Source: an uncultured Lentisphaeraceae bacterium
GTDB taxonomy: Bacteria > Verrucomicrobiota > Kiritimatiellia > RFP12 > UBA1067
Length of the DNA: 64,000 nt
Assembly (NCBI GenBank): GCA_964567665.1
Contig: CAZMNN010000010.1
Span: 70-64,069, forward strand
Direction of reading: 5' to 3'
The notes beneath the pieces were generated by a model. The model was not told the origin of the DNA. It saw only the letters and a list, made by a program, of their open reading frames with translations, and ran no database searches. Within the stretch, counting starts at the first letter, position 1. Every line of letters begins with the position of its first letter. This document shows, one piece after another, positions 1 through 64,000 of the stretch. Made by a program: the position numbers and the translations under genes.

Positions 1-138
1 CCGTCGCCGATCCCCTGTCGCGGAAACGTGGGAATGTGGCGGTTGTCACCGGATCTTTCTGGTGAAGTTGAAAGGATATACACACCAGCACACTCGGAAA
101 TCAAGTGTGTCACGTAAATCATGTCAACGGGCGGTGCG

Positions 139-147
139 AAAAAAAAA
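139..147 (+). repeat. A9 homopolymer tract in intergenic region
   Basis: gtgcg-AAAAAAAAA-cataaaac read directly from the sequence. Confidence 0.9.
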
Positions 148-191
148 CATAAAACTATGCGTCCTCATATTATCGCAATTGAACAGGAGGC

Positions 192-278
192 GTAGATTCA
201 ATTCGTTCAATCTCAATCATGCAGATTTAATTCGCCCGATCTCAATCATGTAGATTCAACTCGCCCGATCTCAATCAT
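192..278. repeat. Three tandem 29-bp direct repeats
   Basis: GTAGATTCAATTCGTTCAATCTCAATCAT (192-220), GCAGATTTAATTCGCCCGATCTCAATCAT (221-249), GTAGATTCAACTCGCCCGATCTCAATCAT (250-278); no spacers. Confidence 0.9.
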
Positions 279-299
279 GCGGAGGATGAAAATTTACAG

Positions 300-327
300 T
301 TGAAAAAAAAAATGGATATGCTACCAT
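300..327 (+). promoter_or_regulatory. Putative sigma70 promoter containing an A10 tract (303-312)
   Basis: TTGAAA (300-305), 16-nt spacer, TG-c-TACCAT extended -10 (322-327). Confidence 0.55.
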
Positions 328-368
328 TCATGGCATTCAAATTTACGTAGAGAAAGGTGGCTGCTTCC

Positions 369-3300
369 ATGAAGACTGTCCTCGTTGCGCTGTGTGCAGG
401 CTTTGCCTTGGCTGGCATATGTGAAGATGACATATACGTCGGAACCGGAGAGATCGTCCGGCGAGAAATCAACTCTGACGCCGAGCAGTCCGGAAATGTG
501 GTCGTGTCGCCTCGCGGTACGCTGCTGAAGACAGGAAACGGCGTATGGACGTTGCCGACATCGAAAATCACGCAGGGGTGGAAAGCAAACGTTGCGGTAG
601 GTCAAGGCACAATGAGAATCCGGCATGACGCCGCGTCTGCAACGGGCGGATCGGCGGCGATTCCTCAGACGCTGCAGAACGCGGCGGTTTGGTTTGATGC
701 TCGTAAGGCAGATTCATTTGTGCAGGATGATTCGGGCAGGATTGTCGACTGGCTTGACTGCCGCGAAACTGGAAACGCCACTGACGGCTATGCGCTGATA
801 CGCGCACACACGGACAGTTCGTTTTCGACTCTCGCGCCTGAACTTAAGGAGAAGGACGGAACGACTGGTCTCTATTTCCAGGGGTTCGGCTCCGGCTGCT
901 GGATGAACCTGCTTTCCGCCGGTGGTGCACAGGCTGAAGTGCTTGCCAAGAATGTTTTTGTTGTGCAGGGGCAATTCGAGAAGCTTGCGCCGCTTCTGGG
1001 TGTCCGCAGCGGCTACCGCAACGGCAATGCGCATCTTGCGTTTGTTCCTGGATTGGCTGCATCCGGTGCGTTCCTGCCGATGTGGGTGAACGCGAGCTAT
1101 GACGTTTCAAGCATTTTGGCCGCCCGCACGTACATTGACGGTGATGAGGTGGATGCGTTCTCAAGCGTCGCCCAGGCGTTTCCGTCAAACCGCTTTGCCC
1201 TTGTCGAGGTAGAGTTTCTGGAGGCGGCCGGAGGCTTCCAGTGCTTCTTCAACGACCGCGACTACTTCGGCGGCGCTGCCGGCAATCGTGTCGGCGGAGA
1301 ATACATCTGCGAAGTCGTCGCATTCACGAATGCTCTGTCCGCAACCGAACGTCTGCAGGTCGAGGAGTATCTGATGTCGAAGTGGTTTGGGGTGAAACGT
1401 CCGGCAGCGCTGCACGTGACCGCCGCCGCAGGGACGAGAGTGGAGATGGAGTCAGCTGGAGATGGAGCGGAAGCGATTCCCGTATCCATTGGCGGCGGAG
1501 GCGATTTCGTTAAGGTTGGCTCCAACGGGGCCGATGTTGGAATTCCGGCTCTGCTTGAGGGATTCAACGGACGGTTCAGACTTGATGACGGAGTTCTCAT
1601 GATGCGAGGTTCAGCCCCGTTTGCCGTCGTCGCCGGCGAGCAGCTGCACGTCGATCTGCCGTACGGCGGCCCGGTAATGTCCAATGCCGTCGCAGAGTCG
1701 GATTCGTTCGTGAAGAGCGGCGCCGGGACGTTGCGGATAAATGCACTGCCGCCCGAAGTGAAGAGACTGAGAGTGTCGGCGGGCGAACTTGCGCTCGAAG
1801 CACCGCCTACGGTTGCAGCGTCAATTCCGGCGTCTTCATTGATCGTGACTGGATGTGTGCCGAACGCGAGTTTCGAGCAGGGGATTGAAGCTACTACATC
1901 GACGGTCAACCTTGGAGACGGATTTCAGGGATGGGCCGCGGTCGCTGGAGAAGGTTCAAGTGAAGCCAATCTTGCGTGGGTGAACCACAGCGCGTACAAA
2001 GGCGGCAAAAACGACTCCAGCCCATACTGGAAACTTCCGACGGAGGTGCCTGACGGCGAATGTGTGCTTGCCATAAACAAAGGTGCGAGCGTATGGACAA
2101 CAATCACGTTGCCGCAGGAGGGTGTATATGAACTTACGTTCAAGGGAGCATCGCGGATTGACAAGGCCGGACTTATCCTCGATCTGGCGATAGGCGAAAG
2201 CATGGATGCCGCAACATCGTTCGGCAGTTTCCGCTCCATCTACGCAGACGGACGCTTCTGTTCGTTCCGGTACCGTCTGCCGCGTCTTGGCGCCGGCAGC
2301 CACAGGCTCTGGTTCCGTCAGGTCGATGTCACCAAGGACTGCTGCTGTCTGATCGACGATCTCAAGCTGACGCGCATTGACGATACGTTGTTGCGCCGGG
2401 AAGTCCCGAACGGTTCGTTCGAGCAGTTCAGGGTCTCCTACGATGCGTTCACCAAGCCGATGCTGTTTGATTCCACAAACTTCGACGGTCTTGCGTCCTG
2501 GACTGTCGTTCAGGCGTCCGATGAATCGGCCAATTCTAATTATGGATGGACACTCGCTTCGTATGTTGGATCCGGCCCCGTAGTGCGCGGCATGGGATGG
2601 GATAATCGCAATTCCGATAAAGGATGGGCGAGCCAGTTCTGCAACGTGCGAGAATGCGATGACGGGTTCGTGCAGCTGTATCTTACGCAGGGCGCATCCG
2701 CGCACGTCACGTTCACACCGGCCGCCGGGCGGTACTTCGTCTCTGCCGACATCGGGCTTTATCGTTCAACGTTCGACAGCACGCCACATATGACGGCACA
2801 TTCGTACGTAAAGATCGGTGATGCGGATTACGTCTCGCTCGGCGACATTGACATCAACGGCAGATTCTCCATGAAGCGCCGCACGTTCCCGGTCGCCTTC
2901 ACGGTGGACGGGCAGACTGCAATCACGCTTAGGCTTGCGGCATCCATGGCACCCACGTCCTATTCCTACCCGACAGGTCATCTCCTTTTTGACAATGTGG
3001 AGCTTGCGCCTGTCGGCGAAGGAAAGAGCGAAGAGCTTGTCAAGAACGGGAGCTTCACTGCGGCATCCGGATGGGAATACGTGAACGGTGAAGGCCTTGC
3101 GGCCAATTACACGCCAAAGCGGCTTGAATGCGGCAAGGTCAGCGCTGCATACGGGTCGAACTGGATCGATGACTACGCGCTGGTGGTCATAGACAACGGA
3201 CTTGTGCATCAGGATGTCGCAGTTCCAGCCGCCGGATGGTACAGGCTTTCGCTTGCGGCGCGTACGCGGGTGTGGTTTGACGGTACTCCGAGAACTCCGC

Positions 3301-3728
3301 TGCCGGTTAGGTTCTGGCTTGCCAAGGATGGTGTCACTAACGTGATTGCAAACCTTACGCCTCCCGTCACGAACTTTACGATGTGGAGCTGGTCATTCAG
3401 GATGCCGGAGGCGGGCGTGTGGAAATTCGGCATCGAGGGGCTTGGCGAGGGCGGAATGGACCTGAACACCCTGATAGACAACGTTTCGCTTGTACACGAC
3501 CTGAACGTATCCGATGAGCCGGACATCGGTGAGGATGTGGCGATCTTCGTTGATGAAGGCGCAAGGCTGCGCCTTGACTTCGCGGGGACCGGCACGGTGA
3601 GCCGTCTGAAGATCAACGGCAGGAGCCGCTACGGTCTCGTGCGGGCTTCAGACTTCCCGGATGTCTTGAGCGGAGACGGTGCATTCTTCGTCCTTCCTCC
3701 GAAGGGTATGACGGTCATCATCAGGTGA
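369..3728 (+). CDS. Large secreted protein: signal peptide, autotransporter-associated beta-strand-like repeats, LamG/ConA-like module, CBM-like NxSFE domains, C-terminal GMTVIIR motif
   Basis: ORF 357..3728; start moved to ATG 369 giving MKTVLVALCAGFALA; KTGNGVWTL and KSGAGTLRI repeats; WFDA...EEYLMSKW module; PNASFE/PNGSFE/KNGSF repeats. Confidence 0.85.
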   Translation: MKTVLVALCAGFALAGICEDDIYVGTGEIVRREINSDAEQSGNVVVSPRGTLLKTGNGVWTLPTSKITQGWKANVAVGQGTMRIRHDAASATGGSAAIPQTLQNAAVWFDARKADSFVQDDSGRIVDWLDCRETGNATDGYALIRAHTDSSFSTLAPELKEKDGTTGLYFQGFGSGCWMNLLSAGGAQAEVLAKNVFVVQGQFEKLAPLLGVRSGYRNGNAHLAFVPGLAASGAFLPMWVNASYDVSSILAARTYIDGDEVDAFSSVAQAFPSNRFALVEVEFLEAAGGFQCFFNDRDYFGGAAGNRVGGEYICEVVAFTNALSATERLQVEEYLMSKWFGVKRPAALHVTAAAGTRVEMESAGDGAEAIPVSIGGGGDFVKVGSNGADVGIPALLEGFNGRFRLDDGVLMMRGSAPFAVVAGEQLHVDLPYGGPVMSNAVAESDSFVKSGAGTLRINALPPEVKRLRVSAGELALEAPPTVAASIPASSLIVTGCVPNASFEQGIEATTSTVNLGDGFQGWAAVAGEGSSEANLAWVNHSAYKGGKNDSSPYWKLPTEVPDGECVLAINKGASVWTTITLPQEGVYELTFKGASRIDKAGLILDLAIGESMDAATSFGSFRSIYADGRFCSFRYRLPRLGAGSHRLWFRQVDVTKDCCCLIDDLKLTRIDDTLLRREVPNGSFEQFRVSYDAFTKPMLFDSTNFDGLASWTVVQASDESANSNYGWTLASYVGSGPVVRGMGWDNRNSDKGWASQFCNVRECDDGFVQLYLTQGASAHVTFTPAAGRYFVSADIGLYRSTFDSTPHMTAHSYVKIGDADYVSLGDIDINGRFSMKRRTFPVAFTVDGQTAITLRLAASMAPTSYSYPTGHLLFDNVELAPVGEGKSEELVKNGSFTAASGWEYVNGEGLAANYTPKRLECGKVSAAYGSNWIDDYALVVIDNGLVHQDVAVPAAGWYRLSLAARTRVWFDGTPRTPLPVRFWLAKDGVTNVIANLTPPVTNFTMWSWSFRMPEAGVWKFGIEGLGEGGMDLNTLIDNVSLVHDLNVSDEPDIGEDVAIFVDEGARLRLDFAGTGTVSRLKINGRSRYGLVRASDFPDVLSGDGAFFVLPPKGMTVIIR

Positions 3729-3794
3729 GAACGTGCAAGATGAAATTCAGGTCAGCGAAAAATTGTGCGGCAAGGTGAAGGACGGGGACGGTAA

Positions 3795-6700
3795 ATGCGA
3801 TCAGTCAAAATGCAGTTCCGATCAGTGAAAAGGGGCTTCGTGTCGATGTTCAGCGCAGTGTGCGCATCGCTCTGCCTGTCGGCGTCCGTACACGAGTTCG
3901 GTCCGGCGGACAGAATAGAAATACATTCCGAGCCGAGGGGCTATGAGAAGTTCGTGACGGTATCGCAAGCGGCGGATCGCGTGGTGTTCGATTGCCGGGC
4001 GGCGTTTGCGAAGGGGATGCGCAATCTGGTGTGTCTGCTGCCGCAGTTCGAGGATCCGCAGCTTGCCGGCGAGGATATGCTTGCGGAGGTGTTCGTTGGC
4101 AGCGCCGATTCACAGGCGTTTGTGCAGCCATACCTACAGATGTGGAAGGAGATCGATGGAGTGCGCCAGTTCAGGGTATTGAGGTCGCGCGCTCCGTTTT
4201 TGACGGCGGGCAATGAGCACTCGATGGCGCGGTGCGTGTTCGTAGGCACCTGCCATGACAAATCCGGCGGTTACCGTCTGAGGTTCGATCTGCGGAAGCC
4301 GGAATACGGCAGTGGGGGCGTTTTCTGCTTTACGCGGGGGCGGGTGGCGCGTCTCGACGAGGTGCGCACAAGCGTGAAGCCGAAGACCGTTGCACCGGAA
4401 CTGACCATGCATCTTCCGTTCGACGGCTCTGCCGTGGCGACGTTCGCGAAAGGGGCGTCCACTCCGCTCACCGAGCGCGGGGTGTCGTACGAGCCTGGCG
4501 TGAATGGTCAGGCGGTGCGCGTCTCTCCGAAGAGCCGTACCGTACTTGAATATGCGTTCGCCGGAAACATCTCGCAGGAACGCGGTGCAGTCTCCATGTG
4601 GGCGAAGCGCGATGCGCGAGATGCCGGAACGAGCGGATGGCTTCTTTCGTCGCCCACGCCGTTCAACCTCCGTCTCGGCACCGGCGCCCTGTACCTCTGG
4701 CTGTGGGGGCAGAACGGCGCACGGCTGAGACTCGACACTTCCGACGACTGCGACGCATATGTCTGGCGCAGCGTCGCGTCGGACGGCGACTGGCATCATG
4801 TGGTGGCGAGCTGGAACGAGGCGGGCGGCAGTCTGTTCGTAGACGGCGCACGGTGCTACGACGATGTCGGCGGCGCATCGCTCTCGCCGTTGGAGAAGGC
4901 GCGCCAGCCGTATTCATTCAGCAATCTCGGCAAGTGGGATGCAGCCAAGCGCTTCTTCATCGGATCGCGGGGCGGTCTTGATCAGTTCGACGGACTGATC
5001 GACGAGGTTAAGATATATTCCGCCGCATTGACGAAGGAGCAGGCTCAGTCCCTTTACCGTGAGGGTGGCAGACAGCCTAAGCCACGTCCGGACTATGCCG
5101 CGATGTCGGCTGAACGCGGACGGAACATCTACGAGACGGCACCGGTCGGCAATGGCGGAGACCCCGGCGAGATGGAGCTTGTGCGCGAAGTCCGCTTTGA
5201 CCGTGCCGGGCTTGCGTCGCTGCGCATCCCCGGAACGAAGTTTGAAGTGGTCGGCCCGTCGTCCATGCGCACCACGGCGGACGGTGTAGACTATCTTGAA
5301 CTTGGAGGAGAGGAGTTCCACAGGATGGCGGTCGGATTTGAACTTGCCGCCGGCGAGCCGCTGTATGTGTTTGAGATCGATTATCCGGACGACGCCAAGC
5401 GCACGATGGACATGATTGTGCAGGATGCGTTCTCCCCATCATACGAAACAGTCAGGATGCAGGACTATGAAATGCAGGTAGGCGTGTTCACCGGCGGCGA
5501 TCTGCCTATCTCCGGCAAGATTCGCACACACAGGTGCGTGTACTGGGCGAGTTCGACAAATGTCGTGTTCGAGGCGATGACGGCACGAAAGGGAGAGCCT
5601 GCCGCCGTGTCTGCAATCCGTCTGTACCGTCTGAAGAACCGTGCGCTTCCGGCGGCGAGGATCGTTTCGCCAAAACCGAAGAACGGATGGGGGCGCACGA
5701 TCGGATGGTACTATGAGGATCCGTCAATCGACAGGGAGTTCGCTGTGGCGGATAACGCACATTCGCCGGAGCAGTGGATGGAGCTGGTCGACAAGATCGC
5801 CGCCACGATGAAATATCAGGGGTTGAACCTCTTTGCGTATCCTGGTGCGTGGTACAGCGGAATGATGGACGACCTCTACAATCCGCACGGACACGCCCCT
5901 GATTTTCTGCGGGCGTTCTATGAGCGTTTCGACCGTGAGGGTATCGGCGTGGTGCCGTTGATCAACCAGGAGACGCATCCCGTGCCGTCCGGTTCGCTCA
6001 CATACGACATGATCGTCTCCGGGGATGTCCACGGCACAATGTACAACGTCACAGCCACCGGAAAGCCGCAGAGCGGAGTCACGTATGTACCGTCGCTGTT
6101 CAACATCTGCCATCCGGACACGCAGCGTTATCTTGAAGGGATGATTGACAGATTTGTCGCGGACGGAATGAAGCATCCGTCGTTCAAGGGCGTGGGGCTT
6201 CACGTAAAGCACTCATCGATATGCTGGCTCGGCATGATCACGAGCGGCTACAACGACTACATGATAGACGGGTTTACGCGGGACACAGGAATCAAGGTGC
6301 CAGTGGACAGGCGAGATCCGATGCGCGGCAGGGCGTACGCCGAATGGCTCATGGCGAATGCGTACGAACCTTGGGTGCAGTGGCGGTGCCGTCAGGTGAG
6401 CGGATTCTGGGTGAAGATCGCCCGCAAGCTTGCCGCCGCCCGTCCGGATCTGAAGCTGTGGATAAACAACATCGCCAACCTTGACCCGATCATGGACAGG
6501 TTCGCGTCCCCGGACTACATGCGGCGCATGGCGCGTGAGGGCGGCCTTGACCGCGAGATATTCGCGAAGGAGTCGCCCAACGTCATCATGGGTCAGACGT
6601 CACTGCCGGCGGACTACCGTTTTGCGAAACCCGGATGGTACTACCAGACGCCGGCCGACTACGAATGTCAGCGCAGCTACCACACGAAGCCTTGCTATTG

Positions 6701-7277
6701 GGACTTCCTCGACAACGCGGCCTTCCCGCTCGTCCATATGCACGACCGCTACTGGGAATCCGCGCCCGGCGACAGGTCGCGGAACCGAAACCCTGATCTC
6801 CAGTTCAAGGCAAAATGGTTCCGTGAGGTGAAGTGGCGTGTCTCCACGCTGAATGCCGGCGGCCCGTATGCGATGGAGCATTACGCCGTTCCCTTGCGTT
6901 TCCGCGATGTGCTTGGATTCACGAAGGGCGGATATCTCGTCGGTACGTATGGCATGGAGCCGTATCTCGTTCCGTTCGCGCAGGCGTTTCGCGCACTGCC
7001 GGCGACAGGCATGGATACGATGCCGGGTGGCGGTGAGTTTGTGCGGCTCAGGTACGTGCGCCATGATGGACGCAGCTGGTTCTATCTTGTGAACACAGGG
7101 GTTGATCCGGTGTGCGTGGAGGTGCGCTTCCCTGACGGAACGCGCAATCTGGTCACAGGTGAGCCGGTTGCCGGAAAGGCGTCCATCACGCTTGGCCCAT
7201 ACGAACTTCGCTCGTTCGGCGCGGCAGCCGGAAAGCCGGCGATTCTCGACGTCCAATCGACATCGCGGCAGATGTGA
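3795..7277 (+). CDS. Secreted glycoside hydrolase-like protein (LamG domain plus TIM-barrel GH-like domain)
   Basis: 1160-aa ORF; LamG signatures (WHHVVASWNE, FDGLIDEVKIYSAALT); Trp/Tyr-rich barrel-like C-half; start could be ATG 3810. Confidence 0.7.
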   Translation: MRSVKMQFRSVKRGFVSMFSAVCASLCLSASVHEFGPADRIEIHSEPRGYEKFVTVSQAADRVVFDCRAAFAKGMRNLVCLLPQFEDPQLAGEDMLAEVFVGSADSQAFVQPYLQMWKEIDGVRQFRVLRSRAPFLTAGNEHSMARCVFVGTCHDKSGGYRLRFDLRKPEYGSGGVFCFTRGRVARLDEVRTSVKPKTVAPELTMHLPFDGSAVATFAKGASTPLTERGVSYEPGVNGQAVRVSPKSRTVLEYAFAGNISQERGAVSMWAKRDARDAGTSGWLLSSPTPFNLRLGTGALYLWLWGQNGARLRLDTSDDCDAYVWRSVASDGDWHHVVASWNEAGGSLFVDGARCYDDVGGASLSPLEKARQPYSFSNLGKWDAAKRFFIGSRGGLDQFDGLIDEVKIYSAALTKEQAQSLYREGGRQPKPRPDYAAMSAERGRNIYETAPVGNGGDPGEMELVREVRFDRAGLASLRIPGTKFEVVGPSSMRTTADGVDYLELGGEEFHRMAVGFELAAGEPLYVFEIDYPDDAKRTMDMIVQDAFSPSYETVRMQDYEMQVGVFTGGDLPISGKIRTHRCVYWASSTNVVFEAMTARKGEPAAVSAIRLYRLKNRALPAARIVSPKPKNGWGRTIGWYYEDPSIDREFAVADNAHSPEQWMELVDKIAATMKYQGLNLFAYPGAWYSGMMDDLYNPHGHAPDFLRAFYERFDREGIGVVPLINQETHPVPSGSLTYDMIVSGDVHGTMYNVTATGKPQSGVTYVPSLFNICHPDTQRYLEGMIDRFVADGMKHPSFKGVGLHVKHSSICWLGMITSGYNDYMIDGFTRDTGIKVPVDRRDPMRGRAYAEWLMANAYEPWVQWRCRQVSGFWVKIARKLAAARPDLKLWINNIANLDPIMDRFASPDYMRRMAREGGLDREIFAKESPNVIMGQTSLPADYRFAKPGWYYQTPADYECQRSYHTKPCYWDFLDNAAFPLVHMHDRYWESAPGDRSRNRNPDLQFKAKWFREVKWRVSTLNAGGPYAMEHYAVPLRFRDVLGFTKGGYLVGTYGMEPYLVPFAQAFRALPATGMDTMPGGGEFVRLRYVRHDGRSWFYLVNTGVDPVCVEVRFPDGTRNLVTGEPVAGKASITLGPYELRSFGAAAGKPAILDVQSTSRQM

Positions 7278-7283
7278 TAGAAG

Positions 7284-7292
7284 TGGTATAAT
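7284..7292 (+). promoter_or_regulatory. Extended -10 promoter, probable leaderless transcript for the methyltransferase
   Basis: TG-g-TATAAT, 7 nt before ATG 7300. Confidence 0.6.
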
Positions 7293-7299
7293 TCATTTC

Positions 7300-8466
7300 A
7301 TGTCTTTGCGTGATAGAAGTAACATGAATGAAACCGGTTGCAGACGGCGAGTGGCGGTGTCTTTGTTTTCGGGTGCCGGCGGATTGGACATTGGCGTTCG
7401 ACAGGCAGGATTTGATGTCCTCGCGTGTGTAGAGCTTGATCAAAACGCCTGCGACACGCTACGGTACAACATAGCAAGGCAAGGAGACCGAACCAGGGTT
7501 TACGAAGGAGACATAAGGGCTTTTGATCCTGATGATATTCTTAGAGATGTGCAATCCAGCGGCGGCGACATTGATTTGCTGTTTGGCGGTCCACCATGCC
7601 AAGCGTTTTCCTTGATAGGGAAGCAGAAGGCGTTGGAAGATGAGCGCGGAACACTCCTTTTCCAGATGATTCGCTACACCGAAGCCATGAAACCTAAAGT
7701 TGTCTTGATGGAGCAGGTAAAGGGTTTGCTGTCAGCCCGTGACGCTGATGGACGGCGAGGTGGAGTGTTCGAGTCGTTGCTGGATGAATTCGACCGTCTC
7801 GGCTATACGACCAAATACAAGGTATGCCTTGCCGCAGATTATGGGGTTGCACAGCTGCGGGAACGCGTGATATTGGTTGCAACGAAATGCGGAAGCGAAT
7901 TTGAATTTCCGCCCCCGACACATTCAAAACGCATGGAAACGGGCGATTTGTTTTCCGATCCATTGCCGTCATGGTTGACGGTCGGTGAGGCGTTGCGGGG
8001 AGTGCCGTCTCCTCATCCCAGGGAAAAAGGTGTCACGACATATCCTGATGATATGCAGAACCATGTAGATGTCACTCCAGATCGTGACCGCGAGCGGATT
8101 CACCATGTGCCTGAGGGTCTTTATCTCGCGTCGCAGACGCAATTGCCGAAGGACATAGTAGGAAAACTTAACCGTAAGGACACAACGAAGTACCTTCGCC
8201 TTAACCGTGCAGGGCAATCAAACACACTTCGCTGCGGGGAGATATTCTTTCATCCTACCGAAGACCGGTACTTGACGCCTCGCGAATATATGCGCATACA
8301 CGGATATCCCGATGATTATCTGCTCAAGGGACCGATTCGTTCAAGAACGGGCAGTGTCAAAAGCCTGGATCAGCATCGGCTTGTGGCGAATTCTGTCCCA
8401 CCCCCTCTCGCCTTTGCATTTGCGAAGCAGATTTCAATGTACATGGACGGAATGGAGGCAAGGTGA
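7300..8466 (+). CDS. DNA (cytosine-5)-methyltransferase
   Basis: C5-MTase motifs: LFSGAGG (I), GGPPCQAFS (IV, catalytic Cys), MEQVKGL (VI), QLRERV (VIII), LTPREYMRIHGYPD (IX), ANSVPP (X); start ATG 7300 or 7324. Confidence 0.95.
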   Translation: MSLRDRSNMNETGCRRRVAVSLFSGAGGLDIGVRQAGFDVLACVELDQNACDTLRYNIARQGDRTRVYEGDIRAFDPDDILRDVQSSGGDIDLLFGGPPCQAFSLIGKQKALEDERGTLLFQMIRYTEAMKPKVVLMEQVKGLLSARDADGRRGGVFESLLDEFDRLGYTTKYKVCLAADYGVAQLRERVILVATKCGSEFEFPPPTHSKRMETGDLFSDPLPSWLTVGEALRGVPSPHPREKGVTTYPDDMQNHVDVTPDRDRERIHHVPEGLYLASQTQLPKDIVGKLNRKDTTKYLRLNRAGQSNTLRCGEIFFHPTEDRYLTPREYMRIHGYPDDYLLKGPIRSRTGSVKSLDQHRLVANSVPPPLAFAFAKQISMYMDGMEAR

Positions 8467-8467
8467 C

Positions 8468-9595
8468 ATGAAGAACGGCTCCAGAATTTTCGAACTGTAC
8501 GGCTATCCCGTGGATGATTGGTCAAGTGAAGCAATGGATAATTTGAGGCATTGCCGTTGCCCCTTCATGAATGAGGAGTGCGATGGTGGCGGCAACAGAT
8601 TCTCGTCCGCCGTCATTCTTTCAGAGGGGCATCCCCTCAAGAGTGTGTTCCCAGACAAGCCCTCCGTTCAGTCTGGTGTCTGCTCTCTTTTGCTGCACGA
8701 CAGTGAACAGCCGTGGATCGTCTGCCCTCGGCGTTTGCTGAACTATAGGTGCGGAGTGGAGAAGGAGCGGCAGATGGACGTCAAGCGAATGCTTTGTGAG
8801 AAATCAGGCTTGACGGAAGGGGTGCGCTATTCTGTGTGGTCTGAAGTGAAGATGAAGTGCCAGATTGTCGATGGAGGAAAGACCGGACACTTCGATTATA
8901 CATTCGATTACGTCATCACCGGGCGGACAAGGAAATCTCTCGAACAGATATGCGATATTTTTGGATGTTCTCAGTCAAAAGCCGCCAATATGCTTGCGAA
9001 AAATGGCTTTACGACTTGTCGGATGAATGGAGCATTGTACTGTGAAGATTTCCCCGCACTCCCGCTCGTGATTGTGGAGGTAATGACATCAAGCACTTCG
9101 GGCGGAAACAAGAGGGACAGAACGCAGATAGCTCAACTGTTTGAGGATACGGTATTGAAGCTCAACGGCGTCGCGACTGAACCTGCGGGGCCTGGCATAA
9201 ACTATCGGCAGGTATGGGCGCGAATGGTGAGCCAGCTGTTGGTCAAGTGTCAGATCGGCAAAGCATGGGGTGGTTCGACGTTTTGGGTTGTTCAGGATCT
9301 CCTTGCCAAATACATATCAGAAACCACGGCATTGAATTTTTCTGATTTTCTTGCGCAGCATCGTGACGAAGTCAATGTAATTTCCGGTGGATATGGTGAT
9401 GATGCCATGCCTTTGCGCCGAAAAGAAAACATAGCGGAAATACGGGATGTGAAGTTCTATTCCGGTAAAGTTGCGCCAGCATCCGATGAGAGCAAGACCT
9501 TTTCCGACATCATCAAACTTGGAGTTTTACCTCCACGCAGTGAATTGCTGAAAAAGCTGCTGCAGAAAAAGCCCTGTGCAACGTTTGTGTTTTAA
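8468..9595 (+). CDS. Type II restriction endonuclease, NotI family-like
   Basis: ATG 1 nt after the MTase stop; N-terminal IFELYGY...CPF...C...GVCSL...WIVCPRRL Cys4 pattern resembling the NotI metal-binding domain; D...VEVMTSS nuclease-like core. Confidence 0.75.
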   Translation: MKNGSRIFELYGYPVDDWSSEAMDNLRHCRCPFMNEECDGGGNRFSSAVILSEGHPLKSVFPDKPSVQSGVCSLLLHDSEQPWIVCPRRLLNYRCGVEKERQMDVKRMLCEKSGLTEGVRYSVWSEVKMKCQIVDGGKTGHFDYTFDYVITGRTRKSLEQICDIFGCSQSKAANMLAKNGFTTCRMNGALYCEDFPALPLVIVEVMTSSTSGGNKRDRTQIAQLFEDTVLKLNGVATEPAGPGINYRQVWARMVSQLLVKCQIGKAWGGSTFWVVQDLLAKYISETTALNFSDFLAQHRDEVNVISGGYGDDAMPLRRKENIAEIRDVKFYSGKVAPASDESKTFSDIIKLGVLPPRSELLKKLLQKKPCATFVF

Positions 9596-9633
9596 CGGAC
9601 AATCCGTAGTTGACGAAGGAGTGGAAAAGCGGA

Positions 9634-11967
9634 ATGAAGAGCAAATTTGTTGAAATTGTGAGGATTGTGGCGATATTAGTTGCATTGTGCATGGGTGGCT
9701 TCGCGTCAGGCGAAATGAAGCTCGCGTACGAGATTCCGACGGAAGATGCAGGTGCGAGCCTCGCCATGTTCCCGAAGCTCAAGGCGATGGGGTATGACGG
9801 TGTTCGGTCAAGGGCGTTCTGGGGCGCAGACCATGATGTGCTGTCGAAGATGCTGAAGTCAAGCGGACTTGCAGTGGCCGGGATGCCGGTCGCACTGGAA
9901 CAAATGGACGGGAAGGAAATCGAGTCCACGGTTGCGTTCTGCCGCAGGTTCGGGGTGAAACATCTGATCGTGGACGGTTTCAGGGGCGGAACGTCATCGG
10001 AATGGCGGACGTTCTGCGGACGCATCGCCGATGCGGGGCGGCGACTTGCTCCGCTTGGAATAAGGCTGGCATACGGCAACGGCATCTACGAATTCGAGGA
10101 GTGTCTGCAACGGGAGTTCCCCGCAGACATCGTCAAGGCTGACCGCGAGGTTGCCGTTGAGCTGGATGTATGCGCCGTTGCGGAGTCCGGACGCGACGCG
10201 GCGACATGGATCGCCGATCTTCGCGGACGGCTGCCTGGTGTGCGCGTGAGGCGGCGTGGGGCTGCGGCGTTCCGTGCCGGCGAAGATTCAGCTGGCTGGG
10301 TGCGGACGCTCGATGCAGCGCGTAAAGCCGGCGCGGATTGGCTTGTCGTCGGAGGCGACGGCGCAACGGCAGATGGCGCCGCTGCGGACGCCGCGTTCCT
10401 CCGGAAGATCTGGCGCGACGTGCCGCCGCCGGCGAAGAGGCCCCGCACCGTGATGAACCTTGTCAATTTCGTGCGCGGATGCGAGCCGCGCCGTCCGATG
10501 GATCTTGTAATGCCGCTTGCCGAGCAGATAAGGTGCAACAGCAGATATGGCGTGGCGAACACGATCCTGCTTCAGTACGATGCGATGATCCGCAACGACA
10601 TCATGGCGGCGGCCGCCACCGCCGACAGGACGAAGACCGAGTTTGGAGTGTGGATCGAAATCGTCAAGCCTCTTTGCGAGGCGGTCGACATTCCGTGGCG
10701 CGGACGCAACGGTTGGGCCTGGGACTGGTGGGTGAATCCCGGCTTCCTTGAGGCGTACACGCAGAAGCAGAGAGCTGCGCTGATCGATGAGCTGTTCCGT
10801 CTCTTCAAGGAGAAGTTCGGTGACTATCCTCAGAGCGTCGGATCGTGGGTCATGGATGCGTGGTCGATCGGCTACATGAAGGAACGGTACGGAATCGTCG
10901 CAGTGTGCGTGTGCAAGGAGCAGGATGTCACGGATGCGTACGGGCTTCGCGGCGGCTACTCGAACGGCGTGTACTATCCGTCGAAGAACAACATGCTCTC
11001 CGCCGCCAGCGACATGGCAAACGCAATCAAGGTGCCGGTGTTCAAGATGCTCACGCCCGATCCGATATACAACTACGGCATAAGCTACGAGTACCTTGAT
11101 TCCCGCAACGGGAAGAGACGCCGGCACGTGGTGACGCTCGAACCCGCCGCGCTCGGCAAGAATCCGTACATTGTGGACTGGTACTTCCGCACCTATACGG
11201 AACAGCGTGGTCTTCTCAACATCTCGTATATGCAGACGGGGCAGGAGAACAGCTTCGGGTGGACGCAGTTCGGGGTGAACGTAGGCTACTACAACCAGAT
11301 GGAGGAGATTGTCGACTACGCCAAACGCGGGCTTATCGAGATCGAGACGCTTGGCGACACCGGCCGCCGCTTCCTTGCCGATCATCAGGAGAACTGCGCC
11401 CAGACGCAGATTGCACTTGAGGACTGGAACGGGCAGGGCAGACGCAGCGTGTGGTACAACTGCAGGAACTATCGCGCAAACCTCTATCAGGAGGGAAACC
11501 GGTTCTACATTCGCGACATCCACAAGATGTGCGACGGCTTTGCCGAAGATCATCTCACGACGGCGAGCACAAACTGGAACGAAGTCCTGTATACGCCGCC
11601 GGTAGTTGATGCGTACATGTTCCATTCCGAAAATGCACCGGGCATGATTTCGTTCACCGGTGAGGCCGTAGGGATGATGCCACGCACCACAGGCGAGAAC
11701 GAGATTGAAGTGACCTGCTTCTATGCGGACGGCACGACCACGCTCGTCCGTTTCGACGAGAAGGGGCTTACGGTGTTCGGAATGCCGCTTGAAATCAAGA
11801 TGAACGGCGAATGGCGCGGGCGGCACGAATTCGCGCCCGGACGCATCAACCTGACGTTCAAGGATTTCCGCTATGCTGTCGGCTGCGAGGGCCGTCTTTC
11901 CCCGACAGATTCCGGCTACCGGATCGAACCTGTGAAGGGGCGGATTCGTTTCGACCTTTCGCTTTGA
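9634..11967 (+). CDS. Secreted fusion: degenerate sugar-phosphate isomerase/epimerase TIM barrel plus GH-like hypothetical domain
   Basis: Signal peptide MKSKFVEIVRIVAILVALCMGGFASG; AMGYDGV...LAYGNG...VELD pattern; second domain starts VMNLVNFVRGCEPR. Confidence 0.6.
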   Translation: MKSKFVEIVRIVAILVALCMGGFASGEMKLAYEIPTEDAGASLAMFPKLKAMGYDGVRSRAFWGADHDVLSKMLKSSGLAVAGMPVALEQMDGKEIESTVAFCRRFGVKHLIVDGFRGGTSSEWRTFCGRIADAGRRLAPLGIRLAYGNGIYEFEECLQREFPADIVKADREVAVELDVCAVAESGRDAATWIADLRGRLPGVRVRRRGAAAFRAGEDSAGWVRTLDAARKAGADWLVVGGDGATADGAAADAAFLRKIWRDVPPPAKRPRTVMNLVNFVRGCEPRRPMDLVMPLAEQIRCNSRYGVANTILLQYDAMIRNDIMAAAATADRTKTEFGVWIEIVKPLCEAVDIPWRGRNGWAWDWWVNPGFLEAYTQKQRAALIDELFRLFKEKFGDYPQSVGSWVMDAWSIGYMKERYGIVAVCVCKEQDVTDAYGLRGGYSNGVYYPSKNNMLSAASDMANAIKVPVFKMLTPDPIYNYGISYEYLDSRNGKRRRHVVTLEPAALGKNPYIVDWYFRTYTEQRGLLNISYMQTGQENSFGWTQFGVNVGYYNQMEEIVDYAKRGLIEIETLGDTGRRFLADHQENCAQTQIALEDWNGQGRRSVWYNCRNYRANLYQEGNRFYIRDIHKMCDGFAEDHLTTASTNWNEVLYTPPVVDAYMFHSENAPGMISFTGEAVGMMPRTTGENEIEVTCFYADGTTTLVRFDEKGLTVFGMPLEIKMNGEWRGRHEFAPGRINLTFKDFRYAVGCEGRLSPTDSGYRIEPVKGRIRFDLSL

Positions 11968-11981
11968 CGGAGAGAGACATC

Positions 11982-14690
11982 ATGAAAATGCACTGTGCGC
12001 TTGCCGCCATTGTCTGCTCCGCCGCAGCGGCGCTTGCGTCGCCGTCGTCCCTGATGTGCGAATACCGGACGGATCCGATCGGACTTGAGACTGCCTCACC
12101 GCGTCTGTCGTGGCGGACAGATGACGGACAGACCGCCTGGCGGGTGCGTGTGGCCTCCACTCCAGAGGGATTGTCCCGCGGTGTCGCAGACCTCTGGGAT
12201 TCGGGGAAGGTGGACGGCGGCGATATGCACGGCGTGGCGTATGGCGGAACGCCGCCAAAACCATCGCAGCGGGCGTTCTGGCAGGTGAAGACGTGGACGG
12301 CGGAATCCGGCGAGAGCGAGTGGAGCGAACCGGCCATGTGGCAGTGGGGGATGCTTCGCGCAGACTGGAAGGCGAAATGGATATCGGCCGGCTCTATGAT
12401 CCCGACGCCATGCTTCGTGAAAAGGTTTAGGGCGAAGATGAAGCCGGTGAGCGCAACGCTGCATATAACGGGGCTTGGCTACTACGAGGCGTCTCTAAAC
12501 GGACGGCGCATCGGCACGAAGTTGCTTGACCCCGCGCCCACGGACTACACGAAGACCGTCCTCTACTCCACATATGCGCTTGACGAAGAGATACGCCCCG
12601 GCGAAAATACGCTTTCGGTGATTGTCGGACACGGCCTGTTCTGCGTGAGGGCGCTATCCCAGTGGTGGTTTGAACGCGCCCCGTGGAAAGCCGCGCCTTG
12701 CATGATTGCGCGGCTTGAGCTTGCATATCCGGACGGCACATCGGAGACGGTTGTCTCCGACCGCTCATGGCGGCAGGTCAGAAGTCCGGTGGGCTACGAC
12801 GATTTCCGCGAAGGGGAGGTCATAGGCGCGTGGCATCCGTCGCTCCCGGATTACGGAACAGACGGCATACCGGCGGTGGAGCGCCGTGGCCCGTGTGGAC
12901 GGCTTGTCGCGGAGAGCCAGCATCCGGCGGAAGCGGTCGAGACGTTCCGGCCGGTGTCGATACACGCGTTTGATGGCGGTGTGCAGGTCGTGGAGTTTCC
13001 GAAGGACATATCCGGATGGGTGGAACTCAAGATACGCGGTGCGAAAAAAGGGGATGTCGTCTCAATCAGATACGACGAGCGCGTTGAGAAGGACTTTTCG
13101 CCAGTGGCACCGTCGCCGGGGAACGATGCCGATCTGCGCCTTCCCGCAAAAGGGCCGGACCGCCGCCGGATAGATTGCTATTTCAAGGCTTCCGCCTCAT
13201 TCCCAGTATGCACAACGGACATTGGATTTCAGACGGACAGGTTCGTATGCGCCGGTGCGGAAGAGGAGACGTACGAGCCACGCTTCACCTACAACGGCTT
13301 CCGGTACGTCGTGATCCGAGGATTGCGTACGCCGTTGCAGAGGCAGGATGTCGTCGCGAAGTTCATCCATACCGCGTTCCCGCGTACTGCGTCGTTCGAA
13401 TGTTCCGATCCTGTCTTCAACCGCCTGATGGCGATGGCGGATGTTGCATATCGCGCCAACTTCACGGACGGCTTTCCCACGGACTGTCCGCACCGCGAGA
13501 AGAACGGATGGACGGGTGACGCCTCGATCGCCTCCGAGCTTGCCCAGTACTGCTACGAGAACACGAGCGGGTACGAGAAGTGGTTGCGGGACATATGCGA
13601 TGCGCAGAACGCAAAGGGCGACATCCCCGGCATCGTGCCGAGCGCAGGATGGGGTTTTACGTGGGGGAACGGTCCGGCCTGGGATTCGGCGCTTCCGGTC
13701 ATAGCGTGGAACCTCTACATCTACAAGGATGACGTGCGCATCCTTGGCGAGGTGTACCCAGCGCTTGTTCGATATCTTGCATACACTGCGACAAAGGCGT
13801 CCGGAAACCTTGTGCGCCATGGTCTTGGAGACTGGGTGTCGCCGGACACCAGGTTCATGCCGTCCGTGGAATTCACGTCGTCATGCTACTACATGCAGGC
13901 GCAGGAGATCGCGTCACGCATGGCTGCGGCAATCGGGAGACGTGACGATGCGGCGCGTTTCGCCGATGGTGCGGCGGCGACGAAGGCGGCGATCAACGCC
14001 AGATTCCTCAAGGATGGCGGGACATACGACAACGGCGGCCAGACGGCGCAGGGCATGGCGCTATCCTTCGGACTGCCGCCGGCGAATGCGCTGGAATCGG
14101 TGCGGGCGCGTCTTGTGGCGGCGGTCAATGAGGCTGACGGCAAGACGCGCATGGGAGTGCTGGGGATGAAGCACACATTCCGTGCGCTGAGCGATGCCGG
14201 GCGAAGCGACTTGGCGTTTGCGATGATAACGCACCCCGGCTCGCCGTCCCCTGCGGACTGGGTGCGCAAGGGCGGCACGGCCCTGTGGGAGGATTGGGCG
14301 GACGGTGCGTCCCGCAACCACATCATGTTCGGAGATTTCGCCTGCTGGGCGTATCAGCGGCTGGCCGGAATCCGTCTGCCGGACGGCGGAACCGCCGCAA
14401 CGCCCGCTCCACCGGTACGTGCGTTCAGGGAATTTCTCGTCGCGCCGGAGTTTGTGCCTCAACTCAACTACGTGAAGGCGAGCGTGGAGAGCGTCTACGG
14501 AAGGATGTCCGTCCACTGGCGTCGCACGGATGACGGACGGATATCCCTTGAAGTGGCTGTGCCGCCCAACACGTCCGCGACGCTTCGTCTTCCCGGTTGC
14601 AGCGACCGTCGTCTTGCCGCCGGCGTACACAGGCTGACCTGTTCCGCCGTCAGCCACGCCAAACAGACAATGCACGACACGCAGAAATGA
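11982..14690 (+). CDS. Alpha-L-rhamnosidase (GH78)
   Basis: CEYRTDPIG...PRLSW, ITGLGYYE, FTYNGFRYV, PTDCPHREKNGWTGDA, SRNHIMFG motifs; signal peptide from ATG 11982. Confidence 0.92.
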   Translation: MKMHCALAAIVCSAAAALASPSSLMCEYRTDPIGLETASPRLSWRTDDGQTAWRVRVASTPEGLSRGVADLWDSGKVDGGDMHGVAYGGTPPKPSQRAFWQVKTWTAESGESEWSEPAMWQWGMLRADWKAKWISAGSMIPTPCFVKRFRAKMKPVSATLHITGLGYYEASLNGRRIGTKLLDPAPTDYTKTVLYSTYALDEEIRPGENTLSVIVGHGLFCVRALSQWWFERAPWKAAPCMIARLELAYPDGTSETVVSDRSWRQVRSPVGYDDFREGEVIGAWHPSLPDYGTDGIPAVERRGPCGRLVAESQHPAEAVETFRPVSIHAFDGGVQVVEFPKDISGWVELKIRGAKKGDVVSIRYDERVEKDFSPVAPSPGNDADLRLPAKGPDRRRIDCYFKASASFPVCTTDIGFQTDRFVCAGAEEETYEPRFTYNGFRYVVIRGLRTPLQRQDVVAKFIHTAFPRTASFECSDPVFNRLMAMADVAYRANFTDGFPTDCPHREKNGWTGDASIASELAQYCYENTSGYEKWLRDICDAQNAKGDIPGIVPSAGWGFTWGNGPAWDSALPVIAWNLYIYKDDVRILGEVYPALVRYLAYTATKASGNLVRHGLGDWVSPDTRFMPSVEFTSSCYYMQAQEIASRMAAAIGRRDDAARFADGAAATKAAINARFLKDGGTYDNGGQTAQGMALSFGLPPANALESVRARLVAAVNEADGKTRMGVLGMKHTFRALSDAGRSDLAFAMITHPGSPSPADWVRKGGTALWEDWADGASRNHIMFGDFACWAYQRLAGIRLPDGGTAATPAPPVRAFREFLVAPEFVPQLNYVKASVESVYGRMSVHWRRTDDGRISLEVAVPPNTSATLRLPGCSDRRLAAGVHRLTCSAVSHAKQTMHDTQK

Positions 14691-14777
14691 AAAGCAGACG
14701 GAGATGAAGGCGGAGATGAAAAAACATTGGCTGCACTGACGCTTTCGCTATCGACATGGCATGGATGCGTTGCGGTC

Positions 14778-14786
14778 TGATATAAT
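14778..14786 (+). promoter_or_regulatory. Extended -10 promoter of icd
   Basis: TG-a-TATAAT upstream of a GGAG SD and ATG 14833. Confidence 0.5.
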
Positions 14787-14832
14787 ACGCACCAAAACAC
14801 AACGCGGCTGAGACCGCAAAGATGGAGCAGAG

Positions 14833-16059
<1,227 letters not shown>

Positions 16060-16074
16060 CGTCAACGCGGGGGG

Positions 16075-18504
16075 CTATTCCGTCGGCGAGCCGAAAAGCG
16101 TCTCCGCAAGGCGGACAAGCCCCATCGCATCCTTTGAGTAGAAGTCTGCGCCGATCTTTTCGGCGTAGTCTTCCGTCAGTACCGCGCCGCCCACTGTGAC
16201 TTTACAGTCGGGCAGCTCTTCGTGGATCATCCTTACGGTCTGCTCCATGAATCCCACTGTCGTCGTCATCAACGCGGACAGCCCCACGAGCCGCGCCTTT
16301 TCGCGCCGTGCCGCCGCAACAACCGTCTCCGGCGGCACGTCACGACCGAGGTCGATGACCTTGAAGCCGTAGTTTTCGAGAAGTGCGCGGCAGATGTTTT
16401 TTCCGATGTCGTGTATGTCGCCCTTGACGGTCGCAACTATCACAGGGCCTTTTACGTCGCCGTCTCCGCGTGACGGAAGGGCAGAACGCACGACGTCAAA
16501 CGCCGCACCGGCGGCCTCCGCCGCCATCAGCAGCTGCGGAAGGAACACGGTGCCGGCCTCAAATCCCCTGCCCACCGTTTCAAGCGCTGGCACTATCGCC
16601 GTCCCTATTATGTCAAGCGGCACCTCTCCATTTGTCAGTGCGGCCTTTGCGGCAGCTGCGGCATCGGATTTCAGTCCGTGCCTTATTGCCCCTGCGATGT
16701 CGTTGCCGGATTGCGTCGGCGATGCCGTTGCCGGGGAGCGATGCGCGGAGACAACACCGGCAGCCGCCGTCGCGGGGGTGAAATCCCTGAACGCCTCTAT
16801 CCACTCTCCGCAGCTGCGGTCTTTTCCGGTAAGCGCCCTGAACGCACGGTAGGCCGTCATCATGTCGGCTGCAAGCGGATTGATGATTCCGGCGGAAAGG
16901 CCGTTCGCGAGCGCCATCGTGTAGAACGTAGCGTTCAGCAGAGGTCTGGCCGGCAGCCCGAACGAGATGTTGGACACGCCAAGGCAGGTGCGGCATCCAA
17001 GTTCATCGCGCACCCTGCGGAGAGCTTCAAGGATCACGTTTGCGCTGTCTGGCTCTGCGCTTACAGCGAGACACAGAACGTCAATCACGAAATCGGACGG
17101 TTTCAATCCGAACTCCGCGCCGCGCTTCAATATTCTGCGGGCGATGCAAAGACGGCCTTCCGCAGTCGGCGGGATTCCGTTTTCGTCGAGAGTAAGAGCC
17201 ACGACAACGCCGCCGTATTTCGCAACGGCCGGAAACACGGTGTCCATCGATTCGGCCTTTCCGTTGACCGAGTTTATCAGAGGTTTTCCGTTGTAGTGGC
17301 GGAGGGCGCGTTCGAGCGCCGCCGGATCGGACGTGTCAATCTGCAGCGGAATGTCCGTGACGCTCTGCACGGCCTGCACCGTGGATGTCAGCACGGCAGC
17401 TTCATCAATGCCAGGCACGCCTACGTTCACATCCAGCACATGCGCACCCGCGTCAGCCTGGGCAACCGCTTCGCGCAGGACGTATGCCACGTCTCCTTCC
17501 GTGAGGGCGGCCTTCAACTTCTTCTTTCCTGTTGGATTTATCCGCTCGCCGATGACGATGGAATCGCGGAACGGAATCTCGACCGTGCGAGAACCGGACG
17601 TGATGACGGTTCGCGCTTCGCGTCCGCTTCTGGCGTTCGCTTGACAGGTCTGCAAAGTGCGCTTCACGGCGGCAATGTGTCCGGGCGTTGTGCCGCAGCA
17701 TCCGCCGACGATCGTTGCGCCCGCTTCGACGAGAGCAGCGACATCCTTCACAAATTCATCCGGGCCGACGGTGAACGTGGTGCGTCCGTTTACGACCTTC
17801 GGCATCCCTGCGTTCGGCTTCACGGCAACCGGAAGCGAGGTCGCGTCAGCGAGCCTCTTCACGAACGGGAGCATTCTGTCCGGCCCGAAGCCGCAGTTCA
17901 GGCCGATGGCATCCACGTGAAGTCCGTCGAGCAGCGCGGCAACGCACTCCACGTCGGCGCCGGTCAGCAGCTTTCCGTCTTCGCCGAGCGCAACTGTCGC
18001 AAGCACGGGAAGCGATGCGTTCTCCTTTGCTGCAAGGATGGCGGCTTTAAGTTCGTAGGTGTCGCCCATCGTCTCAATCGCTATCAGGTCGGCGCCGGCC
18101 CTTGCGCCGATGCTCACCTGTTCCGCGAACGCATCGTATGCGGCGTCGAACTCGAAGTCTCCGGCGGGCTTGAGAAGCCGTCCGGTAGGGCCAACGTCGA
18201 GGGCGACAAGCCTTCCGCCGCCGATTGCCGAAACCGCATCCTTCGCCACCGATATGCCGGCCGATATCACGTCGTGAAGGGGAGCGTCGCCATGGTACTT
18301 CGCCGCATTTGCGCCGAAAGTGTTTGCGTATACGATGTCCGCCCCTGCGGCAAGGTACGCACTGTGTATCGCAAGGACGTCTCCGGGGCGCGAGAGGTTC
18401 CACAGTTCCGGCGTTTCGCCTGGGGCAAGTCCTGCCTCCTGAAGCTGCGTTCCCATGCCGCCGTCGAGAACGACAATGCGGTTCAGGTCGAATATGGTGT
18501 TCAT
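16075..18504 (-). CDS. metH: B12-dependent methionine synthase (Hcy-binding, pterin-binding, cap and B12-binding domains; no reactivation domain)
   Basis: VLDGGMGTQLQ, GLNCGFGP, GGCCGTTPGHI, IGERINPTGKK, TVKGDIHDIGKNI (DxHxxG), GLSALMTTT. Confidence 0.92.
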   Translation of the reverse strand: MNTIFDLNRIVVLDGGMGTQLQEAGLAPGETPELWNLSRPGDVLAIHSAYLAAGADIVYANTFGANAAKYHGDAPLHDVISAGISVAKDAVSAIGGGRLVALDVGPTGRLLKPAGDFEFDAAYDAFAEQVSIGARAGADLIAIETMGDTYELKAAILAAKENASLPVLATVALGEDGKLLTGADVECVAALLDGLHVDAIGLNCGFGPDRMLPFVKRLADATSLPVAVKPNAGMPKVVNGRTTFTVGPDEFVKDVAALVEAGATIVGGCCGTTPGHIAAVKRTLQTCQANARSGREARTVITSGSRTVEIPFRDSIVIGERINPTGKKKLKAALTEGDVAYVLREAVAQADAGAHVLDVNVGVPGIDEAAVLTSTVQAVQSVTDIPLQIDTSDPAALERALRHYNGKPLINSVNGKAESMDTVFPAVAKYGGVVVALTLDENGIPPTAEGRLCIARRILKRGAEFGLKPSDFVIDVLCLAVSAEPDSANVILEALRRVRDELGCRTCLGVSNISFGLPARPLLNATFYTMALANGLSAGIINPLAADMMTAYRAFRALTGKDRSCGEWIEAFRDFTPATAAAGVVSAHRSPATASPTQSGNDIAGAIRHGLKSDAAAAAKAALTNGEVPLDIIGTAIVPALETVGRGFEAGTVFLPQLLMAAEAAGAAFDVVRSALPSRGDGDVKGPVIVATVKGDIHDIGKNICRALLENYGFKVIDLGRDVPPETVVAAARREKARLVGLSALMTTTVGFMEQTVRMIHEELPDCKVTVGGAVLTEDYAEKIGADFYSKDAMGLVRLAETLFGSPTE

Positions 18505-19118
18505 GCCGTGATGATCTCCTCGTTTTTCACGCCGATTATCGCGCTCACCGATTTCGAAGGCGCCATCAGCATTGTGTCGGTAAGCGATACGCCGACGGTG
18601 CGCGGCGCATCGAGAAGGGCGAGCAGTTCGCGTTGGGCGGATAGCGGAAACGTGCCATATCCCGGCGAATATCTTGCAATCAGGCGTTCTCCGTCCGAAA
18701 GTTCAGAACAGATGTCCTCTTCAACAGAATCCATCAGACGTTCTATTAGCGCGGCGCCGATTGCCTGGACAATGAACGCATCCGCTCCGGACGACACCGA
18801 GACGCGTCTGTGGAACGTGTCAAACCCGGTGCCGAGGGTGCCGCAGGCGAGATAGGCGCATCTGCATCCGTCAAGATGCCGGGCAAGTGTCCCGCTGATG
18901 TCAAGCCGCACTGCGCCGGAGGCGATTGCGCCGGACGAGATCGAGAAGCGGCTCCAGACGTTGGCGGGGCGTATCGCCGCCATGGCCTTGTCGCGCAGGC
19001 GCAGCGTACGCTCCGCCAGCTCTCCATCCGGGATGCGCCGCCCCATGCGCAGATACCGCGCTATTTCTGCGAGGCTCACGCCGAGACGGCCACATTCTGT
19101 ATCCAATTCCATGCTCAT
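18501..19118 (-). CDS. Stand-alone methionine synthase activation domain protein
   Basis: RYSPGYGTFPL, GVSLTDTMLMAPSKSVSAIIG; 4-bp overlap with the metH start. Confidence 0.88.
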   Translation of the reverse strand: MSMELDTECGRLGVSLAEIARYLRMGRRIPDGELAERTLRLRDKAMAAIRPANVWSRFSISSGAIASGAVRLDISGTLARHLDGCRCAYLACGTLGTGFDTFHRRVSVSSGADAFIVQAIGAALIERLMDSVEEDICSELSDGERLIARYSPGYGTFPLSAQRELLALLDAPRTVGVSLTDTMLMAPSKSVSAIIGVKNEEIITA

Positions 19119-19222
19119 CAGTGTTGATGCGCAGATTATAGCATGGATGCGCAGGTGTTTGGCATAGCCATCCCCTGCGATGCCCTATAGGCTTTCCCTA
19201 TGCCCGCGCTGTTTTGTGCGTG

Positions 19223-19231
19223 TGATAGAAT
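19223..19231 (+). promoter_or_regulatory. Extended -10 promoter for the riboswitch-TonB receptor unit
   Basis: TG-a-TAGAAT just upstream of the riboswitch. Confidence 0.5.
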
Positions 19232-19246
19232 ACGCACCCATCTCAA

Positions 19247-19322
19247 ACGGACGGTAACCGGAAAGACCTGTGAAAACCAGGCGCTGTCGCGCAACCGTGA
19301 AAGTCGGAATGCGGGCCGTCCA
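19247..19322 (+). ncRNA. Compact cobalamin riboswitch
   Basis: GGACGG/CCGTCC closing stem; CCGGAA; CCTG-TGAAAAC-CAGG T-loop hairpin; GCTGTCGCGCAACCGTGA (B12 CGCAACnGT core); AAGTCGGAATGC; lies before a TonB-dependent receptor and beside metH. Confidence 0.8.
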
Positions 19323-19364
19323 TCAAACAAGTCAAGTACCCTCGCATGAGGGGGAAAGAGCAAA

Positions 19365-21362
19365 ATGAAGAAACTGCTGATTGCCGCCGCAATGGCGGGA
19401 ATGTGGCACACGGCCTGTCGTGCCGTTTCGCCGCAGGGCACAAACGCGGTCGCGGAACTGCCGCCCGTGACCGTATACGCATCGAGGATAGACGATGTGC
19501 GGGATGACATTCCGGCATCCGTGACGGTATACACCGCAGAGCAGATCGATGCAAGCGGAGCGAGGGATCTCCCGGAGCTGCTGTCGAAGAAGGCAAATAT
19601 GGACATCAGGACGCTGAACGCCAACCCGCTGCAGGCGCAGATCGCAATGCGCGGTTTCGGCGAAAACTCGTTCGGGCGCGTGAAGGTGCTGCTCGACGGC
19701 GAGGAGCTGAACAATGTGGACATGGATGCGCCGAACCTCGCCCGCATACCGCTCGGAAGCGTGGAGCGCATCGAGATAATCCACGGCCCAAGCCCGGTGC
19801 TGCACGGTGACGGTGCGGTGGCAGGCGTGGTGAACGTGATAACGGACACCCGCGACTACTCCCAAAGGACGCGCATCACCGGAAAGGCCGGCTCACAGAA
19901 CACCTTTGGCGCGAACGTGCTCACCAAGGGCGGTTCAGAGGAGGATGGCGTGCTGTATTCGGCGGCGTACGACTATCTGCAGTCGGACGGCTACCGCAAG
20001 CGCAGCGCCTACGACCTGCACACGGTGAACGCCGCAGTCCGCAAGAACTTCGAAAACGGATCGACCGCAGGGCTGAAGGTGAACTACGCCAATGCGTTCT
20101 ACGAAATGCCGGGTGCGCTGTCGCATGAAGAGTGGAAGAACGCCAGAAAGTCCGCCGCAACCCCGAACGACTGGGCGCGTATGTGGAACTACGGCGCGGG
20201 CTTTGACGCGAAGCTCGCCATCGCGGAGGATCAGTGGCTGCTCATTGACGGTTCATTCTCGAAAAAGCACCGCAAGGCGAACTGGGGCACGTACGGCTAC
20301 GCAAACGAATACGACCTGTACGGCTATTTCCTGTCGCCCCGCTACGTGAACGAGACGCCGATCGCCGGTTTCGACAGCAAGTTCACCGTCGGCGCAGATT
20401 TCCGGTACGACCGGTACAAGGTCAAGGATGCCTCCGGCTTCAACAACCCGAAATATCATTTCGACCGGATGCGCTACGCGGCGTTTCTGCATGAGGAGTT
20501 CTTTCTGCTTGAGGGGCTTTCCGTGGTCGCCGGGGCGCGTATCGAGAACATCAACAACAGGTGGGCGAACTACTCCGGAATCGCCGAGAGCGACAACTCG
20601 GACTGGCAGGGCGACTATGAACTTGGATTGGTGTACCGTCCGGTCGATGGGATGAAGACGTACATAAAGGGAACGCGGTTCCACCGCAGCGCATTTTGCG
20701 ATGAGCTGAACTACACCGAGAACGGACGCTTCCTCGTCCCGGAGAAGGGCGCATCGCTCGACATTGGGCTTGAGTGCGAATTTCTCGATGAGTTCATGTT
20801 TGACGCAAACGGCTACGGCATGGTCATGGAGGACGAGATCTTCTACAACCCCTACGCTCGCGACTATGGGTTCTACTGGGGCGGATACAACAGCAACAGC
20901 CCGTCGAAGACGCGTCGCATCGGGCTTGACACCGGCATTTCATGGAAGCGCGACAAGGTTGCAGAGGCATCCGTCAGATACGGCATCGTAAAGGCGGACT
21001 TCGCTTCAGGGCAGTACCACGGAAAGGACGTGCCGATGGTGCCTAACCACAGAATTCGGCTTGAGGTCGGGTTCTGGATCATAGACGACCTTGAAATCAA
21101 GGGCGGATACCGTTTTGTCTCATCGCAGCATCTTGCCGGAGACTTCCGCAATGCGCACGATGAACTCCCGGCGGCTTCGCTATTCGACGTGGGCGCGTAT
21201 TACGAACCGGCCTGGGCGGAGGGCTGGAAGGCGTCGTTCGTCATGGACAACCTCTTCGACCGCAACACCTGCGATTTCGCCGGATGGTCAGACTACTCCG
21301 GCGCATACTACTATCCCGTGTGCGGCAGAAGCTTCATGTTTACGCTCAGCTACGAGTTCTGA
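19365..21362 (+). CDS. TonB-dependent receptor, probable cobalamin transporter (BtuB-like)
   Basis: Signal peptide; TonB box LPPVTVYAS; plug VLLDG...VERIEIIHGPSPVLHGDGAVAGVVNVIT; C-terminal LSYEF; B12 riboswitch upstream. Confidence 0.88.
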   Translation: MKKLLIAAAMAGMWHTACRAVSPQGTNAVAELPPVTVYASRIDDVRDDIPASVTVYTAEQIDASGARDLPELLSKKANMDIRTLNANPLQAQIAMRGFGENSFGRVKVLLDGEELNNVDMDAPNLARIPLGSVERIEIIHGPSPVLHGDGAVAGVVNVITDTRDYSQRTRITGKAGSQNTFGANVLTKGGSEEDGVLYSAAYDYLQSDGYRKRSAYDLHTVNAAVRKNFENGSTAGLKVNYANAFYEMPGALSHEEWKNARKSAATPNDWARMWNYGAGFDAKLAIAEDQWLLIDGSFSKKHRKANWGTYGYANEYDLYGYFLSPRYVNETPIAGFDSKFTVGADFRYDRYKVKDASGFNNPKYHFDRMRYAAFLHEEFFLLEGLSVVAGARIENINNRWANYSGIAESDNSDWQGDYELGLVYRPVDGMKTYIKGTRFHRSAFCDELNYTENGRFLVPEKGASLDIGLECEFLDEFMFDANGYGMVMEDEIFYNPYARDYGFYWGGYNSNSPSKTRRIGLDTGISWKRDKVAEASVRYGIVKADFASGQYHGKDVPMVPNHRIRLEVGFWIIDDLEIKGGYRFVSSQHLAGDFRNAHDELPAASLFDVGAYYEPAWAEGWKASFVMDNLFDRNTCDFAGWSDYSGAYYYPVCGRSFMFTLSYEF

Positions 21363-21436
21363 GGCGATGGAGGCGCACTGGAATTCAATGCCGCCGCTTC
21401 GCGGGTCTGTGAGTTCGTGAGGCGGCGAACTGCTCC

Positions 21437-22267
21437 ATGAAACCGTACGCTCTGCTATTGTCATCTGCCGCCCATGCCGCCGTCATTGGCGCAGCGGTGT
21501 TCGTCGGACGAAACGACCGTCTCCCCGATCGCGGCGAAATCTGCGTTCCGCTGTATTTTGAGGTCGTTGAGGCGGCGGACGCCGTTTCATCCGAGGAACA
21601 CACGGAGATGGATGGAGCAGTTGCAACGGATGAAAACGAATCTTCGTTGTCTGCCGAGGACGTCAACGAGTTGAACTGGACGTTCTCACCGGGGGCGGAT
21701 GAGACGTTTCCGCCAGAGTTGGACGATGGCGAGATGTCCGGATCTAATGCCGTACCTTTTGACGAAGATGGTGTCCGGTCGGTGGACGAAGCCTCGGAAT
21801 CGGATGTCCATGCGGCAGACGGCATCGGCATAGAGGAAGCGGCGTCAGAGCAGAAGAATGGCGGCGTCTGCGAGACATCCGCAGTCGAGGAGGAAGAGGC
21901 CGTGATGGCGGAAGCGCCGCCGATGGAGAGGAAAGGAATTGGCGCACGGCCCGAATCCGACAATCTGCCACAGGCTCAGGAAGAGCGTGCGCAGATTGTG
22001 TCCGATCCGGTTGCGCTCAACAGGATCGTTCCTGCATATCCGCGCCGTGCGCGGAGATTGAGGCATGAAGGGCGCGTTACCGTGGAGATTGCGGTCGGCA
22101 CGGATGGCACCGTGTCGCAGGCTGTCGTAATTGAGACGAGCGGACACCGTGAGCTGGATTCCGCCGCGCTTTCGGCTGTAAGGACGGCACGGTTTGCGCC
22201 CGCCGCCAAAGGCGGGGTGAGCGTATGCGGACGGATTCGCCTTACGTTTGAGTTCCGGCTGAAATGA
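21437..22267 (+). CDS. tonB: Energy transducer TonB family protein
   Basis: N-terminal TM with HAA; acidic linker; C-terminal PAYPRRARRLRHEGRVTVEIAVGTDGTV...SSG-like...LDSAAL domain. Confidence 0.85.
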   Translation: MKPYALLLSSAAHAAVIGAAVFVGRNDRLPDRGEICVPLYFEVVEAADAVSSEEHTEMDGAVATDENESSLSAEDVNELNWTFSPGADETFPPELDDGEMSGSNAVPFDEDGVRSVDEASESDVHAADGIGIEEAASEQKNGGVCETSAVEEEEAVMAEAPPMERKGIGARPESDNLPQAQEERAQIVSDPVALNRIVPAYPRRARRLRHEGRVTVEIAVGTDGTVSQAVVIETSGHRELDSAALSAVRTARFAPAAKGGVSVCGRIRLTFEFRLK

Positions 22268-22277
22268 GGTTCATCGA

Positions 22278-23516
22278 GTGGACGGCTTCGCAAAAAACGC
22301 ACTGTTCCTTTTCCTTGCGCTTCGCGTAGGCGATGTCGTGAACGCCGCCGCCGGGATGTGGTTTGTCCCGCGCTACATATCGCCGGAGGAGATCGGCGCG
22401 GTGCTGCCGGTCACGTCGTTTGCTACGTTTCTGTCCTTGCCGGTGTTCGCATTCGCCATGACGGTGATGAAGGAATCCGCCTGCCTTTCGGACAGAGGGG
22501 AGCGCGGCAAGGTCAAAACGCTCCTCTGCGGAGTGTTTGTGGCTACGGCCGTGATGCTGGCGGCCGCGCTTGGCGTGTCCGTGCTTGTGCTGCCGCGATT
22601 CCTTTCGGCGATGCGCGTGCCTGACGCCTCTGCCGGCGCACTTGTCGTGTTTGCCGCCTTTCTTGGCTGCGTGGCGCCGGTGTACACAGATGCGCTGCAG
22701 TCCCTCAAACGGTTCAGGGCGTTGGCCGCAGTGGAGATCGGCGGCGCAGTCCTGCGCTTCACGGTGATGCTTGCGGTGATGCCGCTTCGCGCATTGTCCG
22801 GATATTTTGCCGGGCAGGCGGCGCTTCCGGCGTTCCGTATTCTCGGAAGCGTGATGTCCCTGCGTAGCGAACTGTCGGTCAAGGCCGAGCCGTACTGGAA
22901 CCGCGCCGCCGTCCGGCGGGTTGCGTTTGCGTTCATGGCGACGGTCGCATATCAGGCGGCGCCGATGGCGGCGTCCCTTGCAGAGCAGACCGTGATGCGC
23001 ACTGCTCTGCCGTCGGTTGACTCCGCCGGCTATTACATGGTTTCGCGGTTTTCGGACTTTCTGTACTTTCTGACGTTCCCTCTTCTTCTTGTCATGTTTC
23101 CGTATACCGCCTCGGCTGCCCAGCGCAATGCGCCGACGCGCACATTCGTGCTGAAATGCTCCGCAGTCACCCTTGCGGCGGCGGCGCTCATGTCCGCAGT
23201 CTATGCCCTGTTTGGTGAATGGCTGCTTTCGCTCCTGCCGCACGGGGCGGACTATGCCGACTACGTTCGCCATATGCCGCTGCTTGTCGGTGTGACGGCG
23301 CTGACGGCCTGTCAGGTGTTCGTCACCAACGCCGAGGTGTCCGCCGGACGCTTCGGGTTTCTGCTGTGGCTTGTTCCGCTGCACATTCTGTATCCGGTTG
23401 CGCTTTGGCTTGCGGCGGCGAATGGATTTGTTGCATCACTCGACTCCATGCTTCTTTGGTTTGCGGGAATGGCGGCTGTTCGTTTTGTCTGCGCAGCACT
23501 TGCGCTTCGCCGCTGA
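22278..23516 (+). CDS. Polytopic inner-membrane protein, MOP/Wzx flippase-like
   Basis: 412 aa, roughly a dozen hydrophobic segments; RYISPEEIGAV and DSAGYYMVSRFS resemble MOP-family loops. Confidence 0.6.
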   Translation: MDGFAKNALFLFLALRVGDVVNAAAGMWFVPRYISPEEIGAVLPVTSFATFLSLPVFAFAMTVMKESACLSDRGERGKVKTLLCGVFVATAVMLAAALGVSVLVLPRFLSAMRVPDASAGALVVFAAFLGCVAPVYTDALQSLKRFRALAAVEIGGAVLRFTVMLAVMPLRALSGYFAGQAALPAFRILGSVMSLRSELSVKAEPYWNRAAVRRVAFAFMATVAYQAAPMAASLAEQTVMRTALPSVDSAGYYMVSRFSDFLYFLTFPLLLVMFPYTASAAQRNAPTRTFVLKCSAVTLAAAALMSAVYALFGEWLLSLLPHGADYADYVRHMPLLVGVTALTACQVFVTNAEVSAGRFGFLLWLVPLHILYPVALWLAAANGFVASLDSMLLWFAGMAAVRFVCAALALRR

Positions 23517-23625
23517 CGGTTCGATTCCGTCGTCGCCGTTTGCGATTCTCCGTTACGGCTGACGGTGCAATATAATTGCCAATACGCTGTTTGAGCGTAT
23601 TGCATTTGCAGATAAAACTTTACAA

Positions 23626-23656
23626 TTGACAGTAAGGAAAAAAAAAATGATACCTT
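23626..23656 (+). promoter_or_regulatory. Putative sigma70 promoter with A10 tract (23638-23647) in the spacer
   Basis: TTGACA (23626-23631), 19-nt spacer, TG-a-TACCTT (23651-23656). Confidence 0.6.
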
Positions 23657-23769
23657 TACCGCATTCCGTTTGGGAATGGGTTCGTGAACGGCGGGTGTCG
23701 GGCAGAACCGGGAATGGAATGCGCCGCAGGTTCCGTTCCGCATAATGTATGCGGCAGGAGGATGCAGAC

Positions 23770-26205
23770 ATGAATACCATAAGGTACTTGTTGCGCAAAA
23801 GCGCAGGGCAGACAAAACATTTTTTGGCTGCGTTTGTCGTGGCTATGGCTGGCGTCGCGATGGCGGACGAGACCACTACGATCGGCGGTTACGAATGGAC
23901 GTATAAGACAGCGTTTGAAGAGGTGCAGATTACAGGTGTGTCGCCAAAAAGCGGACGCATTGTGATACCGTTGGATATCTCCGGCCATCCGGTGACGTCG
24001 ATAGGGACAAATGTATTTGCAGGGGCGCTCATCACGTCCGTTGAGATACCTGAAAGCGTGGTGCGCATAGGAGACAGTGCATTTCAGAACTGCTCGAACT
24101 TGACGACGGTAACGTTTGCGGAACTGAGGTTCGACGATGGCCTGGAAGAGATAGGTCAGTATGCGTTCTACGGGTGTAGTTCCCTGAAGTCGATAGAGTT
24201 TCCTGAAAACATCAAGAAGATAGGCCTTCGGGCATTTCAGTCCTGTGATAATCTTCAAGACGTTACGCTGCACAAAAAAGTCGCGGATGTAGGCGACTGG
24301 GCGTTTGCCGATTGCAGCAGCCTGCGGAACATCTCCGTTGCAAAAGGAAACACCAAGTATAGAGATGTCGATGGAGTGCTGTTCACCGCCGACATGAAGA
24401 CGCTCGTAAGCTATCCGGCCGGCAAGACCGACAGGTTCTACACCATCCCCGGCAGCGTAACTGGTCTTCGGTCCGGTGCGTTTCGTGGGTGTGCGCTTGA
24501 GGGTGTTGTCTTTAATTCGCGCATCACGGAGATTGGAAAAGAAACATTTCGTAATTGCAGAAACTTAAAGGAGGTCGTGTTTGGCGAATCCCTGGAGAGC
24601 ATTGGCCTTTCTGCGTTCTTTTCCACCGCGCTGGAGCAGGTCACAGTCCCTCCAAAGGTTGACCGCGTTCTCGTCAATACATTTAAATCCACCTCCGCGT
24701 TCGGGAAGATATTTGTTCACAACAGTTGCACAGACATTAATGACAAGGCATTCACCAACGGAGACGGTACGTATCCAACGGTGTACAGTTATGGTGACGC
24801 TACTGCTGTTAGGGTGAAGTTTGCCCTTTGCGATGCGGGCGATGACATTTCGTATACCCGCGTGGTGGTTGGAGGCGATGAAGTCGGGATTCTTCCGGCG
24901 CCGACATTCGACGGCAAGTTCCTTCTCGGATGGTATACGCAAAGGGCGGAAGATGGCGGAGATAGGGTCTTCCCGGACGAGGTAGTCAACGGTGACAGTC
25001 CCGTCACATACTATGCCCATTGGATAGATGCGCTTGTTGCGGGAATTCCTACAGAGCCGATCGATACCGGGCTTGTCGGCTACACGGTCAAGGGGCTTCC
25101 GTCCGGACTCAAGTACGACAAGAATACCGGCATTGTCTCCGGCACGGCAAAATCCGTTACGTCCGCGAGCGGCACGGTCGCATGGTTCACGAAGAAGGGG
25201 GCGCCGGATGTCCCGATCGCTTTTGTCGTCCGTGCCGAGAACGTGACGGCCAGCTGCGCCGGACTGTCCAGCGGGAACATCACGGTCGGCGTGAACGGTG
25301 GCGTGGACGGCATTCCGGTTAACGTAAGCGCGGAGACGGATGTGCGCTCTGTGTCTGTCAAGGGATTGCCTTCCGGCATGAAATACGATGCGAAGAGCGG
25401 CAAGATTGTCGGCGCACCGACGAAGTCCGGAACGTTCACAGCGACGGTCACGGTCACCACGAAGGCCGGAACGAAGATGACCAAGGAGTTCTCGTTCACC
25501 GTCAAGGCGGTAAATCCAAGGGCGGTCGGCACGTTCAAGGGCTATGTCTGCACTACGACGTCGGTAGACCCCTTTGGTGCTCTTACATATATGGGGACAG
25601 TGCAGTTCACGTCTACAGACACCGGGAAACTTTCTGCAAAGGTGGTGACGGCACAGGGTGCCTACTCCTTCTCGGCTACCGGTTGGGATGCCGTGACGAA
25701 CAAGAAATACTATGTAAGCTTCACGACGAAGAAAGGTGCCGCATTTGCGTTGGAGTTGGATGCCAGCATGGCGTTGAACCGCTTCATGATATACGGCGAG
25801 TTCACGCCGGGCGATGGAACGCCGACGCGTCCCGTTGCGGCAGTCGGCAATGTATTTGCGCGGAATTGGTATTTCAAGGTTGATGCAGACCATGACATAG
25901 ACTCCACCGACATTTATGACCTGAAACGCACGTACGATGCGAAATCCGCCGATCTGACGGTGACACTCAAGGGTGACGGCACGGCCGCAATCAAGGGCAA
26001 TGTGCGTCAGTTCAAGGTGAGCGCATCTGGATTCGCCAACCTTTTTTACGCCCAAGACGGAATCCTGATCGTTTTTACGCCGACGGTGTCTTTGCGCGAC
26101 ATTGGCAATGTTGTGAAGAAGTTTCCTCTTGCCATACAGACGTATATTCCGTACAACGACAACGAGGGCGATATCGCCGGTGGTGTAAGGTTTGTGGCGG
26201 AATGA
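23770..26205 (+). CDS. Surface protein: BspA-type leucine-rich repeats, InlB-B/Flg_new-like repeat, putative Ig domains
   Basis: SVEIPESVVRIGDSAFQNCSNL-type LRRs; LPAPTFDGKFLLGWYT; two VKGLPSG[LM]KYD..G.I.G repeats; SD AGGAGG before ATG 23770. Confidence 0.88.
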   Translation: MNTIRYLLRKSAGQTKHFLAAFVVAMAGVAMADETTTIGGYEWTYKTAFEEVQITGVSPKSGRIVIPLDISGHPVTSIGTNVFAGALITSVEIPESVVRIGDSAFQNCSNLTTVTFAELRFDDGLEEIGQYAFYGCSSLKSIEFPENIKKIGLRAFQSCDNLQDVTLHKKVADVGDWAFADCSSLRNISVAKGNTKYRDVDGVLFTADMKTLVSYPAGKTDRFYTIPGSVTGLRSGAFRGCALEGVVFNSRITEIGKETFRNCRNLKEVVFGESLESIGLSAFFSTALEQVTVPPKVDRVLVNTFKSTSAFGKIFVHNSCTDINDKAFTNGDGTYPTVYSYGDATAVRVKFALCDAGDDISYTRVVVGGDEVGILPAPTFDGKFLLGWYTQRAEDGGDRVFPDEVVNGDSPVTYYAHWIDALVAGIPTEPIDTGLVGYTVKGLPSGLKYDKNTGIVSGTAKSVTSASGTVAWFTKKGAPDVPIAFVVRAENVTASCAGLSSGNITVGVNGGVDGIPVNVSAETDVRSVSVKGLPSGMKYDAKSGKIVGAPTKSGTFTATVTVTTKAGTKMTKEFSFTVKAVNPRAVGTFKGYVCTTTSVDPFGALTYMGTVQFTSTDTGKLSAKVVTAQGAYSFSATGWDAVTNKKYYVSFTTKKGAAFALELDASMALNRFMIYGEFTPGDGTPTRPVAAVGNVFARNWYFKVDADHDIDSTDIYDLKRTYDAKSADLTVTLKGDGTAAIKGNVRQFKVSASGFANLFYAQDGILIVFTPTVSLRDIGNVVKKFPLAIQTYIPYNDNEGDIAGGVRFVAE

Positions 26206-26211
26206 CCGGTT

Positions 26212-26293
26212 GACATGGGCGTCGCTATGCGGTGGCCATGTCGCAAGGGGCGGTTTCCTCATGAGGTCGGCAGACCTGCGTGGGAGACCGCCC
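26212..26293. other. Two adjacent GC-rich hairpins after the LRR gene
   Basis: GACATGG/CCATGTC (26212-26242) and GGGCGGTTTCC...AGGTC-GGCA-GACCT...GGAGACCGCCC (26248-26293); no U-tail. Confidence 0.6.
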
Positions 26294-26296
26294 GAT

Positions 26297-26325
26297 TTGC
26301 AAACGCAATGCCGCTTTGCTATAAT
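26297..26325 (+). promoter_or_regulatory. Sigma70 promoter
   Basis: TTGCAA-17 nt-TATAAT with TG extension. Confidence 0.7.
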
Positions 26326-26371
26326 TTCGGCAGTTTGCACCCCAATCAGATGAAAGTGTCAGATTAGAATC

Positions 26372-29300
26372 ATGACCTTCAGAAAAAAAAAATGCATTTG
26401 CTGCAGTCGTAATTGCAGTTGTCTCCTGTGGTGTGTTTGCCGCTGAAGGCGAACGCCCGCAGAACCTCATCAAAAACCCCCGGTTCGAAGGGGAGATTCA
26501 GAGGCCGTGGAGCCTTGTCAAAGGCGTAGTCCGGAAGGAGACCGCCGCATTGAGCGGCGTGTGGATGCTCTCGGCGCTCGGCAAGAACTATTTCATCGTC
26601 AACTACATGGATGACCCTGACCTCAAATGGGAGGCGGGGGAGGAGTTCACCATTGCGTTGGATGTGCGCAGCAGGGGAGCCGGCTCCACGCTTATGGTCA
26701 TCCACCGCTACACCGCCGCCAACGGTGGCGTAGGAGAGGGATGGGCGACGAGGATTCAGCCTACGGCGGAATGGCATGAATACATCATACCGTTTCGCGC
26801 CACTTCTGGCGGGCAGCCGCGTGGTTTCTCGTTCTTCAAGATCGACAACGGCGCACATGACACAGGCATAGAGATCCGGTCGTTCAAGATGTATCGCGGA
26901 CGGATATCGGCCCTTGATTTCGTTCCGGTCGGGCGAAACGCGAGAGCCGGTGTGCTTGAGGGGGCTGCCATTCCGATGAAACAGAACCTGTTCGGGGTCG
27001 CGGCAAAACCACTGAAGGTTCTTGCGGTCGTTCCGTCGCTCACGTCAGTGCGTGAGGCGAAGCACGTATTCGCCGGCACGGGTGCGGAGGCCCACGTCAT
27101 TGTGGCGGAGGGAAAGGGTGCGAACTCGTTCACGACGGATGACGATTCCAAGAGGATCAGGCATCTCCTCATGACGGGCGGATACGATCTCTATGCATTC
27201 GGCCGCAGATCCGCCGCCGCGATCGGGGAGGAGCTGTTCGCAATCATCGAGACGAACGTCCTGAACGGGGCTTCGGCGTTTTTCGCGCCGACCAGGGATG
27301 GTCAGGCCGGGCTGTTTAACAAGATGCACTCGTCCGCAGCATCCGGCAGATACGGTCGCGGGCGGGTGACGGCGGCAAAGTGGAGAAGGGACGTTGATGG
27401 CGTCGCCGGCGGAAGCGACCTGTCGTTCATCGACAATTCGCCGCTTGCGGATGAATATGCAATCGCATCATTCCCGTATGAGGAGATTGAATTCGCGAGG
27501 ACTGCGGACAGGCTTTGGAAAGCGGCGTTCGGCGCTCCGGATGTTTCGGCGGCGAAAAAGGTCACGGAAGAGAACATATATCGCGGCAAGGTGCATGGCG
27601 TGGAGCGGTATCTGGATTCGAGCGGACGGACGCTTGCGTTCAGTTGCCGGGAGAGTCCGGTGTCCGGCGCATCGCTCGGAGAGATGGTCGACGGCGGCCG
27701 CGAAGTGGTGATACCGGTTTCAAACGGTACGGAGTCGGCAATGCTGAAATGGCGGTTCAGCGATTTCTCCGGACGCATTTTCGGCGAGGGCAGCCAGCGA
27801 GGCTCTTCACGGGTGACGATCGCAGTTCCGCGAGAAAAACTGTATACAGGCCTCGGCGTCCTGGAAACTGAACTTGTCGATGGCGGCAAGATGGCCGACC
27901 GGCGCAACTTCATGGTAATTGAACCGTCGAACGACAGAAAGCGGATGATCGGGGATTACGGCGTGGGATTCTGGTCTGTGTCGTCCGCATATGCCCGCAT
28001 GGACAGGCGAGACATGGTTCGGGCGCTCGGGGAATTGGGGTTCAGGTATGCGTTCTGCCACGGCGGATGGGGCGACATGTACACGAGCGGCATGGCCGCA
28101 ACGCTGTCATACGTAATCGGTGGCGAGTATTTCAGCGGCGGACCGACCTCCGTGAACAATGTGCGTCGCCCAGTGTTCAACACAAAGGAGGCTCGCGGCC
28201 GCATACGCGAGATGGCAACCAGGTGGGCCAAGGAAAACAGACGCCATGGCGGGATGTACGGGTCGTTCTCCGATGAGGCAAGGCTCGGCCCCAACGGGGA
28301 GGAGGTTGACGCCCACCCGGAGAACATAGAGACGTATCGTCTTTGGATGGAACGCAAATACGGGACGATCGAGGAGTACAACCGCAGACATCTCACATCC
28401 CACCGGTCGTTTGCAGACCTCGGTCAGACATTGCTCAAGGATGCGCGGGCGGCGGGCAATGCGGCGGAGTTCATCGAGTGGCGCACATTCAACGTCGACC
28501 GCTGGGTGGAGGTGATCCGTGAAGTCGGCGACGCTATCCGCGAGGTCGATCCGGACGTGCTGTATTCATTAGACAACTGCTTCGGCGAGCGGGCGCTTGG
28601 CGGAACGGACTTCTGGAAGCTGCTGTCCAAGACGGGGCTGGACTACTCGAAGGAGTACACCGCATCGGTCTCGTTCGGCGAAGATCCATTCCATGAGTTC
28701 GATTTCCTGTACCGCTCGTGGCGCCCGGATATGCGCATATGGGGATGGACCGGGTACGGGTTCACGGAAGAGCGTGAGCGCGCTCTCCCGTGGATGACCG
28801 CACTGCACCGTCAGGGTGGCTTCCACTGGTTCGCGGCGACATATTACGGAATCAATCTCCTTGATCTCGTCACGGGCGCACCGACGCTTGATGCGCGTGA
28901 ATGCGGCAGGAACCTTGCCATGACGCGCATGGCGGATGGTCTGGGAAAGACGCTGGCGGACTGGAGCTGGGCGAAGGGCGATGTCGCCATCTACTATTCG
29001 CACGACTCCTGCATCCTTTCGTTCTTCCTCGGAACGGAGACGCTCCGCGACGACTGCCACAAGGGATCGCCATACTGGAATTTCCAGTATTCACGCAGCA
29101 ACGCGAACTTCATGCTGAACCATCTGTTCTACCAGCCGGAATGGGTTTCTCAGGAGCAGGTTGAGGGTGGGTTCCTGAATGGCGGCGACTGGTCTGTGTA
29201 CCGGGCCGGCAAGGTTGTGACCGGACAGCCTCCGTTCAAGGTGCTCATCATGCCGCACATCCTTGCCATGACCGACAGGGAGGTGGCAGCCGTGAAAGCG

Positions 29301-30059
29301 TTCATCAAGCGCGGCGGGAGGGTCGTATGCGATGTCCTGCCCGGCGAATACGACGAACTCGGCGTGAAGCGCAAGGTGCCGCCATTTGCCGAAGACGAGG
29401 TGGATATGTTTGCGACGGCGTTCGATTCAGGTGATGAGGGGCAGAAGCGTCGGATGCTTGCGCTGCTGAAATCGGCGGCGGTCACGCCAGCGATCGAGTC
29501 CCCCACCGCAATTTCCAATCCGTACCGTGAGGCAGTGCACTACCGCGAGGGGGACGTGGATCTCTACGGTGTCATCAGAAAGCCGCAACATTCGCTTGTC
29601 GGCAAGGAGCATGACGACAACGTCGATGAGCTTGTGTTCGCGAAGCCGGGACACATCTACGATGTGCGGAGCCACAGGTATCTTGGCGTTTCCGACCGCG
29701 TTTCGGCATCCGTTCCGTACGCGGAGGCCAGCCTGTATGCCGTGCTGAAGGAGAAGATCGACGGAATTGAAGTCACAGGTCTGCCGCGTTGGCTTTCATG
29801 CGCCAGGCGCGGAGAGACGCTCGCCTTGGACTTCAAAATCATCTCACGTGACGTGACGCCATGCTATGTCCTGCACATAGAGTTCGTTCCGCCATCGGGG
29901 AAGTGTCCGTTTCATTTCAAGCGCAACGTCGCCACTGCGGAAGGTAAGGCAAGTCTCCTGTTCCCGTTGGCGCTCAACGATGAAACAGGCAAGTGGACTT
30001 TGCGCATCATTGAGCCGTTGACCGGAGTCTCTGCGGAAAGGACTTTCACCGTGAAATGA
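26372..30059 (+). CDS. Large secreted GH42-like/beta-galactosidase-type protein with N-terminal CBM-like domain; start frameshifted at A10 (26383-26392)
   Basis: ORF track 26433..30059 lacks a signal peptide; ATG 26372 joined with A9 gives MTFRKKNAFAAVVIAVVSCGVFA-AEGERPQNLIKNPRFE; GH42-like WIEWRTF and trimerization-like FKVLIMPHILAMTDREVAAVKAFIKRGGRVVCD. Confidence 0.7.
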
Positions 30060-30144
30060 AATGCCGGACGGAACATCAATCCGGCCGACCGCAGAGCATC
30101 CCGACGAAACCATTTAAATCACACAAGAACAAGGAGTGTCCATT

Positions 30145-33100
30145 ATGTTTTGCAGAACGCATATGCTTACGGTAGCGTGGACGGTTGCTGTTGCAGGCCT
30201 GTTCGCCAAAACCAACGAGGTCGGCGACGCATGGGCGCTTCAGCTTTCGAACGGAGATGTAGCCGCAGCCGTCTCGACATCGATTCCAGAAATCCTTCCC
30301 GATGTAGGAACTCCGATATTCCATCTTGACGCATCGCAGACGAATGAATGGACGATCGACGGGGGCATGGTTAGCCGAATACCGTCTCTCGTCGGCAGTC
30401 GCTACCTCGTTTCGGGTGAGGGCAAATACATCCATGAGCTGTCGAAGCGGGATGAGGCCAATGGATTGTGGGACGCAAGCGATTATTGGCAGCTCAAACT
30501 GCCGCAGGTTGCGCATGATGAGGACATTTACGCCGCAGTGCTTGACTTTGGGGCGCTTGGATCGCGCATGGCGATGCTGTTCGACTACGAGAACGACCTT
30601 GATTCCGGCATGAGCCAGCCGACAAACGTCCTTCGCGGAATCGGCACGGTCGTTGCCGTGTGGCGGCAGACCGGAGGTGCGATCCTTGGCGGAGGGGTGG
30701 GATTGAATGGTGGCGGAGACTGCAACGGCCAGATGTGGGTGCGCGGAACATCGATGAATTGCGAGAGCGAGACGATTGCATCGCTGCGGACAACGAACCC
30801 CGACTGCTCATCGCCGCTTCTGTGGTGTCCGGGATCGCCCACTGGCGGCTACAACAACATGGCGTTCAATCCGGCCTTGAACGGCATATCGCGGGAAAAC
30901 GGCATCCCCGCCAACACTTGGCTCACAGGGCGGACGGCGGATTGGACAGTTACCTCGCTTCTGCCCACAAACAACCTTGGAAACTCAAACGGATTGGGGC
31001 TTGGCATTGTGCGACAGAACGAATCGAAGCTTTCAGGCGGCCTGAAAATCGCCGAGATGGTCATTTATGGCGAGACGCTTGACGTGTTCAGGGTGAAGCA
31101 GGTTGAGGATTACCTCGCGAAGAAATGGCTTGGACGCAGCAGATACGGCACAGACGGCAGGTCTCGAATGCTGTCGGTTGCCGGACATTCAAAGGAGAAG
31201 TCCCGCAACGGTGTCAGGACGGAGATAAACGTGCCGGATGGCGCGTCGCTTGAACTGGGGGAATATGCCGGCGGACGCGGAACAGGCGTCTCTATCGATA
31301 AGACCGGCAACGGCGTACTGTCGGTTTCGGATCTCCGCAACTACCCCGGAAGGCTGGCGATAAAGGAGGGAACGTTGCGCTTCGGCGGACGCCACGCCGC
31401 CACGGCGATACCGGTTGCGCCGTTTCTCCACTTCGACGTCTCCGAAAGCAATTCCGTGACCACGGAGACGATAGATGGCGTAAAGTATGTGAAAAGGATG
31501 GCCAACATTGCCGAATCGTCGTATCGCGGAGAGCGCATATCGGCAAAGGCGGGCGAGAGTCCAAATCCGCCGCCTGTCCTCGTGGAAGGTGTTTTCACCG
31601 CCGCAGACGGCTCTCAGATGTCCGCCGTCAATTTGCTTGAAGACAGAAGGTTCGGCACATCCGCCGAAACGTCGGGAGCATACTTCCGGTTCGTCAATTC
31701 AAAGGACGAGGGCCTAAGCATAGACGGATTGACCACGGTGATAGCAGTGGTGAGTCCGGGAGCGAAAGGCGGTACACTCCTCGGAAACGTCCGTTCATGC
31801 GCGGCAGACCCGTCGGCGACGTATTCCACGGGATGCTATTTTGACCGCGATCAGGACACCATAGCATCGTGGAGTTCATATGCCGCTCCGCTTCTCGGCA
31901 CGAAACCGTTCGCCAGAATACACCCGACGCTTGTGCCGACGAACGGCATCGTGATGATAGACGGCGTGAAGAGGGATGTCCGCGCCGGATATGACAGACA
32001 GGGCTTTCAGGTGGTGGCGCTTCAGGTTCCGGGATCGTGCGTATCCTCAATCGGAGCCTCGTTCAATTCGGCATACGCCGGAGGATTCATGTTTTCGGAA
32101 ATCGCAATATACAGCCATCCGCTGTCTGAAGAGGAGTTGCGCGACGTTTCCGCATACATGAGCGCGAAGTGGCTTGGGTGCTCCATTCCGGGATATCTTT
32201 CCGCTTCCGGCATGGCGTCGCCGCCGATCGTGCAGGATCTGCTGCTTGAGGACGGAACCACCGTGGACGTTCCGTCTGGCATGGTCGCCCGCGTGAGGCT
32301 TGCGGACTTTTCGACTTCGTTCACGAAGACGGGCGGCGGTTCGCTTCAGATCGAGAATCCTTCCAACATAGCGCTTGTCGGCGCCAAACTGCGGGAAGGC
32401 ACAATCGACTTCATCGCTCCGCTCGACCATGACGCCGAAAGCGGCTACGCCGTCTCTCCGTCGCTCCATCTCGATGCGGATGAAACGAACCGCATGGATT
32501 TCGCCTCTGACGGCAAGACGGTAAAGGCGTGGTATGACATCCACCGGCGCGACGGAGTGTCCGCATTTGCCAACGTCGGCTATCCCGCTCTCATCGCGGC
32601 GGCCTGCACCAACAGGCAGAGGAAGATACACAACGCCGTCACGTTCGGCGGATTCCGGTCCGGTGCGCGCGCCGAACTGCTGCGTCCGCTCCACGGAGTG
32701 CGTTCGGCATACATTGTCGCCGCAAGGGGCGCCGCCAATGCCCATATAGGCGCATTGCTCGGGACGGCCTCCGCTTTCTGCAACGGAAGCGGCAGCCCGG
32801 ACGAGGATGTCGTAGACTTTTTCTACGGGACCGACAGCAACGGGTGGCCGAGCAGTCCGTTTTCCCCGGTGCCGTCGAAAGGCGCGACCGTAAGGTACAA
32901 CTGCGGCGAGACGCTGTACTTCACGAACGGCGTGTCTGTCTCGGCGGCGCAGAACGTATTGCCGCCGACGGACGAGTTCGACTACCGTCTGTATGAAGTG
33001 CATCTTCCTGTCGGTGCGCACGTCTCTGCGCTTTGCGGCATCGGAACGAGCCCGAACTACAGCGGCGGATGGAGATACGGTGAGATACTTCTTTACGAGC

Positions 33101-34617
33101 GCGAACTGAGCGAACGCGAGAAGGTCGCGACGCGCAACCATCTCGCAAGGAAATGGCTTGGCGTCGCGGATGAGGGGCTTTCGCCGCTTCCGGAACCCGC
33201 GCCGCAGCCGGATCAGTGCGTATTGGCAAACCTTGACGTGGAGGACGGTGCGTCGATGAGCGTGCAGGAGGGAAGAACGCTCACGTATGGACAGATTGTC
33301 GGCACAGGCGATTTCGCAAAGGTCGGGGGCGGCACTCTTGCGGTGAACGACATCGTCGGATTTACCGGCACCGTATCTGTTGCGGAGGGCGCTTTCAGGA
33401 TTTGCCATGCTCTGCCGCCGGAGGAGCCTGCGATGCCGGATGCCTCCAAGGGGCTTGCAGTCCATCTTGACGCCTCACGCGCTGATACGATGTCCATCTG
33501 CGAAAGCAACGGCACGATGTACGTCAACGAATGGAGAAGCCTCACGGGGAACGGCATGAGGGCGGTGCCTCGCGGCGGAGACGGAAAGACAATGCTGGTC
33601 TCCCATGCGGATCTCAGGAATTCCATGGATGCCGTCAAGATGCCGGACAACGAATCGTCGATGGTCTTCAAGGATGCCGAAGGGAACCGGTTTTCCGTCA
33701 CGAACGTGTTGAGCGTCCTGTGGGTGCTTGGTTCGCATGATGGCGGCGGCACGATTCTCGGCAACGAATTTGCGAATCCGAAGAGCGGGAGCGCAAACGG
33801 ATGGTTCCGTGGGGCGCAGACATACGGCATCCGGCCGGAGGACTTCCTCATCTACAGCGGTGCGTGCGCCGGGGTGCGTACGGCGGAGTTCTGCATAAAC
33901 GACAGGCGACTTTCGGCAGGTACGCAGCTTTGGCCGGAAGGAGTGACGGACGCAACTCCGCTCAATACGGGATTGTCCGGCGGCTGGGATTTCATCAGCT
34001 GTCGCGTCCATGAGGGAACGTACGCGAATGCCGTAAGTGCGGATTCGCTCGCCTACAACTCCACTGCATCAGGTGCGCGTTCCGGTCATCAGCGCCTTGC
34101 CGAGATTCTCATATACACAAACATGCTTACGGCGGCGGAGTGCCGTCGTGCCGGATATGCCATGCGGGCGAAGTGGGGGCTTGAAAGGTGGCAGCGTTCC
34201 ATGTCGAATGCGGTGCACATGGTGGTTGGCGCAGATGCGGCGCTTGATCTGGGCGGCACCAACCAGTACCTGAACGCCATAGGTGGCGCCGGCCGGATAG
34301 TGAACGGCAACCTTTCGGTAAGCGGCATGGACTGCGATTTCGCCTCCACGGGCTGTTTGGAGATGGAAGGGACTCTGACCGTGGGCGATGGGTTCACCCT
34401 GAACCTCATGAACGTGGACGCGGTTCTCGGCGGATTCGCGGATCTGACGATACCGCTTATCCGTGCATCGATGGTGGTTGGAGCAGAGAACCTTTCACGC
34501 TTTACGGTGAAGGGCGAGGAGCTTCCGAAGTACGTGAGAGTCCGTCTGCGGGCAGGGAAGAATGGCGAGGTGGTCGCCCGCTTCTTCGGGACAGGGCTTA
34601 AGATACACGTCTTTTAA
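30145..34617 (+). CDS. Giant secreted protein with four LamG/ConA-like modules and beta-strand repeats; C-terminal GLKIHVF
   Basis: AGGAG SD, ATG 30145; four H[LF]D...KW modules joined by K[TV]G[NG]G.L repeats. Confidence 0.85.
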   Translation: MFCRTHMLTVAWTVAVAGLFAKTNEVGDAWALQLSNGDVAAAVSTSIPEILPDVGTPIFHLDASQTNEWTIDGGMVSRIPSLVGSRYLVSGEGKYIHELSKRDEANGLWDASDYWQLKLPQVAHDEDIYAAVLDFGALGSRMAMLFDYENDLDSGMSQPTNVLRGIGTVVAVWRQTGGAILGGGVGLNGGGDCNGQMWVRGTSMNCESETIASLRTTNPDCSSPLLWCPGSPTGGYNNMAFNPALNGISRENGIPANTWLTGRTADWTVTSLLPTNNLGNSNGLGLGIVRQNESKLSGGLKIAEMVIYGETLDVFRVKQVEDYLAKKWLGRSRYGTDGRSRMLSVAGHSKEKSRNGVRTEINVPDGASLELGEYAGGRGTGVSIDKTGNGVLSVSDLRNYPGRLAIKEGTLRFGGRHAATAIPVAPFLHFDVSESNSVTTETIDGVKYVKRMANIAESSYRGERISAKAGESPNPPPVLVEGVFTAADGSQMSAVNLLEDRRFGTSAETSGAYFRFVNSKDEGLSIDGLTTVIAVVSPGAKGGTLLGNVRSCAADPSATYSTGCYFDRDQDTIASWSSYAAPLLGTKPFARIHPTLVPTNGIVMIDGVKRDVRAGYDRQGFQVVALQVPGSCVSSIGASFNSAYAGGFMFSEIAIYSHPLSEEELRDVSAYMSAKWLGCSIPGYLSASGMASPPIVQDLLLEDGTTVDVPSGMVARVRLADFSTSFTKTGGGSLQIENPSNIALVGAKLREGTIDFIAPLDHDAESGYAVSPSLHLDADETNRMDFASDGKTVKAWYDIHRRDGVSAFANVGYPALIAAACTNRQRKIHNAVTFGGFRSGARAELLRPLHGVRSAYIVAARGAANAHIGALLGTASAFCNGSGSPDEDVVDFFYGTDSNGWPSSPFSPVPSKGATVRYNCGETLYFTNGVSVSAAQNVLPPTDEFDYRLYEVHLPVGAHVSALCGIGTSPNYSGGWRYGEILLYERELSEREKVATRNHLARKWLGVADEGLSPLPEPAPQPDQCVLANLDVEDGASMSVQEGRTLTYGQIVGTGDFAKVGGGTLAVNDIVGFTGTVSVAEGAFRICHALPPEEPAMPDASKGLAVHLDASRADTMSICESNGTMYVNEWRSLTGNGMRAVPRGGDGKTMLVSHADLRNSMDAVKMPDNESSMVFKDAEGNRFSVTNVLSVLWVLGSHDGGGTILGNEFANPKSGSANGWFRGAQTYGIRPEDFLIYSGACAGVRTAEFCINDRRLSAGTQLWPEGVTDATPLNTGLSGGWDFISCRVHEGTYANAVSADSLAYNSTASGARSGHQRLAEILIYTNMLTAAECRRAGYAMRAKWGLERWQRSMSNAVHMVVGADAALDLGGTNQYLNAIGGAGRIVNGNLSVSGMDCDFASTGCLEMEGTLTVGDGFTLNLMNVDAVLGGFADLTIPLIRASMVVGAENLSRFTVKGEELPKYVRVRLRAGKNGEVVARFFGTGLKIHVF

Positions 34618-34631
34618 TGCATTGCCGCAGG

Positions 34632-34672
34632 GTGGAGGTTGATGTCTGTCAATCTCCACTTTGTGCTTTTTT
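34632..34672 (+). terminator. Rho-independent terminator
   Basis: GTGGAGGTTGA-tgtctg-TCAATCTCCAC followed by TTTGTGCTTTTTT. Confidence 0.75.
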
Positions 34673-34738
34673 GAGTGGAAAAGGAAACGGCTTTTTGGCA
34701 TATTGTGCGGTGTCGGATTTTAAAGGTGGCAGGTTGCA

Positions 34739-37700
34739 ATGAATAAGTGTGCGAAAGTGTTGACTATGTTCGCGTTGGTGGCGGCGGCCATCCGCGCAGT
34801 GGCGTCTGCGGATGGTTACGTGATTGAGCGCGACGCAGGCGCGGTATGGCAGGACGGAATGTTCATCGGCAACGGAAGCCATGGAGTGCTTGCCTATGCG
34901 CCGTCCCATCTTGAGTGGGTCATAAACAAGAATGACGTCTTTGACCGCCGTGTCGCTCCGTGCGACTACACGCCACATTCAGATGTGATGGAGTATGTGC
35001 GCACGAACTCCGTCGCGAGCGTTGCATACCTTGCCGGGAGCGACAGGAGGGATGCGGCGGCGGTCGGAGGCGATGTTCTCACAAGCAGCATATCGGCAGC
35101 GATCCTGCGCATCAGGTTCTGGGGCGGGGTGGGCTGGAACGCTCCGGCCGTTCCGCTTGTCAGGCAGCGGCTTGACATGGCGGAAGGTGCGCTGCACGAA
35201 GAGATGACATCCCCCGCGCTTTCGCCACAGGCGACGACAATCGTGCACAGGGAGCGCGATGTGGTGGCGGTGCGTCTGCGCGATCCGTCGAATGCGAATC
35301 GCCTTGCAGTGATTGAGATGTCCCGTCCGGAGGATCCCCGGATGAAGACGCCGCCGGCCTTTTCCGTAGATGGCGATGTCGTTTCGTTCGAGCAGCGTTT
35401 GCCGTACGGGGATTCGTACGCAGTTGCGATGTTAGTCGCCGGAGGTTCCGCCGCAGAGTGCAACGGACTTTCGGGGCGGGTAAGGGTGAGCGGTGCGCAT
35501 GACGTCTTCATCGCGGTGAGGCCGACAAGGGCGGAGGCGGTTGCGGCTGTCCGCGATGCCGGCAAGGCGACTTTCGACGTGCTTCGCGACGGGAACGCCG
35601 CATGGTGGCGGAGATTCTGGAAGGACGGCGGCAGGGCGACGTTCGTGTCTGAACCGGAGATTGACAGAAACTGGAAACATTCGCTTTTCGCACTTGCAGG
35701 TCAGTTTGGTGCGGCGCCAATGCCCGCTCTGAACGGCCTTGTCTACGGCCCGCTTGATTCTGGATGCGCCGGCGTTGGTTCGAACTGCTATGTGCATGAC
35801 CAGAACGTGCAGATTCCGCTGATGCCGTTCTTCCCCGTGAACCGCTGCTCATTCGTCAGGCCGTTCATCGCGACGTATGCGGCCTGCATGGACGAATTGA
35901 AGCGGCGCACCGCCGAGATGTTCGGCAAGGATGTGCACGGCGCATATCTTCCCCTGAACATGAACGCGATGGGAGTGGAGCATCCCATCGGCGAATACCG
36001 GTACACGCTGTGCGGCGGTGCGTATTCGGGGCTGATACTTTCACAGGCATGGCGGTATTCCCGCGACGTCGCCTTGCTGAAGGAGATGTATCCCGTCCTC
36101 AAGGAGTTCATAAGGTTCTACACCGACACCATGACGAAGGACGAAAACGGAACGTACCATTTCGTCTGGAGCGTACCGCCTGAGATATTTACCGGCACGA
36201 AGGATGAACTGGCGATTGTCGCCTGTCTTAAGACGTGTCTTGAGACTGCCATAGAGGCGGCGCAGACCCTCAAGACGGACGAGAGCGACGTTGCGCTTTG
36301 GAAGGACGTTCTCGCGCACTACCCTGCGTTCGCGAGGCACAGCGGCGGAGGATGGTGGGGAGGCCCGGACATCCCTGATGACCACTACATGTATGGCGGG
36401 CATCTTTTCTATCCGTTCTTCCCTGCGGAGGCCAACCTTGACCGCGATGTGGCGGAGCGTACGCTCGCCTACACCTGGACAAACGCCGTGGAAATCGCGT
36501 GGACAACCGACGAACCGCATCCGAACCACGAATGGAGCGCGTTCTACACCGGAACCGCCAGGATGAGGCTCCATGATTCTGCCGACGGATGGAAGGCTCT
36601 CACCGATTTCCTCGGTTGGTTCGGAAAGCCCAACGGCCTGTTCTCGCACAATCCGGTGATTGTCACCGGCATTACGCGCACACAGATGGCGGCGAATGTC
36701 GCAAGATTGCCGCCGCTCGTCCTTCGCGGCACGAATGGAAGGCGAGGCGTGTGGGGACGCGGCGGCGGGCTTGACCTCACCGCAAATCCCGATTCAAAAC
36801 GCCTGGTGTGTCCGGTTCTCGAAGGCGGCGCGGCGTTTCTCCACATGGCGACCGAGTCGCTTCTTCAGAGCTGGGGCGGCGAAATACGCCTCTTCCCGTG
36901 CGTTCCGCCGAAATTCACGGGACGCTTCGAGAACTTCCTTGCGCAGGGAGGGTATGTGGTATCCGCAGAGATGAAGGATGGCCGGCTTGTGGACTACTCA
37001 ATAAGCGGCGGGGACGGTGCTGCCTCCGTCAAGGTGAGCTGTCCGACGGATCCGGACTTCGTTCAGCTGCCGGGCGAGCCTGCATGGAAAAAGCCAATCG
37101 CTCCGACGGCATTCCCCGACATCCTTTCGGCGTATGTGTTCCGGAACTGGGGAGTGGTCGAGCCGCAGACGCTTGCGGACGCCATAGGCGCGAAGCGGGA
37201 GGATGTTGTCCGCATTGCGGAGGAGATGGGGCTTCGCCGCGACGTCAAGGTCTCGCCGCTCTGGAAAAGCCTTGGTTACGTGACGGTTCTTCGCCACAAT
37301 TGGCATCTTGTTCCGTATTCGCAGCTGATGTCCCTGACCGGAAAGAGCCGCCGTGAAATGCGCTATGCGCTGACGGAGGACGACTATCTTGAATCCAAGC
37401 TCGGAATGCCGAAGCCGAGCTGTCCGCGTCTGGAATATTCCGGTGAACTCGCCGAAAGCGGACGCGCTGCGCGGCTTGAGATACGCCGCAGGCTTGAAGA
37501 GGAGGGCGTTCTGCCGATTGACGGCGATGACGGCGAACCGCGCTTCTCGTTTATCGAAAGGTTCGGCGGATTGAAGCCGATGCGGCGCGACGGCAACGAG
37601 GCGCTGTTCGACCTGCGCATGGTCTATCCGTTTTCCGCAGACTACGGCGACGTAGTGGGGGACGATTCGCTTGCATCCTGTCCGGAAGGGCTTTTCGCAG

Positions 37701-39256
37701 ATCTTGCGGCGCGAGGGGTCAATGCCGTGTGGCTGCACGCCGTCCTTTCCGAACTTACGACCGATCCGGCGTATCCGGAGTTCGGTGCGCAGGCGGAGAG
37801 GCGCACGGCTAATCTGCGGCGCATCGTGTCTCTTGCGGGGAAGCACGGCGTCAAGGTGATCCTCTACATAAACGAGCCTCGTGCGCAGCCGTCATCTTTC
37901 TTCGACAGGCCTGGGCGCGAAAGCATACGCGGTTCGCGCCGCACCAGAAGGGGGAATGCGTACAACTGCATGTGTACTCGTCAGCCGGAGACACTGCGCT
38001 GGCTGCGTGACTCGATGGCGCAGCTGTTCAGGAACGTGCCGGGGCTTGGCGGTGTGTTCACAATCACGATGAGCGAAAACGACACACACTGCGCAAGCGC
38101 GTTTCACGTCAACAACACCTGCGAACGATGCAAGGGGCGCCCGTATTCCGAGTTCATACTTGATGTCAATGCCGCCATCCATGCAGGCGTCAGGTCCGCC
38201 AGCCCGGATGCGCACGTTATCTTCTACGATACGGCATGGCCCGATGACGCCGTCAGGACGGTCGTCCCGCACCTTCCGAAGGACGGACGTCTTGTTCTGT
38301 GGAGCGAGAAGCTGCTGCCGTTCAGGCAGGCGGGGATGGATCTCCTCGTGAACGAGTATTCGATATCCCATCCTGGCCCGGCGCCTCGTGCGCTTCCGTT
38401 GTGGGCGGCGGCGAGAGCTGCGGGATTGAAGGCGGACGCCAAACTTCAGGTCAACACCTCGTGGGAGATATGTGCAACGCCATATCTCCCGACTGTGGAT
38501 CTTGTTGCCGAACATATCGGCAATCTTGCGGAGAACGGCATTGACGGGCTGATGCTGTCTTGGTCGCTCGGCGGCTTCCCGTCGCCGAACCTTGCGCTTG
38601 TCGAACGCTTCCGGCGCAACGCAAACGACATTGACGCAATCCTTGACGGATTGGCCGCCGACCTGTATGGCGTTTCATCCGTCCAGCCGGTGCGCATGGC
38701 GTGGAAGAGGTATTCGGACGCATTCAGGAACTATCCGCTCCAGTGGCAGACCGTCTACTATTCGCCTGTGCAGCTTGGCCCCGCAAACCTTCTCTATCCG
38801 AAGAAGACAGGCTGGAATGCCACGATGGTGAACACGGCGTATGACGACCTGAAGCGCTGGACGGACGGGTATGCGGCGAACAGGGGTGCGTGGTTGGATC
38901 TGATGCAGTCGGTCGCGGACGGTTTTGATGAAGGAGACAGGCTTTGGCGCGATGCGGTCGCCGGAATGTCCGGGGCGGCAAAGGAGGTTGCGCTTCGCGA
39001 GCAGTCGTTTTTCCGGGCGGCCACGCTGCATTTTAGGTCTGCCGCAGATCAGGCAAGATTCATTCAGGCGCGTGATGGCGGTGATGCCGTCCGCATGAGG
39101 GAGATCGCAGCCCGTGAACTGTCCACAGCGAAAGAGATGCTCGGACTTGTCCTCCGCGAAAGCGCCATCGGCTACGAAAGCTCAAACCGCTACATGTACG
39201 TTCCGAACGACATGAGGGAGAAGATTCTCGTGTGCCGCAAACTGCTCGACCCGTAA
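34739..39256 (+). CDS. Secreted two-enzyme fusion: GH95-like N-half plus unknown GH-like TIM-barrel C-half
   Basis: Signal peptide; GMFIGNG; IRLFPCVP..FTGRFENFLAQGGYVVSAEMKDG typical of the GH95/GH65 C-terminus; second domain from PTAFPDILSAYVFRNWG. Confidence 0.65.
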   Translation: MNKCAKVLTMFALVAAAIRAVASADGYVIERDAGAVWQDGMFIGNGSHGVLAYAPSHLEWVINKNDVFDRRVAPCDYTPHSDVMEYVRTNSVASVAYLAGSDRRDAAAVGGDVLTSSISAAILRIRFWGGVGWNAPAVPLVRQRLDMAEGALHEEMTSPALSPQATTIVHRERDVVAVRLRDPSNANRLAVIEMSRPEDPRMKTPPAFSVDGDVVSFEQRLPYGDSYAVAMLVAGGSAAECNGLSGRVRVSGAHDVFIAVRPTRAEAVAAVRDAGKATFDVLRDGNAAWWRRFWKDGGRATFVSEPEIDRNWKHSLFALAGQFGAAPMPALNGLVYGPLDSGCAGVGSNCYVHDQNVQIPLMPFFPVNRCSFVRPFIATYAACMDELKRRTAEMFGKDVHGAYLPLNMNAMGVEHPIGEYRYTLCGGAYSGLILSQAWRYSRDVALLKEMYPVLKEFIRFYTDTMTKDENGTYHFVWSVPPEIFTGTKDELAIVACLKTCLETAIEAAQTLKTDESDVALWKDVLAHYPAFARHSGGGWWGGPDIPDDHYMYGGHLFYPFFPAEANLDRDVAERTLAYTWTNAVEIAWTTDEPHPNHEWSAFYTGTARMRLHDSADGWKALTDFLGWFGKPNGLFSHNPVIVTGITRTQMAANVARLPPLVLRGTNGRRGVWGRGGGLDLTANPDSKRLVCPVLEGGAAFLHMATESLLQSWGGEIRLFPCVPPKFTGRFENFLAQGGYVVSAEMKDGRLVDYSISGGDGAASVKVSCPTDPDFVQLPGEPAWKKPIAPTAFPDILSAYVFRNWGVVEPQTLADAIGAKREDVVRIAEEMGLRRDVKVSPLWKSLGYVTVLRHNWHLVPYSQLMSLTGKSRREMRYALTEDDYLESKLGMPKPSCPRLEYSGELAESGRAARLEIRRRLEEEGVLPIDGDDGEPRFSFIERFGGLKPMRRDGNEALFDLRMVYPFSADYGDVVGDDSLASCPEGLFADLAARGVNAVWLHAVLSELTTDPAYPEFGAQAERRTANLRRIVSLAGKHGVKVILYINEPRAQPSSFFDRPGRESIRGSRRTRRGNAYNCMCTRQPETLRWLRDSMAQLFRNVPGLGGVFTITMSENDTHCASAFHVNNTCERCKGRPYSEFILDVNAAIHAGVRSASPDAHVIFYDTAWPDDAVRTVVPHLPKDGRLVLWSEKLLPFRQAGMDLLVNEYSISHPGPAPRALPLWAAARAAGLKADAKLQVNTSWEICATPYLPTVDLVAEHIGNLAENGIDGLMLSWSLGGFPSPNLALVERFRRNANDIDAILDGLAADLYGVSSVQPVRMAWKRYSDAFRNYPLQWQTVYYSPVQLGPANLLYPKKTGWNATMVNTAYDDLKRWTDGYAANRGAWLDLMQSVADGFDEGDRLWRDAVAGMSGAAKEVALREQSFFRAATLHFRSAADQARFIQARDGGDAVRMREIAARELSTAKEMLGLVLRESAIGYESSNRYMYVPNDMREKILVCRKLLDP

Positions 39257-39264
39257 GGCGGCAT

Positions 39265-39293
39265 TTGCCAATTGAACCCTGTTATGGTATACT
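39265..39293 (+). promoter_or_regulatory. Sigma70 promoter of tRNA-Thr
   Basis: TTGCCA-17 nt-TATACT. Confidence 0.75.
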
Positions 39294-39309
39294 GAACCCA
39301 ATTTTCATT

Positions 39310-39384
39310 GCCGGTATAGCGTAGTGGTAGCGCAGCGGTTTTGTAAACCGCGGGTCGGGGGTTCGAATCCCTCTGCCGGCTCCA
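39310..39384 (+). tRNA. tRNA-Thr (anticodon TGT)
   Basis: Acceptor GCCGGTA/TGCCGGC, anticodon arm GCGGT-TTTGTAA-ACCGC, T-loop GTTCGAATC, encoded CCA. Confidence 0.97.
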
Positions 39385-39416
39385 ATGCAAAGGCCTCGAT
39401 GGTCGGGGGAGTCCTC

Positions 39417-41579
39417 ATGGGAATTGGTTTTCGGAATGCCGGAATTGCGCTTCGTCTTTCGGTTTGTCTTGCAGGTGTCGCCAGCGGGAGGATGTATGGA
39501 GAACGCATAGACGTATATCCCAATTCCTTTTCTGGCGGATGGGCTTGCGACGTTCAGTTCATGGATGTAGTCGGTTCGCCGTATCTTCTTGCGCATGGTC
39601 TTGGGCATCGCGTCATGGATTCCAGCGCCGCCGTCACTGTTCCTTGCGCCGGCGACTGGCGCGTCTGGGTGCGTACGCGCACATGGGTGGATGCCGGAGA
39701 CGTCAAGCCCAATCCATCCGCCTTCAAGGTCGCTGTCGCCGGGAAGACGCTTGAGCGGACGTTCGGTCTTGGCGGTGATGCGTGGCATTGGGAGGATGGC
39801 GGCATCGTGACGCTTCCGGCCGGGCGTGTTGCCGTTTCGCTCAAGGATCTTTCGGGATTCGATGCCAGATGCGCCGGCATAGTGCTGACCAATGACGGCG
39901 AAAGGCCGGAGGGGGCGCTTTCGATCGCTGACGCGCCTGTCGCAGAGACGGTGTCCGCCGATCTCGTTGTTGTCGGCGGCGGTGTTCCCGGCGTATGCGC
40001 TGCGGTTGCGGCGGCACGGAGCGGACTCAAGGTTGCGCTTGTCCAGGATCGCCCGGTTCTCGGCGGAAACGCCTCGAGCGAGATCCGCGTATGGTGCGCA
40101 GGTGAACTTTGCAACGACATAGTGCGCGAGGTGCGTGGACGTTTCATGAACATGGAGGGGGAGGCGGCTCTCGGCGACGCCTGGCGCAGCCGCTTGGTCG
40201 CGGATGAGACGAACATCGACTGCCGCGTAGGCCACCGTGCATTTGCGGCGGACATGAAGAACGGCTCAATCGCTGTGGTAAGGGCGCTTGATGTCGCAGG
40301 AAACCGTGTGGTGCGATTCACCGCGCCGCTCTTTGTTGATGCGACCGGCGATGGCTGGGTCGGGTACTGGGCCGGTGCGGACTACAGGATGGGACGTGAG
40401 GCCGCTTCGGAGTTTGGCGAGTCGATGGCGCCGGAGAAGGCCGACGCCGATACGCTTGGGGCGTCGTTGATGTGGACAAGCCATCGCGCCGGAACGGACG
40501 AGCCGTTCAGCGCCCCCTGGGCGGAACCGTGGGCGCAGGGCGAGAGCGCCGTCCATGGGGACTGGTTCTGGGAATACGGCATACATCAGGACATGATTCT
40601 TGAGGGCGAAAAGATCCGCGACCGCATACTGCTTGCGATCTACGGTGCATTCTCAAACGCGAAGAAAAATCCGCAGAATGGACGGCAGGTGCTGAGCTTC
40701 GTCCCGTTTCTTCTCGGAAAGCGCGAGAGCCGTCGTCTGATGGGCGATTACGTGTACTCGGAAAGGGACGTCACCGAAAAGCGGGAATTTCCTGATGCGG
40801 TTGCGAAGGGGTCATGGTCTGTGGATCTCCACTACGATACGCGGAAGCCGGGTGTGGATTTCCTCACAGTCTGCAAACAGCCCCATTTCGGAAGGTACTA
40901 CATACCGTACCGTACGCTGTATTCGCGCAACATTCCGAACCTGATGATGTGCGGTCGCTGCTTCAGCGCGACGCACGTGGGGCTTGGCGGACCGCGTGTG
41001 ATCAACACCCTTGCCACGATGGGAGTGGCCGTCGGATATGCGGCGGCATTCTGCCGGGACAAGGGAATCCTGCCGCGTGACGTATACGCCCGTGGACTTG
41101 TCCGCGCCATACAGCGCAAGATTGGCGGCGACTGGCCTGGAAACCCAGACCCGGCCCGTGCGAAATGGAGAATCGTGGACGATGAGGATGCCTCCGTGAC
41201 GTTCGGCGCACATTGGCGGCGCGACTACAACGCAAACGGATGCACCGTGAACGACATGTATTCCACTGCGCCGACAGGCTCCGCGAAGGCGGCCGGCGAT
41301 GCGGTGTATCCGCTTCCGGTCACGGAGAAAGGACGCTATGCGCTGTACCGCAACGTGCCGTTCCTTCCGTGGCGGGCGGTCTCCGGAGAATGTGTCGCGG
41401 AGCTGTCGTCCGGCGGCAAGACGACGGAGCTTAGGTTCCTGCCGCTTGCAGACGTAGGCGAGTGGTCTGAACTCGGCGATTTCGACCTTGAACCGGGCGC
41501 AACGCTCAGGATCATCCCGTCCAGATCGAGAGGATTCCTCGTTGTCGATGCGTTTGCGGTCGTGCCGACCGGCAGATGA
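39417..41579 (+). CDS. FAD-dependent oxidoreductase (FAD_oxidored-like) with carbohydrate-binding-like flanks
   Basis: DLVVVGGGVPGVCAAVAAARSG, QDRPVLGGNASSE, FVDATGDG, GKRESRRLMG, IPYRTLYS; likely ATG 39417. Confidence 0.88.
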   Translation: MGIGFRNAGIALRLSVCLAGVASGRMYGERIDVYPNSFSGGWACDVQFMDVVGSPYLLAHGLGHRVMDSSAAVTVPCAGDWRVWVRTRTWVDAGDVKPNPSAFKVAVAGKTLERTFGLGGDAWHWEDGGIVTLPAGRVAVSLKDLSGFDARCAGIVLTNDGERPEGALSIADAPVAETVSADLVVVGGGVPGVCAAVAAARSGLKVALVQDRPVLGGNASSEIRVWCAGELCNDIVREVRGRFMNMEGEAALGDAWRSRLVADETNIDCRVGHRAFAADMKNGSIAVVRALDVAGNRVVRFTAPLFVDATGDGWVGYWAGADYRMGREAASEFGESMAPEKADADTLGASLMWTSHRAGTDEPFSAPWAEPWAQGESAVHGDWFWEYGIHQDMILEGEKIRDRILLAIYGAFSNAKKNPQNGRQVLSFVPFLLGKRESRRLMGDYVYSERDVTEKREFPDAVAKGSWSVDLHYDTRKPGVDFLTVCKQPHFGRYYIPYRTLYSRNIPNLMMCGRCFSATHVGLGGPRVINTLATMGVAVGYAAAFCRDKGILPRDVYARGLVRAIQRKIGGDWPGNPDPARAKWRIVDDEDASVTFGAHWRRDYNANGCTVNDMYSTAPTGSAKAAGDAVYPLPVTEKGRYALYRNVPFLPWRAVSGECVAELSSGGKTTELRFLPLADVGEWSELGDFDLEPGATLRIIPSRSRGFLVVDAFAVVPTGR

Positions 41580-41593
41580 TGGCGTGAAGTGTG

Positions 41594-41602
41594 TGGTATA
41601 AT
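41594..41602 (+). promoter_or_regulatory. Extended -10, probable leaderless transcript
   Basis: TG-g-TATAAT, 8 nt before ATG 41611. Confidence 0.6.
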
Positions 41603-41610
41603 CACTGACA

Positions 41611-42231
41611 ATGAAAAGCACGACAGAGACGATATTCAACGAATTGTTTGAACGGTATCCCGCGCTTGACAAGTGCCGGGACGATGTGGCGGCGGCGTTC
41701 GAGACGCTGCTTGCCGCGTACAGGGGCGGCGGCAAGGTTCTTGTGTGCGGCAACGGCGGAAGTGCGTCGGACGCCGAGCACATTGTCGGCGAACTGCTGA
41801 AGAAGTTCAAGAAGCATCGCAGCATTCCGTCCGCAGTGGCGGCAAAACTGCGTCCTGAGTTGGCTGAAAGGCTTGAGGGTGCGCTTCCCGCCGTTTCGCT
41901 CGTTTCGATGAGCGGCATCATCACCGCGTTCGCGAACGATGTCGCGTGGGAGACGGCGTTCGCACAGCAGGTTCTTGGACTTGCCCGCGAGGGGGATGCG
42001 CTCATCGCGCTTTCGACAAGCGGCAACAGCGCGAACTGCGTGGCTGCGGCAGAGGTCATGAAGGCTGTCGGCGGCAAAACGGTGGCGTTCACCGGAATGT
42101 GCGAATCAAGGCTCTCCGCCGTGTGCGACGTGGCGATACGTGTGCCTGAGAAGGAGACGTACAAAGTGCAGGAGCTGCATCTCCCCGTGTACCACGCGCT
42201 TTGCGCAATGCTGGAAGAGGAGCTGTTCTAA
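41611..42231 (+). CDS. gmhA: SIS-domain phosphosugar isomerase (GmhA/phosphoheptose isomerase family)
   Basis: CGNGGSASDAEH, ANDVAWETAFAQQV, ALSTSGNS, VQELHLPVYHALC. Confidence 0.8.
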   Translation: MKSTTETIFNELFERYPALDKCRDDVAAAFETLLAAYRGGGKVLVCGNGGSASDAEHIVGELLKKFKKHRSIPSAVAAKLRPELAERLEGALPAVSLVSMSGIITAFANDVAWETAFAQQVLGLAREGDALIALSTSGNSANCVAAAEVMKAVGGKTVAFTGMCESRLSAVCDVAIRVPEKETYKVQELHLPVYHALCAMLEEELF

Positions 42232-42289
42232 TCGGGCTGCGGGCCGGGGTGCGTTGTGCGCCAGGTTTTTCGAAAGGGGGTTGTCGATC

Positions 42290-43195
42290 ATGGACATATC
42301 TGTAGGGCTTGATATCGGCGGCACGAAGTGCGCCATTTCGACGGGCGAGTGCTCGGACGATTCCATAAAGATACTTTCACGGGAGGAGTTCCCTACCGCC
42401 GGCCTCACGTGGCAGCAGGTTCTCGACGAGTTTGAGCGCCGCATTGACGCCATTGTGACGTCCGGCAGCGTTGTGTCTGCGATTGGAATAAGCTGCGGCG
42501 GTCCGCTCGATTCGAAGAGCGGCGTGATTCTCTCGCCGCCGAACCTTCCCGGCTGGGACGAAGTGCCGATCGTCGAGCGTTTCGCGAAGCGTTTCAACGT
42601 GCCGGTGCATCTGCAGAACGACGCCAACGCCTGCGCACTCGCCGAGTACCGCTTTGGGGCGGGGCGCGGAACGCGGAACATGGTGTTCATGACGTTCGGC
42701 ACCGGCCTCGGCGCGGGAATCGTGATCGACGGCAGGCTCTACTCCGGCACGAACGACAACGCCGGGGAAATCGGACACATCCGCCTTGCGCCATCCGGTC
42801 CCATCGGATACAACAAGGAGGGAAGCGCGGAAGGGTTCTGCTCCGGGGCCGGCATCGCCCGGCTCGCCAAAATCCGCAAGGGGTTGGACATAACCGCCAA
42901 GGAGCTGTTTTCCCGCGTCCGTGCAGGTGATCCGGACTGCACGGAGGTTTTTGTGGAATCGGCGGAGAAGCTTGCGACCATCCTTGCGTTCACGATCGAC
43001 ATACTCAATCCGGAGGTCATAGCGCTTGGTGGGGTGTTCATGCGCAATGCAGACCTCTTCATGAAGATTGTGGATCCGATCCTTGACCGCGAGGCTCTGC
43101 CGCTTGCACGGAAGGTGTGCCGCATCGTCCCCGCCGGGCTTGGCGAGTCTGTCGGCGACTATGCGGCCCTTGCCGTCGCCGGAATGGATTCCTGA
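42290..43195 (+). CDS. ROK family sugar kinase
   Basis: GLDIGGTK, GISCGGPLD, LQNDANACALAE, TFGTGLGAG, GEIGH. Confidence 0.92.
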   Translation: MDISVGLDIGGTKCAISTGECSDDSIKILSREEFPTAGLTWQQVLDEFERRIDAIVTSGSVVSAIGISCGGPLDSKSGVILSPPNLPGWDEVPIVERFAKRFNVPVHLQNDANACALAEYRFGAGRGTRNMVFMTFGTGLGAGIVIDGRLYSGTNDNAGEIGHIRLAPSGPIGYNKEGSAEGFCSGAGIARLAKIRKGLDITAKELFSRVRAGDPDCTEVFVESAEKLATILAFTIDILNPEVIALGGVFMRNADLFMKIVDPILDREALPLARKVCRIVPAGLGESVGDYAALAVAGMDS

Positions 43196-43213
43196 CGTGG
43201 CGGAGTGTGTTCC

Positions 43214-43837
43214 ATGCATCAACGAATCGCTCTCACGGGCGGCATAGCCAGCGGAAAGTCACTTCTCGCGAAGTTCCTGAACGAGCTTGGCGTAGAGACG
43301 CTTGACGCAGACGATGTCGCCCATGAGCTTGTGCCGCCGGAGGAGCGGAGAAGGATCGCCGACGAAGTGTTTGCGTCTCCGGAGAAGCGCAAGGCCCTTG
43401 AGGCGAGGCTGCATCCCGTGATACGCGACCGGCTGTCGCGCTTTTCGTCGTCAGGGTGCGGCGGGTTGAGGATTGAAATAATACCGCTTCTTTTTGAGTG
43501 TCATTGGGAGACGGATTATGATATAATCCTTTGCGTTTTTTCCCCTCGCAGACTACAGGTCGAAAGAATGACCGCCTTGCGGGGATATACGGAAGAACAG
43601 GCCGAAGCGCGTCTCGCGGCGCAACTCCCCGCAGAGGAGAAGGCGGCTCGCTCCGATTACGTGATCGTGAACGACGGCTCGGTCGACAACCTCAAGATTG
43701 AAGCCAAGAAATTGGTTGAATGGCTGAAAGGCGAACATAATGGCAGAAGAAGCAGAGAAGACGGCTGGCGAGCCTGTACAGGCGAAGAGCGCAAGGCCGA
43801 GAAGGGCGTGTGCACCCAAGAAGGGGCAGTCGGCTGA
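43214..43837 (+). CDS. coaE: Dephospho-CoA kinase
   Basis: IALTGGIASGKS, LDADDVAH, LHPVI, IPLLFE, RLAAQLPAEEK...SDYVIVNDG. Confidence 0.92.
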   Translation: MHQRIALTGGIASGKSLLAKFLNELGVETLDADDVAHELVPPEERRRIADEVFASPEKRKALEARLHPVIRDRLSRFSSSGCGGLRIEIIPLLFECHWETDYDIILCVFSPRRLQVERMTALRGYTEEQAEARLAAQLPAEEKAARSDYVIVNDGSVDNLKIEAKKLVEWLKGEHNGRRSREDGWRACTGEERKAEKGVCTQEGAVG

Positions 43838-45413
43838 GAACGGCGCAGAGGTGGAGGCCGTCCAGCAGGAGCCGGCGCCGAAAGCGGCTGATGACGCACC
43901 GCAGGCCGCCGCCGAGGATTCCGTTCCGCAGAATTTGCAGCAGGGGGATTCCTCCCAGTCTCGGCAGAGTCAGCCGAACGGAGCGTCTGTCCAGGCACAG
44001 GGACAGAGGCAGGGGCCGCAGCAGTCCGGAAACATGAGCCGCAAGCAGCGTTGGATGCAGCAGCGCATGATGAGGCAGCACGGCAGGAACGGCGGCGCCG
44101 CGTCCGGACAGCAGCCGCAGCAGCAGGTTCCGCGCAACCCGGATCTTCCCGAACACAAGCTTGCCGACATCCATTCATGGGACAACGCCACAATCATCGC
44201 GAAGCTGTGGCCGGACGCGAACGCTGAGGATCTTGGCGCGATGAAGCGCCACGAAATCATCTTCAACGCCATCCGCAGCTATCTGGCGAGGGGCGGAGCG
44301 GTTCTTGCGAGCGGATGCCTTGAGATCGTGCGTGAAGGCTACGGCTATCTGCGTAGCGCCAAGACGAACTTCCTGTCGTGTCCGGAGGACGTGTTCGTGC
44401 CGCAGCAGCAGATACGCAGACATATGCTGCGTCCGGGCGACATGGTTGAGGGGCCATTGCGCGATCCCCGCGACCGGGACCGCTACTTCGGGCTTGGCGG
44501 CGTGATGACGGTGAACGGCAAGACGCCGAGCGAGGCCGCCCGCATAGTCCACTTCGAGAACCTTGTGCCGACGTTCCCGACGCGCCGCATAGTGCTTGAG
44601 ACCACGCCGAACGAGTACTCCACGCGCATTGTCGACCTTTTCACTCCGATAGGGTTCGGACAGCGCGGAATCATCGTGGCGCCTCCACGCGTCGGCAAGA
44701 CCGTGCTTCTGCAGAAGATGGCGAACGCCATTACGGCCAACCATCCGGAGGCCATGCTCATCGTGCTGCTCATTGACGAGCGGCCTGAGGAGGTCACGGA
44801 CATGCAGCGCAACACGAAGGCGATGGTTCTCTCTTCGACGTTCGACGAAGAGCCTCAGCATCACGTCAACGTCGCGGAGATGACAGGCGAGATGGCGCGT
44901 CGGCAGGTCGAAAACGGTCGCGACGTAGTGATCCTGCTCGACTCCATCACGCGTCTGGCACGTGCGTACAACACCGTCCAGCCGCATTCCGGCAAGATAC
45001 TGACGGGCGGCGTTGATGCACTTGCGCTCCACAGGCCGAAGCGCTTTTTCGGATCCGCCCGCAACATCGAGGGCGGCGGATCGCTCACGATTCTTGCGAC
45101 CGCTCTCATAGACACCGGATCGCGCATGGACGAGGTCATCTTCGAGGAGTTCAAGGGAACAGGCAACATGGAGCTTGTGCTTGACCGTGGTCTTGCGGAT
45201 AAGCGCATCTTCCCGGCGATCGACATCGAGAAGTCCGGAACCCGCAAGGAGGATCTGCTGCTTGACCCGATGGAACTTGAGAAGACCTGGGCGCTTCGCC
45301 GCGTTCTTACGGATGCCGGTCCGGAGCGCGCCATGCAGAGTGTGCTGAACGGCATGAGGAAGATCAAGACGAACCCCGCATTCCTGCTTTCGCTTGACCT
45401 GAAGAATCTGTAG
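43740..45413 (+). CDS. rho: Transcription termination factor Rho with long low-complexity N-terminal extension
   Basis: EGYGYLR, PIGFGQRGIIVAPPRVGKT, LIDERPEEVTDM, LDSITRLARAYN, FKGTGNMELVL. Confidence 0.97.
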   Translation: MAEEAEKTAGEPVQAKSARPRRACAPKKGQSAENGAEVEAVQQEPAPKAADDAPQAAAEDSVPQNLQQGDSSQSRQSQPNGASVQAQGQRQGPQQSGNMSRKQRWMQQRMMRQHGRNGGAASGQQPQQQVPRNPDLPEHKLADIHSWDNATIIAKLWPDANAEDLGAMKRHEIIFNAIRSYLARGGAVLASGCLEIVREGYGYLRSAKTNFLSCPEDVFVPQQQIRRHMLRPGDMVEGPLRDPRDRDRYFGLGGVMTVNGKTPSEAARIVHFENLVPTFPTRRIVLETTPNEYSTRIVDLFTPIGFGQRGIIVAPPRVGKTVLLQKMANAITANHPEAMLIVLLIDERPEEVTDMQRNTKAMVLSSTFDEEPQHHVNVAEMTGEMARRQVENGRDVVILLDSITRLARAYNTVQPHSGKILTGGVDALALHRPKRFFGSARNIEGGGSLTILATALIDTGSRMDEVIFEEFKGTGNMELVLDRGLADKRIFPAIDIEKSGTRKEDLLLDPMELEKTWALRRVLTDAGPERAMQSVLNGMRKIKTNPAFLLSLDLKNL

Positions 45414-45537
45414 GAGAGAGTTGGTAGATGGTAGTGAGTAGTTGGCAGTATGCGTTTCACCATCTGTCTACCAACTGCCCCCTACCCTCTACGCCAGCAC
45501 ACCTACCCTCTGCCCACTACCAACTATCCACTACTCC
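45407..45537. repeat. Inverted heptamer tandem arrays (NNGGTAG units then CTACCNN units)
   Basis: tctgtag gagagag ttggtag atggtag tgagtag ttggcag (45407-45448); ctaccaa ctgcccc ctaccct ctacgcc agcacac ctaccct ctgccca ctaccaa ctatcca ctactcc (45468-45537). Confidence 0.85.
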
Positions 45538-45541
45538 CATC

Positions 45542-48322
45542 ATGGGTGACATTGAGATATACGGTGCGCGTCAGCACAACCTCAGGAACATAGACGTCAC
45601 GATTCCGCGCAATTCGCTCACCGTCGTGACCGGTCTATCCGGCAGCGGAAAGAGCTCACTTGCGTTCGATACGCTGTATGCGGAGGGACAGCGGCGTTAT
45701 GTCGAGTCGCTGAGTGCGTATGCGCGGCAGTTTCTCGATCAGATGGAGAAGCCGGATGTCGAGAGGATTGAGGGGCTGTCTCCGGCCATCGCGATCGAAC
45801 AGCGGACGACCGGCGGCAATCCTCGCTCCATCGTGGCAACCGTCACCGAGATCCACGACTACCTTCGTCTGCTGTATGGGAGCATAGGCGTAGCGCACTG
45901 CCCGAAGTGCGGGCGAGAGGTGGTGCGCCAGTCCGCCGAGCAGATCGTTGAATCCATAATTGCGCTTGCCGCGCCCGGCGAGTCCATGAAGCTCATCCTG
46001 TATGCGCCTGTCGTGAAGGGCAAGAAGGGCAGGCACGAGGACACTCTCGGAGAGATAAAGCGTCAGGGCTTCGCCCGTGTTCGCATCGACGGTGTGACGT
46101 ATCCGGTGGACGAGCTGCCGGAGATCGACAAGAAGAAAAGCCACAGCATCGATGTCGTGGTGGATCGTCTGGCGCTGCCGTGCGACCGCACACGTCTTAC
46201 GGATTCCGTGGAGCTTGGGCTGAAGGCAGGGCGCGGCGTGATATACGCCGAGCCTGTCGGCGGCGAGCAGAAGGTGTATTCCGAGCTGAACGCCTGTCAG
46301 GCCTGCGGCATTTCGTTCGATGAGCTGAAGCCGCGCTCGTTCTCGTTCAACTCTCCGTTCGGGGCGTGTCCGGACTGCGGCGGGCTTGGCGCAATCTACT
46401 ACTTCGACGAGGATCTTGTCGTGCCGGACAAGTCTCTGCCGCTTCGCGAGTGCATCCATCCCTGGCGGAGGGCCGGGCACAACGCGATCATGTACTACAA
46501 CGCGCTGCTTGAGCACATCGCAAAGCAGTACGGGGTGCAGCTCTCCACGCCGTACGAAAAACTCCCGCCGGCGTTCCGCAGGAAGCTGATGCACGGATTC
46601 GACGACAATCTCGTGCTGCCGTGGCGCAGCGTCGACAAGCCGTTCGAAGGTGTGCTTGCCACGCTTCAGCGGCGTCTTGATGAAGCGGAGGATGACGAGC
46701 ACCGGGCGAAGCTTGAGATGTACCAAAGCGAAAGGCAGTGTCCATCATGCCACGGTACGCGCTTGCGCGAGGAATCCCGCGCCGTGACCGTGTCCGGCAA
46801 GACCATCGTGGATGTGATGGGCTTGAGCGTCAAGGACTGCCTTGCGCACTTCGACGGGCTGTCCCTGCCGGCTGAGATGAAGGACGTCCACAGGGAGATA
46901 GTCAAGCGCCTTCGCTTTCTCGACGATGTGGGTCTCGACTACCTCACTCTCGACCGTCCGAGCGCAACGCTCTCCGGCGGCGAGATGCAGCGCATCCGTC
47001 TTGCCACGCAGATAGGGAGCGGTCTGACAGGCGTGATGTACGTACTGGACGAGCCGACCATCGGACTTCACCCGCGTGACAACGAACGTCTCATCTCGAC
47101 GCTGAAGGGGCTTCGCGACAAAGGCAACACGGTGGTGATCGTGGAGCATGACGAGGAGATGATGCGAACGGCGGACTACATCATCGACCTCGGGCCTGGC
47201 GCCGGAAGAAACGGCGGCAGACTGATGTACCAAGGCGATTTCGCAGGTCTTCTGAAGTGCGGCTCCCTCACCGCTGACTACCTTTCCGGACGCAAGCGGA
47301 TCGAGCCGGCGCAGACCGGAAACGTACCGAAGCGCACCGGCGGCAAATTCCTCTCCATATCCGGCTGCACGGAACACAACCTCAAGAACATATCGGTGCA
47401 CATACCGCTTGGGACGTTCACTGTAGTGACCGGCGTTTCTGGATCCGGCAAGTCAACGCTGATAGACGAGACGCTCAAGCGCGAACTGATGCGCCGCCTC
47501 TACCGCTCAAAGGCGAAGCCCGGCAGGTTCAAGAGGCTTTCCGGCATTGAGAACATAGACAAGGTGATAGAGATCGACCAGTCGCCCATAGGGCGTACGC
47601 CGCGCTCGAATCCCGCTACGTACGTCGGATTCTTCTCCGACATACGCGAACTGTTCGCACAGACGGAGGGTGCGAGGGCGCGAGGATATGCGCCCGGCAG
47701 ATTCAGCTTCAACGTGAAGGGCGGACGCTGCGAGACGTGCGGCGGCGACGGAGTGCGCAAGCTTGAGATGAGCTTTCTGCCTGACATCTACGTCACCTGC
47801 GAGCAGTGTGGCGGCCGTAGGTTCAACAAGGAGACGCTTGAGGTCCGCTATGGCGGCAAGAACATCGCGGATGTGCTTGACATGACCGTTGACGAGGCGT
47901 GTGAGTTCTTTGCTAAGGTGCCGCGCCTTGCCGGGAAGCTCCGGACGCTTTCAGACGTAGGGCTTGGCTATCTTGGTCTTGGGCAGCCCGCCACGACGCT
48001 CTCTGGCGGCGAGGCGCAGCGCATCAAGCTTGCGACGGAGCTGTCCCGCCGCTCGACAGGACGCACCCTCTATCTTCTCGACGAACCGACCACCGGGCTG
48101 CACTTCGACGACATATCGAAGCTGATGGAGCTTCTTCTCAAGCTTCGCGATGCCGGAAACACTGTCGTGGTGATCGAACACAATGTGGACGTGATGAGAT
48201 GCGCAGACTGGATAATCGACCTCGGCCCCGGTGGCGGAGACATGGGCGGCAACCTTGTGTGCGAAGGCCCGCCGTCTGCGGTGAAGGCCTGCAAGGACTC
48301 CGTCACAGGACGCTTCCTGTAG
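45542..48322 (+). CDS. uvrA: Excinuclease ABC subunit A
   Basis: [43 protein letters not shown], second ABC cassette GVSGSGKST and [12 protein letters not shown]; start ATG 45542. Confidence 0.98.
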
Positions 48323-48410
48323 TGTGGAGATGTCAGGCAGGATGCGCCGGTTGCGGCTGTGCGCTGATGGATGTCCAAAGCAGGATGCTCAGGGTTGAGA
48401 GGTGCGGCAT

Positions 48411-49697
48411 ATGAACATTGAGGCGGCGTTGGAGAGTTGTGCACGGTTCGGCGTAAGACCGGGGCTTGATCCGATACGGGCTGCCTGCGCAGAAATGGGC
48501 GATCCGCAGGAGACGCTGCGCGTGATACACGTCGCCGGGACAAACGGCAAGGGTGCGGTGTGTGCGTTGATCGATTCGGCTCTGCGTGCTGCGGGCTTTC
48601 GCACCGGACGCTACACCAGTCCCCATATAGTCAACCTTAACGAGCGTTTCTTCCTCAACGGTGCGCCGGCTTCGGACGAAGCGATAGATGCGGCATTCTC
48701 AGCAGTGAAGCGTTCAGGAGAGTTGACGTACTTTGAACTTCTGACGGCGACGGCGTTTGAACTGTACAGGCGTGAAGGCGTCGATTTTCTGATTCTTGAA
48801 ACAGGCCTTGGCGGAAAGCTCGATGCAACAAACATCGTCAAGTCCCCGGCGGTTTCCGTGATAACCCGCATAGGTCTGGATCACTGCGGACTGCTTGGGA
48901 ACACGGTTGCGGAGATAGCCGCAGAAAAGGGTGGCATCATCAAGCAGTCCGTCCCGGTTGTCCTTGGCGCGATGCCGGATGAGTCGCGGGTTGTGCTTGA
49001 GCGGATCGCCGCGAGATGCGGTTCGCGGTGCATCCATGCGCCATCCGTTGTGTCGGTCGGCGAGACCGACGGAACGTCATGTGCCGAGAAGGGGCTTTCG
49101 GCGGCTTTGTCGAGCCTTGCCCTTGGGGGGCGGTTCAACCGTGAGAACGCCGCGACTGCGTATGCCGCATTGAAGACGCTTGGAGTTGCGGACGATGCGA
49201 TACAGCGTGGTTTTGCGTCCGTCGCGTGGCCCGGACGCTACCAGCAGATTGAAAACGGCGGAAAGCGATTCCTGGTTGACGGTGCGCACAATCCGCCGGC
49301 CATGCGGGCACTTGTCGATTCTCTGAAGGCGGAACGCACGGGCGGAACCGGATTTCCGTTTGGAGGAACTGCGATTTGCGGATTCTGCGGCGACAAGGAT
49401 GTTGCGGCCACTTTGGAGATTCTGCATGAGATTGCGGATGCGGGCATTGCGGTGCCGATACGCAATCCGAGATCGATGTCGCCCGATGATGTTGCGGCTA
49501 TGATGTGCAAGGCGGGATTTGCCGGTGTGCGCCCGTGCCGCTCCGTGCAGGAGGCGCTTCGCGCTGCGCCAGACGGTACGCTTGTGTGCGGATCGCTTTT
49601 CCTTGCTGGCGAAGCTCTTGAGGCGCTTGGTGCGCTTCCCGCCGCAAGGCATGGCTTCACTCCCAACGAATCGTTCAGTCGGACGGTTGCGGACTGA
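48411..49697 (+). CDS. folC: Folylpolyglutamate synthase/dihydrofolate synthase
   Basis: IHVAGTNGKG, YTSPH, LETGLGGKLDATN, IGLDH, WPGR, DGAHNP. Confidence 0.95.
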   Translation: MNIEAALESCARFGVRPGLDPIRAACAEMGDPQETLRVIHVAGTNGKGAVCALIDSALRAAGFRTGRYTSPHIVNLNERFFLNGAPASDEAIDAAFSAVKRSGELTYFELLTATAFELYRREGVDFLILETGLGGKLDATNIVKSPAVSVITRIGLDHCGLLGNTVAEIAAEKGGIIKQSVPVVLGAMPDESRVVLERIAARCGSRCIHAPSVVSVGETDGTSCAEKGLSAALSSLALGGRFNRENAATAYAALKTLGVADDAIQRGFASVAWPGRYQQIENGGKRFLVDGAHNPPAMRALVDSLKAERTGGTGFPFGGTAICGFCGDKDVAATLEILHEIADAGIAVPIRNPRSMSPDDVAAMMCKAGFAGVRPCRSVQEALRAAPDGTLVCGSLFLAGEALEALGALPAARHGFTPNESFSRTVAD

Positions 49698-49720
49698 GGA
49701 CGATGAATTCATCTACCCTA

Positions 49721-49747
49721 TTGAAAAAAAAATCAATATGGTATATT
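49721..49747 (+). promoter_or_regulatory. Putative promoter with A9 tract (49724-49732)
   Basis: TTGAAA, 15-nt spacer, TG-g-TATATT; perfect palindrome GATGAATTCATC at 49702-49713 just upstream. Confidence 0.55.
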
Positions 49748-49845
49748 CATCGCCGTTTTCACGGTTGTTCTGCTTGCTCGACAAGTGCGGTGCTGGATGA
49801 ACTGAACGTGAAGCGCTTATGTCCACAAGTCACGGAGAGATTGTA

Positions 49846-52800
49846 ATGGATTCAAGAAAATGGCTGTCTGCGGCGGTGTTGGCTTTGGCGGCCGCTGCCG
49901 TCTATGCGTACGACGCCGAGTTTATTTCGCCAACAGGCTACTTTGTGCCCGGCTGGCAACTGGGGCGCTGGAAGGACATGGCAACTGGCACGACGCCGTC
50001 CGCGCTTCCCACGAGCCGCGTCGACAACGTGCATTTCGGCGAGCCGTCCAATTCGGCCTGGCAGCCATCGGTCTACACGGGAACGGGCAATGACTTCGGA
50101 AGTTTCCTTCCGGTTGAACTGAATGTGCTTCACGGCAGCGAGGCGTGGACGCTCGTGAATTCGCCGGAGCAGACGTCGGTGACGGCGCAAGGTTCCGACA
50201 AGCGCGTGACGATTGCGGATCCGACGGGATTTGACGGCTATTTCTTCAATGGATATGCACGTGTAGGGTGGAGTTTCCCCGGAAACGCCGGGGCGACGCA
50301 GCGCGTCTCGTCCGTTTCGCTGCGATGCCGCCCAATCGTCGAGACGCCGTCACAAGGGACATCAGTTGCCGTCGACGACTTCTACTCCGCCGGTGCCTTG
50401 GAGAAGTGGGGCGCGGGCGAACTTGTGGTCAACGGCACGTCCGGTGCGCATACGCGCCTGTACGTAAAGGACGGCGACGTGTCGTTTGGGGATGGAATTG
50501 CCGACGACCTGGACGAAATCCTCGATGCCGCGTTTCTGCATCTCGATGCAACGGCAGCCGCAACCTTGAAGACGACCTCAAACGGAGACGGGCGAACGTA
50601 TGTCACAAACTGGTGCGACGTGCGCGGCAACGGGCAGGGTGCGCATGTGCCGTTGCCGTCCGAGATGGTTTCCGGGTACGAGAAGATCCAGTCCGCGAAC
50701 AGTCCGTTTCTTGCCGTCGGCGCGGGACGAAAAGGACAGAACATGATCGACTTCGGGACGGCTTGGACGCCGGACAGCGGAACGCGATTCGGCCCGACGA
50801 ACTGCACGATGCGCTTTGAACGCCGTGAGGACGTGCGCGACGTGTTCTATGTGGCGCGCTACCACGACAGGCCGCAGTTCAACCCCGTGCTGGGCGACTG
50901 GGTCTCCGCGCCGACGCTGCAGCCGTGCGCCGGACTGCTCGGCGGCAGCGCCAACTGGGGCGCACGAACTGGTGCGATCTTCGCCGACGGCGTGAAGGTC
51001 TTGCCGAACCACTACCCGGACAGCGGCTACGGATTCACGAACCAGACCGTGTACTCGTTCAGCTCGAAGTCCAACCTCGTCCTTTCGGCAATCGCGTCCG
51101 ACCAGGATCGGCCGTTTGCTGGAACGCTGCCCGACGCAGCGCAGGCGCGGATCGGGGGAATGCTTGTCGGCGAGATCCTGCTGTTCACGAATGAACTGAC
51201 GCGGGCGCAGCGCAACCGCGTCAACGCCTACCTCGTCGACAAGTGGCAGGGTCCGTCCGGCGAGGTGTGGGCGGATGTCGGCTTACTTGACATCCAGAAG
51301 GACGGGGCGTCCGTCAATGTGGCGCCGGGCACAACGGCGACCGTGCTCGACCTCAAGTCCGGCGGCGTCGTGACAAAGACCGGCGGCGGAACGCTTGCGG
51401 TCGATGCCGTCTATCCGCAGGACACGACTTTTGACGTCAAGGGTGGCAGTGTGCGGATCGGCGGACTGGTTTCGTCCGTGGACGACCAGGCGCCGGCATC
51501 CAGTCCGGCGGTCTGGTTAGATGCTTCGTGTTCAGGATCGCTGGTGAAGGAGACGATCGACGGAAGCCCGTACGTGACCCGATGGAACGACAGGCGCGGA
51601 AACGGAATCTACGCCACGGCCTCGGTTGAAAAGGGCGCACCGCGCATTCCGACGGAAGTCAAGGCGGCGACGCCGACGGGGCTTGACGTGCTTTCTCTTG
51701 GCGGAAACTCGTCGACGAGTTCATATTTTGCGTTCCCGTGGCGGAGTGCATCGAACGGGACAAAGAAATTCTACGCCGGCTTTGCGGTTCTTCGCCGCAC
51801 GGCGGGGAGCGACACGGCGTTCGGAATCTTCGGCGCGGCCGACATGACGTTCATGTGCGAGGGCAGCGAGGGCGGCACTCATCACCGCTTCATCTCCGAG
51901 AAGTACACCTGCTCCGCGACGTCGGCGGCAATCTGGACGTATAATGGTGTTCCCCGCGATCCGATTGTCTATCACGCCGATATGTCCGACATGTCAAACT
52001 TCTTTGTCGTGGCGTTCGCCGCCGAAGAGAAGGTGCTGGTTGACGCGATCGCCTGGAACCGCAACAGCCCGAACTACTGCGGCGGGATGGAGATCGGCGA
52101 GTTCATCCTGTACGACCGGCCGGTTTCGGATGCGGAACGCCGCTGCACGGAAGCGTACCTGATGAAAAAGTGGAATGGCGCGGCCCATCCCGCATCGGGG
52201 ACGCCCAAGCCGAACTACGCATTTTCCGAAGACGTCGACGCCATTGTTGACGTGGCGGACAACTGTGCGCTCGGCACGGTGTCCGGCGGTTCGGGACGCT
52301 TCGTCAAGCGCGGGTCCGGAAATGTCTCGCTCTCTGCGGTTCCAGACGGGACGGAGTCGCTTTCCGTGGAGGGCGGGACGCTTTCACTGTCGCTGTCTTC
52401 ATTCATCGATGACTCGCTCTACCACTTTGACATGACCGCCGAAGACACGTTGGAATACGGCGAATCGCCTGATCAGGGAACTGTCGTAATGCGTTGGAAT
52501 GACGTGCGCGGCAATGGTGTCTATGCCGAGGCGGTTAAGCCGGGAGATGCGGCGGACAAGGGCTACACGAAGAAGTATCCCGTTGTCACCGAACTTTCAA
52601 CCGAAGGCGTTGTTAGGAGATACCTTGATTTTGGTGGCGTCAACAGTGCCAATTCGGCCGCAATGTGGATGAACCGGAATTTCATGAACGTGCGCGAAGT
52701 CCATGTGATTCACAGGGACATCGGAAAGAACTCCATGTTTGCATCCTTCTCCGAGCGCAACACCAATGCTGTGCACAGTACATGGGAGGATAGTCAGCGT

Positions 52801-53553
52801 TGGGCGGATTATTACCGGGACACGTCCGGTTCGTTCTGCGGGTCGGCGGCCTCCGGGTCTGTGAAGAATGGCGCATTCTGGTCGAACGGGCAGCCGGTGG
52901 CGAATCCGTTGACAGATATGCTTCCCACATCGCCTTCCCTCGTTTCCATTGCGACAACGAACAATACGCACGTCAATTCCATACAGGAAGACCGCGGAGT
53001 GCCGGGTGGCGCCTACGTCGGCGAGCAGATCGCGTTCAGCCGTCTGCTCACGGACAGGGAGCGCGGCTATTTGATGGCGCACATGATGCACAAGTGGTTC
53101 GATGCCGGAGTTGCGCCGGTGTGGACAAACCTAACCGTGACCGCGCTGCACATTGCGTCGGGCGCGTCGTTGGACGTCTCCGGAAGCAACGTTGTCGTGT
53201 CCGCCGCAGAGCTTGGCGGCGCCGGAACGCTAACCGGTGCAAGCGTGATCGGCGTCTCGTCCATGCGGTTTGACGTCAATGATTTCGGCAAGTCCCATTT
53301 GACCGTTTCCGGCAGTGTCCGCTTTGCCGGTGATGTGGCCGTCACGCTGGCGAACGCCGAGGCGGACGGGATGCTTGTCCCCGGCGATTATGTGCTGTTT
53401 GAGGCGTTGGGCGGCATTGAACCTGCCAATGCCGTGAACTTTGCGATTGAAGCGCCGGTGCTTTCCGGCAGACGCACGTACACCTTCATTCGCAGGGGCG
53501 GAACTCTGACCCTGCGGATTGCGCAGCGCGGGCTGCGCATCACAGTCCGTTAA
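49846..53553 (+). CDS. Giant secreted protein with three LamG/ConA-like modules and beta-strand repeats; C-terminal GLRITVR
   Basis: Signal peptide MDSRKWLSAAVLALAAAAVYA; HLDA/WLDA/HFDM...KW modules; KWGAGEL, KTGGGTL, KRGSGNV linkers. Confidence 0.85.
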   Translation: MDSRKWLSAAVLALAAAAVYAYDAEFISPTGYFVPGWQLGRWKDMATGTTPSALPTSRVDNVHFGEPSNSAWQPSVYTGTGNDFGSFLPVELNVLHGSEAWTLVNSPEQTSVTAQGSDKRVTIADPTGFDGYFFNGYARVGWSFPGNAGATQRVSSVSLRCRPIVETPSQGTSVAVDDFYSAGALEKWGAGELVVNGTSGAHTRLYVKDGDVSFGDGIADDLDEILDAAFLHLDATAAATLKTTSNGDGRTYVTNWCDVRGNGQGAHVPLPSEMVSGYEKIQSANSPFLAVGAGRKGQNMIDFGTAWTPDSGTRFGPTNCTMRFERREDVRDVFYVARYHDRPQFNPVLGDWVSAPTLQPCAGLLGGSANWGARTGAIFADGVKVLPNHYPDSGYGFTNQTVYSFSSKSNLVLSAIASDQDRPFAGTLPDAAQARIGGMLVGEILLFTNELTRAQRNRVNAYLVDKWQGPSGEVWADVGLLDIQKDGASVNVAPGTTATVLDLKSGGVVTKTGGGTLAVDAVYPQDTTFDVKGGSVRIGGLVSSVDDQAPASSPAVWLDASCSGSLVKETIDGSPYVTRWNDRRGNGIYATASVEKGAPRIPTEVKAATPTGLDVLSLGGNSSTSSYFAFPWRSASNGTKKFYAGFAVLRRTAGSDTAFGIFGAADMTFMCEGSEGGTHHRFISEKYTCSATSAAIWTYNGVPRDPIVYHADMSDMSNFFVVAFAAEEKVLVDAIAWNRNSPNYCGGMEIGEFILYDRPVSDAERRCTEAYLMKKWNGAAHPASGTPKPNYAFSEDVDAIVDVADNCALGTVSGGSGRFVKRGSGNVSLSAVPDGTESLSVEGGTLSLSLSSFIDDSLYHFDMTAEDTLEYGESPDQGTVVMRWNDVRGNGVYAEAVKPGDAADKGYTKKYPVVTELSTEGVVRRYLDFGGVNSANSAAMWMNRNFMNVREVHVIHRDIGKNSMFASFSERNTNAVHSTWEDSQRWADYYRDTSGSFCGSAASGSVKNGAFWSNGQPVANPLTDMLPTSPSLVSIATTNNTHVNSIQEDRGVPGGAYVGEQIAFSRLLTDRERGYLMAHMMHKWFDAGVAPVWTNLTVTALHIASGASLDVSGSNVVVSAAELGGAGTLTGASVIGVSSMRFDVNDFGKSHLTVSGSVRFAGDVAVTLANAEADGMLVPGDYVLFEALGGIEPANAVNFAIEAPVLSGRRTYTFIRRGGTLTLRIAQRGLRITVR

Positions 53554-53567
53554 GTTGACCATCAGGA

Positions 53568-56009
53568 ATGAAAGAAATGAAAGCAGTATATCGGATATGT
53601 TCCATGTGCGCGGCGGTTTCACTTGCCGCATTGGGCGAGACGCTTGAGATTGCGCCAACGGCGGACGTGAAGACGTGTCGGGCGCGGGAGATCAACAGGC
53701 TTGTGGCAAAGGCGAAGCCGGGCGATACGATTCTGTTCAGAAAAGGCGAGTATTTCGTCAACGAGTCGATTGCGATTCTCGACAGGACGAACGTCGTGTT
53801 CCGTGCCGAGCGCGGGACGGTCTTCCGGATGCGGTACAAAGGCGACGGACGCGCCTCGAGCGGGATGATGATGTTCGCCGTGCGTGGCTGTTCGGACGTT
53901 CTTCTCGACGGGTTCGCCTGCACCACGGAGAATCCGCCGAGCGGGACAGGTCGAGTGTCCGCCGTGAATCCAGATACGCGTGAGTACGACGTCCGGTTTG
54001 AGGGGGACACGAATTTTGCCGGCACGGAATCGCTTGTCATCGCCGACACGTGCGACGACTACGGCACGCCAGACGGCGTATTCACGGAATATGCGCTGAA
54101 TGACAGCGAGGAGCCTGACGGCAAGGGCGGCACGACGTTGCGCAAAAAGGGCATTCCGTACAAGCTGCTTTCAAAGGGGACGATACGGCTCAAGTTGCCG
54201 GCGGGATGCGACCTGACGAAACTGAGGGTCGGGCACCGCATTGTCTTTCGTTACGGTGGGCCTGGCGGAATCTTTTCGTTCCAGTCGAGCCATCGCGTGA
54301 CCGTGCGCGACGTCGATGTCTGGCGCTGCCCCAGCATGGTTGCCGTGATATCGGGGCGTTCCTCCGATTTCACGTTCGAGCGGCTCGCGGTTCGTCCGGC
54401 CGCCGGTTCGGGTGCGATTTTCAGCTCCAACGCCGACGGCATCCATGTGGCGAGCATGTTCGGGACGCTGACGCTAAAAGACTGCGTTTTCGACGGCATG
54501 GGCGACGATCCGCTGAACGTTCATGGCAAGTCGTCGGAGTTGAGCGCATACGACCCTGCAAGCGGAAAGGCGACGTGCACGTGGCAGCTGTTTCACAGGG
54601 GGCCGCAGCGCATGGCGAAGCTGTGGGCGGTCGCCGGGGACGTGCTGGACGTCTATGACCGCCGCACCTTCCTGTCCAAGGGGCAGGTGCGCGTCAAGGC
54701 CACGGAGGGCTATGGCGAGATGACGCTTGCGGACGCTACGGCGCCGCTCGCCATTGGCGACATCGTCATCAACGGGCATGACTGCCCGAAGGTGCGCGTC
54801 TCCGGCTGCCGTGTGCGGAACATCCGCTCGCGCGGATTCCTGCTGCAGTCGCGGGACATCGTGGTCAGCGACTGTTCGTTCGAGGGGATTGGCGGCGCCG
54901 GAATCATGGCGGCGCCGGACATCAACAACTGGTTCGAGTCGGGTCCGATATCCGACCTTCGTGTCGAGAGATGCAGCTTTGTGCGCTGCGCGATCCGTCC
55001 GTCGGTGCAGGCGGCGTTTCTCGTCAAGGTCAATCATGAAGGCCCCGTGGATGCCTATCCCAGCGGCGTTCACCGCAACATTTCACTTAAGGACTGCACG
55101 TTCCGGGATTGCCCCTCCACCAACGTCGTCTGCATCGCCTCGACGGACGGTGTCGAGGTCAAGGGAAACCGTTTCGAGAACTGCGGCGTAAAGCCTGTCG
55201 CGGTCATCAACTGCACTCGCGTGGATGCAGATGCCGCAGGGGGAGCGGATGTCGTGCGGAATTCCGGAGGCTCAAAGCCGGTCACGATGATGTCCTTCAA
55301 CGTTCGCGTCGGTTGCGGGCTTGACGGTGCATGGCACATCCCTGAAGGCGAACTTGGGCATCTCCCGCAATGCGCTGACGTCATCAAGTCTGTCGATCCT
55401 GATTGGGTGGCGATACAGGAGATAGATCGCGGAACGAAGCGCACCGGACGCGTCGACCAGACCGCCGCCCTTGCAAGGCTCTGCGGCATGAACGGCACAT
55501 ACCTCAAGAAGATCGACTACGATGGCGGGGACTACGGAGTGGCGGTGCTGTCGAAGGAGAAGCCGCTTTCCGTGTCGAAGATCCTTGTTCCGGGGTCTGC
55601 CCACACGAGGTGCATCGCCATCCTTGAATTCAGGGACTACATCGTCGCCTGCACACATTTCCCGCTTGAGGAGTCGGCGCGTGTGAAAGCCGCCGAAATC
55701 GCCTGCCTGAATCTGTCAGGACGTGAAAAGCCCGTGTTCTTCGCAGGGGACTTCAATGCGCTCCCGGCATCGCCCACAATCGCGACGCTCAAGAAGACCT
55801 TTACGGTTCTGAGCGATTCGTCAAGGCCCACTTTCCGTTCGGACAAGCCAGACCAGTGCCTCGACTACATAATGGTTGATTCCGCCCATGCGGATTGCGT
55901 CAAGGTCGCCACGAGGGACGTAATAGCCGCGCCCAACGCGACCGACCACTGCGCAATCGTGGTAAAGGCGGAGCTTGCCGGTGGATGCCAGGCGACTGCG
56001 GGCAAATGA
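53568..56009 (+). CDS. Fusion: GH110-like parallel beta-helix glycosidase plus endonuclease/exonuclease/phosphatase (EEP) domain
   Basis: NADGIH...CVFDGMGDDPLNVHG; EEP motifs SFNVR, IQEID, ACTHF, AGDFNA, LDYI, TDH. Confidence 0.75.
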   Translation: MKEMKAVYRICSMCAAVSLAALGETLEIAPTADVKTCRAREINRLVAKAKPGDTILFRKGEYFVNESIAILDRTNVVFRAERGTVFRMRYKGDGRASSGMMMFAVRGCSDVLLDGFACTTENPPSGTGRVSAVNPDTREYDVRFEGDTNFAGTESLVIADTCDDYGTPDGVFTEYALNDSEEPDGKGGTTLRKKGIPYKLLSKGTIRLKLPAGCDLTKLRVGHRIVFRYGGPGGIFSFQSSHRVTVRDVDVWRCPSMVAVISGRSSDFTFERLAVRPAAGSGAIFSSNADGIHVASMFGTLTLKDCVFDGMGDDPLNVHGKSSELSAYDPASGKATCTWQLFHRGPQRMAKLWAVAGDVLDVYDRRTFLSKGQVRVKATEGYGEMTLADATAPLAIGDIVINGHDCPKVRVSGCRVRNIRSRGFLLQSRDIVVSDCSFEGIGGAGIMAAPDINNWFESGPISDLRVERCSFVRCAIRPSVQAAFLVKVNHEGPVDAYPSGVHRNISLKDCTFRDCPSTNVVCIASTDGVEVKGNRFENCGVKPVAVINCTRVDADAAGGADVVRNSGGSKPVTMMSFNVRVGCGLDGAWHIPEGELGHLPQCADVIKSVDPDWVAIQEIDRGTKRTGRVDQTAALARLCGMNGTYLKKIDYDGGDYGVAVLSKEKPLSVSKILVPGSAHTRCIAILEFRDYIVACTHFPLEESARVKAAEIACLNLSGREKPVFFAGDFNALPASPTIATLKKTFTVLSDSSRPTFRSDKPDQCLDYIMVDSAHADCVKVATRDVIAAPNATDHCAIVVKAELAGGCQATAGK

Positions 56010-56040
56010 AATGTTCCGCAGTCTTTGCCGAAAATCGGCT

Positions 56041-56069
56041 TTGACTTGCGGAGTGCGATTTGATAACCT
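56041..56069 (+). promoter_or_regulatory. Sigma70 promoter, probable leaderless transcript
   Basis: TTGACT-17 nt-TAACCT, 7 nt before ATG 56077. Confidence 0.65.
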
Positions 56070-56076
56070 TGCGCAC

Positions 56077-57543
56077 ATGAAAAAAATGACATTTGAAAAG
56101 TTGGTGCTGCTGTCCGTTTCGGCGGCGGCTTTCTGTGTCCCCGCATTGGGGTTTGACGTGTCCGTGTGGCGAGGAGAGACATTCTCGACGCTCGTTCCGG
56201 ACAACGTGGAGCTTGGCGAATCGCCCAAGGGGATAGACGTAAGGCGCGGATCGCTGCGGCCGGTCAAGTATCGTCCGTCAGCAGACAGCCTTCATTTGAA
56301 CGAATGCTACGATCGCGTGGACTGGGATGCGGCGTCCGGCGGACCGGTCGTTGCGGAGATAACCGTCTCGCGTGACACGAAGCCCGGCGTATACAGGTGC
56401 GGCGGCATGAACGTGCGCGTTGTGGATCGGGTGCTGCCGCCTGCGAAGGAGTGGAAGTACTATCTCGATCTCTGGCAGCATCCGTGGTCGGTGGCGCGCA
56501 TGGCGAACGTCGAGCCGTTCTCCAAGGCGCACTATGCCGCGATGCGTCCCGTGTGGGAACTTCTCGCGACGGCCGGACAGAAGGCGCTCACCGTCACGCT
56601 GCTCGACAGGCCGTGGAACCACCAGTGCCGCGACGCATACGGCACCATGGTCGCAAGCCGGAAGGACGCTGACGGCAAGATGACGTTTGACTATTCAATC
56701 TTCGACGAATACGTCGAGTTCGGGCGCAGCTGCGGCATCGGCCCGCACATCGCCTGCTACACGATGTGTCCGTGGGGGAACCGCGTTGGCTGGATCGATG
56801 CGAACGGCAATAAGGTCGAGGTCGTCGCCAAGCCCGGCACGAAGGAGTTTGAGGATTTCTGGGGGCCGTTCCTTGAGTCGTTCACTGCGCATCTGAAGGA
56901 GAAGGGCTGGTTCAACGACACGCTGATATCGATGGATGAACGTGCGCCGGAGGACATGAAGATCATCGCGGACTTCATCCAGTCACGCGCTCCGGGGATG
57001 AAGATTGCGCTTGCCGGCAACAGGAAGCCGAGCGAGTTCAAGGGGATAACCCTTGACAGCTACTCGCAGTACGTCGGGCACATCACCGATGATTTTCTTG
57101 CGGAGGTGCCGGAACGCAAGGCCAAGGGATATGTGACGACGCATTATGTGTGCTGCGGCCCGAACCGTCCGAACACGTTCCTTTCGTCGCCGACGGCCGA
57201 GAACTTCTGGGTGGGCGTGTATCCCGGCATGGTTGGGCTTGACGGACTTCTCCGCTGGGCGTGGAACAGCTGGCCCGAGAATCCGGTTGCGGATGGCTCG
57301 TTCGGCAACTGGCGCGCGGGAGACGTGTTTCTCGTGTATCCCGGCGCGGCTCCGTCGTACCGCTTCCTCGAACTCCGCAACGGCATTGCGACGGCCGAAA
57401 AGCTGCGCATCCTCAAGGAGCAGGGGCTTTTCAAGGATGACATCGCCGCTCTCGCAAAACGCTACAACTGCAAGGATGCGCTGGAGGGCAAGGCCAACGT
57501 CACGAAGCTGCGGCAGGATGCGCTGGAGCTCGTGAATCGCTGA
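56077..57543 (+). CDS. DUF4091/GH123-like glycoside hydrolase (beta-N-acetylgalactosaminidase-like)
   Basis: YYLDLWQHPWSVAR, ISMDERAPEDM, DGLLRWAWNSWPENP, GDVFLVYPG...SYRFLELRNGI; signal peptide from ATG 56077. Confidence 0.75.
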   Translation: MKKMTFEKLVLLSVSAAAFCVPALGFDVSVWRGETFSTLVPDNVELGESPKGIDVRRGSLRPVKYRPSADSLHLNECYDRVDWDAASGGPVVAEITVSRDTKPGVYRCGGMNVRVVDRVLPPAKEWKYYLDLWQHPWSVARMANVEPFSKAHYAAMRPVWELLATAGQKALTVTLLDRPWNHQCRDAYGTMVASRKDADGKMTFDYSIFDEYVEFGRSCGIGPHIACYTMCPWGNRVGWIDANGNKVEVVAKPGTKEFEDFWGPFLESFTAHLKEKGWFNDTLISMDERAPEDMKIIADFIQSRAPGMKIALAGNRKPSEFKGITLDSYSQYVGHITDDFLAEVPERKAKGYVTTHYVCCGPNRPNTFLSSPTAENFWVGVYPGMVGLDGLLRWAWNSWPENPVADGSFGNWRAGDVFLVYPGAAPSYRFLELRNGIATAEKLRILKEQGLFKDDIAALAKRYNCKDALEGKANVTKLRQDALELVNR

Positions 57544-57554
57544 TCCGGCTTCAG

Positions 57555-58010
57555 ATGAAGATTCTTGTAGATGGCAGACTGCCAGCCGCAATTGGCCTCA
57601 AAAGGGCTGCGGTGGCGTCTGCCGCTTCGTATTTTGCCGGGCGGTCACGGCGTCGCATCGGCAATCCCGTATGGCACGAAGTCGAAGTGCATCTGATAGA
57701 CGATGCAATGTCGGATGAAGTGCATCGGGCGATAATGGGCATAGCCGGCGCCACGGACGTGGTCACGCAGGCGTACGATTCAATTCCTCCGGAGGAGCCG
57801 GGGCTGTACGGCGAGCTGTTCGTGAACACGGATCAGGCGTTCCGCGCAGCGCCGAAGCGGCCAGGGTGGAATGCCGCCAAGGAGCTGCTGCTGTACATAG
57901 CGCATGGCATGGATCACCTTTCAGGCGCGGACGATCATGAGGAGCGGGACTACCGCGCCATGCGCCGCAGGGAGCTGGGCTGGATTCGCGACTGTCCGGC
58001 CACGCCCTGA
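57555..58010 (+). CDS. ybeY: rRNA maturation endoribonuclease YbeY
   Basis: ATDVVT, GELFVN, LYIAHGMDHLSGADD, AMRRRE. Confidence 0.8.
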   Translation: MKILVDGRLPAAIGLKRAAVASAASYFAGRSRRRIGNPVWHEVEVHLIDDAMSDEVHRAIMGIAGATDVVTQAYDSIPPEEPGLYGELFVNTDQAFRAAPKRPGWNAAKELLLYIAHGMDHLSGADDHEERDYRAMRRRELGWIRDCPATP

Positions 58011-58044
58011 GGTCAACTTTTCGGGTCAATCAGCGATTTGCATA

Positions 58045-58074
58045 TTGACGCAAGGGATATGGTTGTGATACCCT
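58045..58074 (+). promoter_or_regulatory. Putative sigma70 promoter
   Basis: TTGACG-18 nt-TACCCT with TG extension. Confidence 0.45.
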
Positions 58075-58146
58075 ATCTCTCTGTTGCGAGATGTGGTTCG
58101 TTTCGTCCGTTGGACGTTGGCGATGAAATCTGAAAGGAGAAGACTC

Positions 58147-60430
58147 ATGGTTGACGCTTGGAGTGCTGTTTCAGAAGGGATTTTTAGGAAAAAAAAAATC
58201 ACTTTGTGCATCTGTCGCGTGTGTTCTGGCGGGCGGCATCTTTCTGACCGCCGACGCTGAGGACTGGAAGATCGATTCGGTGGACGATCTCACGGCGGCG
58301 CTTTCGCAAGCGGCTTCGGGTGATGTCCTGCTGCTGAATCCGGGGGTCTATGATCTCGCCGGAACGGAAATGGATGAAGAGGGGCATTCGCATCTTGTTG
58401 TGGATAGGCCTATAGAGATGCGCTGCACGGACGGCTTGTCCTGGCGCACGGCATCAGATGGCCTTTCGGGCGCAGTTCTGAAGGGCGGCAGTTCGATGCG
58501 CATTCTGCGTGTCAAGACGGCAGCATCATTCAGTGGCATATCCTTTGTGGACGGAAAGACGTCAGATGACGGCGCCGGCGTATGGATAGATGTCAGCGGC
58601 ACCAGCGACGTGGTCAACTTCACGAATTGCGTGTTCAAGGCCTGCCGCAGTGAAAATGGAGATGGTGGAGGCATCTGTTCGCCTTATTCTGCGACGGCCG
58701 TTGCTCGTGATTGCCGGTTTGAAGGCAACGAGGCGCAGAAGAACGGTGGCGGCGCAATGAAGGGGTTCTATTACTCCTGCGTCTTCTCCAACAACGTGGC
58801 TGTGGCTGCCGGGGGCGGGGCGGTTTCAAGCGGGGAGATGACGGATTGCGTGTGCGGCGGCAACAAGGCGAAGTGGGGCGGCGCAGGGAGCTACGTAACG
58901 GCATCCCGCTGCACCTTCACCGGAAACAGCAGCGGCATTGTCGGTGGAGCGATGTCCAATTCTCACGCAACCGATTGCGCATTTGACGCAAACGTCTCCG
59001 ATGACAAGGGGGGCGCTCTTTACAGCGATGGACTGTATAAGGTGCGTGGATGCACGTTTGCTCAAAACCGCGCGAGGACGAACGGCGGTGCGATATGTGG
59101 TGGACACGCAGTGAGCAATTGCTCGTTCTACGGCAATTCCGCCGCGAATGGCGGTGCGTTGTACGGTGTGCGGACAGCATCGTCTCTATTGGCGGTGCAG
59201 CCGGTTGCGGTGATGGATTCCAGTTTCCTCACAAACACCGTGTCCGGAAGCGGCGGCGCAGTCGCAGAGTGTGACGTTGCATCCTGCCTGTTTGAGGGCA
59301 ATGAAGCGGATAAAGGCGGAGCAGTCACGCAGTCCACGCTTGTGGACTGCGAACTGATTGGCAACAAGGCGAACACCTATGGCGGCGCCGCCTATGAAGT
59401 GGAGACTTGCCGGGATTGCACTTTTGCAGGCAATTCTGTAGTCAGATATGATGGAGGCGCAATCTACCAGACCAAGGCGGGTGCAATCCTTTCCGGATGT
59501 GAGATTGCGAGCAACAAGGTGGTTGGTGCATATCGAAACGGTGGCGGCATATTTTGCACAGCCGGAGGCAGTTCCATGCTCGTCACGAACTGCCTCATCA
59601 TGGCGAACAGTGCGGAGGGGACATCCTCCGCAGGTGGCGTATATGGGGCGACGAATGTAGTCGGCTGCATCTTCCGCGACAACACAAGCGGCTTCTATTC
59701 GGGTCACGCATGGTACTCCGCCTTTCGCGACTGCCGATTCACCGGAAAGGGCGAGGTCGCGATGAGCCGCCTCTACAACTGTGAACTTTACGGCTATCGT
59801 GCGAACAAAGATGACTATTCTGCGCCGCTTGTCGCCAACGAGAGGGAAGAATGGCGGAAGGAGAGTGGATTTCCGGTATTTGAGGCGGTGAATTGCCTTT
59901 TCCGGGATTTGTCCTGCGATGCCATAGTCCGAGTGACCGGTGACGAGGCATACTTCTACAACTGCACGTTCGCCAGCAACGTGTGCGAGAATTCGTTCCG
60001 TCTTCTGCAGGGGAACAATGCAAAGGAGCCGTCGCTGAACGTGGCCAATTGCGTGTTTGGCGGCAACCGCGCAAAAGATGGCGCAGCTGCGGGCGTAAAG
60101 GTCAGCATCGGGTTCACTCCGGTTGCGGCGGATGTGTCGCTCAGTAACGTTCTTTCGGAGGGATACGATCTGCCGTCTTCAATCGGCGCTTCGCAGACAT
60201 CCGGACTTTTGACCGGAGCCGTTCGATTCTGCGGTGATGACAACTTCTGGAACGAACCTGCCTATGCGCTTCGTCCATCTGGGCGGTGGGTGGATCGGGG
60301 CGTGGCCCTGCCATGGTCGGCGGATGCGGTCGATCTCGCAGGACGTCCGCGTGTGCGCGGTAAAGGCGTAGATCTCGGCTGCTATGAGTTTCAGTCCATG
60401 CTGCCAGGCATGAAGATATCCATTCGTTGA
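58147..60430 (+). CDS. Secreted beta-helix protein with GGA[IVL] (Pmp-like) repeats, choice-of-anchor-Q-like tail and C-terminal GMKISIR; start possibly frameshifted at A10 (58189-58198)
   Basis: Many N.A..GGA[IVLM] repeats; DLAGRPRVRGKGVDLGCYE; AGGAG SD 7 nt before ATG 58147, which is in frame only with A9; in-frame TTG 58151 is an alternative. Confidence 0.8.
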
Positions 60431-60442
60431 GGAAATGGCGCG

Positions 60443-63172
60443 ATGAAGAATGTGTATGTCTGTGCTGTTGCATTGTTTTGCAGCCTTATTGCCTGTGCTG
60501 CGCCGTTGCCTTTTGACGGATGGTTCTGCGACCCGTTGGGTTGGCGCATTCAGACCGACGGAGTAAAGGCCTGTGGCGTCAACGGCTTCGCCTGGTCGCA
60601 GGCGCAGTGTGCGAAGCGCGTGTCGTTTTCTGTGCGCATCACGCCGGAGACCGTTCTTTCGCGAACTGGGTGGCCGATTTGCGGCATAGCCATCGGAACA
60701 GATGAGGACAACCGCTGGTCGCTTCAGCTGGTTCGAACTCCGGATGCGAACGGCGCAAAGTGCTATTTCGAGTTCTTTGAGGTTCTGGACGGCAAGGGGC
60801 TTCGCGATTCTGAAACCGGGTTGCGTCTGCGCAGTAGCGTCGGGGCGGATGTCTCATGGTCGGTCGGCGAGACGTATGTGTTTTCGCTTGATTTGGATGA
60901 AAAGGGCATATCGGCGAATGTGTCAGACGCATCTATGCGTGTGATATGGTCGCGAGGATACGATTTCGGTTCCACACGTGCGGTGCGTTCCGGCGCACCG
61001 GCGCTTCGGTCGCATCCGGGGCTTGAGGTCTCATTCACCGGACTTGATCTTGTGGCGTCAGATGTCTGTGGCGGTTTGGCTGGACGTCCAAAGCCGCGTC
61101 CCGCCCCCGCCTACGTTCCGGTTGACGCAATCAGCGTAAAGGCGTCCCACGCAACGGGATATTTTCGCGTTGAGAACATTCCGGGCGGACGGTGGCGCGT
61201 CTTGGATCCGCTTGGAAACGAGACGTTCCTTCGTGGCGTAGACCATGTGCGCTACGTCGGGCATCGCACCGATTGCACAAACCCACCGCGCCGGTACTAC
61301 AAGGAGTGGAACGATGCGCATTACCCTTCGGTCGCCGCCTGGGCTGAGGAGACTGTCGGGCGACTGCGCGATTGGGGGTTCAATATGCTTGGCGGGGATC
61401 CTTCGCAGGAGTTGCTTCATCGCGGACTGCCCGCTGTCGTGGGGCTGAACATCGGCAAGACGCTTGGCCTTCCCGGACGAGCGGCTGACCTGATGATGCG
61501 TCCGGCAAGCGGAGGATCCTTCCCGAATGTATTTCATCCGGATTTCGCAAGGTGGTGCGACTACTGGGCTACGGTTCGCTGTGCGCCGAACAGGAACGAT
61601 CCGTGGATTGTCGGGTACTTTCTCGACAACGAACTTGAATGGGGGGCGCACGGGCCAAATGCGACGGGACTTTACGATATGTCCCTTTCCCTTGATACGC
61701 ACCATTCGGCGAGACGGGCCGCCGAGGCGTTCGCCCGCAAGTGCGGTGTCAAGCGTCCGGCAGAGGCTTCTGCAGACGTCAAGCGCGCATTTCTGGAAAT
61801 GGCCGCAGAGAGGTATTTTTCCGAAACGGTGGGCGCAATCCGTCGTCACGATCCGAACCATATGGTGCTGGGCGTCCGTTTTGCGGGTCTGGCGGGCGCA
61901 GATCCGGTTGTCTGGAAGGTGTGCGGCAAGTACTGCGACATCGTTTCCGTCAACTGCTATCCATGGGTGGATCTTGACAGCGGAGAGGTGATGACCTTCC
62001 GTGGACGCGATTCCGAACTGGTGGCGGATGCCTTTCTGCGCCATAGCGGAATTTCGGGCAAGCCATTGATGGTGACGGAATGGAGCTTTCCTGCGCTTGA
62101 CGCGGGATTGCCGTCAACCTGCGGATGCGGTCAGCGGTTTCAGACGCAACGGCAGCGAGCCTCGGCGACGGCGGCATTCGCCCGTACGATGATTTCGCTC
62201 CCGTGCGTTGTCGGCTACGACTATTTCATGTGGGTGGATCAGCCGCCGGAAGGGCTGAGACCTTCCTTTGGAGAGAACTCGAACTATGGACTGGTTTCGG
62301 AAAAGGGCGTTGTCTACAAGGAGGTGGCGGAGGCGTTGAAAATCCAGCATATGCGCGTTGAAGAGATCCGGCGCAAAGGATGGACTCGGCCCCGCACTCT
62401 GCCGTCCGCCAATCCTGAGCCGATGACGTGTGCGGCCTTTGCCGCGCTTCACGGCATTGCGCCGACAGCACGGCCGAATGTATCCGACGATGGCTGGCGT
62501 TGGTCGAACTCAGCAGGGATGACGCTGTTTGGACGGAAAGGGGCGGACGCTCCCGTTGAAAGCGTGACGCTGAACGGAACGGATCTTGGCAGCTTCAATG
62601 TAATGCTGCAGATGTCGTACAACGGCACTTGGAGCTTCGCAGATTCGTCTTCAGTTGTTGGAATCCGCAGATCCGGCGATGCGATTGTCGTTACCGCACG
62701 AGGCGGATGCGGTGATGTGCAGTTTGAGACAGACGTTCGCATCGTACTTGACGGGTCGCGCCCTGCCTTTCTGGCGGAACTGATGAGTCTGCGCAACTGC
62801 GGAACTGCACCTCTCATTTGTGCGGACATACTGCTTCGCCAGTATTCGCCGTTCATGGAAGAGAGCCGTTCCGACGTTCCGGATCTCTGGAATGCGCCTT
62901 GGGCGGCTGGCTGGTTCGCGAATGATGGCCGATGGTTTGGCGCCTGCACCCGCTCGCCGGAGATAAGGCGATTCTGGTATTGGAAATCGCATCCGGATGC
63001 AGTTTACGCCGTTACGCCCGCAGGGACGGATCCGCTTGTGCTTAAACCCGGAGATGTCCGCTCCTTTGACGGACGGCTGTGGGAGCTGTGCCTTGGCGGA
63101 ACGGAAGGTGGACGGGTGGCCTTTGAACGGCAGCTGTCCATCTTTCTCCCAGCCGTCGTCCGCAACCTTTAA
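60443..63172 (+). CDS. Secreted glycoside hydrolase, GH50/agarase-like TIM barrel with accessory domains
   Basis: TGYFRVE...RWRVLDPLG..FLRGV, LRDWGFNMLG, FPNVFHPDF, WIVGYFLDNEL, DPNHMVLGVRF, KPLMVTEW, GENSNYGLV. Confidence 0.7.
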   Translation: MKNVYVCAVALFCSLIACAAPLPFDGWFCDPLGWRIQTDGVKACGVNGFAWSQAQCAKRVSFSVRITPETVLSRTGWPICGIAIGTDEDNRWSLQLVRTPDANGAKCYFEFFEVLDGKGLRDSETGLRLRSSVGADVSWSVGETYVFSLDLDEKGISANVSDASMRVIWSRGYDFGSTRAVRSGAPALRSHPGLEVSFTGLDLVASDVCGGLAGRPKPRPAPAYVPVDAISVKASHATGYFRVENIPGGRWRVLDPLGNETFLRGVDHVRYVGHRTDCTNPPRRYYKEWNDAHYPSVAAWAEETVGRLRDWGFNMLGGDPSQELLHRGLPAVVGLNIGKTLGLPGRAADLMMRPASGGSFPNVFHPDFARWCDYWATVRCAPNRNDPWIVGYFLDNELEWGAHGPNATGLYDMSLSLDTHHSARRAAEAFARKCGVKRPAEASADVKRAFLEMAAERYFSETVGAIRRHDPNHMVLGVRFAGLAGADPVVWKVCGKYCDIVSVNCYPWVDLDSGEVMTFRGRDSELVADAFLRHSGISGKPLMVTEWSFPALDAGLPSTCGCGQRFQTQRQRASATAAFARTMISLPCVVGYDYFMWVDQPPEGLRPSFGENSNYGLVSEKGVVYKEVAEALKIQHMRVEEIRRKGWTRPRTLPSANPEPMTCAAFAALHGIAPTARPNVSDDGWRWSNSAGMTLFGRKGADAPVESVTLNGTDLGSFNVMLQMSYNGTWSFADSSSVVGIRRSGDAIVVTARGGCGDVQFETDVRIVLDGSRPAFLAELMSLRNCGTAPLICADILLRQYSPFMEESRSDVPDLWNAPWAAGWFANDGRWFGACTRSPEIRRFWYWKSHPDAVYAVTPAGTDPLVLKPGDVRSFDGRLWELCLGGTEGGRVAFERQLSIFLPAVVRNL

Positions 63173-63279
63173 GGCCATCTGCCACTTCGTTCCGGGGCGA
63201 TTCGACAGATTGCACGTGACTCCTCAATTTCCCCCACTTGGCGCATGGCAATTTCAGCCGAAAATCCCTTCGTGCATTA

Positions 63280-63288
63280 TGGTATAAT
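63280..63288 (+). promoter_or_regulatory. Extended -10, probable leaderless transcript
   Basis: TG-g-TATAAT, 7 nt before ATG 63296. Confidence 0.6.
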
Positions 63289-63295
63289 TGCATCC

Positions 63296-64000
63296 ATGAG
63301 ACCGATAGCGACTACGACGAGCGATTTCGCGGACCTCCGCAGGAAGGGGTGCATCTACGTTGACAAGACGGCGTACTTCCACCGCCTCGTCACGGACGTG
63401 GGCACGAGCATGTTCTTCCTCGCACGTCCGCGCCGGTTCGGCAAGTCGCTCATGATCACCGCCTTGAAGGCGATCTTTCAGGGTCGGCGCGAGCTGTTCG
63501 ACGGGCTGGCCATCGCGGAGACGGACTGGGCGTGGGAGAAGTGGCCGGTCATCCACTTCAATTTCGGTCCCATCGACACGACGGATATTGGGGCGTTCGA
63601 CGCGGCGTTCGTCCCGACCGTCAGACGTTGCCTTGAAGAGGCGGGGTATGTCTATGACGATACGTTCCCGCCAAGCGTCAACTTCGGCCTTGCCATCGAC
63701 GGGCTGTCCGCCGCAAACGGCGGGAAGGGCGTGGTCATCCTGATCGACGAGTACGACGCGCCCGTCTCCCATGCGCTTGACAGACCGGAGCTTGCCGAGG
63801 CGATCCGCAGCCGCCTGTCCTCTTTCTATACGGTAATGAAGGATCGTACTGGCGACATCCGCTTCCTGATGATGACGGGCGTATCGAAGTTCACGAAGAT
63901 GTCCGTGTTCTCCGCGCTCAACAACATCGTGGACGTGTCGATGCGCCGCGAATACGCGACGATGCTCGGCTACACGGAGGAGGAGCTGTCGGCGAACTTC
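63296..64000 (+). CDS. AAA-ATPase-like protein (family usually fused to a C-terminal PD-(D/E)xK nuclease), truncated by window end
   Basis: Manual translation MRPIATTTSDFADLRRKGCIYVDKTAY...FLARPRRFGKSL...LIDEYDAP...LMMTGVSKFTKMSVFSALNN. Confidence 0.88.
   Translation, partial: MRPIATTTSDFADLRRKGCIYVDKTAYFHRLVTDVGTSMFFLARPRRFGKSLMITALKAIFQGRRELFDGLAIAETDWAWEKWPVIHFNFGPIDTTDIGAFDAAFVPTVRRCLEEAGYVYDDTFPPSVNFGLAIDGLSAANGGKGVVILIDEYDAPVSHALDRPELAEAIRSRLSSFYTVMKDRTGDIRFLMMTGVSKFTKMSVFSALNNIVDVSMRREYATMLGYTEEELSANF

What the first reader, a model, noticed from the sequence alone, without database searches (positions are those of the whole stretch)
139..58198. Candidate poly-A slippage (phase-variation) system controlling large secreted proteins
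Seen: six A9/A10 runs (139-147, 303-312, 23638-23647, 26383-26392, 49724-49732, 58189-58198) in GC-rich DNA, all on the + strand. Five sit at the 5' end of large secreted-protein genes; I saw none at housekeeping genes or inside long ORF bodies. Three lie in or at -35/-10 spacers (16, 19 and 15 nt) and two uncouple an ATG from a signal peptide. Established: homopolymer slipped-strand mispairing switches surface genes in contingency loci, and RNA polymerase can slip on A/T runs of about 9 or more. Inference: a stochastic ON/OFF repertoire of adhesins and glycan enzymes in a lineage where I know of no such description. The spacer deviations go in both directions, which argues against a uniform base-calling bias.
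Basis: partly seen in the sequence, partly recalled or inferred. Interest (0 to 1): 0.8.

Follow-up and report, generated by a model that had tools for sequence, protein, structure and literature searches.

The report
Hypermutable poly-A switches on secreted-protein genes
An uncultured gut bacterium (Kiritimatiellia/Lentisphaerae-like) carries runs of 9-10 A's at the head of every secreted-protein gene cluster in this window, and these runs are the only places where independent assemblies differ by insertions or deletions, so they look like classic slippage-based on/off switches in a lineage where none has been described.

Summary
The window has six A9/A10 runs, all on the sense strand, where about 0.03 are expected, and no A8 and no T, G or C run of 7 or more. 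Each sits in the promoter or first codons of a secreted-protein transcription unit.

About 40 independent public assemblies of the same species (99.4-100% identical) were compared over roughly 440 kb. Every net indel falls inside these tracts:
- Site 303: A9/A10.
- Site 23638: A9/A10.
- Site 49724: A9/A10.
- Site 58189: five length alleles.
- Site 139: A9/A6.

Length states recur on different SNP backgrounds. One contig has 0 SNPs in 13.7 kb and differs only at a tract.

Tract 26383 is A10 in 11 of 11 sequences and in the sister species, always out of frame with its ATG. The gene is nevertheless under strong purifying selection (dN/dS 0.09). A third species carries both A9 (in frame) and A10 (out of frame).

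The promoter form TTG-A10-N9-TAnnnT recurs 14 times in five related gut MAGs, upstream of large signal-peptide proteins.

Best reading: simple-sequence contingency loci, that is, phase variation through promoter spacing and reading frame. RNA-polymerase slippage probably makes the coding OFF states leaky. This is a new member of a known kind. Switching rates and expression effects were not measured.

The parts
139..147 (+). A9 tract in the intergenic region, 22 nt after the upstream gene's stop codon. It is polymorphic: A9 in four sequences and A6 in two. Its role is unclear and no promoter was assigned.
194..280 (+). Tandem repeat of 29 bp, three copies, lying between the two upstream tracts. 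The divergent haplotype has two copies.
   Evidence: Tandem Repeats Finder; L115 and L117 have two copies.
300..327 (+). Promoter-like site TTGAAA-16-TACCAT with a TGn extended -10. The A10 tract (303-312) forms the 3' half of the -35 hexamer and the first 7 nt of the spacer. The tract is A10 in three sequences and A9 in three.
   Evidence: L114 has 0 SNPs over 13,728 nt and differs only at this tract.
369..7277 (+). Two large signal-peptide proteins downstream of the 303 promoter: an unknown protein with a sub-threshold match to an autotransporter-type beta-strand repeat, and a LamG-domain protein. Short gaps continue through the C5 methylase gene to the GH78 gene, which ends at 14690.
23626..23656 (+). 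Promoter-like site TTGACA-19-TACCTT with a TGa extended -10. The A10 tract (23638-23647) lies inside the spacer. The tract is A10 in five sequences and A9 in six, and the states recur on different SNP haplotypes.
23770..26205 (+). BspA-type leucine-rich-repeat surface or adhesin-like protein (811 aa) with a signal peptide.
26297..26325 (+). Ordinary promoter TTGCAA-17-TATAAT with an extended -10, for the GH42-like unit. It places tract 26383 in the transcribed region.
   Evidence: It is conserved in species X.
26372..26392 (+). ATG followed by ACC TTC AG and then A10 (26383-26392). The ATG is +1 out of frame with the signal peptide that follows, and A9 would restore the frame. The tract is A10 in 11 of 11 sequences of this species.
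   Evidence: The ortholog in species X is also A10. Species Y has both A9 and A10.
26394..39256 (+). Signal peptide and body of the GH42-like protein (ends at 30059), then a 1490-aa secreted protein (30145-34617) and a GH95-like protein (34739-39256). These probably form one transcription unit.
   Evidence: dN/dS 0.09-0.12.
49721..49747 (+). Promoter-like site TTGAAA-15-TATATT with a TGg extended -10. The A9 tract (49724-49732) overlaps the -35 hexamer and spacer. The tract is A9 in nine sequences and A10 in two, and A10 in species X.
49846..57543 (+). Three secreted proteins: an unknown 1235-aa protein, a protein with beta-helix and endonuclease/exonuclease/phosphatase domains, and a GH123 enzyme. 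The invariant A7 at 56080-56086 encodes the KK of the GH123 signal peptide.
58045..58074 (+). Ordinary promoter-like site TTGACG-18-TACCCT with a TGa extended -10, upstream of the Pmp-repeat gene.
58147..58198 (+). ATG 58147, preceded by AGGAG 7 nt upstream, followed by a 42-nt leader and then A10 (58189-58198). The ATG is out of frame with the signal peptide. Five alleles are seen: AGG-A10, AGG-A9, AGG-A7, AG-A10 and AG-A9.
58199..63172 (+). A protein with Chlamydia-type polymorphic-membrane-protein repeats and a beta-helix (ends at 60430), then a 909-aa secreted protein (60443-63172).

Best explanation
The A9/A10 runs are hypermutable simple-sequence tracts, that is, contingency loci. Slipped-strand mispairing during replication adds or removes an A.

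In three units the tract sits inside a sigma-70-type promoter with an extended -10. A 1-nt change moves the -35/-10 spacing between 15 and 16 nt (sites 303 and 49724) or between 18 and 19 nt (site 23638). This is expected to raise or lower transcription of a whole operon of secreted proteins.

In two units the tract encodes the Lys-Lys-Lys of the signal-peptide n-region. A9 puts the Shine-Dalgarno-served ATG in frame with the signal peptide and the mature protein (ON). A10 or A7 does not (OFF, or very low expression through a poor alternative start).

Because each unit has its own tract, a population carries a mixture of expression states for adhesin-like proteins (LRR, Pmp-repeat) and glycan-degrading enzymes (GH42-like, GH95, GH123, GH78).

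RNA-polymerase slippage on the transcribed A10 runs probably yields some A9 transcripts, so the coding OFF states are leaky.

Shown here: the tracts, their positions, the frame and spacer arithmetic, tract-restricted and recurrent length polymorphism, conservation across species, and purifying selection on a gene held at A10. Inferred: the effect on transcription, the switching rate and its reversibility, and slippage at the RNA level.
For: (1) Enrichment and placement. Six runs of 9 or more A's are present where about 0.03 are expected. All are on the sense strand, and all are at the head of secreted-protein units and nowhere else.

(2) Indels confined to tracts. 29 assemblies aligned over 374,106 nt, and five more over about 68 kb, show net indels only in the tracts. 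A6/A7 runs and everything else are stable.

(3) Recurrence. A9 and A10 both occur on each of two SNP haplotype groups at sites 23638 and 303. L114 has 0 SNPs over 13,728 nt and differs from the window only at tract 303, and L007 has 0 SNPs over 6,063 nt and differs only at tract 58189.

(4) Not technical noise. On the same 10 contigs the 23638 tract changed in 6 and the 26383 tract in 0 (p=0.011). Identical variant contigs recur in several samples. Both states occur within one sequencing project.

(5) ON and OFF alleles exist. At site 58189 there are four distinct 760-aa ATG-start products against 755-759-aa products, and five DNA alleles. At the 26383 ortholog in species Y, A9 gives MRNMRKKNAF... 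(1228 aa, 4 variants) and A10 gives 1217-aa calls (7 variants), with contigs of 13,125 and 13,126 nt and identical flanks.

(6) Conservation. Species X keeps A10 at the orthologs of 26383, 49724 and 23638. The pattern TTG-A10-N9-TAnnnT occurs 4+4+4+1+1 times in five related gut MAGs, whereas every other genome had one hit. Almost all of these clade sites lie 35-77 nt upstream of signal-peptide proteins of 231-1790 aa, mostly above 650 aa.

(7) Ordinary promoters in the window use 17-18-nt spacers, while the tract promoters sit at 15/16 or 18/19 nt.

(8) The GH42-like gene has dN/dS of 0.09 at dS 0.42 between the two species that both hold A10, so the gene is in use.

(9) RNA-polymerase slippage on 9 or more A's is established (PMC1088944).
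Against: No read-level data were available, so heterogeneity within a sample and true switching rates are unknown. The polymorphism seen is between samples and strains.

Tract 26383 shows no variation in 11 sequences of this species, and cluster 1 (this species plus species X) has no member longer than its 1217-aa representative. Simple unbiased switching does not predict that.

The promoter tracts show only two states (A9 and A10), and A10 dominates in the reference genomes of the clade (12 of 14). A fixed structural role for the A-tract would also fit this.

Neither observed spacer state equals the 17-nt optimum, so which state is ON is a guess.

Extended -10 promoters depend less on -35 geometry, which could blunt the effect of spacer length.

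At site 58189, A10 and A7 keep an in-frame TTG or GTG start, so OFF may be only a reduction in expression.
Confidence: 0.75

Rival explanations
1. Programmed recoding. The coding tracts are meant to be A10, and the secreted proteins are made only from the fraction of transcripts in which RNA polymerase drops one A or adds two, or by ribosome sliding on the lysine codons. This would give a fixed low expression level or a second short product. DNA-level length changes would be incidental.
For: Site 26383 is A10 in 11 of 11 sequences of this species, in all sequences of species X, and in 7 of 11 protein variants of species Y. The leader differs by 3 nt between species W and X (11 against 14 nt), so the same +1 offset is kept. 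The gene is under strong purifying selection despite the offset. A neighbouring A10 on the same contigs varies freely. Slippage on 9 or more A's is documented in Thermus dnaX and Shigella mxiE (PMC1088944).
Against: In-frame A9 alleles exist in species Y and at site 58189, and they give ordinary signal peptides. More distant orthologs have ordinary in-frame starts with no tract. No RNA data are available. This reading does not explain the promoter tracts.
Confidence: 0.2
2. The promoter A-tracts are fixed structural promoter elements: a rigid or curved A-tract next to -35, or a regulator site. They would be selected for sequence and not for mutability, and the A9/A10 polymorphism would be a tolerated by-product of intrinsic instability.
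For: A10 predominates in 12 of 14 clade promoters from four species. The arrangement TTG-A10-NNN-ATWTGSTAY is conserved, always with A on the non-template strand. Only two length states are seen.
Against: A9 and A10 are each common at three separate promoters (3:3, 6:5, 9:2) and recur on different haplotypes. That is not the pattern of a rare deleterious by-product. The same tract type in coding leaders switches the reading frame. Uninterrupted tracts persist across species, with no substitutions that would stabilise them.
Confidence: 0.2
3. Sequencing or assembly artefact at homopolymers.
For: Homopolymers of about 10 nt have raised indel error rates. The comparison sequences are short-read metagenome assemblies of unknown coverage.
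Against: Site 26383 is reproducibly A10 in 11 of 11 sequences, while site 23638 on the same contigs is split 6:4. Identical variant contigs are recovered from several samples: the A10 contig in 20 or more, the A7 contig in 2, and the AG-A9 contig in 3. Two assemblers (Logan and MEGAHIT) and a SPAdes MAG agree. The A7 run and all A6 runs never vary.
Confidence: 0.03
4. The frameshifted genes are decaying pseudogenes.
For: In the window both coding tracts separate the best start codon from the ORF.
Against: The ORFs of 1208 and 759 codons are intact in all strains. dN/dS is 0.09-0.12 at dS 0.4-1.1. The signal-peptide frame stays hydrophobic across species. In-frame alleles coexist with the out-of-frame ones.
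Confidence: 0.02

Closest known systems
Homopolymer tracts in -35/-10 spacers of surface-protein promoters: Mycoplasma hyorhinis vlp poly-A, Neisseria meningitidis porA poly-G and opc poly-C, Bordetella fim poly-C, Haemophilus hif (TA)n. These are recalled from my own knowledge. The Vlp system is listed in the review PMC11868660.
   Same: A mononucleotide tract lies between or overlapping the promoter hexamers of a family of surface or secreted protein genes. One-nucleotide changes alter the spacing. Each paralog has its own tract, which gives combinatorial repertoires. The vlp case even uses poly-A.
   Different: The host is a 59% GC, uncultured, glycan-degrading gut bacterium of the Kiritimatiellia/Lentisphaerae group, not a pathogen. 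In two of the three promoter cases the tract starts inside the -35 hexamer (TTGAAA...) and is paired with an extended -10. Only A9 and A10 are seen, giving 15/16 or 18/19 nt and never 17. The controlled units include glycoside-hydrolase operons. Expression effects were not measured.
Frame-switching homopolymers near the 5' end of surface-protein genes, notably the poly-G/C tracts in Chlamydia pmpG-family genes (PMC6740158). Mycoplasma poly-A tracts in lipoprotein leaders are a further example from my own knowledge.
   Same: A tract in the 5' coding region toggles the reading frame of a secreted or surface protein. The 58189 gene carries the same Pmp repeat (PF02415/TIGR01376), and that paper notes the superfamily is shared by Chlamydiae, Verrucomicrobia, Lentisphaerae and Planctomycetes. 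Frameshifted and intact alleles coexist without the signs of pseudogene decay.
   Different: The tract is poly-A, encoding the KKK of the signal-peptide n-region, rather than poly-G/C further inside the gene. No autotransporter domain was detected in the protein. One tract (26383) is held at the out-of-frame length across two species.
Long mononucleotide repeats in Akkermansia muciniphila (PMC3048395).
   Same: It is a gut, glycan-degrading bacterium related to the same broad group. Long homopolymers are over-represented at gene ends, and the authors proposed phase variation from sequence alone.
   Different: In Akkermansia the tracts named are G8 and C10 inside capsule genes of a single genome, with no population data. 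Here the tracts are poly-A at promoters and signal peptides, there is direct between-sample length polymorphism, and a conserved promoter class is shared across species.
Transcriptional slippage on A9 or T9 runs: Thermus thermophilus dnaX, Shigella mxiE, IS elements (PMC1088944; review PMC5009743). Rescue of poly-A frameshifts in insect endosymbionts is a further example from my own knowledge.
   Same: There is a run of 9 or more A's in the sense strand of a coding region, the downstream ORF is in another frame, and the out-of-frame length is conserved between two species.
   Different: No RNA evidence exists here. In-frame DNA alleles also exist. The tract sits in a signal peptide at the very 5' end of the gene, not at an internal junction between two ORFs.

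Membership tests
Simple-sequence contingency locus (phase variation mediated by a simple-sequence repeat) | An uninterrupted repeat tract, longer than expected by chance, located in a promoter or the 5' coding region. | tested here: met
   Six A9/A10 runs are present where about 0.03 are expected. All lie in promoters or in codons 4-18 of a gene.
Simple-sequence contingency locus (phase variation mediated by a simple-sequence repeat) | Tract length is polymorphic among closely related genomes, well above the background indel rate, with recurrent changes. | tested here: met
   All net indels in about 440 kb of aligned sequence fall in tracts. States recur on different SNP haplotypes, and some contigs with 0 SNPs differ only at a tract. 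Exception: tract 26383 is invariant in this species but variable in species Y.
Simple-sequence contingency locus (phase variation mediated by a simple-sequence repeat) | A length change alters the reading frame or the promoter geometry of the adjacent gene. | tested here: met
   The frame arithmetic is confirmed by the called products: 760 against 759/758 aa, and 1228 against 1217 aa. The spacers are 15/16 and 18/19 nt. The effect on transcription is inferred, not measured.
Simple-sequence contingency locus (phase variation mediated by a simple-sequence repeat) | High-frequency, reversible switching within a clonal population. | not testable with these tools
   This needs read-level or culture data. 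Only consensus assemblies were available.
Simple-sequence contingency locus (phase variation mediated by a simple-sequence repeat) | The targets are surface, secreted or host-interaction proteins, or restriction-modification systems. | tested here: met
   The targets are an LRR adhesin-like protein, a Pmp-repeat protein, secreted glycoside hydrolases and large signal-peptide proteins. An extra A9 lies in a restriction-modification/defence island just upstream of the window.
Programmed transcriptional slippage gene | A run of 9 or more A or T in the coding sense strand, with the functional ORF continuing in another frame. | tested here: met
   Sites 26383 and 58189.
Programmed transcriptional slippage gene | The out-of-frame genomic configuration is conserved across strains and species. 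| tested here: inconclusive
   Site 26383 is A10 in all sequences of species W and X, with a 3-nt leader difference that preserves the offset, and dN/dS is 0.09. However, species Y and site 58189 have in-frame alleles.
Programmed transcriptional slippage gene | The mRNA population contains non-templated A insertions or deletions that restore the frame. | not testable with these tools
   No transcriptome data are available.
Sigma-70-type promoter with extended -10 | A TTGnnn hexamer, a spacer of about 17 nt, and TGnTAnnnT. | tested here: met
   Consensus scans and a regular-expression search find these at sites 303, 23638 and 49724, and at the tract-free promoters at 26297, 39265 and 58045. About 70 nt around 49724 is identical in species X while the flanks diverge. 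These are consensus matches only, and no transcription start site has been mapped.

The most novel reading that the evidence does not exclude
Two linked ideas. First, the out-of-frame A10 in the signal-peptide leader of the GH42-like glycosidase is the selected genotype. It is fixed in two species under strong purifying selection, with the offset preserved through a 3-nt leader change. Export of the enzyme would then depend on RNA-polymerase slippage, or ribosome sliding, on the lysine codons, which would be a recoding-gated signal peptide. Second, the TTG-A10 promoter class forms a clade-wide, multi-locus set of phase-variable genes that governs glycan-degrading operons in a non-pathogenic gut lineage.
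Probability: 0.2. Interest if true: 0.7.

Novelty: new member of a known kind. Interest (0 to 1): 0.58.

Why it matters
Multi-locus phase variation driven by simple repeats is known almost entirely from host-adapted pathogens. A 2025 review lists the apparent restriction of genomes with many phase-variable loci to pathogens as an open question that may reflect database bias (PMC11868660).

Here an uncultured, GC-rich, glycan-degrading gut lineage shows at least five independent tracts in 64 kb, and a promoter class shared by at least five species. These control enzymes for glycan breakdown as well as adhesin-like proteins. If confirmed, three things follow:
- Stochastic switching of polysaccharide-degrading capacity is part of the ecology of this group.
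- Homopolymer lengths should be treated as biological signal in metagenome-assembled genomes, not as error.
- Gene callers will systematically truncate or miss these secreted proteins. Here the products were called at 1208, 1211 or 1217 aa instead of about 1228 aa.

Tried and rejected
Exact-product look-ups for the LRR gene and the 49819 ORF found nothing, because I had chosen the wrong start codons; the true starts are 23770 and 49846.

Two scans of the JGI metagenome collection, for variable-length alleles of tracts 26383 and 49724, found nothing. The organism appears to be absent from that collection.

A search for the run and project accessions in papers gave only unrelated hits, so the host and study of the samples remain unknown.

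The TonB query found only one distant relative in the genome collection.

A terminator reading, with the A-run acting as the T-run of a minus-strand terminator, was rejected. No GC-rich hairpin is adjacent, and the genes are on the + strand.

A mobile-element or MITE origin for the promoter class was rejected, because only about 25 nt are shared and the flanks are unrelated.

Orthologs of the 58189 protein at 73% and 66% identity have unrelated N-terminal leaders, so they could not settle which start frame is ancestral.

The T9, G10 and C14 tracts in more distant relatives lie in regions without clear genes and were not interpretable.

A genome-wide enrichment test could not be done, because only loci around matches can be fetched, not whole genomes.


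Full report
**1. What is in the window**

The 64-kb window is 59% GC and almost all genes are on the + strand. Pfam and NCBIfam annotation shows housekeeping genes:
- icd, metH, an AdoCbl riboswitch with a TonB-dependent receptor and tonB;
- tRNA-Thr, an SIS-domain protein, a ROK-family kinase, coaE, rho, uvrA, folC-like and ybeY.

These are interleaved with blocks of large signal-peptide proteins:
- an unknown 1119-aa protein and a LamG protein (369-7277), followed by a C5 methylase, unknown proteins and GH78;
- a BspA-type LRR protein (23770-26205);
- a GH42-like protein, a 1490-aa protein and a GH95-like protein (26372-39256);
- a 1235-aa protein, a beta-helix/EEP protein and GH123 (49846-57543);
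- a Pmp-repeat/beta-helix protein and a 909-aa protein (58147-63172).

The closest reference genome is a MAG labelled 'uncultured Lentisphaeraceae bacterium' (CAYTWE01, 88-92% aa identity). The next relatives are MAGs labelled Kiritimatiellae or Kiritimatiellaeota from the Hadza metagenome dataset, sheep rectum and rumen, horse faeces and water-deer rectum.

**2.

All six runs are exactly as described.
- The A-run histogram is bimodal: A7 x1, A8 x0, A9 x2, A10 x4.
- No T, G or C run exceeds 6.
- About 0.03 runs of A9 or longer are expected.
- Four runs lie in the 4.2% of the window that is intergenic, and two lie in the first 18 codons of a gene (P about 1e-7).
- Every secreted-protein transcription unit in the window is headed by a tract, and no housekeeping unit is.

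- TTGAAA-16-TACCAT at site 303;
- TTGACA-19-TACCTT at site 23638;
- TTGAAA-15-TATATT at site 49724.

Each has a TGn extended -10. Tract-free promoters of the same type in the window have spacers of 17 or 18 nt: 26297 for the GH42-like unit, 39265 for tRNA-Thr, and 58045 for the Pmp gene.

The two coding tracts separate an ATG from a signal peptide by +1 nt, and A9 would restore the frame in both. I could not assign tract 139 to a promoter.

**3. Independent assemblies**

Exact-protein look-ups with ybeY, folC, tonB and the 369 gene returned 34 contigs from many SRA runs (Logan) and ENA MEGAHIT assemblies. They are 99.4-100% identical to the window.

Over 374,106 aligned bases, plus about 68 kb more, every net indel lies inside a poly-A tract. 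The only other gap pair is a compensating alignment artefact in the LRR gene.

Tallies, including the window:

| Site | Length states |
|---|---|
| 303 | A10 x3, A9 x3 |
| 23638 | A10 x5, A9 x6 |
| 49724 | A9 x9, A10 x2 |
| 139 | A9 x4, A6 x2 |
| 58189 | AGG-A10 x9, AGG-A9 x1, AGG-A7 x2, AG-A10 x1, AG-A9 x2 |
| 26383 | A10 x11 |
| 56080 (A7 control) | invariant |

Length states recur on different SNP haplotypes at 23638 and 303. L114 has 0 SNPs over 13,728 nt and differs from the window only at tract 303. L007 has 0 SNPs over 6,063 nt and differs only at tract 58189.

Technical noise is unlikely for three reasons:
- On the same ten contigs one A10 changed in six and the other in none (Fisher p=0.011).
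- Both states occur within a single sequencing project.
- Identical variant contigs recur in several samples.

**4. ON and OFF alleles**

At 58189 the protein cluster for this species has four distinct 760-aa products starting MVDAWSAVSEGIFRKKKSL. These use the ATG in frame, and the three with retrieved DNA or a matching contig length carry AGG-A9 or AG-A10. The cluster also has 755-759-aa products called from weaker in-frame TTG or GTG starts.

At 26383 I call the window's species W and compare it with two relatives:
- All sequences of species W are A10.
- All sequences of the 92%-identical species X are A10 too. The leader is 14 nt in X and 11 nt in W, so the same +1 offset is kept.
- The shared 90% cluster has no member longer than its 1217-aa representative.
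- The 81%-identical species Y has both alleles, with identical flanks. A9 gives MRNMRKKNAFLMAAIAAVSCG (1228 aa, four variants, contigs of 13,125 nt). A10 gives 1217-aa calls (seven variants, contigs of 13,126 nt).
- More distant orthologs (59-71%) have ordinary in-frame starts without a tract.

dN/dS for the gene is 0.09 between W and X at dS 0.42, and about 0.11 against Y. The gene is therefore functional although it is held at A10. This means either that ON variants arise often enough to be selected, or that A10 is decoded by slippage. RNA-polymerase slippage on runs of 9 or more A's is well documented (PMC1088944).

**5. A clade-wide promoter class**

Sites 303 and 49724, the 49724 ortholog in species X (A10), and two sites in more distant MAGs share the form TTG-A9/10-NNN-ATWTGSTAY.

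- 14 hits are in five genomes of this clade: CAYTWE01 x4, CAKULV01 x4, CAMPAA01 x4, CAVJWR01 x1 and JAFXEA01 x1.
- Every other genome has one hit. Those are mostly low-GC genomes with the minimal A9.
- 12 of the 14 clade hits are A10 + N9, giving a 16-nt spacer. The two A9 hits have N11, giving 17 nt.
- Almost all lie 35-77 nt upstream of an ATG that opens a signal-peptide protein of 231-1790 aa, mostly above 650 aa. One of these was checked and is not homologous to the window's secreted proteins.

**6. Interpretation**

The data fit simple-sequence contingency loci acting at two levels: promoter spacing and reading frame.

Not shown:
- within-clone switching rates;
- the transcriptional effect of A9 against A10 (neither state gives the 17-18 nt used by the ordinary promoters here);
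- the contribution of slippage at the RNA level.

Two non-exclusive rivals remain open, each at about 0.2: programmed recoding at the fixed A10 of 26383, and a fixed structural role for the promoter A-tract. Artefact and pseudogene readings are poorly supported.

**7. Comparison with known systems**

The mechanism is that of classic phase variation through homopolymer tracts. Promoter-spacer tracts are known from Mycoplasma vlp, Neisseria porA and opc, and Bordetella fim (from my own knowledge). 5'-coding tracts are known from Chlamydia pmpG poly-G/C (PMC6740158). The 58189 gene even shares the Pmp repeat.

A sequence-only proposal of phase variation through mononucleotide repeats exists for Akkermansia (PMC3048395). 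No paper in the library combines Kiritimatiell* with phase variation.

I therefore rate this as a new member of a known kind. The added interest is threefold: it is a multi-locus case in a non-pathogenic, uncultured gut lineage, it controls glycan-degrading operons, and one tract is held out of frame across species.

Noticed in passing
window 194-280: A 29-bp tandem repeat (consensus AGATTCAATTCGCCCGATCTCAATCATGC, three copies) lies between tracts 139 and 303. The divergent haplotype (L115, L117) has two copies. It could be a regulator-binding array or a second variable element in the same upstream region.
   Followed up: partly
window 45468-45534; L032 19938-20065: Heptamer arrays (CTACCCA)n occur in both places: about 9.6 degenerate copies just upstream of the likely true uvrA start (ATG 45542), and 18 copies in species X downstream of ybeY. 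Gene callers alternate between a 964-aa and a 926-aa uvrA, with the longer call reading through the array.
   Followed up: partly
L032 19785-19798; L044 14972-14981; L037 18511-18519: Relatives carry other long homopolymers in non-coding DNA: C14 in species X, at the position where the window has the Pmp-repeat gene, plus a G10 and a T9. The C14 and the G10 are both preceded by CCGCTT.
   Followed up: partly
L113 3777-3785 (about 6 kb upstream of window position 1): A further A9 tract joins a fragment resembling an Mrr-type restriction enzyme (...GDGGIDVRG...QVKRWKANKTKKK) to a metallophosphoesterase ORF. It lies inside an island that also carries a HindVP-type restriction enzyme, a C5 methylase and RadC. 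So not all long tracts in this genome are at secreted-protein genes.
   Followed up: partly
window 7324-9595: A C5 cytosine DNA methylase and an unknown 375-aa partner lie inside the run of + strand genes downstream of the tract-controlled 369 promoter, with gaps of 46 and 1 nt. If they are co-transcribed, methylation could vary with the promoter tract. This was not tested.
   Followed up: no
window 19249-19321: An AdoCbl-II riboswitch (Rfam RF01689, 47 bits) lies upstream of the TonB-dependent receptor and tonB, next to the divergently oriented B12-dependent metH.
   Followed up: no
window 23580-23602: A perfect 9-nt inverted repeat, CAATACGCT / AGCGTATTG with 5 nt between the arms, lies just upstream of the 23626 promoter. 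It could be an operator or the end of the upstream transcript.
   Followed up: no
L033, L034/L143: Contigs filed under 'Clostridium sp. CAG:138' and 'Limosilactobacillus gorillae' encode a folC 69% identical to the window's. Their GC content is 56-63%, and the L034/L143 contig carries the clade's TTG-A10 promoter. They look like mis-binned Kiritimatiellia-like contigs.
   Followed up: partly
L138, minus strand around position 145: One clade promoter has a second A10 only 12 nt upstream of the TTG-A10 (cccgA10cgcttttctgTTGA10...). This echoes the paired tracts 139 and 303 in the window.
   Followed up: no
window 58180-58188 compared with L125-L127: The bases just 5' of tract 58189 also vary: AGG against AG, and TTTTTAG against TTTTCAG. 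One variant converts an in-frame TAG of the third frame to CAG. The leader as a whole is a local hotspot, not only the A-run.
   Followed up: partly

Follow-up and report, generated by a model that had tools for sequence, protein, structure and literature searches.

A shared heptapeptide in four window proteins

Four exported proteins encoded within the window (the whole stretch of 64,000 nt analysed here) end in closely similar heptapeptides, raising the question of whether so short a C-terminus might act as a sorting signal, belongs instead to the preceding fold, or is a product of chance. The C-termini of proteins A, B, C and D (GMTVIIR, GLKIHVF, GLRITVR and GMKISIR, respectively; Table 1) are exactly as reported in a preliminary description of this DNA, and the composition of the tail is that of a glycine followed by five mostly hydrophobic residues and an arginine, free at the C-terminus.

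Table 1. Location of the tail-bearing genes and of their tails in the window
Feature	Coordinates	Strand	Description
Gene A	369..3728	+	1119-aa exported protein; several jelly-roll/CBM-like domains; ends ...GDGAFFVLPPK-GMTVIIR
Tail of A, GMTVIIR	3705..3725 (codons)	+	Followed by TGA stop, 3726-3728
Gene B	30145..34617	+	~1490-aa exported protein; ends ...EVVARFFGT-GLKIHVF, Phe-terminal variant
Tail of B, GLKIHVF	34594..34614	+	Followed by TAA stop
Gene C	49846..53553	+	~1235-aa exported protein; ends ...GGTLTLRIAQR-GLRITVR
Tail of C, GLRITVR	53530..53550	+	Followed by TAA stop
Gene D	58151..60430	+	Right-handed beta-helix, Pmp repeats, choice-of-anchor-Q-like end (DLGCYEF)
Tail of D, GMKISIR	60407..60427	+	Followed by TGA stop

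Using the regular expression G..[VILM].[VILM][RHKF]$ on the 165 ORFs of ≥ 100 aa present in all six frames of the window, we obtained exactly four matches, namely genes A, B, C and D. The background was drawn from 234 genes in 440 kb of related loci, where the motif occurs at internal positions at a rate of 1.3 × 10−3 per position. By chance, ~0.2 matches would be expected per 165 ORFs, or ~0.07 per ~50 real genes, so that the four observed correspond to a Poisson P of roughly 10−4 to 10−6. Within the same 234 genes, the motif was enriched 81-fold at terminal over internal positions, and 522-fold when a stricter pattern was applied. Moreover, all six arginine, all four glycine and all three stop codons occur among the tail genes, and the DNA downstream is unrelated from one gene to the next, which together argue that the tail is under selection at the protein level.

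The preliminary description had presented the consensus as an amphipathic beta-strand; across the lineage, however, the consensus is G-[TLM]-h-h-h-h-R, with a contiguous hydrophobic run of 5–6 residues, and the four tails of the window represent the polar extreme of this range. The last residue is arginine or lysine in 90 of 96 tails and arginine, lysine or histidine in 95 of them, with the Arg/Lys share lying at 84–94 %. Upstream of the tail, positions −13 to −11 form a hydrophobic strand (57–79 % hydrophobic), which is followed by a Pro-rich turn. The sequence GTMVIIR also bears some resemblance to the TonB box, D/E-T-x-V-V-T-A.

Carriers, genomic context and the site of the tail

For protein A we found a weak match to PATR (autotransporter-associated repeat, TIGR02601), and its structural model resembles tandem CBM22/CBM51, SGBP-B and Cry C-terminal domains in Foldseek, i.e. 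a tandem CBM/jelly-roll arrangement rather than the 'LamG-like' body proposed earlier, for which Pfam provided no confirmation in A, B or C. Protein B contains repeated '..AE[IL]LIY..L...E...YL..KW' modules as well as a weak PATR match, and a B-like homologue (P0012; 1495 aa, PF12951) has the C-terminus GGMILVR. The start of gene C was set from a homologue (P0001), and its orthologues occur in Kiritimatiellae MAGs. Protein D matches Beta_helix and Chlam_PMP in Pfam and is modelled as a PL6-like beta-helix fold; owing to an A10 tract at 58189–58198, the ATG at 58147 and the body of this gene lie in different frames. A link between poly-A tracts and tail genes had also been drawn, but such tracts are not specific to tail genes, as one at 23638 precedes a gene without a canonical tail (23749–26205).

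In three families, every homologue carries the tail at its very C-terminus, including 21/21 homologues of gene A, down to 23 % identity, and 12/12 of gene C, where G1238 is invariant and R1244 is conserved in ≥ 90 %. It is likewise kept throughout the two largest clusters formed by genes of 46 tail-bearing loci (27/27 and 17/17). One family's pre-tail module was, on its own, represented by 905 clusters (50 % identity) in a library of 1.84 billion proteins, and 146 of 148 additional best matches were flush with the C-terminus. Two relatives of the A-type module run on into a different domain of 150 aa. For gene D, a metagenome scan was made with an alignment of 10 sequences.

At least six unrelated body types carry the tail (beta-helix, CBM/jelly-roll, PA14+PATR, PL4-CBM-like, malectin and small proteins), among them a PF12951 (PATR) protein at L017:2248-8802. 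Although first described on giant proteins, the tail also occurs on proteins of only 132 and 195 aa. Enrichment of the motif on signal-peptide proteins had been set by the preliminary description as the test of its proposal, and this enrichment was found: an N-terminal signal-like h-region is present in 121 of 127 full-length carriers (a cruder signal-peptide heuristic, which under-calls compared with the h-region test, gave 15 of 20), and no housekeeping gene bears the tail in the loci examined, a census that covers loci picked through tail-bearing homologues rather than whole proteomes. The tail is fixed in its distance from the free C-terminus, independent of the preceding fold and selected at the protein level.

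The tail genes sit inside glycan-degradation operons, where neighbouring secreted GH78, GH95 and GH123 enzymes are without it. All-against-all clustering of 351 genes from the 46 tail-bearing loci revealed no barrel, protease or sortase recurring beside the tail genes, the recurrent neighbours being confined to glycoside hydrolases, an AraC-like regulator and genes of a similar kind. Outer-membrane-like neighbours proved to be TonB-dependent receptors or a GH127, whilst the contig of the window, followed for 10 kb further on each side, contains RM-system genes and more hydrolases. No T9SS, PEP-CTERM or SusD-type lipoprotein logic was evident in the tail loci.

Gene D and its relatives allow the site of the tail to be defined. 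Residues 706–748 of protein D match the choice-of-anchor-Q model NF041518 with 16.8 bits (E = 0.006), which lies below the cutoff of 25 bits, and NCBI gives one member of the P0105 cluster the name 'choice-of-anchor Q domain-containing protein [Kiritimatiellia bacterium]'. Between DLGCYEF and the tail, protein D has a 6-residue linker, consisting of QSMLP and the residue before the glycine. In 45 of 63 relatives, exactly 13 residues (linker plus tail) follow the DxGxYE motif (searched as D.G[CAT][YF][EQS]), whilst others stop 1–4 residues past it. Additionally, two proteins on a contig of 44 % GC carry a PEP-CTERM (VPEP-TM-KKRR) directly after the choice-of-anchor-Q end motif, as can be seen when '..MGAYEF-VPEP-LGIWIIGLLVTRCIM-KKRRSV' of L091 is set against the Kiritimatiellae end '..IGCYEC-WLPSV-GTRVVFR'. 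The tail occupies the very position that, in relatives from other lineages, is taken by PEP-CTERM or left empty.

AF2 models were considered for proteins A and D. For D the mean pLDDT was 87, with the last 10 residues at 48 and in coil; for A the last block was likewise in coil at a pLDDT of 57, with values of 91–93 just before it. In both models the tail is thus predicted to remain unpacked against the preceding fold, although disorder in an AF2 monomer is no proof that the tail acts as a ligand.

Comparison with described sorting signals

None of the sorting-domain models in Pfam and NCBIfam matched the whole proteins or their last 31–60 aa at E-values of up to 10, a weak match to choice_anch_Q being the only exception. 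This agrees with the preliminary description, which had seen no autotransporter barrel, PEP-CTERM, LPXTG or T9SS tail on the four proteins and had made its proposal depend on the tail matching no described sorting-domain model. Similarly, the literature examined on sorting, secretion and C-terminal signals in Kiritimatiellae gave no description of it, and that examined on the term 'choice-of-anchor' yielded nothing relevant.

With PEP-CTERM, the tail shares a strictly C-terminal position, occurrence on numerous surface-type, Sec-exported proteins within a single lineage, independence of the protein body and the identical site after the choice-of-anchor-Q motif, as well as a loose three-part echo in its Pro-containing linker, hydrophobic run and basic end. 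PEP-CTERM (TIGR02595; PMC1569441), however, comprises a PEP motif, a transmembrane helix of ~20 residues and a basic cluster, whereas the tail has none of these and only a single arginine after its short hydrophobic run. No match to TIGR02595 was obtained, and a regular expression detected no PEP-CTERM-like ends in 234 genes of the lineage. As the tail is too short to span the inner membrane, intramembrane processing of the exosortase type is implausible.

The T9SS offers a second parallel, in that its C-terminal domains (CTDs) are export or anchor signals on glycan-degrading and adhesin-type cargo, the lineage considered here also being saccharolytic. Type B CTDs stay attached and anchor their cargo to PorP-like barrels (PMC9143113; PMC4804311), providing a model for non-covalent anchoring to an outer-membrane barrel; no PorP-like gene adjoins the tail genes in the 46 loci. 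T9SS CTDs differ from the tail in being folded beta-sandwiches of 70–100 aa that are restricted to Bacteroidota/FCB, as opposed to 7 unstructured residues (13 with the linker). Neither TIGR04183 nor PF18962 matched, the last 9–10 residues are coil in AF2, and a true T9SS CTD was present only on a distant homologue (P0128). We also rejected a remnant of such a CTD, given the lack of a model match and a GxY motif that lies ~50 aa from the end rather than 15–20.

Several further systems were set aside. For a classical autotransporter (type Va), Pfam detected no C-terminal 12-strand barrel (PF03797), and the carriers with PATR/TIGR02601 end 7 residues past the last passenger-type module. LPXTG, GlyGly-CTERM, MYXO-CTERM and tripartite sortase signals gave no NCBIfam match, and no segment of transmembrane length is present. 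A type I secretion signal does not fit the N-terminal h-regions of the carriers, nor were RTX domains found in Pfam. A PDZ-ligand C-terminus of the DegS, Prc or GspC type appears to be absent as well, judging by the basic residue (R, K or H) with which nearly every tail ends.

The beta-signal of outer-membrane proteins, polar-x-G-x-x-[aromatic/hydrophobic]-x-[aromatic/hydrophobic], is read by BamA (PMC10945584). Like this signal, the tail is terminal and seven to eight residues long, has a glycine followed by hydrophobic residues at +3 and +5, and would be a free strand open to beta-augmentation. It differs in an extra C-terminal residue (basic in ~94 %), in-between positions that are also hydrophobic, and the absence of a preceding barrel, and the pattern lines up with it only after a shift of one residue (G at −7, hydrophobic at −4 and −2), so that the tail does not belong to this class; such a failure excludes membership only, not a similar mode of working. 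The pattern itself is degenerate, and this, the offset and the missing terminal aromatic residue speak against an Omp85-type partner. Genuine outer-membrane proteins of the lineage end in phenylalanine (...LSYEF, ...CRFKF).

A further likeness is to the HMW1 adhesin, a beta-helix protein that is tethered non-covalently at its Omp85-family pore (TpsB) by a short C-terminal peptide. In HMW1, export relies on an N-terminal TPS domain, and the C-terminal loop is disulphide-bonded; by contrast, no TPS domain or adjacent TpsB gene was found among the tail proteins and their loci.

Possible roles of the tail

Given its absence from the Pfam and NCBIfam models and the literature examined, the tail is best read as a new, ultrashort sorting or retention tag, and in the exported proteins of gut Kiritimatiellae it probably represents an undescribed export or anchoring tag. 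A tag, as opposed to a piece of a fold, is suggested by its conservation at the protein level, the signal regions of its carriers, the unpacked tails in AF2 and the 13-residue spacing. More specifically, and with chances that we consider about even, the heptapeptide would be a lineage-specific, modular C-terminal tag of Kiritimatiellae (PVC group) for sorting to, or retention on, the outer membrane. The tag takes the form [hydrophobic strand]-[Pro/basic linker]-Gly-(T/L/M)-h-h-h-h-Arg-COOH and is borne by Sec-exported carbohydrate-binding, PATR-type and beta-helix proteins. The preliminary description had proposed a dedicated secretion or anchoring tag for an unassigned machinery; the modular tag is supported by the variety of bodies, the fixed spacing, the site shared with PEP-CTERM and the AF2 models, whilst for the machinery the 46 loci offered no candidate.

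As to how such a tag might work, Sec export followed by cleavage of the signal peptide would leave the tail free, a partner in the envelope could then capture it as an added beta-strand (beta-augmentation), and in this way the protein would be brought across the outer membrane or retained on it. By analogy, the partner may tentatively be sought in the lateral gate of an Omp85/BamA-family protein or in another outer-membrane barrel; an Omp85 partner is preferred because the tail copies the beta-signal pattern polar-x-G-x-x-h-x-h, with a terminal arginine added and without a barrel. A more far-reaching version, which is possible but which we regard as doubtful, is that the tail constitutes the first short linear C-terminal signal for outer-membrane translocation or retention of barrel-less, Sec-exported proteins, read by beta-augmentation by an Omp85-type or T2SS component and serving a Kiritimatiellae-specific surface display of glycan-capture proteins. 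If true, it would amount to a 'barrel-less beta-signal' or to a true linear T2SS signal.

It is unlikely, in our estimation, that the tail is instead tied to type II secretion as such, either as a T2SS targeting signal for folded periplasmic intermediates or as a means of retaining T2SS exports at the surface. In K. glycovorans, a cultured relative with a diderm envelope, only Sec, Tat and a T2SS are annotated as export routes, leaving the T2SS as the only annotated route across the outer membrane (PMC5148204), a point that also tells against the main reading given above. The T2SS is known to place some enzymes and adhesins on the cell surface (PMC12802150). The cargo considered here is also large, multi-domain and probably pre-folded. 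Furthermore, substrate specificity depends in part on the PDZ domain of GspC/OutC, and it is by beta-augmentation that PDZ domains recognize free C-termini. A canonical PDZ ligand, however, has a hydrophobic last residue, unlike the mostly Arg/Lys-terminated tails; a linear T2SS signal is known from no organism; and the loci examined contain no T2SS gene in the vicinity of a tail gene.

Rather improbable is a purely structural or self-associating strand, acting in donor-strand exchange, in oligomerization or as a cap to the final domain, and uninvolved in sorting. Bacteroidota type V pili polymerize through C-terminal strands, and the hydrophobic strand and Pro-rich turn upstream of the tail make a hairpin with it sterically possible. 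Set against this are the recurrence of the same 7 residues, at a fixed distance from the C-terminus, behind six or more unrelated folds, the AF2 models, in which the tail is left unpacked next to a confidently predicted strand, and the tail-less relatives, which keep the preceding domain intact.

There is even less in favour of a processing or quality-control tag for a periplasmic C-terminal (tail-specific/PDZ) protease or carboxypeptidase, used in maturation or in destroying unexported copies. Tail-specific proteases do read non-polar C-termini, and the tail, apart from one basic residue at its end, offers a free and mostly non-polar C-terminus; that basic residue, however, is at odds with the small non-polar residues preferred by Prc/Tsp, a degradation tag is not expected on one functional class across 905 clusters, and no protease gene is associated with the 46 loci. 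Finally, the motif is short and degenerate, which might suggest chance, an artefact of ORF calling or a DNA/RNA element (terminator or coupling site) over the last codons; these are rejected by the counts, all of them on signal-peptide proteins, by conservation across families and by codon usage with unrelated downstream DNA.

Read as an envelope tag, the heptapeptide would possibly be the first linear signal for outer-membrane sorting that differs both from folded domains and from tripartite sortase signals, and so small a tag might find use in surface display. It would also serve as a handle, through phylogenetic profiling or peptide pull-down, for finding the machinery, and should the partner prove to be a T2SS component or an Omp85 protein, the long-standing question of substrate choice by such machines would become testable with a peptide. 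Kiritimatiellae are abundant in guts, rumens, digesters and sediments, where they break down complex and sulfated glycans, and for this class the tag would give a sequence rule by which to predict the surface proteome.

A shared heptapeptide at the C-termini of four large proteins

The window (GC ~60 %, with nearly all genes on the + strand) encodes four large proteins, A–D, that end in the heptapeptides reported in the preliminary description (see table). A regular expression for the shared pattern matched four of the 165 ORFs of ≥ 100 aa in the six frames of the window, and these were exactly A, B, C and D. Related loci totalling 440 kb hold 234 genes, and the pattern ends 25 of their 234 C-termini, with an internal rate of 1.3e-3 per position and a terminal enrichment of 81-fold (522-fold for a stricter pattern); therefore, only 0.07–0.2 chance ends would be expected in the window. 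Scans of A–D against Pfam and NCBIfam models returned no autotransporter barrel, PEP-CTERM, LPXTG or T9SS match, bearing out the original observation. Additionally, a BspA-type LRR and He_PIG surface protein (23749–26205) ends in GGVRFVAE, in which − 7 is Gly and both − 4 and − 3 are hydrophobic, but − 2 is Ala and − 1 is Glu. This end resembles GTMIRVE and GLVIIVE, rare variants of the A and D families that terminate in E, and may be a degenerate fifth tail.

Features of the window; C-termini were read from the sequence
Feature	Position	Strand	Detail
Gene A	369–3728 (stop at 3728)	+	C-terminus GMTVIIR
Gene B	30145–34617 (stop at 34617)	+	C-terminus GLKIHVF
Gene C	49846–53553 (stop at 53553)	+	C-terminus GLRITVR
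Gene D	58151–60430 (stop at 60430)	+	C-terminus GMKISIR
A9–10 tracts	139–147, 303–312, 23638–23647, 49724–49732		intergenic, promoter-like
A10 tract of gene D	58189–58198		signal-peptide coding region
GH78 rhamnosidase	11811–14690
TonB-dependent receptor and TonB	19365–22267
GH42-like gene	26433–30059
GH95	34739–39256
GH123	55975–57543

The tail is retained across distant homologues. All 12 homologues of C (24–96 % identity) keep the same tail type (e.g. GLMLIVR, GAVMIIR, GTVILMR and GLAVIIR), as do 21 of 21 A homologues with identities as low as 23 %, whilst ~33 beta-helix homologues of D, among the 120 matches listed, end '..vDiGCYEC.lP..GTmvvfR'. As a B-like homologue ends GGMILVR, the terminal Phe of B is a variant. 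In the two big protein clusters of the 46 tail-bearing loci the tail was present in 27/27 and 17/17 members. A profile built from the 68 C-terminal residues of A-family proteins retrieved 905 clusters (50 % identity) among 1.84 billion representatives, and the match lay flush with the C-terminus in 146 of 148 newly returned best matches. In a related contig from 'Verrucomicrobia bacterium ADurb.Bin070' (L021:6100–6260), a frameshift that is probably an assembly error of the MAG splits a tail-bearing gene shortly ahead of the tail (...VDGTLLMVR*), which is left in another reading frame; gene callers can thus miss tails.

A logo was built from 96 distinct tails, with positions − 7 (G), − 4 (L, I or V), − 2 (V, F, I or L) and − 1 (R in 81, K in 9, H in 5) preset by the collecting regular expression. 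Elsewhere, positions − 13 to − 11 are hydrophobic, − 10 and − 9 Pro-rich, − 8 is K, R or P and − 6 is T, L or M, with hydrophobic residues in 67 % of tails at − 5 and 76 % at − 3; Asp or Glu occurs within the last six residues of only two tails. The expression fits ~80–90 % of members in family-based sets; the remainder carry S, A, C or P at − 7, or else Q, E or N at − 1. In the consensus, an unbroken hydrophobic stretch has Arg as its cap, and the residues do not alternate as they would in the amphipathic beta-strand first proposed. All six Arg codons are used at − 1 and all four Gly codons at − 7, all three stop codons follow the tails, and the downstream DNA is unrelated; at the level of sequence comparison, selection on the tail is seen to act on the protein.

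Relationship of the tail to the preceding fold

Tail-bearing bodies are unrelated to one another and comprise Pmp/beta-helix proteins with a PL6-like fold, tandem CBM/jelly-roll domains, PA14 with PATR (autotransporter-associated repeats), a PL4-CBM-like domain, a malectin domain, and small proteins of 132 and 195 aa. In AlphaFold2 models built with family alignments the bodies are confident, with a mean pLDDT of 87 in D and 79.6 in A, and the last 9–10 residues are predicted as coil (pLDDT 48 and 57, respectively), in A directly after blocks at 91–93. For 63 distinct proteins with the choice-of-anchor-Q-type (NF041518) end motif D.G[CAT][YF][EQS], exactly 13 residues (six of linker and seven of tail) follow the motif in 45; some of the 63 end 1–4 residues past it and one continues into a dockerin-like segment. 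On a GC-44 % metagenome contig (L091), two adjacent beta-helix genes (7372–9504 and 9521–11347) carry a textbook PEP-CTERM, VPEP-LGIWIIGLLVTRCIM-KKRRSV, directly after DMGxYEF, and the A-type end module has two relatives in which a different 150-aa domain takes the place of the tail. The tail thus occupies the slot of a known anchor in other lineages, and the L091 pair is a clean control by natural 'anchor swap' against which the Kiritimatiellae tail can be set. Judged from alignments and predicted structures, the tail is a module and not part of the fold.

Other Verrucomicrobiota beta-helix and PATR homologues, one of them named Limisphaerales, have a different conserved C-terminal domain of ~60–150 aa whose last residues read '...GP.FYRVGVQQ' or '...LFGRLQVEK', in many cases with a DPDGDG..N..E motif ahead of them (proteins P0024, P0026, P0032-34, P0048, P0050-51, P0077, P0110, P0112-113, P0129-130, P0258 and P0277). 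This domain may represent a further terminal module with its own lineage range.

Hosts, genomic setting and poly-A tracts

Orthologous loci came from MAGs labelled Kiritimatiellae or Kiritimatiellaeota, with a few labelled 'Lentisphaeraceae' or 'Verrucomicrobia', from human (Hadza), sheep, goat and horse guts and from digesters; NCBI names one relative a Kiritimatiellia protein. Runs containing the window sequence were gut metagenomes and one metatranscriptome. Gene annotation of the window and related loci places the tail genes in glycan-degradation operons (see table; related loci hold GH28, GH78, GH97 and melibiase), and the tail is absent from the secreted hydrolases of these operons. Between the glycan genes lies a GC-poor patch (7102–9595; 0.51 vs ~0.60 elsewhere) with a C-5 cytosine DNA methylase (PF00145) and an adjoining 427-aa ORF with no assigned function. 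A second methylase, adjoining an RE_HindVP restriction enzyme and RadC, lies a short way upstream of the point where the window's contig starts (L110:4839–7020); both sites are probably restriction-modification islands. A tRNA-Thr (TGT) gene at 39310–39384 is crossed by a FAD-oxidoreductase/golvesin-C ORF with a called start at 39324, and the true start of this ORF is therefore further downstream.

All four genes had been assigned to poly-A-bearing units; the A9–10 tracts are real, but they are not specific to tail genes. The intergenic tracts, in the context 'TTGA-A10-TGGATATGCT', precede gene A, the BspA-type LRR gene and gene C, and could tune promoter spacing. Two tracts fall within sequence that encodes signal peptides, one in gene D and one in the gene starting at 26372. 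In D, the A10 tract places ATG 58147 (MVDAWSAVSEGIFRKKK...) and the body in different frames. The in-frame form, with one A fewer, occurs in the 99 %-identical protein P0013 and in contigs of sequencing runs X14 and X18, and the A10 form in six runs (X1, X4, X8, X12, X19 and the metatranscriptome X13). This difference between runs suggests that the surface protein D is a candidate for transcriptional slippage or slipped-strand phase variation. At 26372–26392, ATG ACC TTC AGA leads into an A10 tract, and the GH42-like ORF lies in another frame; A9 would give MTFRKKNAFAAVVIAVVSCGVFAAEGERPQN, which would run on into that ORF as a lipoprotein-type signal with lipobox VSCG. A10 was found in 4/4 runs compared.

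Link to export and possible roles of the tail

The motif is closely tied to signal-peptide proteins: a hydrophobic N-terminal h-region is present in 121 of 127 full-length carriers, the other six looking like mis-started gene calls, and in the related loci examined no housekeeping gene bears the tail. It is a free C-terminal peptide of fixed length, selected at the protein level, on Sec-exported, surface-type proteins. We infer that it would act as a sorting or retention tag, read by an envelope partner as an added strand. No machinery gene recurs beside the tail genes in the 46 tail-bearing loci or in the window's own contig extended by 10 kb to each side. Several carriers contain PATR repeats, which elsewhere form part of autotransporter passengers. 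The OMP beta-signal reads polar-x-G-x-x-[aromatic/hydrophobic]-x-[aromatic/hydrophobic], and seven substrate residues are contacted by the BamA gate (PMC10945584). Given the beta-signal-like pattern and these repeats, an Omp85-type or other barrel would be our first choice of partner, although, with so degenerate a motif, the resemblance is only a lead. The main rival is a T2SS-linked role, as only Sec, Tat and T2SS are annotated in the cultured, diderm relative Kiritimatiella glycovorans (PMC5148204). Readings as a structural or oligomerization element or as a proteolytic tag agree less well with the modularity and the basic end residue.

No description of the tail was found in Pfam, NCBIfam (June 2026 release) or the literature searched, and neither database holds a sorting-domain model that it matches. 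Like PEP-CTERM, the T9SS CTD and the OMP beta-signal, the tail behaves as a C-terminal address that surface cargo carries across a whole lineage, but it lacks the defining features of each; with the beta-signal it also shares the residue pattern, differing in an additional Arg at the end and in the absence of a barrel. We rate the tail as a putative C-terminal sorting signal, unusual in being ultrashort and in having no transmembrane segment.

What the first reader, a model, noticed from the sequence alone, without database searches (positions are those of the whole stretch)
26372..26446. A10 frameshift disconnects a textbook signal peptide from a 1200-aa glycosidase
Seen: behind a good promoter, ATG ACC TTC AGA AAA AAA AAA TGC... 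stops after 24 aa (TGA 26444). Removing one A gives MTFRKKNAFAAVVIAVVSCGVFA-AEGER..., continuous with the long ORF. The long frame has a stop at 26373 and no ATG before GTG 26433, which would lack the signal peptide. Inference: a phase-OFF allele, or expression through transcriptional slippage or +1 shifting on the Lys codons after an AGA codon. It could be polar on the 30145 giant protein.
Basis: partly seen in the sequence, partly recalled or inferred. Interest (0 to 1): 0.7.

Follow-up and report, generated by a model that had tools for sequence, protein, structure and literature searches.

The report
Variable poly-A tract switches secreted enzyme gene
A run of ten A's just after the start codon puts a large secreted, glycosidase-like protein of an uncultured gut bacterium out of frame, and because related strains carry nine A's (in frame) here and at five similar runs nearby, this looks like ordinary slipped-strand phase variation in a bacterial group where I found no report of it.

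Summary
ATG 26372 is followed by A10 (26383-26392). That frame stops at TGA 26444. The 1208-codon frame has TGA at 26373 and no start before GTG 26433. With A9 the product reads MTFRKKNAFAAVVIAVVSCGVFA|AEGER..., a Sec-type signal peptide.

It is not an assembly error. Eleven independent public runs give A10, and one related strain gives A9.

It is not a dead gene. The frame is intact in three species, with dN/dS about 0.1. The hydrophobic segment upstream of GTG 26433 is conserved only in the long frame.

The same tract is A10 in every assembly I read of a sister species (92% aa). In a third species (81% aa) it is A9 or A10 among strains 99.4-99.6% identical, where the tract is the only indel in 4.4 kb.

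The window holds six A9/A10 tracts (0.013 runs of 10 or more A or T expected). They lie in promoter-like sequence or at 5' coding ends of + strand genes, and all six differ in length between strains.

Best reading: slipped-strand phase variation, with this allele OFF or low. Within-clone switching, and rescue by RNA polymerase slippage, could not be tested because only contigs were available. "Glycosidase" rests on a weak GH42 match.

The parts
26296..26325 (+). Sigma-70-type promoter match: TTTGCA, 18 nt, TG-TATAAT
   Evidence: 10 of 12 matches, TG before the -10 hexamer. Conserved in species B.
26372..26374 (+). ATG start codon of the gene. No obvious Shine-Dalgarno sequence upstream.
   Evidence: The orthologue with A9 (L003) starts at the equivalent ATG and reads MRNMRKKNAF.
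26383..26392 (+). Poly-A tract, A10 in this allele. It spells the n-region (AG)A AAA AAA AAx. A9 is in frame, A10 is out of frame.
   Evidence: A9 in X20. A9 or A10 in species C. A10 in species B.
26372..26446 (+). 24-codon abortive ORF produced by the A10 allele (MTFRKKKCICCSRNCSCLLWCVCR*)
   Evidence: Its residues are not conserved in species B when the DNA is read in that frame, so it is a by-product of the shifted frame.
26391..26441 (+). Signal-peptide h- and c-region in the long frame (NAFAAVVIAVVSCGVFA). Predicted cleavage is VFA|AE.
   Evidence: Conserved as a hydrophobic segment in species B and C only in this frame. The cleavage site is inferred from the -3/-1 rule.
26433..30059 (+). 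Mechanical ORF (GTG start) of the 1208-aa mature part: a distant GH42-like protein
   Evidence: Pfam GH42 at 21.1 bits against a cut-off of 21.0, matched by 14 of 14 family members. The only distant relatives carry GH42 and GH42M domains. dN/dS 0.09-0.12.
30145..34617 (+). Next gene (1490 aa, own AAGGAG Shine-Dalgarno sequence and its own signal peptide), probably in the same operon
   Evidence: No promoter or terminator match in the 85-nt gap between the genes. The gap is only 13 nt in species C.
23638..23647 (+). A10 tract between TTGACA and TG-A-TACCTT, upstream of the BspA-type LRR gene (promoter-spacer position)
   Evidence: A9 in X20, X31, X17 and X8. A9 in species B.
58189..58198 (+). 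A10 tract in the 5' coding end of a beta-helix / Chlamydia-PMP-repeat protein. ATG 58147, which has an AAAGGAG Shine-Dalgarno sequence, is in frame only with A9.
   Evidence: P0016 (99% identical, from other strains) begins MVDAWSAVSEGIFRKKKSLC, which is the ATG-plus-A9 product. One base shorter at the tract in X20 and two shorter in X17.
303..312 (+). A10 tract inside the promoter match TTGAAA, 16 nt, TG-TACCAT, upstream of the gene starting at ATG 369
   Evidence: A9 in X8.
49724..49732 (+). A9 tract between TTG(AAA) and TG-TATATT, upstream of the gene starting near 49819-49846
   Evidence: A10 in X20 and X31. The spacer is 15 nt with A9 (no promoter match) and would be 16 nt with A10 (inference).
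139..147 (+). A9 tract in non-coding sequence; role unknown
   Evidence: Three bases shorter in X20, X17 and X8. The X31 contigs break at the tract, with an eight-A and a six-A version.

Best explanation
The A10 run is a hypermutable homopolymer of the contingency-locus type. It spells the positively charged n-region (Arg-Lys-Lys) of a Sec signal peptide. Slipped-strand mispairing during DNA replication moves it between A9 and A10. With A9, ATG 26372 is in frame, and the full preprotein is made and exported. With A10, translation from ATG 26372 ends after 24 codons, and the 1200-aa body has no upstream start and no signal peptide. The window carries the OFF (or low) allele. The same device is used at several neighbouring genes for large secreted or surface proteins, either in the 5' coding end or in promoter-like sequence, so a population would carry a mixture of expression states. 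Shown here: the anatomy; tract-length polymorphism confined to the tracts; recurrence in separate species; purifying selection on the gene; and atypical codon spelling that preserves the run. Inferred: slipped-strand mispairing as the mutational mechanism; reversibility within a clone; loss of export and expression in the A10 state; and some leakiness of the OFF state through RNA polymerase slippage on the run.
For: 1. Frame anatomy.
2. Tract 26383 is A10 in the window and ten runs and A9 in X20.
3. Species C has A9 alleles (L003, L004; 1228-aa product MRNMRKKNAF...) and A10 alleles (L011-L015; 1217 aa called from an internal ATG). They are 99.4-99.6% identical, and the tract is the only gap in 4.4 kb.
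4. Species B carries A10 at the homologous site in L001, L002, L005 and L016.
5. dN/dS is 0.094 between the window and species B, both A10, at dS 0.42. It is 0.117 against species C at dS 1.0. There are no internal stops.
6. The 16 codons between the tract and GTG 26433 change conservatively (hydrophobic for hydrophobic) or synonymously only in the long frame.
7. There are six A9/A10 runs in 64 kb against 0.013 runs of 10 or more A or T expected. All are A on the + strand, upstream of or inside the 5' ends of + strand genes.
8. All six vary in length between strains, in different combinations. The other indels in the two longer stretches, about 12 kb, were 3-nt insertions or a 15-nt cluster inside coding sequence. 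In the first 700 bases there were also a 1-base insertion at 125 and a 29-nt repeat-copy loss.
9. Lys is AAA in only 20% of cases and Arg is AGA in about 6%, yet AGA AAA AAA AAx is kept in three species.
10. A second gene (58147) shows the same A9-in-frame, A10-out-of-frame relation to its start codon, which has a Shine-Dalgarno sequence.
11. Precedent: the 5' poly(A) tract of Listeria monocytogenes inlA, and the general 5' bias of poly(A)/poly(T) tracts (PMC2831843).
Against: No raw reads were available, so mixed tract lengths within one population, the defining behaviour of phase variation, were not seen. The A9 and A10 alleles compared also differ by some SNPs (0.4-2%), so they are different strains, not one clone. 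OFF (A10) predominates in all three species: 11 of 12 assemblies, 4 of 4, and 5 of 7. This could mean that A10 is itself an expressed state. An RNA-library contig (X16) carries A10 and tiles the operon, but it also covers intergenic DNA, so DNA carry-over cannot be excluded. Whether this organism has mismatch repair is unknown, and so is its actual switching rate.
Confidence: 0.75

Rival explanations
1. Programmed recoding. A10 is the designed state. The protein is made at a set low level because RNA polymerase slips on the run, giving transcripts with 9 or 12 A's, or because ribosomes slide +1 on the lysine codons. This would resemble Citrobacter rodentium tssM1 or Thermus thermophilus dnaX.
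For: A10 is the majority state in all three species, while the ORF stays under purifying selection. Runs of 9-11 A are documented slippage sites: the A11 run of tssM1 gives transcripts with 10-15 A and about 20% frame restoration (PMC4256274). A +1 slip, an A9 transcript or an A12 transcript would each give a normal signal peptide (read).
Against: In-frame A9 alleles exist in species A and species C, so the out-of-frame arrangement is not fixed. The same tracts also occur in promoter-like sequence, where recoding has no meaning, and they vary in length there too. There is no canonical +1 stimulator: the 0-frame codon after the run is UGC, UGU or AUC, and the AGA precedes the run. The RNA-library contig consensus is A10, although contigs drop minority variants.
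Confidence: 0.15
2. Translation starts at GTG 26433 in the A10 allele and makes a cytoplasmic, signal-less enzyme. The tract would then switch the protein's location rather than its expression.
For: GTG 26433 opens the mechanical ORF. Gene callers used it, or nearby internal starts, for A10 alleles: P0053, P0001, P0059 and P0067.
Against: GTG 26433 lies inside the signal-peptide h-region. No Shine-Dalgarno-like sequence precedes it. The internal start chosen differs between species (GTG, TTG, ATG), so no internal start is conserved. All orthologues, including distant ones, have N-terminal signal peptides.
Confidence: 0.05
3. A decaying pseudogene, or a sequencing or assembly error at a homopolymer.
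For: A frameshift in a homopolymer is the commonest assembly artefact and a common route of gene inactivation.
Against: A10 is reproduced in contigs of ten independent runs from several studies, at depth up to 38x. The same assembler returns A9 where that is present. X20 is not simply compressing homopolymers, because it shows one extra A at 49724 and an unchanged A10 at 303. dN/dS is about 0.1, with no further stops over 1220 codons in three species.
Confidence: 0.04

Closest known systems
Listeria monocytogenes inlA 5' poly(A) tract (Orsi, Bowen & Wiedmann 2010, PMC2831843)
   Same: A poly-A run a few codons after the start codon of a gene for a secreted or surface protein. A one-base change gives a very short truncated product. 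The frameshift has arisen more than once. Poly(A) tracts are generally biased toward the 5' ends of genes.
   Different: The run is longer here (A9/A10). The organism is a high-GC (59%) uncultured gut bacterium of the PVC group, not a Firmicute pathogen. It is one of several such tracts clustered in one 64-kb region. Switching frequency has not been measured here.
Classical contingency loci: poly-G/C tracts of Campylobacter, Neisseria, Haemophilus and Helicobacter; poly-A tracts in the 5' coding end of Mycoplasma hominis vaa and in Mycoplasma vlp promoters (the Mycoplasma cases are from my own knowledge and were not checked here)
   Same: Homopolymers sit in the 5' coding ends and in promoter spacers of several surface-protein genes. 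Each locus has its own ON or OFF state. Tract length differs between close strains.
   Different: The host is a gut commensal-type bacterium assigned to Lentisphaeraceae/Kiritimatiellae. The target is a large CAZyme-like operon rather than a known adhesin, LOS or capsule gene. Reversibility within a clone is not shown.
Transcriptional slippage genes: Citrobacter rodentium tssM1 with an A11 run (PMC4256274); Thermus thermophilus dnaX with an A9 run (from my own knowledge)
   Same: A run of 9-11 A in coding sequence, with the downstream frame displaced by one base. Slippage would restore the frame.
   Different: In those genes the run is fixed and gives two functional products. Here in-frame alleles coexist with out-of-frame ones, the short product is only 24 aa and is not conserved, and RNA heterogeneity has not been measured.
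Glycoside hydrolase family 42 (beta-galactosidases)
   Same: A weak Pfam GH42 match in all 14 family members and a GH42M match in 4 of them. The only distant relatives carry GH42 and GH42M domains.
   Different: The score is at the threshold (21.1 against 21.0 bits). There is no sequence match to any solved structure. The protein is about twice the length of typical GH42 enzymes and is secreted. Catalytic residues were not verified.

Membership tests
Slipped-strand (simple-sequence-repeat) phase-variable contingency locus | A homopolymer long enough to be hypermutable, placed in the 5' coding region or promoter | tested here: met
   A10 lies 11 nt after the ATG. About 0.013 runs of ten or more A or T are expected in the window.
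Slipped-strand (simple-sequence-repeat) phase-variable contingency locus | Tract length differs between closely related genomes while the flanks are nearly identical | tested here: met
   A9 or A10 in species C at 99.4-99.6% identity, with the tract as the only gap. A9 in X20 against A10 in ten other runs.
Slipped-strand (simple-sequence-repeat) phase-variable contingency locus | Length changes toggle between a full-length and a truncated product | tested here: met
   A9 gives the 1228-aa preprotein (P0002, P0072). A10 gives a 24-aa product.
Slipped-strand (simple-sequence-repeat) phase-variable contingency locus | The gene is otherwise intact and under purifying selection | tested here: met
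   dN/dS 0.09-0.12 and no internal stops in three species.
Slipped-strand (simple-sequence-repeat) phase-variable contingency locus | High-frequency, reversible switching within one clonal population | not testable with these tools
   All runs are held as contigs only. Contigs drop minority variants.
Slipped-strand (simple-sequence-repeat) phase-variable contingency locus | Several such loci per genome, mostly at genes for surface or secreted proteins | tested here: met
   Six tracts in 64 kb. Genes beside them include a BspA-type LRR protein, this GH42-like protein, a PMP-repeat/beta-helix protein and two large proteins without Pfam matches. All six tracts are polymorphic.
Programmed transcriptional slippage (recoding) gene | The out-of-frame arrangement is fixed across strains and orthologues | tested here: not met
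   In-frame A9 alleles occur in species A (X20) and species C.
Programmed transcriptional slippage (recoding) gene | mRNA is heterogeneous in run length relative to the DNA | not testable with these tools
   Only an RNA-library contig consensus (A10, X16) is available.
Programmed +1 ribosomal frameshift (prfB / Ty1 type) | A slippery P-site codon followed by a stop or rare A-site codon, often with an upstream Shine-Dalgarno-like stimulator | tested here: not met
   The codon after the run in the 0 frame is UGC in the window, UGU in species B and AUC at 58189. AGA or AGG precedes the run. No Shine-Dalgarno-like element was seen.
Glycoside hydrolase family 42 | GH42 catalytic domain above Pfam's gathering score | tested here: inconclusive
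   21.1 bits against a cut-off of 21.0, over a partial match (profile positions 148-263 of 376). 14 of 14 relatives match weakly, best E-value 3.5e-5.
Glycoside hydrolase family 42 | (beta/alpha)8 barrel fold with the acid/base and nucleophile Glu residues | tested here: inconclusive
   The AlphaFold2 model of residues 470-1060 had mean pLDDT 44.7, so it was not used for a fold search. No PDB sequence match.
Pseudogene | Relaxed constraint and further disabling mutations | tested here: not met

The most novel reading that the evidence does not exclude
A10 is not simply 'off'. In this clade the out-of-frame length is the preferred state, and expression of this large secreted enzyme operon depends on RNA polymerase or ribosome slippage on the lysine run. 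DNA-level length changes would then act as a coarse gear (A9 high, A10 low, A8 or A11 none), and the same poly-A device would be used genome-wide in both promoters and signal peptides of an uncultured gut PVC bacterium.
Probability: 0.2. Interest if true: 0.6.

Novelty: new member of a known kind. Interest (0 to 1): 0.45.

Why it matters
Homopolymer contingency loci are textbook biology for mucosal pathogens. In two full-text searches I found no paper linking them to Kiritimatiellae, Lentisphaerae or Victivallis. Here a cluster of poly-A tracts sits beside genes for very large secreted or surface proteins: a GH42-like protein ahead of a gene with a GH95-like domain, a BspA-type LRR protein and a PMP-repeat protein. 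If the switching is real, individual cells of this gut organism stochastically vary which proteins of these classes they display. That bears on how uncultured gut specialists cope with phage, immune pressure or changing glycan supply. There is also a practical point. Gene callers truncate such genes or start them at internal codons: the same gene appears as 1208, 1211, 1217 or 1228 aa in public protein sets. Signal peptides are therefore lost from annotation.

Tried and rejected
- Raw-read pile-up. No run holding this sequence is kept as raw reads, so within-sample heterogeneity and RNA-versus-DNA tract lengths could not be measured.
- Exact-pattern scan of JGI metagenome contigs for the tract with its flanks. 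No hits.
- Protein-guided scan of the same collection. It gave only two distant, partial orthologues.
- Genome-collection scan. It gave one close and two distant MAG loci. The one distant orthologue whose 5' end I read (L006) has an ordinary signal peptide and no poly-A tract.
- Function of the protein. A profile search of PDB sequences found nothing. The AlphaFold2 model of the putative catalytic part was too poor (pLDDT 44.7) to justify a fold search. A profile search of the protein database added only two distant relatives.
- Pseudogene and assembly-error readings. Rejected on dN/dS and on reproducibility across runs.
- prfB-like +1 frameshifting. Rejected for lack of any stimulator.
- A function for the 24-aa Cys-rich peptide. 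Rejected: its sequence is not conserved between species A and B, and its cysteines are the by-product of reading GCx/GTx-rich signal-peptide codons out of frame.
Full report
**1. The observation**

- ATG 26372 is followed by ACC TTC AGA and a run of ten A at 26383-26392.
- In the ATG frame the product is MTFRKKKCICCSRNCSCLLWCVCR*, ending at TGA 26444.
- The long frame has TGA at 26373. It reads PSEKKNAFAAVVIAVVSCGVFAAEGER..., and its first possible start is GTG 26433. The ORF runs to 30059, 1208 aa.
- With nine A's the ATG joins the long frame and gives MTFRKKNAFAAVVIAVVSCGVFA|AEGER. This has a positively charged n-region, a 16-residue hydrophobic core and a V-F-A cleavage motif. The cleavage site is my reading by the -3/-1 rule. 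A lipobox-like VVSC is also present, but the Cys is not conserved in distant orthologues.
- A promoter match lies at 26296-26325: TTTGCA, 18 nt, TG-TATAAT, 10 of 12 matches.

**2. Not chance and not an artefact**

- The window is 59% G+C. About 0.013 runs of ten or more A or T are expected in it. It contains four A10 and two A9 runs.
- In the window's genes Lys is AAA in only 20% of cases, and AGA makes up about 6% of Arg codons. The spelling AGA AAA AAA AAx is therefore strongly atypical.
- Logan contigs of ten independent public gut-metagenome runs from several studies carry A10 at this site, at depth up to 38x: X1, X3, X4, X7, X13, X16, X18, X8, X17 and X31. One run, X20, from a strain about 98% identical, carries A9.
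- X20 is not simply compressing homopolymers. It has one extra A at 49724 and an unchanged A10 at 303.

**3. The organism and the orthologues**

The closest genome records are MAGs labelled uncultured Lentisphaeraceae (92% aa) and Kiritimatiellae/Kiritimatiellaeota (71% and 59%). The organism is therefore an uncultured gut bacterium of the PVC group. The protein family is small: 15 close relatives and two distant ones in the protein database.

Three lineages share the tract.
- **Species A** (the window's species): A10 in the window and ten runs, A9 in X20.
- **Species B** (92% aa): A10 in L001, L002, L005 and L016, from at least two studies. The upstream ATG is out of frame exactly as in the window.
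- **Species C** (81% aa): A9 in L003 and L004, giving a 1228-aa product MRNMRKKNAFLMAAIAAVSCGLLA.... A10 in L011-L015, where the gene is called as 1217 aa from an internal ATG. These alleles are 99.4-99.6% identical over 4.4 kb, and the tract is the only gap.

More distant orthologues (59-71% aa) have ordinary signal peptides without a Lys run. L006, the one whose 5' DNA I read, has no poly-A tract.

**4. The gene is alive**

- dN/dS is 0.094 between the window and species B, both A10, at dS 0.42.
- dN/dS is 0.117 between the window and species C, at dS 1.0.
- There are no internal stops over 1220 codons.
- The 16 codons between the tract and GTG 26433 change between species by synonymous or hydrophobic-for-hydrophobic replacements only in the long frame. 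In the ATG/A10 frame the changes are radical (read).

This segment is therefore translated in the long frame. That requires initiation at the upstream ATG and a tract length, or a slip, that joins the two frames.

**5. It is one of a set**

| Tract | Position and context | Window | Other strains |
|---|---|---|---|
| 139-147 | Non-coding, role unknown | A9 | 3 shorter in X20, X17, X8; two versions in X31 |
| 303-312 | Inside TTGAAA, 16 nt, TG-TACCAT | A10 | A9 in X8 |
| 23638-23647 | Between TTGACA and TG-A-TACCTT, before the BspA-type LRR gene | A10 | A9 in X20, X31, X17, X8 and in species B |
| 26383-26392 | This finding | A10 | A9 in X20 |
| 49724-49732 | Between TTGAAA and TG-TATATT | A9 | A10 in X20, X31 |
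| 58189-58198 | 5' coding end of a beta-helix / Chlamydia-PMP-repeat protein | A10 | One base shorter in X20, two shorter in X17 |

- At the last tract, ATG 58147 has a strong Shine-Dalgarno sequence (AAAGGAG) and is in frame only with A9. P0016, the 99%-identical protein from other strains, starts MVDAWSAVSEGIFRKKKSLC, which is exactly the ATG-plus-A9 product.
- The combinations of lengths differ from strain to strain, so the tracts change independently.
- In the two longer compared stretches, about 12 kb, the other indels were 3-nt insertions or a 15-nt cluster inside coding sequence. In the first 700 bases there were also a 1-base insertion at 125 and a 29-nt repeat-copy loss.

**6. Mechanism**

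The best-supported reading is slipped-strand phase variation at a homopolymer. The tract is kept by selection despite codon bias and despite dS of about 1. It changes length recurrently in separate lineages. It toggles the gene between a full preprotein and a 24-aa stub. It is accompanied by similar tracts in promoter-like sequence and in other signal peptides.

Not shown: switching within one clone. All the alleles compared come from different strains, and only contigs were available.

A run of ten A is also a known slippage site for RNA polymerase. The A11 run of C. rodentium tssM1 gives transcripts with 10-15 A and about 20% frame restoration (PMC4256274). The A10 allele is therefore probably leaky, and the predominance of A10 in all three species keeps open the idea that A10 is a deliberately low-expression state. 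Against recoding as the sole mechanism:
- in-frame A9 alleles exist in two species;
- the same tracts lie in promoter-like sequence and vary in length there too;
- no +1 frameshift stimulator is present.

**7. Downstream effects**

The next gene starts at ATG 30145, with its own AAGGAG and its own signal peptide. It follows after 85 nt that contain no promoter or terminator match. In species C the gap is 13 nt. Co-transcription is likely. Polarity of the OFF state on this gene is possible but only inferred. Contigs from an RNA library (X16, A10 allele) tile the whole operon, including the downstream genes. They also cover the intergenic promoter region at similar depth, so DNA carry-over cannot be excluded.

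**8. What the protein is**

- The Pfam GH42 match is borderline: 21.1 bits against a cut-off of 21.0, over part of the profile.
- It recurs in all 14 family members, and four also touch the GH42 trimerisation domain.
- The only distant relatives in the database carry GH42 and GH42M domains.
- There is no sequence match to a solved structure, and the AlphaFold2 model was unusable.

"GH42-like glycosidase" is a reasonable label but is not established. Nearby genes include GH95-like and GH123 domains, a BspA-type LRR protein and a TonB-dependent receptor plug domain. This is consistent with a glycan-degradation and surface-protein region.

**9. Comparison and novelty**

The closest documented analogue is the 5' poly(A) tract of Listeria monocytogenes inlA, together with the general 5' bias of poly(A)/poly(T) tracts (PMC2831843). 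The multi-locus pattern matches classical contingency loci. Two full-text searches found no paper linking Kiritimatiellae, Lentisphaerae or Victivallis with homopolymer phase variation. This is a new member of a known kind, in an unstudied lineage and with a CAZyme-like target. It is not a new mechanism.

**Verdict**

Interest is moderate.

Noticed in passing
window 139-147, 303-312, 23638-23647, 49724-49732, 58189-58198: Five more A9/A10 runs, all as A on the + strand. They lie in promoter-like sequence or at 5' coding ends of + strand genes, and each differs in length between strains.
   Followed up: yes
window 58147-60430: A beta-helix protein with Chlamydia polymorphic-membrane-protein (PMP) repeats. 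Its ATG, which has a Shine-Dalgarno sequence, is out of frame with the body in this allele (A10). Other strains (P0016) have the A9 form. With A10 the body frame is still open back to TTG 58151, so this tract may swap N-terminal extensions rather than switch the gene off.
   Followed up: partly
window 194-280: Three tandem copies of a 29-nt unit (AGATTCAATTCGCCCGATCTCAATCATGC) lie just upstream of the promoter-like site that holds the 303 tract. Strain X8 lacks one copy.
   Followed up: partly
window 24056-24620 (inside the BspA-type LRR gene, 23749-26205): Contigs of X8, X17 and X31 break here or run on into unlike sequence, and X8 has 35 differences in 535 nt while its flanks are nearly identical. 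This looks like a hypervariable or recombining LRR segment, or an insertion in some strains.
   Followed up: no
window 56430-57380: Many contig joints, skips and doubled depth appear in several runs, within and just after the GH123 gene. This suggests a repeated or multi-copy segment.
   Followed up: no
window 26372; L001, L003: This gene has no recognisable Shine-Dalgarno sequence before its ATG in any of the three species. Neighbouring genes (369, 23770, 30145, 58147) have clear GGAG-type sites.
   Followed up: no
public protein sets (clusters of P0001, P0002, P0016): The same gene is called as 1208, 1211, 1217 or 1228 aa (and the 58147 gene as 755-760 aa), depending on tract length and on the caller's choice of internal start. 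Signal peptides are therefore lost from annotation.
   Followed up: yes

Follow-up and report, generated by a model that had tools for sequence, protein, structure and literature searches.

A poly-A tract in the signal-peptide region of a beta-helix protein gene, a probable phase-variable switch in an uncultured gut bacterium of the Kiritimatiellae/Lentisphaerae lineage

How is a large secreted protein made from a gene whose best-placed start codon is a single base off the frame of the body? This question is raised by a locus near the end of a 64,000-nucleotide stretch of DNA (the window) from the draft genome of an uncultured bacterium (genome G000; 2.53 Mb in 90 contigs, 58.7% GC). The long open reading frame of 58151-60430 encodes 759 aa, with a body of 743 codons, in the +1 frame relative to the ATG at 58147, which is itself preceded by a Shine-Dalgarno sequence (Table 1). 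Read from this ATG the sequence gives MVDAWSAVSEGIFRKKKITLC..., and a TGA is reached after 37 aa. A run of ten adenines (A10), beginning 42 nt downstream of the ATG with 14 codons between, separates the two frames. The spacing of Shine-Dalgarno sequence and ATG, the A10 and the early stop had all been described in an earlier note on this DNA, and all are present, as is a TTG at 58151 which the note pointed out could serve the long frame with no shift.

The A10 tract is thus a homopolymer of at least 8 nt within the 5′ coding region, and varying its length in silico from A7 to A12 shows that gain or loss of one base toggles the gene between full-length and truncated products. Tracts of A9 and A12 give proteins of 760 and 761 aa from the ATG, A7 and A10 give 758 and 759 aa from the TTG, and A8 and A11 leave no start in the body frame. 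The protein restored by removing one A had been put at 750 aa in the earlier note; it is actually 760 aa long. A scan of 57900-58400 for consensus promoters and terminators returned no match, and no stop or Shine-Dalgarno-like element was found at the A10 run itself. The tract was also considered as a promoter spacer, and this was rejected as no -10-like hexamer follows it (score 3/9).

Table 1. Features of the 58147 locus and of the sister tract, in window coordinates.
Feature	Position	Strand	Remarks
Shine-Dalgarno AGGAG	58135..58139	+	7 nt ahead of ATG 58147, 11 nt ahead of TTG 58151
ATG start	58147..58149	+	frame matches body only at A9 or A12
TTG alternative start, body frame	58151..58153	+	usable only at A10 or A7
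GTG	58163	+	second alternative start, body frame
A10 homopolymer	58189..58198	+	encodes KKK in signal-peptide n-region; presumably hypermutable
Signal-peptide h and c regions (SLCASVACVLAGGIFLTADA)	58199..58258	+	by translation and inspection
TGA ending the 37-aa ATG-frame product at A10	58258..58260	+	
Mature right-handed beta-helix protein with PMP-type repeats, putatively secreted	58259..60430, including stop	+	Pfam, NCBIfam
Downstream gene, 909-aa secreted protein	60443..63172	+	starts 12 nt past the upstream stop
Sister A10 tract	26383..26392	+	after ATG 26372; separates signal peptide from 1208-codon body

By inspection, the N-terminus of the precursor has the make-up of a Sec-type signal peptide, with a basic n-region ending in FRKKK, a hydrophobic h-region (SLCASVACVLAGGIFL) and the c-region junction TADA-ED; from the hydrophobic core and the A-x-A motif, cleavage is likely to follow ADA. 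The protein matches the Pfam families Beta_helix (PF13229, 59.7 bits, 3.4e-16) and Chlam_PMP (PF02415, 54.3 bits, 5.3e-15) as well as the NCBIfam model POMP_repeat (TIGR01376). No autotransporter barrel was found in it, and it is therefore not a chlamydial Pmp proper. The 909-aa protein encoded downstream is without a Pfam match; we infer that its gene may be co-transcribed with the beta-helix gene and subject to polarity when the latter is off.

The ancestral start can be judged from relatives in which the gene carries no tract. In the congener G007, the ortholog (66% identity, 756 aa) has at its 5′ end AAAGGAGAA, 4 nt and ATGGTC, and the frame opened by this ATG covers the entire protein; the gene carries no A tract and needs no frame correction. 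The lineage represented by P0003 (73% identical) is also without the lysine run. As the Shine-Dalgarno sequence and ATG-GT are kept in G007, and are in frame there, ATG 58147 is orthologous to a working start. On this comparison ATG 58147 is the ancestral start of the gene, and the tract and its accompanying frame break are recent additions in the window's species. Ortholog N-termini, proposed earlier as a check, therefore bear out that the body of the window gene differs in frame by one base from the original Shine-Dalgarno sequence and ATG. For annotation, the reference protein of this gene would be the 760-aa form with ATG and A9. JGI metagenomes were also scanned for relatives, and none were found.

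Does the tract vary in nature? A cluster of proteins at 99% identity holds 21 members, and the forms described here come from the 15 members listed, on 24 contigs; the allele lengths are deduced from the N-termini of predicted proteins and not read from DNA. Most of the contigs listed (17 of 24) carry A10, represented by six forms in which the gene callers picked either TTG (759 aa) or GTG (755 aa) as the start. Four distinct A9 forms, each of 760 aa with the N-terminus MVDAWSAVSEGIFRKKKS, were found (P0002, P0047, P0049 and, from ENA, P0051) on 4 of the contigs listed, and so the N-terminus that had been predicted from an A9 correction exists, residue for residue, in a natural protein. A single form of 758 aa, which reads GKKS, corresponds to A7 (1 contig listed). 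The window protein is identical to P0040 (A10), and its 743-aa core recurs unchanged in P0002, which is of the A9 type. Other cores with A9 differ by 10 and 13 residues, making at least three diverged backgrounds in all, and one such core is only 3-5 residues away from A10 alleles. The presence of A9 on diverged cores with A10 alleles close by suggests the state has changed repeatedly, that is, recurrent switching; tract length, as deduced from protein N-termini, differs recurrently between identical or near-identical strains. One further form, P0043 (2 contigs listed), has a third-frame N-terminus. It starts MECCFRRDFQKKKS, which corresponds to TTG 58158, in a frame that is closed in the window by a TAG just 5′ of the tract; the P0043 strain must therefore carry extra changes beside the run.

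N-termini of both on and off type are found on identical cores at other loci too. This is the case for the gene on contig C35 (P0155 with P0157, and P0156 with P0158), for the gene on C1 (P0110 with P0112, and P0111 with P0114) and, in a species at 81% identity, for the ortholog of the window gene at 26433 (P0089 with P0091, and P0093 with P0094).

The finding of A9, A10 and A7 on identical or near-identical genes argues for slipped-strand variation rather than for sequencing error or a programmed frameshift that is fixed. We consider it probable, at roughly two chances in three, that the A10 run is a slipped-strand phase-variable (contingency) switch within the signal-peptide coding segment of the gene, and that the window carries an off or low allele. 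In such a switch, replication slippage on the run would alter its length by one base. With 9 or 12 A's, ribosomes recruited by the Shine-Dalgarno sequence and ATG 58147 would translate the complete 760-aa precursor, leading to export of the protein. With the 10 A's of the window, ribosomes from the ATG would terminate after 37 codons, and full-length protein could arise only from the weak, poorly placed TTG 58151 or GTG 58163, or by slippage of RNA polymerase or ribosome on the run, such that little or no protein would be expected from this state. A run of 8 or 11 A's would leave the body without an in-frame start. The switching rate, the levels of expression and the polar effect on the downstream gene are all projections from this scheme.

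The allele in the window is perhaps not fully silent, because A10 predominates and TTG 58151 yields an entirely plausible signal peptide. Taken to its end, this would make A10 the normal expressed state, translated from TTG 58151 or GTG 58163, with the ATG nonfunctional or making a 37-aa by-product and the A run merely supplying three lysine codons of the n-region. The TTG is indeed in frame, 11 nt from AGGAG, and opens a good signal peptide, the n-region being basic and a hydrophobic core and ADA following; the allele it would serve is the commonest (17 of 24 contigs listed); and repeats between alternative start codons are a described class in Neisseria (PMC5084427). Nevertheless, what is conserved with the G007 ortholog is the Shine-Dalgarno-ATG-GT arrangement, an in-frame start in that genome, and the 13-codon open stretch that contains the TTG is statistically not unusual. 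An ATG at 7-nt spacing is also expected to out-compete a TTG at 11 nt. Moreover, other tract genes in the off state are without a rescue start, and the truncated forms of gene 26433 and of the C1 and C25 genes lack the signal peptide. We regard translation of A10 from the TTG as the normal state of the gene as unlikely, and this includes its weaker version, in which the tract would be a rheostat with A9 high via the ATG, A10 low via the TTG, and A8 and A11 off.

A slipped-strand switch must also be weighed against programmed recoding, in which the out-of-frame A10 would be the working form and its frame would be restored in a set share of transcripts by RNA polymerase slippage, or in a set share of ribosomes by sliding on AAA codons, with Citrobacter rodentium tssM1 and Thermus dnaX as models. 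Slippage is proven at runs of 9-11 A, and the A11 of tssM1 supports ~20-25% transcriptional frameshifting (PMC4256274; reviewed in PMC5009743). As in tssM1, an out-of-frame gene here carries 10-11 A's, and the polymerase slippage that partly restores tssM1 is expected on any A10. The tssM1 tract, by contrast, is of fixed length and both of its products are needed, whereas the DNA length of the tract studied here is, as judged from N-termini, polymorphic, with A9, A10 and A7 on identical backgrounds of the 58147 gene itself. Neither the fixed length and arrangement nor the stimulatory element of a programmed site was found at 58189-58198, and the RNA on either side of this tract folds no better than shuffled sequences (z 0.09 and 0.51). 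Off states elsewhere need shifts in opposite directions, and the G007 ortholog needs none at all. Two observations do fit recoding, namely that tract lengths are equal between two species at 6/6 sites and that a sister site in the window is A10 and off wherever it is listed in its own species; for the 58147 gene, nonetheless, we hold programmed recoding to be improbable.

This sister site is arranged just as the earlier note described it, with ATG 26372, TTC AGA and an A10 at 26383-26392. Translation from the ATG stops after 24 codons, the signal peptide and the 1208-codon body being in the +1 frame. All 15 of the same-species cluster members listed have the tract at A10 and out of frame, the ortholog in the sister species G010 (L013) is also A10 and off, and both states are seen in the species at 81% identity, as given above. 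The 68 nt 3′ of this tract fold unusually stably into hairpins (z -3.8). Programmed recoding stays attractive for site 26383, where A10 looks fixed and stable hairpins lie downstream, and gene 26433 may be held off and expressed by slippage. A search of genome contigs with gene 26433 found two loci only. The F-R-K-K-K context to which the earlier note drew attention is certainly shared by the two window sites; it does not extend to a general motif or a recoding signal. In other tract genes the context is MKKKI, VKEKKN, QTKKN or HKEKK. TTY-AGR-A10 was rejected as a shared shift signal because of these other contexts and because the C15 and C35 genes need the opposite correction.

Homopolymers are error-prone and the genome is a 90-contig draft, so that a sequencing or assembly error hiding a true A9, or a gene killed by a one-off inactivating mutation, has to be considered. 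This we find very improbable. Proteins of the A10 type come from at least 17 contigs, in NCBI, ENA and Logan assemblies, and run lengths show a sharp peak at 9-10 instead of a smear. The body of 743 codons remains whole and conserved, and A9 and A10 alternate over diverged alleles, a pattern that a single decay event cannot give.

The two tracts are part of a much larger set. The window holds 10 matches to A9 against 0.32 expected, and over the genome 127 tracts of A9-A11 were counted where an extrapolated decay of run lengths predicts ~2-3 of at least 9. Run lengths are bimodal for both A and T, with a second peak at 9-10 (A runs of 5 to 11 nt number 847, 200, 38, 8, 28, 36 and 2, and T runs are alike). 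The tracts are placed non-randomly, with 82 of the 127 lying either no more than 400 nt upstream of a same-strand gene or in its first 90 nt, and only 6 within genes, though coding sequence makes up ~90% of the genome. Of the 72 genes downstream of tracts, 76% are signal-peptide-like, compared with 31% genome-wide (Fisher 6e-16), and the median length of tract-associated genes is 848 aa against 359 aa genome-wide. After 64 of 121 tracts there is a -10-like hexamer, often TGn-extended, compared with 5.5% of random sites, and TTG or TAG is often directly 5′. About half of the 127 tracts share the layout TTG/TAG-[A9-11]-N6-11-(TGn)TATAAT. With a -10-like hexamer on the 3′ side and TTG/TAG on the 5′ side, most of the tracts (about half or more) would fill promoter spacers. 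Window tracts at 139-147, 303-312, 23638-23647 and 49724-49732 belong to this set.

Coding tracts form a smaller class, with ~10 lysine runs close behind the start codon of genes for secreted proteins. About 5-6 keep the frame and 4 break it; two of the latter need A10 to become A9, and two (C15 and C35) need A9 to become A10. As interior lysine codons are AAG in 80.5% of cases, a run of AAA-AAA-AAA is contrary to codon bias. Two other tracts, at C4:46274 and C64:633, are A10 runs in leaders, outside both spacer and coding region, in the layout TTGACA-N17-TATAAC/G, ~9 nt, TAC-A10-CCA, Shine-Dalgarno sequence and ATG. These lie near the likely transcription start, making reiterative transcription possible. 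Long poly-C and poly-A runs at C2:21920-22070 and C68:54-130, found beside stretches of N and the ends of contigs, have the look of assembly artefacts and played no part in the reasoning.

Across the genus, A9 counts are high (125-250 matches) in eight genomes (G000, G001, G002, G004, G005, G007, G010 and G011) and near zero (<10) in G003, G006 and G008. Loss of mismatch repair was rejected as the cause of the tracts, because MutS is present in 13/13 genomes of the genus and MutL in G000. In G010, orthologous tracts are of equal length at all six sites compared, showing that modal lengths are stable over ~10% sequence divergence. This stability, and the presence of MutS and MutL, weigh against a slipped-strand switch. 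One example is the C35 gene, in which a promoter A10 and a coding A9 are equal in the two species (L022:1539-1640 in G010, C35:14584-14690 in G000). G010 carries a 2-nt deletion just 3′ of the coding tract of this gene, and hence the same A9 would be 'on' there and 'off' in G000.

A close precedent for a translational poly-A switch is the vaa adhesin of Mycoplasma hominis, in which an A8 tract switches at a rate of 1e-3 to 1e-4 (PMC524362). Here, as in vaa, a poly-A tract stands at the 5′ end of a gene for a surface protein, a given length keeps the frame and ±1 turns the gene off, and slipped-strand mispairing would be the cause. The vaa host is a very AT-rich, wall-less pathogen, whereas the A9/A10 tract described here belongs to a gut bacterium of 59% GC; it also differs from vaa in lying inside a Sec signal peptide and in having a second start in another frame. 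In Neisseria pilC, a homopolymer is found in the signal-peptide region. Neisseria repeats are also known to switch between alternative start codons (PMC5084427). The likeness to these contingency loci extends to the repeat lying between the start codon and the mature surface protein, to alternative starts in different frames that can make an on/off switch graded, and to the dozens to ~100 loci per genome. The Neisseria tracts, however, are mostly poly-G/C or multi-base and those of a pathogen, while those described here are poly-A only and mostly in promoter spacers. Coding poly-A tracts are also known from wbeL (A8) and manA (A9) of Vibrio cholerae O1, with reversion shown for manA (PMC3441752). 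These share with the 58147 gene a coding poly-A, single-base deletions and truncated products, and the wbeL/manA off allele is leaky. They are, on the other hand, cytoplasmic biosynthetic enzymes at few loci per genome, and their variation was shown experimentally, whereas ours is deduced from sequence. In the related Akkermansia only 17 genes with tracts >8 bp have been noted, and our literature search found no paper linking Kiritimatiellae with phase variation. Taken at face value, these comparisons would make the site phase-variable in an ordinary way, in an unusual lineage and within a set of unusual size.

In a handful of pathogens, phase variation by homopolymers is textbook knowledge. 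Here it would operate on a large scale in an uncultured, high-GC lineage of gut commensals, on secreted glycan-degrading and beta-helix surface proteins. A wider and more speculative picture, which we put forward as a tentative possibility and are inclined to doubt, is that the tract belongs to a poly-A 'phasome' of >100 loci, which would randomise the choice of large secreted enzymes and adhesin-like proteins that each cell makes. It would comprise ~65-80 promoter-spacer tracts and ~10 signal-peptide tracts, and its bearer would be a non-pathogenic, GC-rich bacterium of the Kiritimatiellae/Lentisphaerae lineage that degrades glycans in the gut. Some sites would act as three-level rheostats, expressed at A9 via ATG and at A10 via TTG and off at A8 or A11, and others, such as 26383, would be kept out of frame and depend on polymerase slippage only. 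If homopolymer phase variation is real in this lineage, many secreted proteins of these bacteria would be entered wrongly in gene catalogues built from metagenome assemblies, as truncated or start-shifted proteins or as pseudogenes, and what a strain can do would hinge on tract states which an assembly collapses. Bet-hedging of the exoproteome would, in that case, help these bacteria face changing glycans, phages and host immunity.

A minor observation concerns the far end of the beta-helix protein. A C-terminal module, encoded in the window at 60350-60430, is common to this gene and four others in G000 (on C1, C6, C32 and C38). It consists of D-x-G-C/A-Y-E, ~10 residues and then hydrophobic-x-[IL]-[STV]-[IV]-R at the C-terminus, and may serve these beta-helix proteins as a tail for sorting or anchoring.
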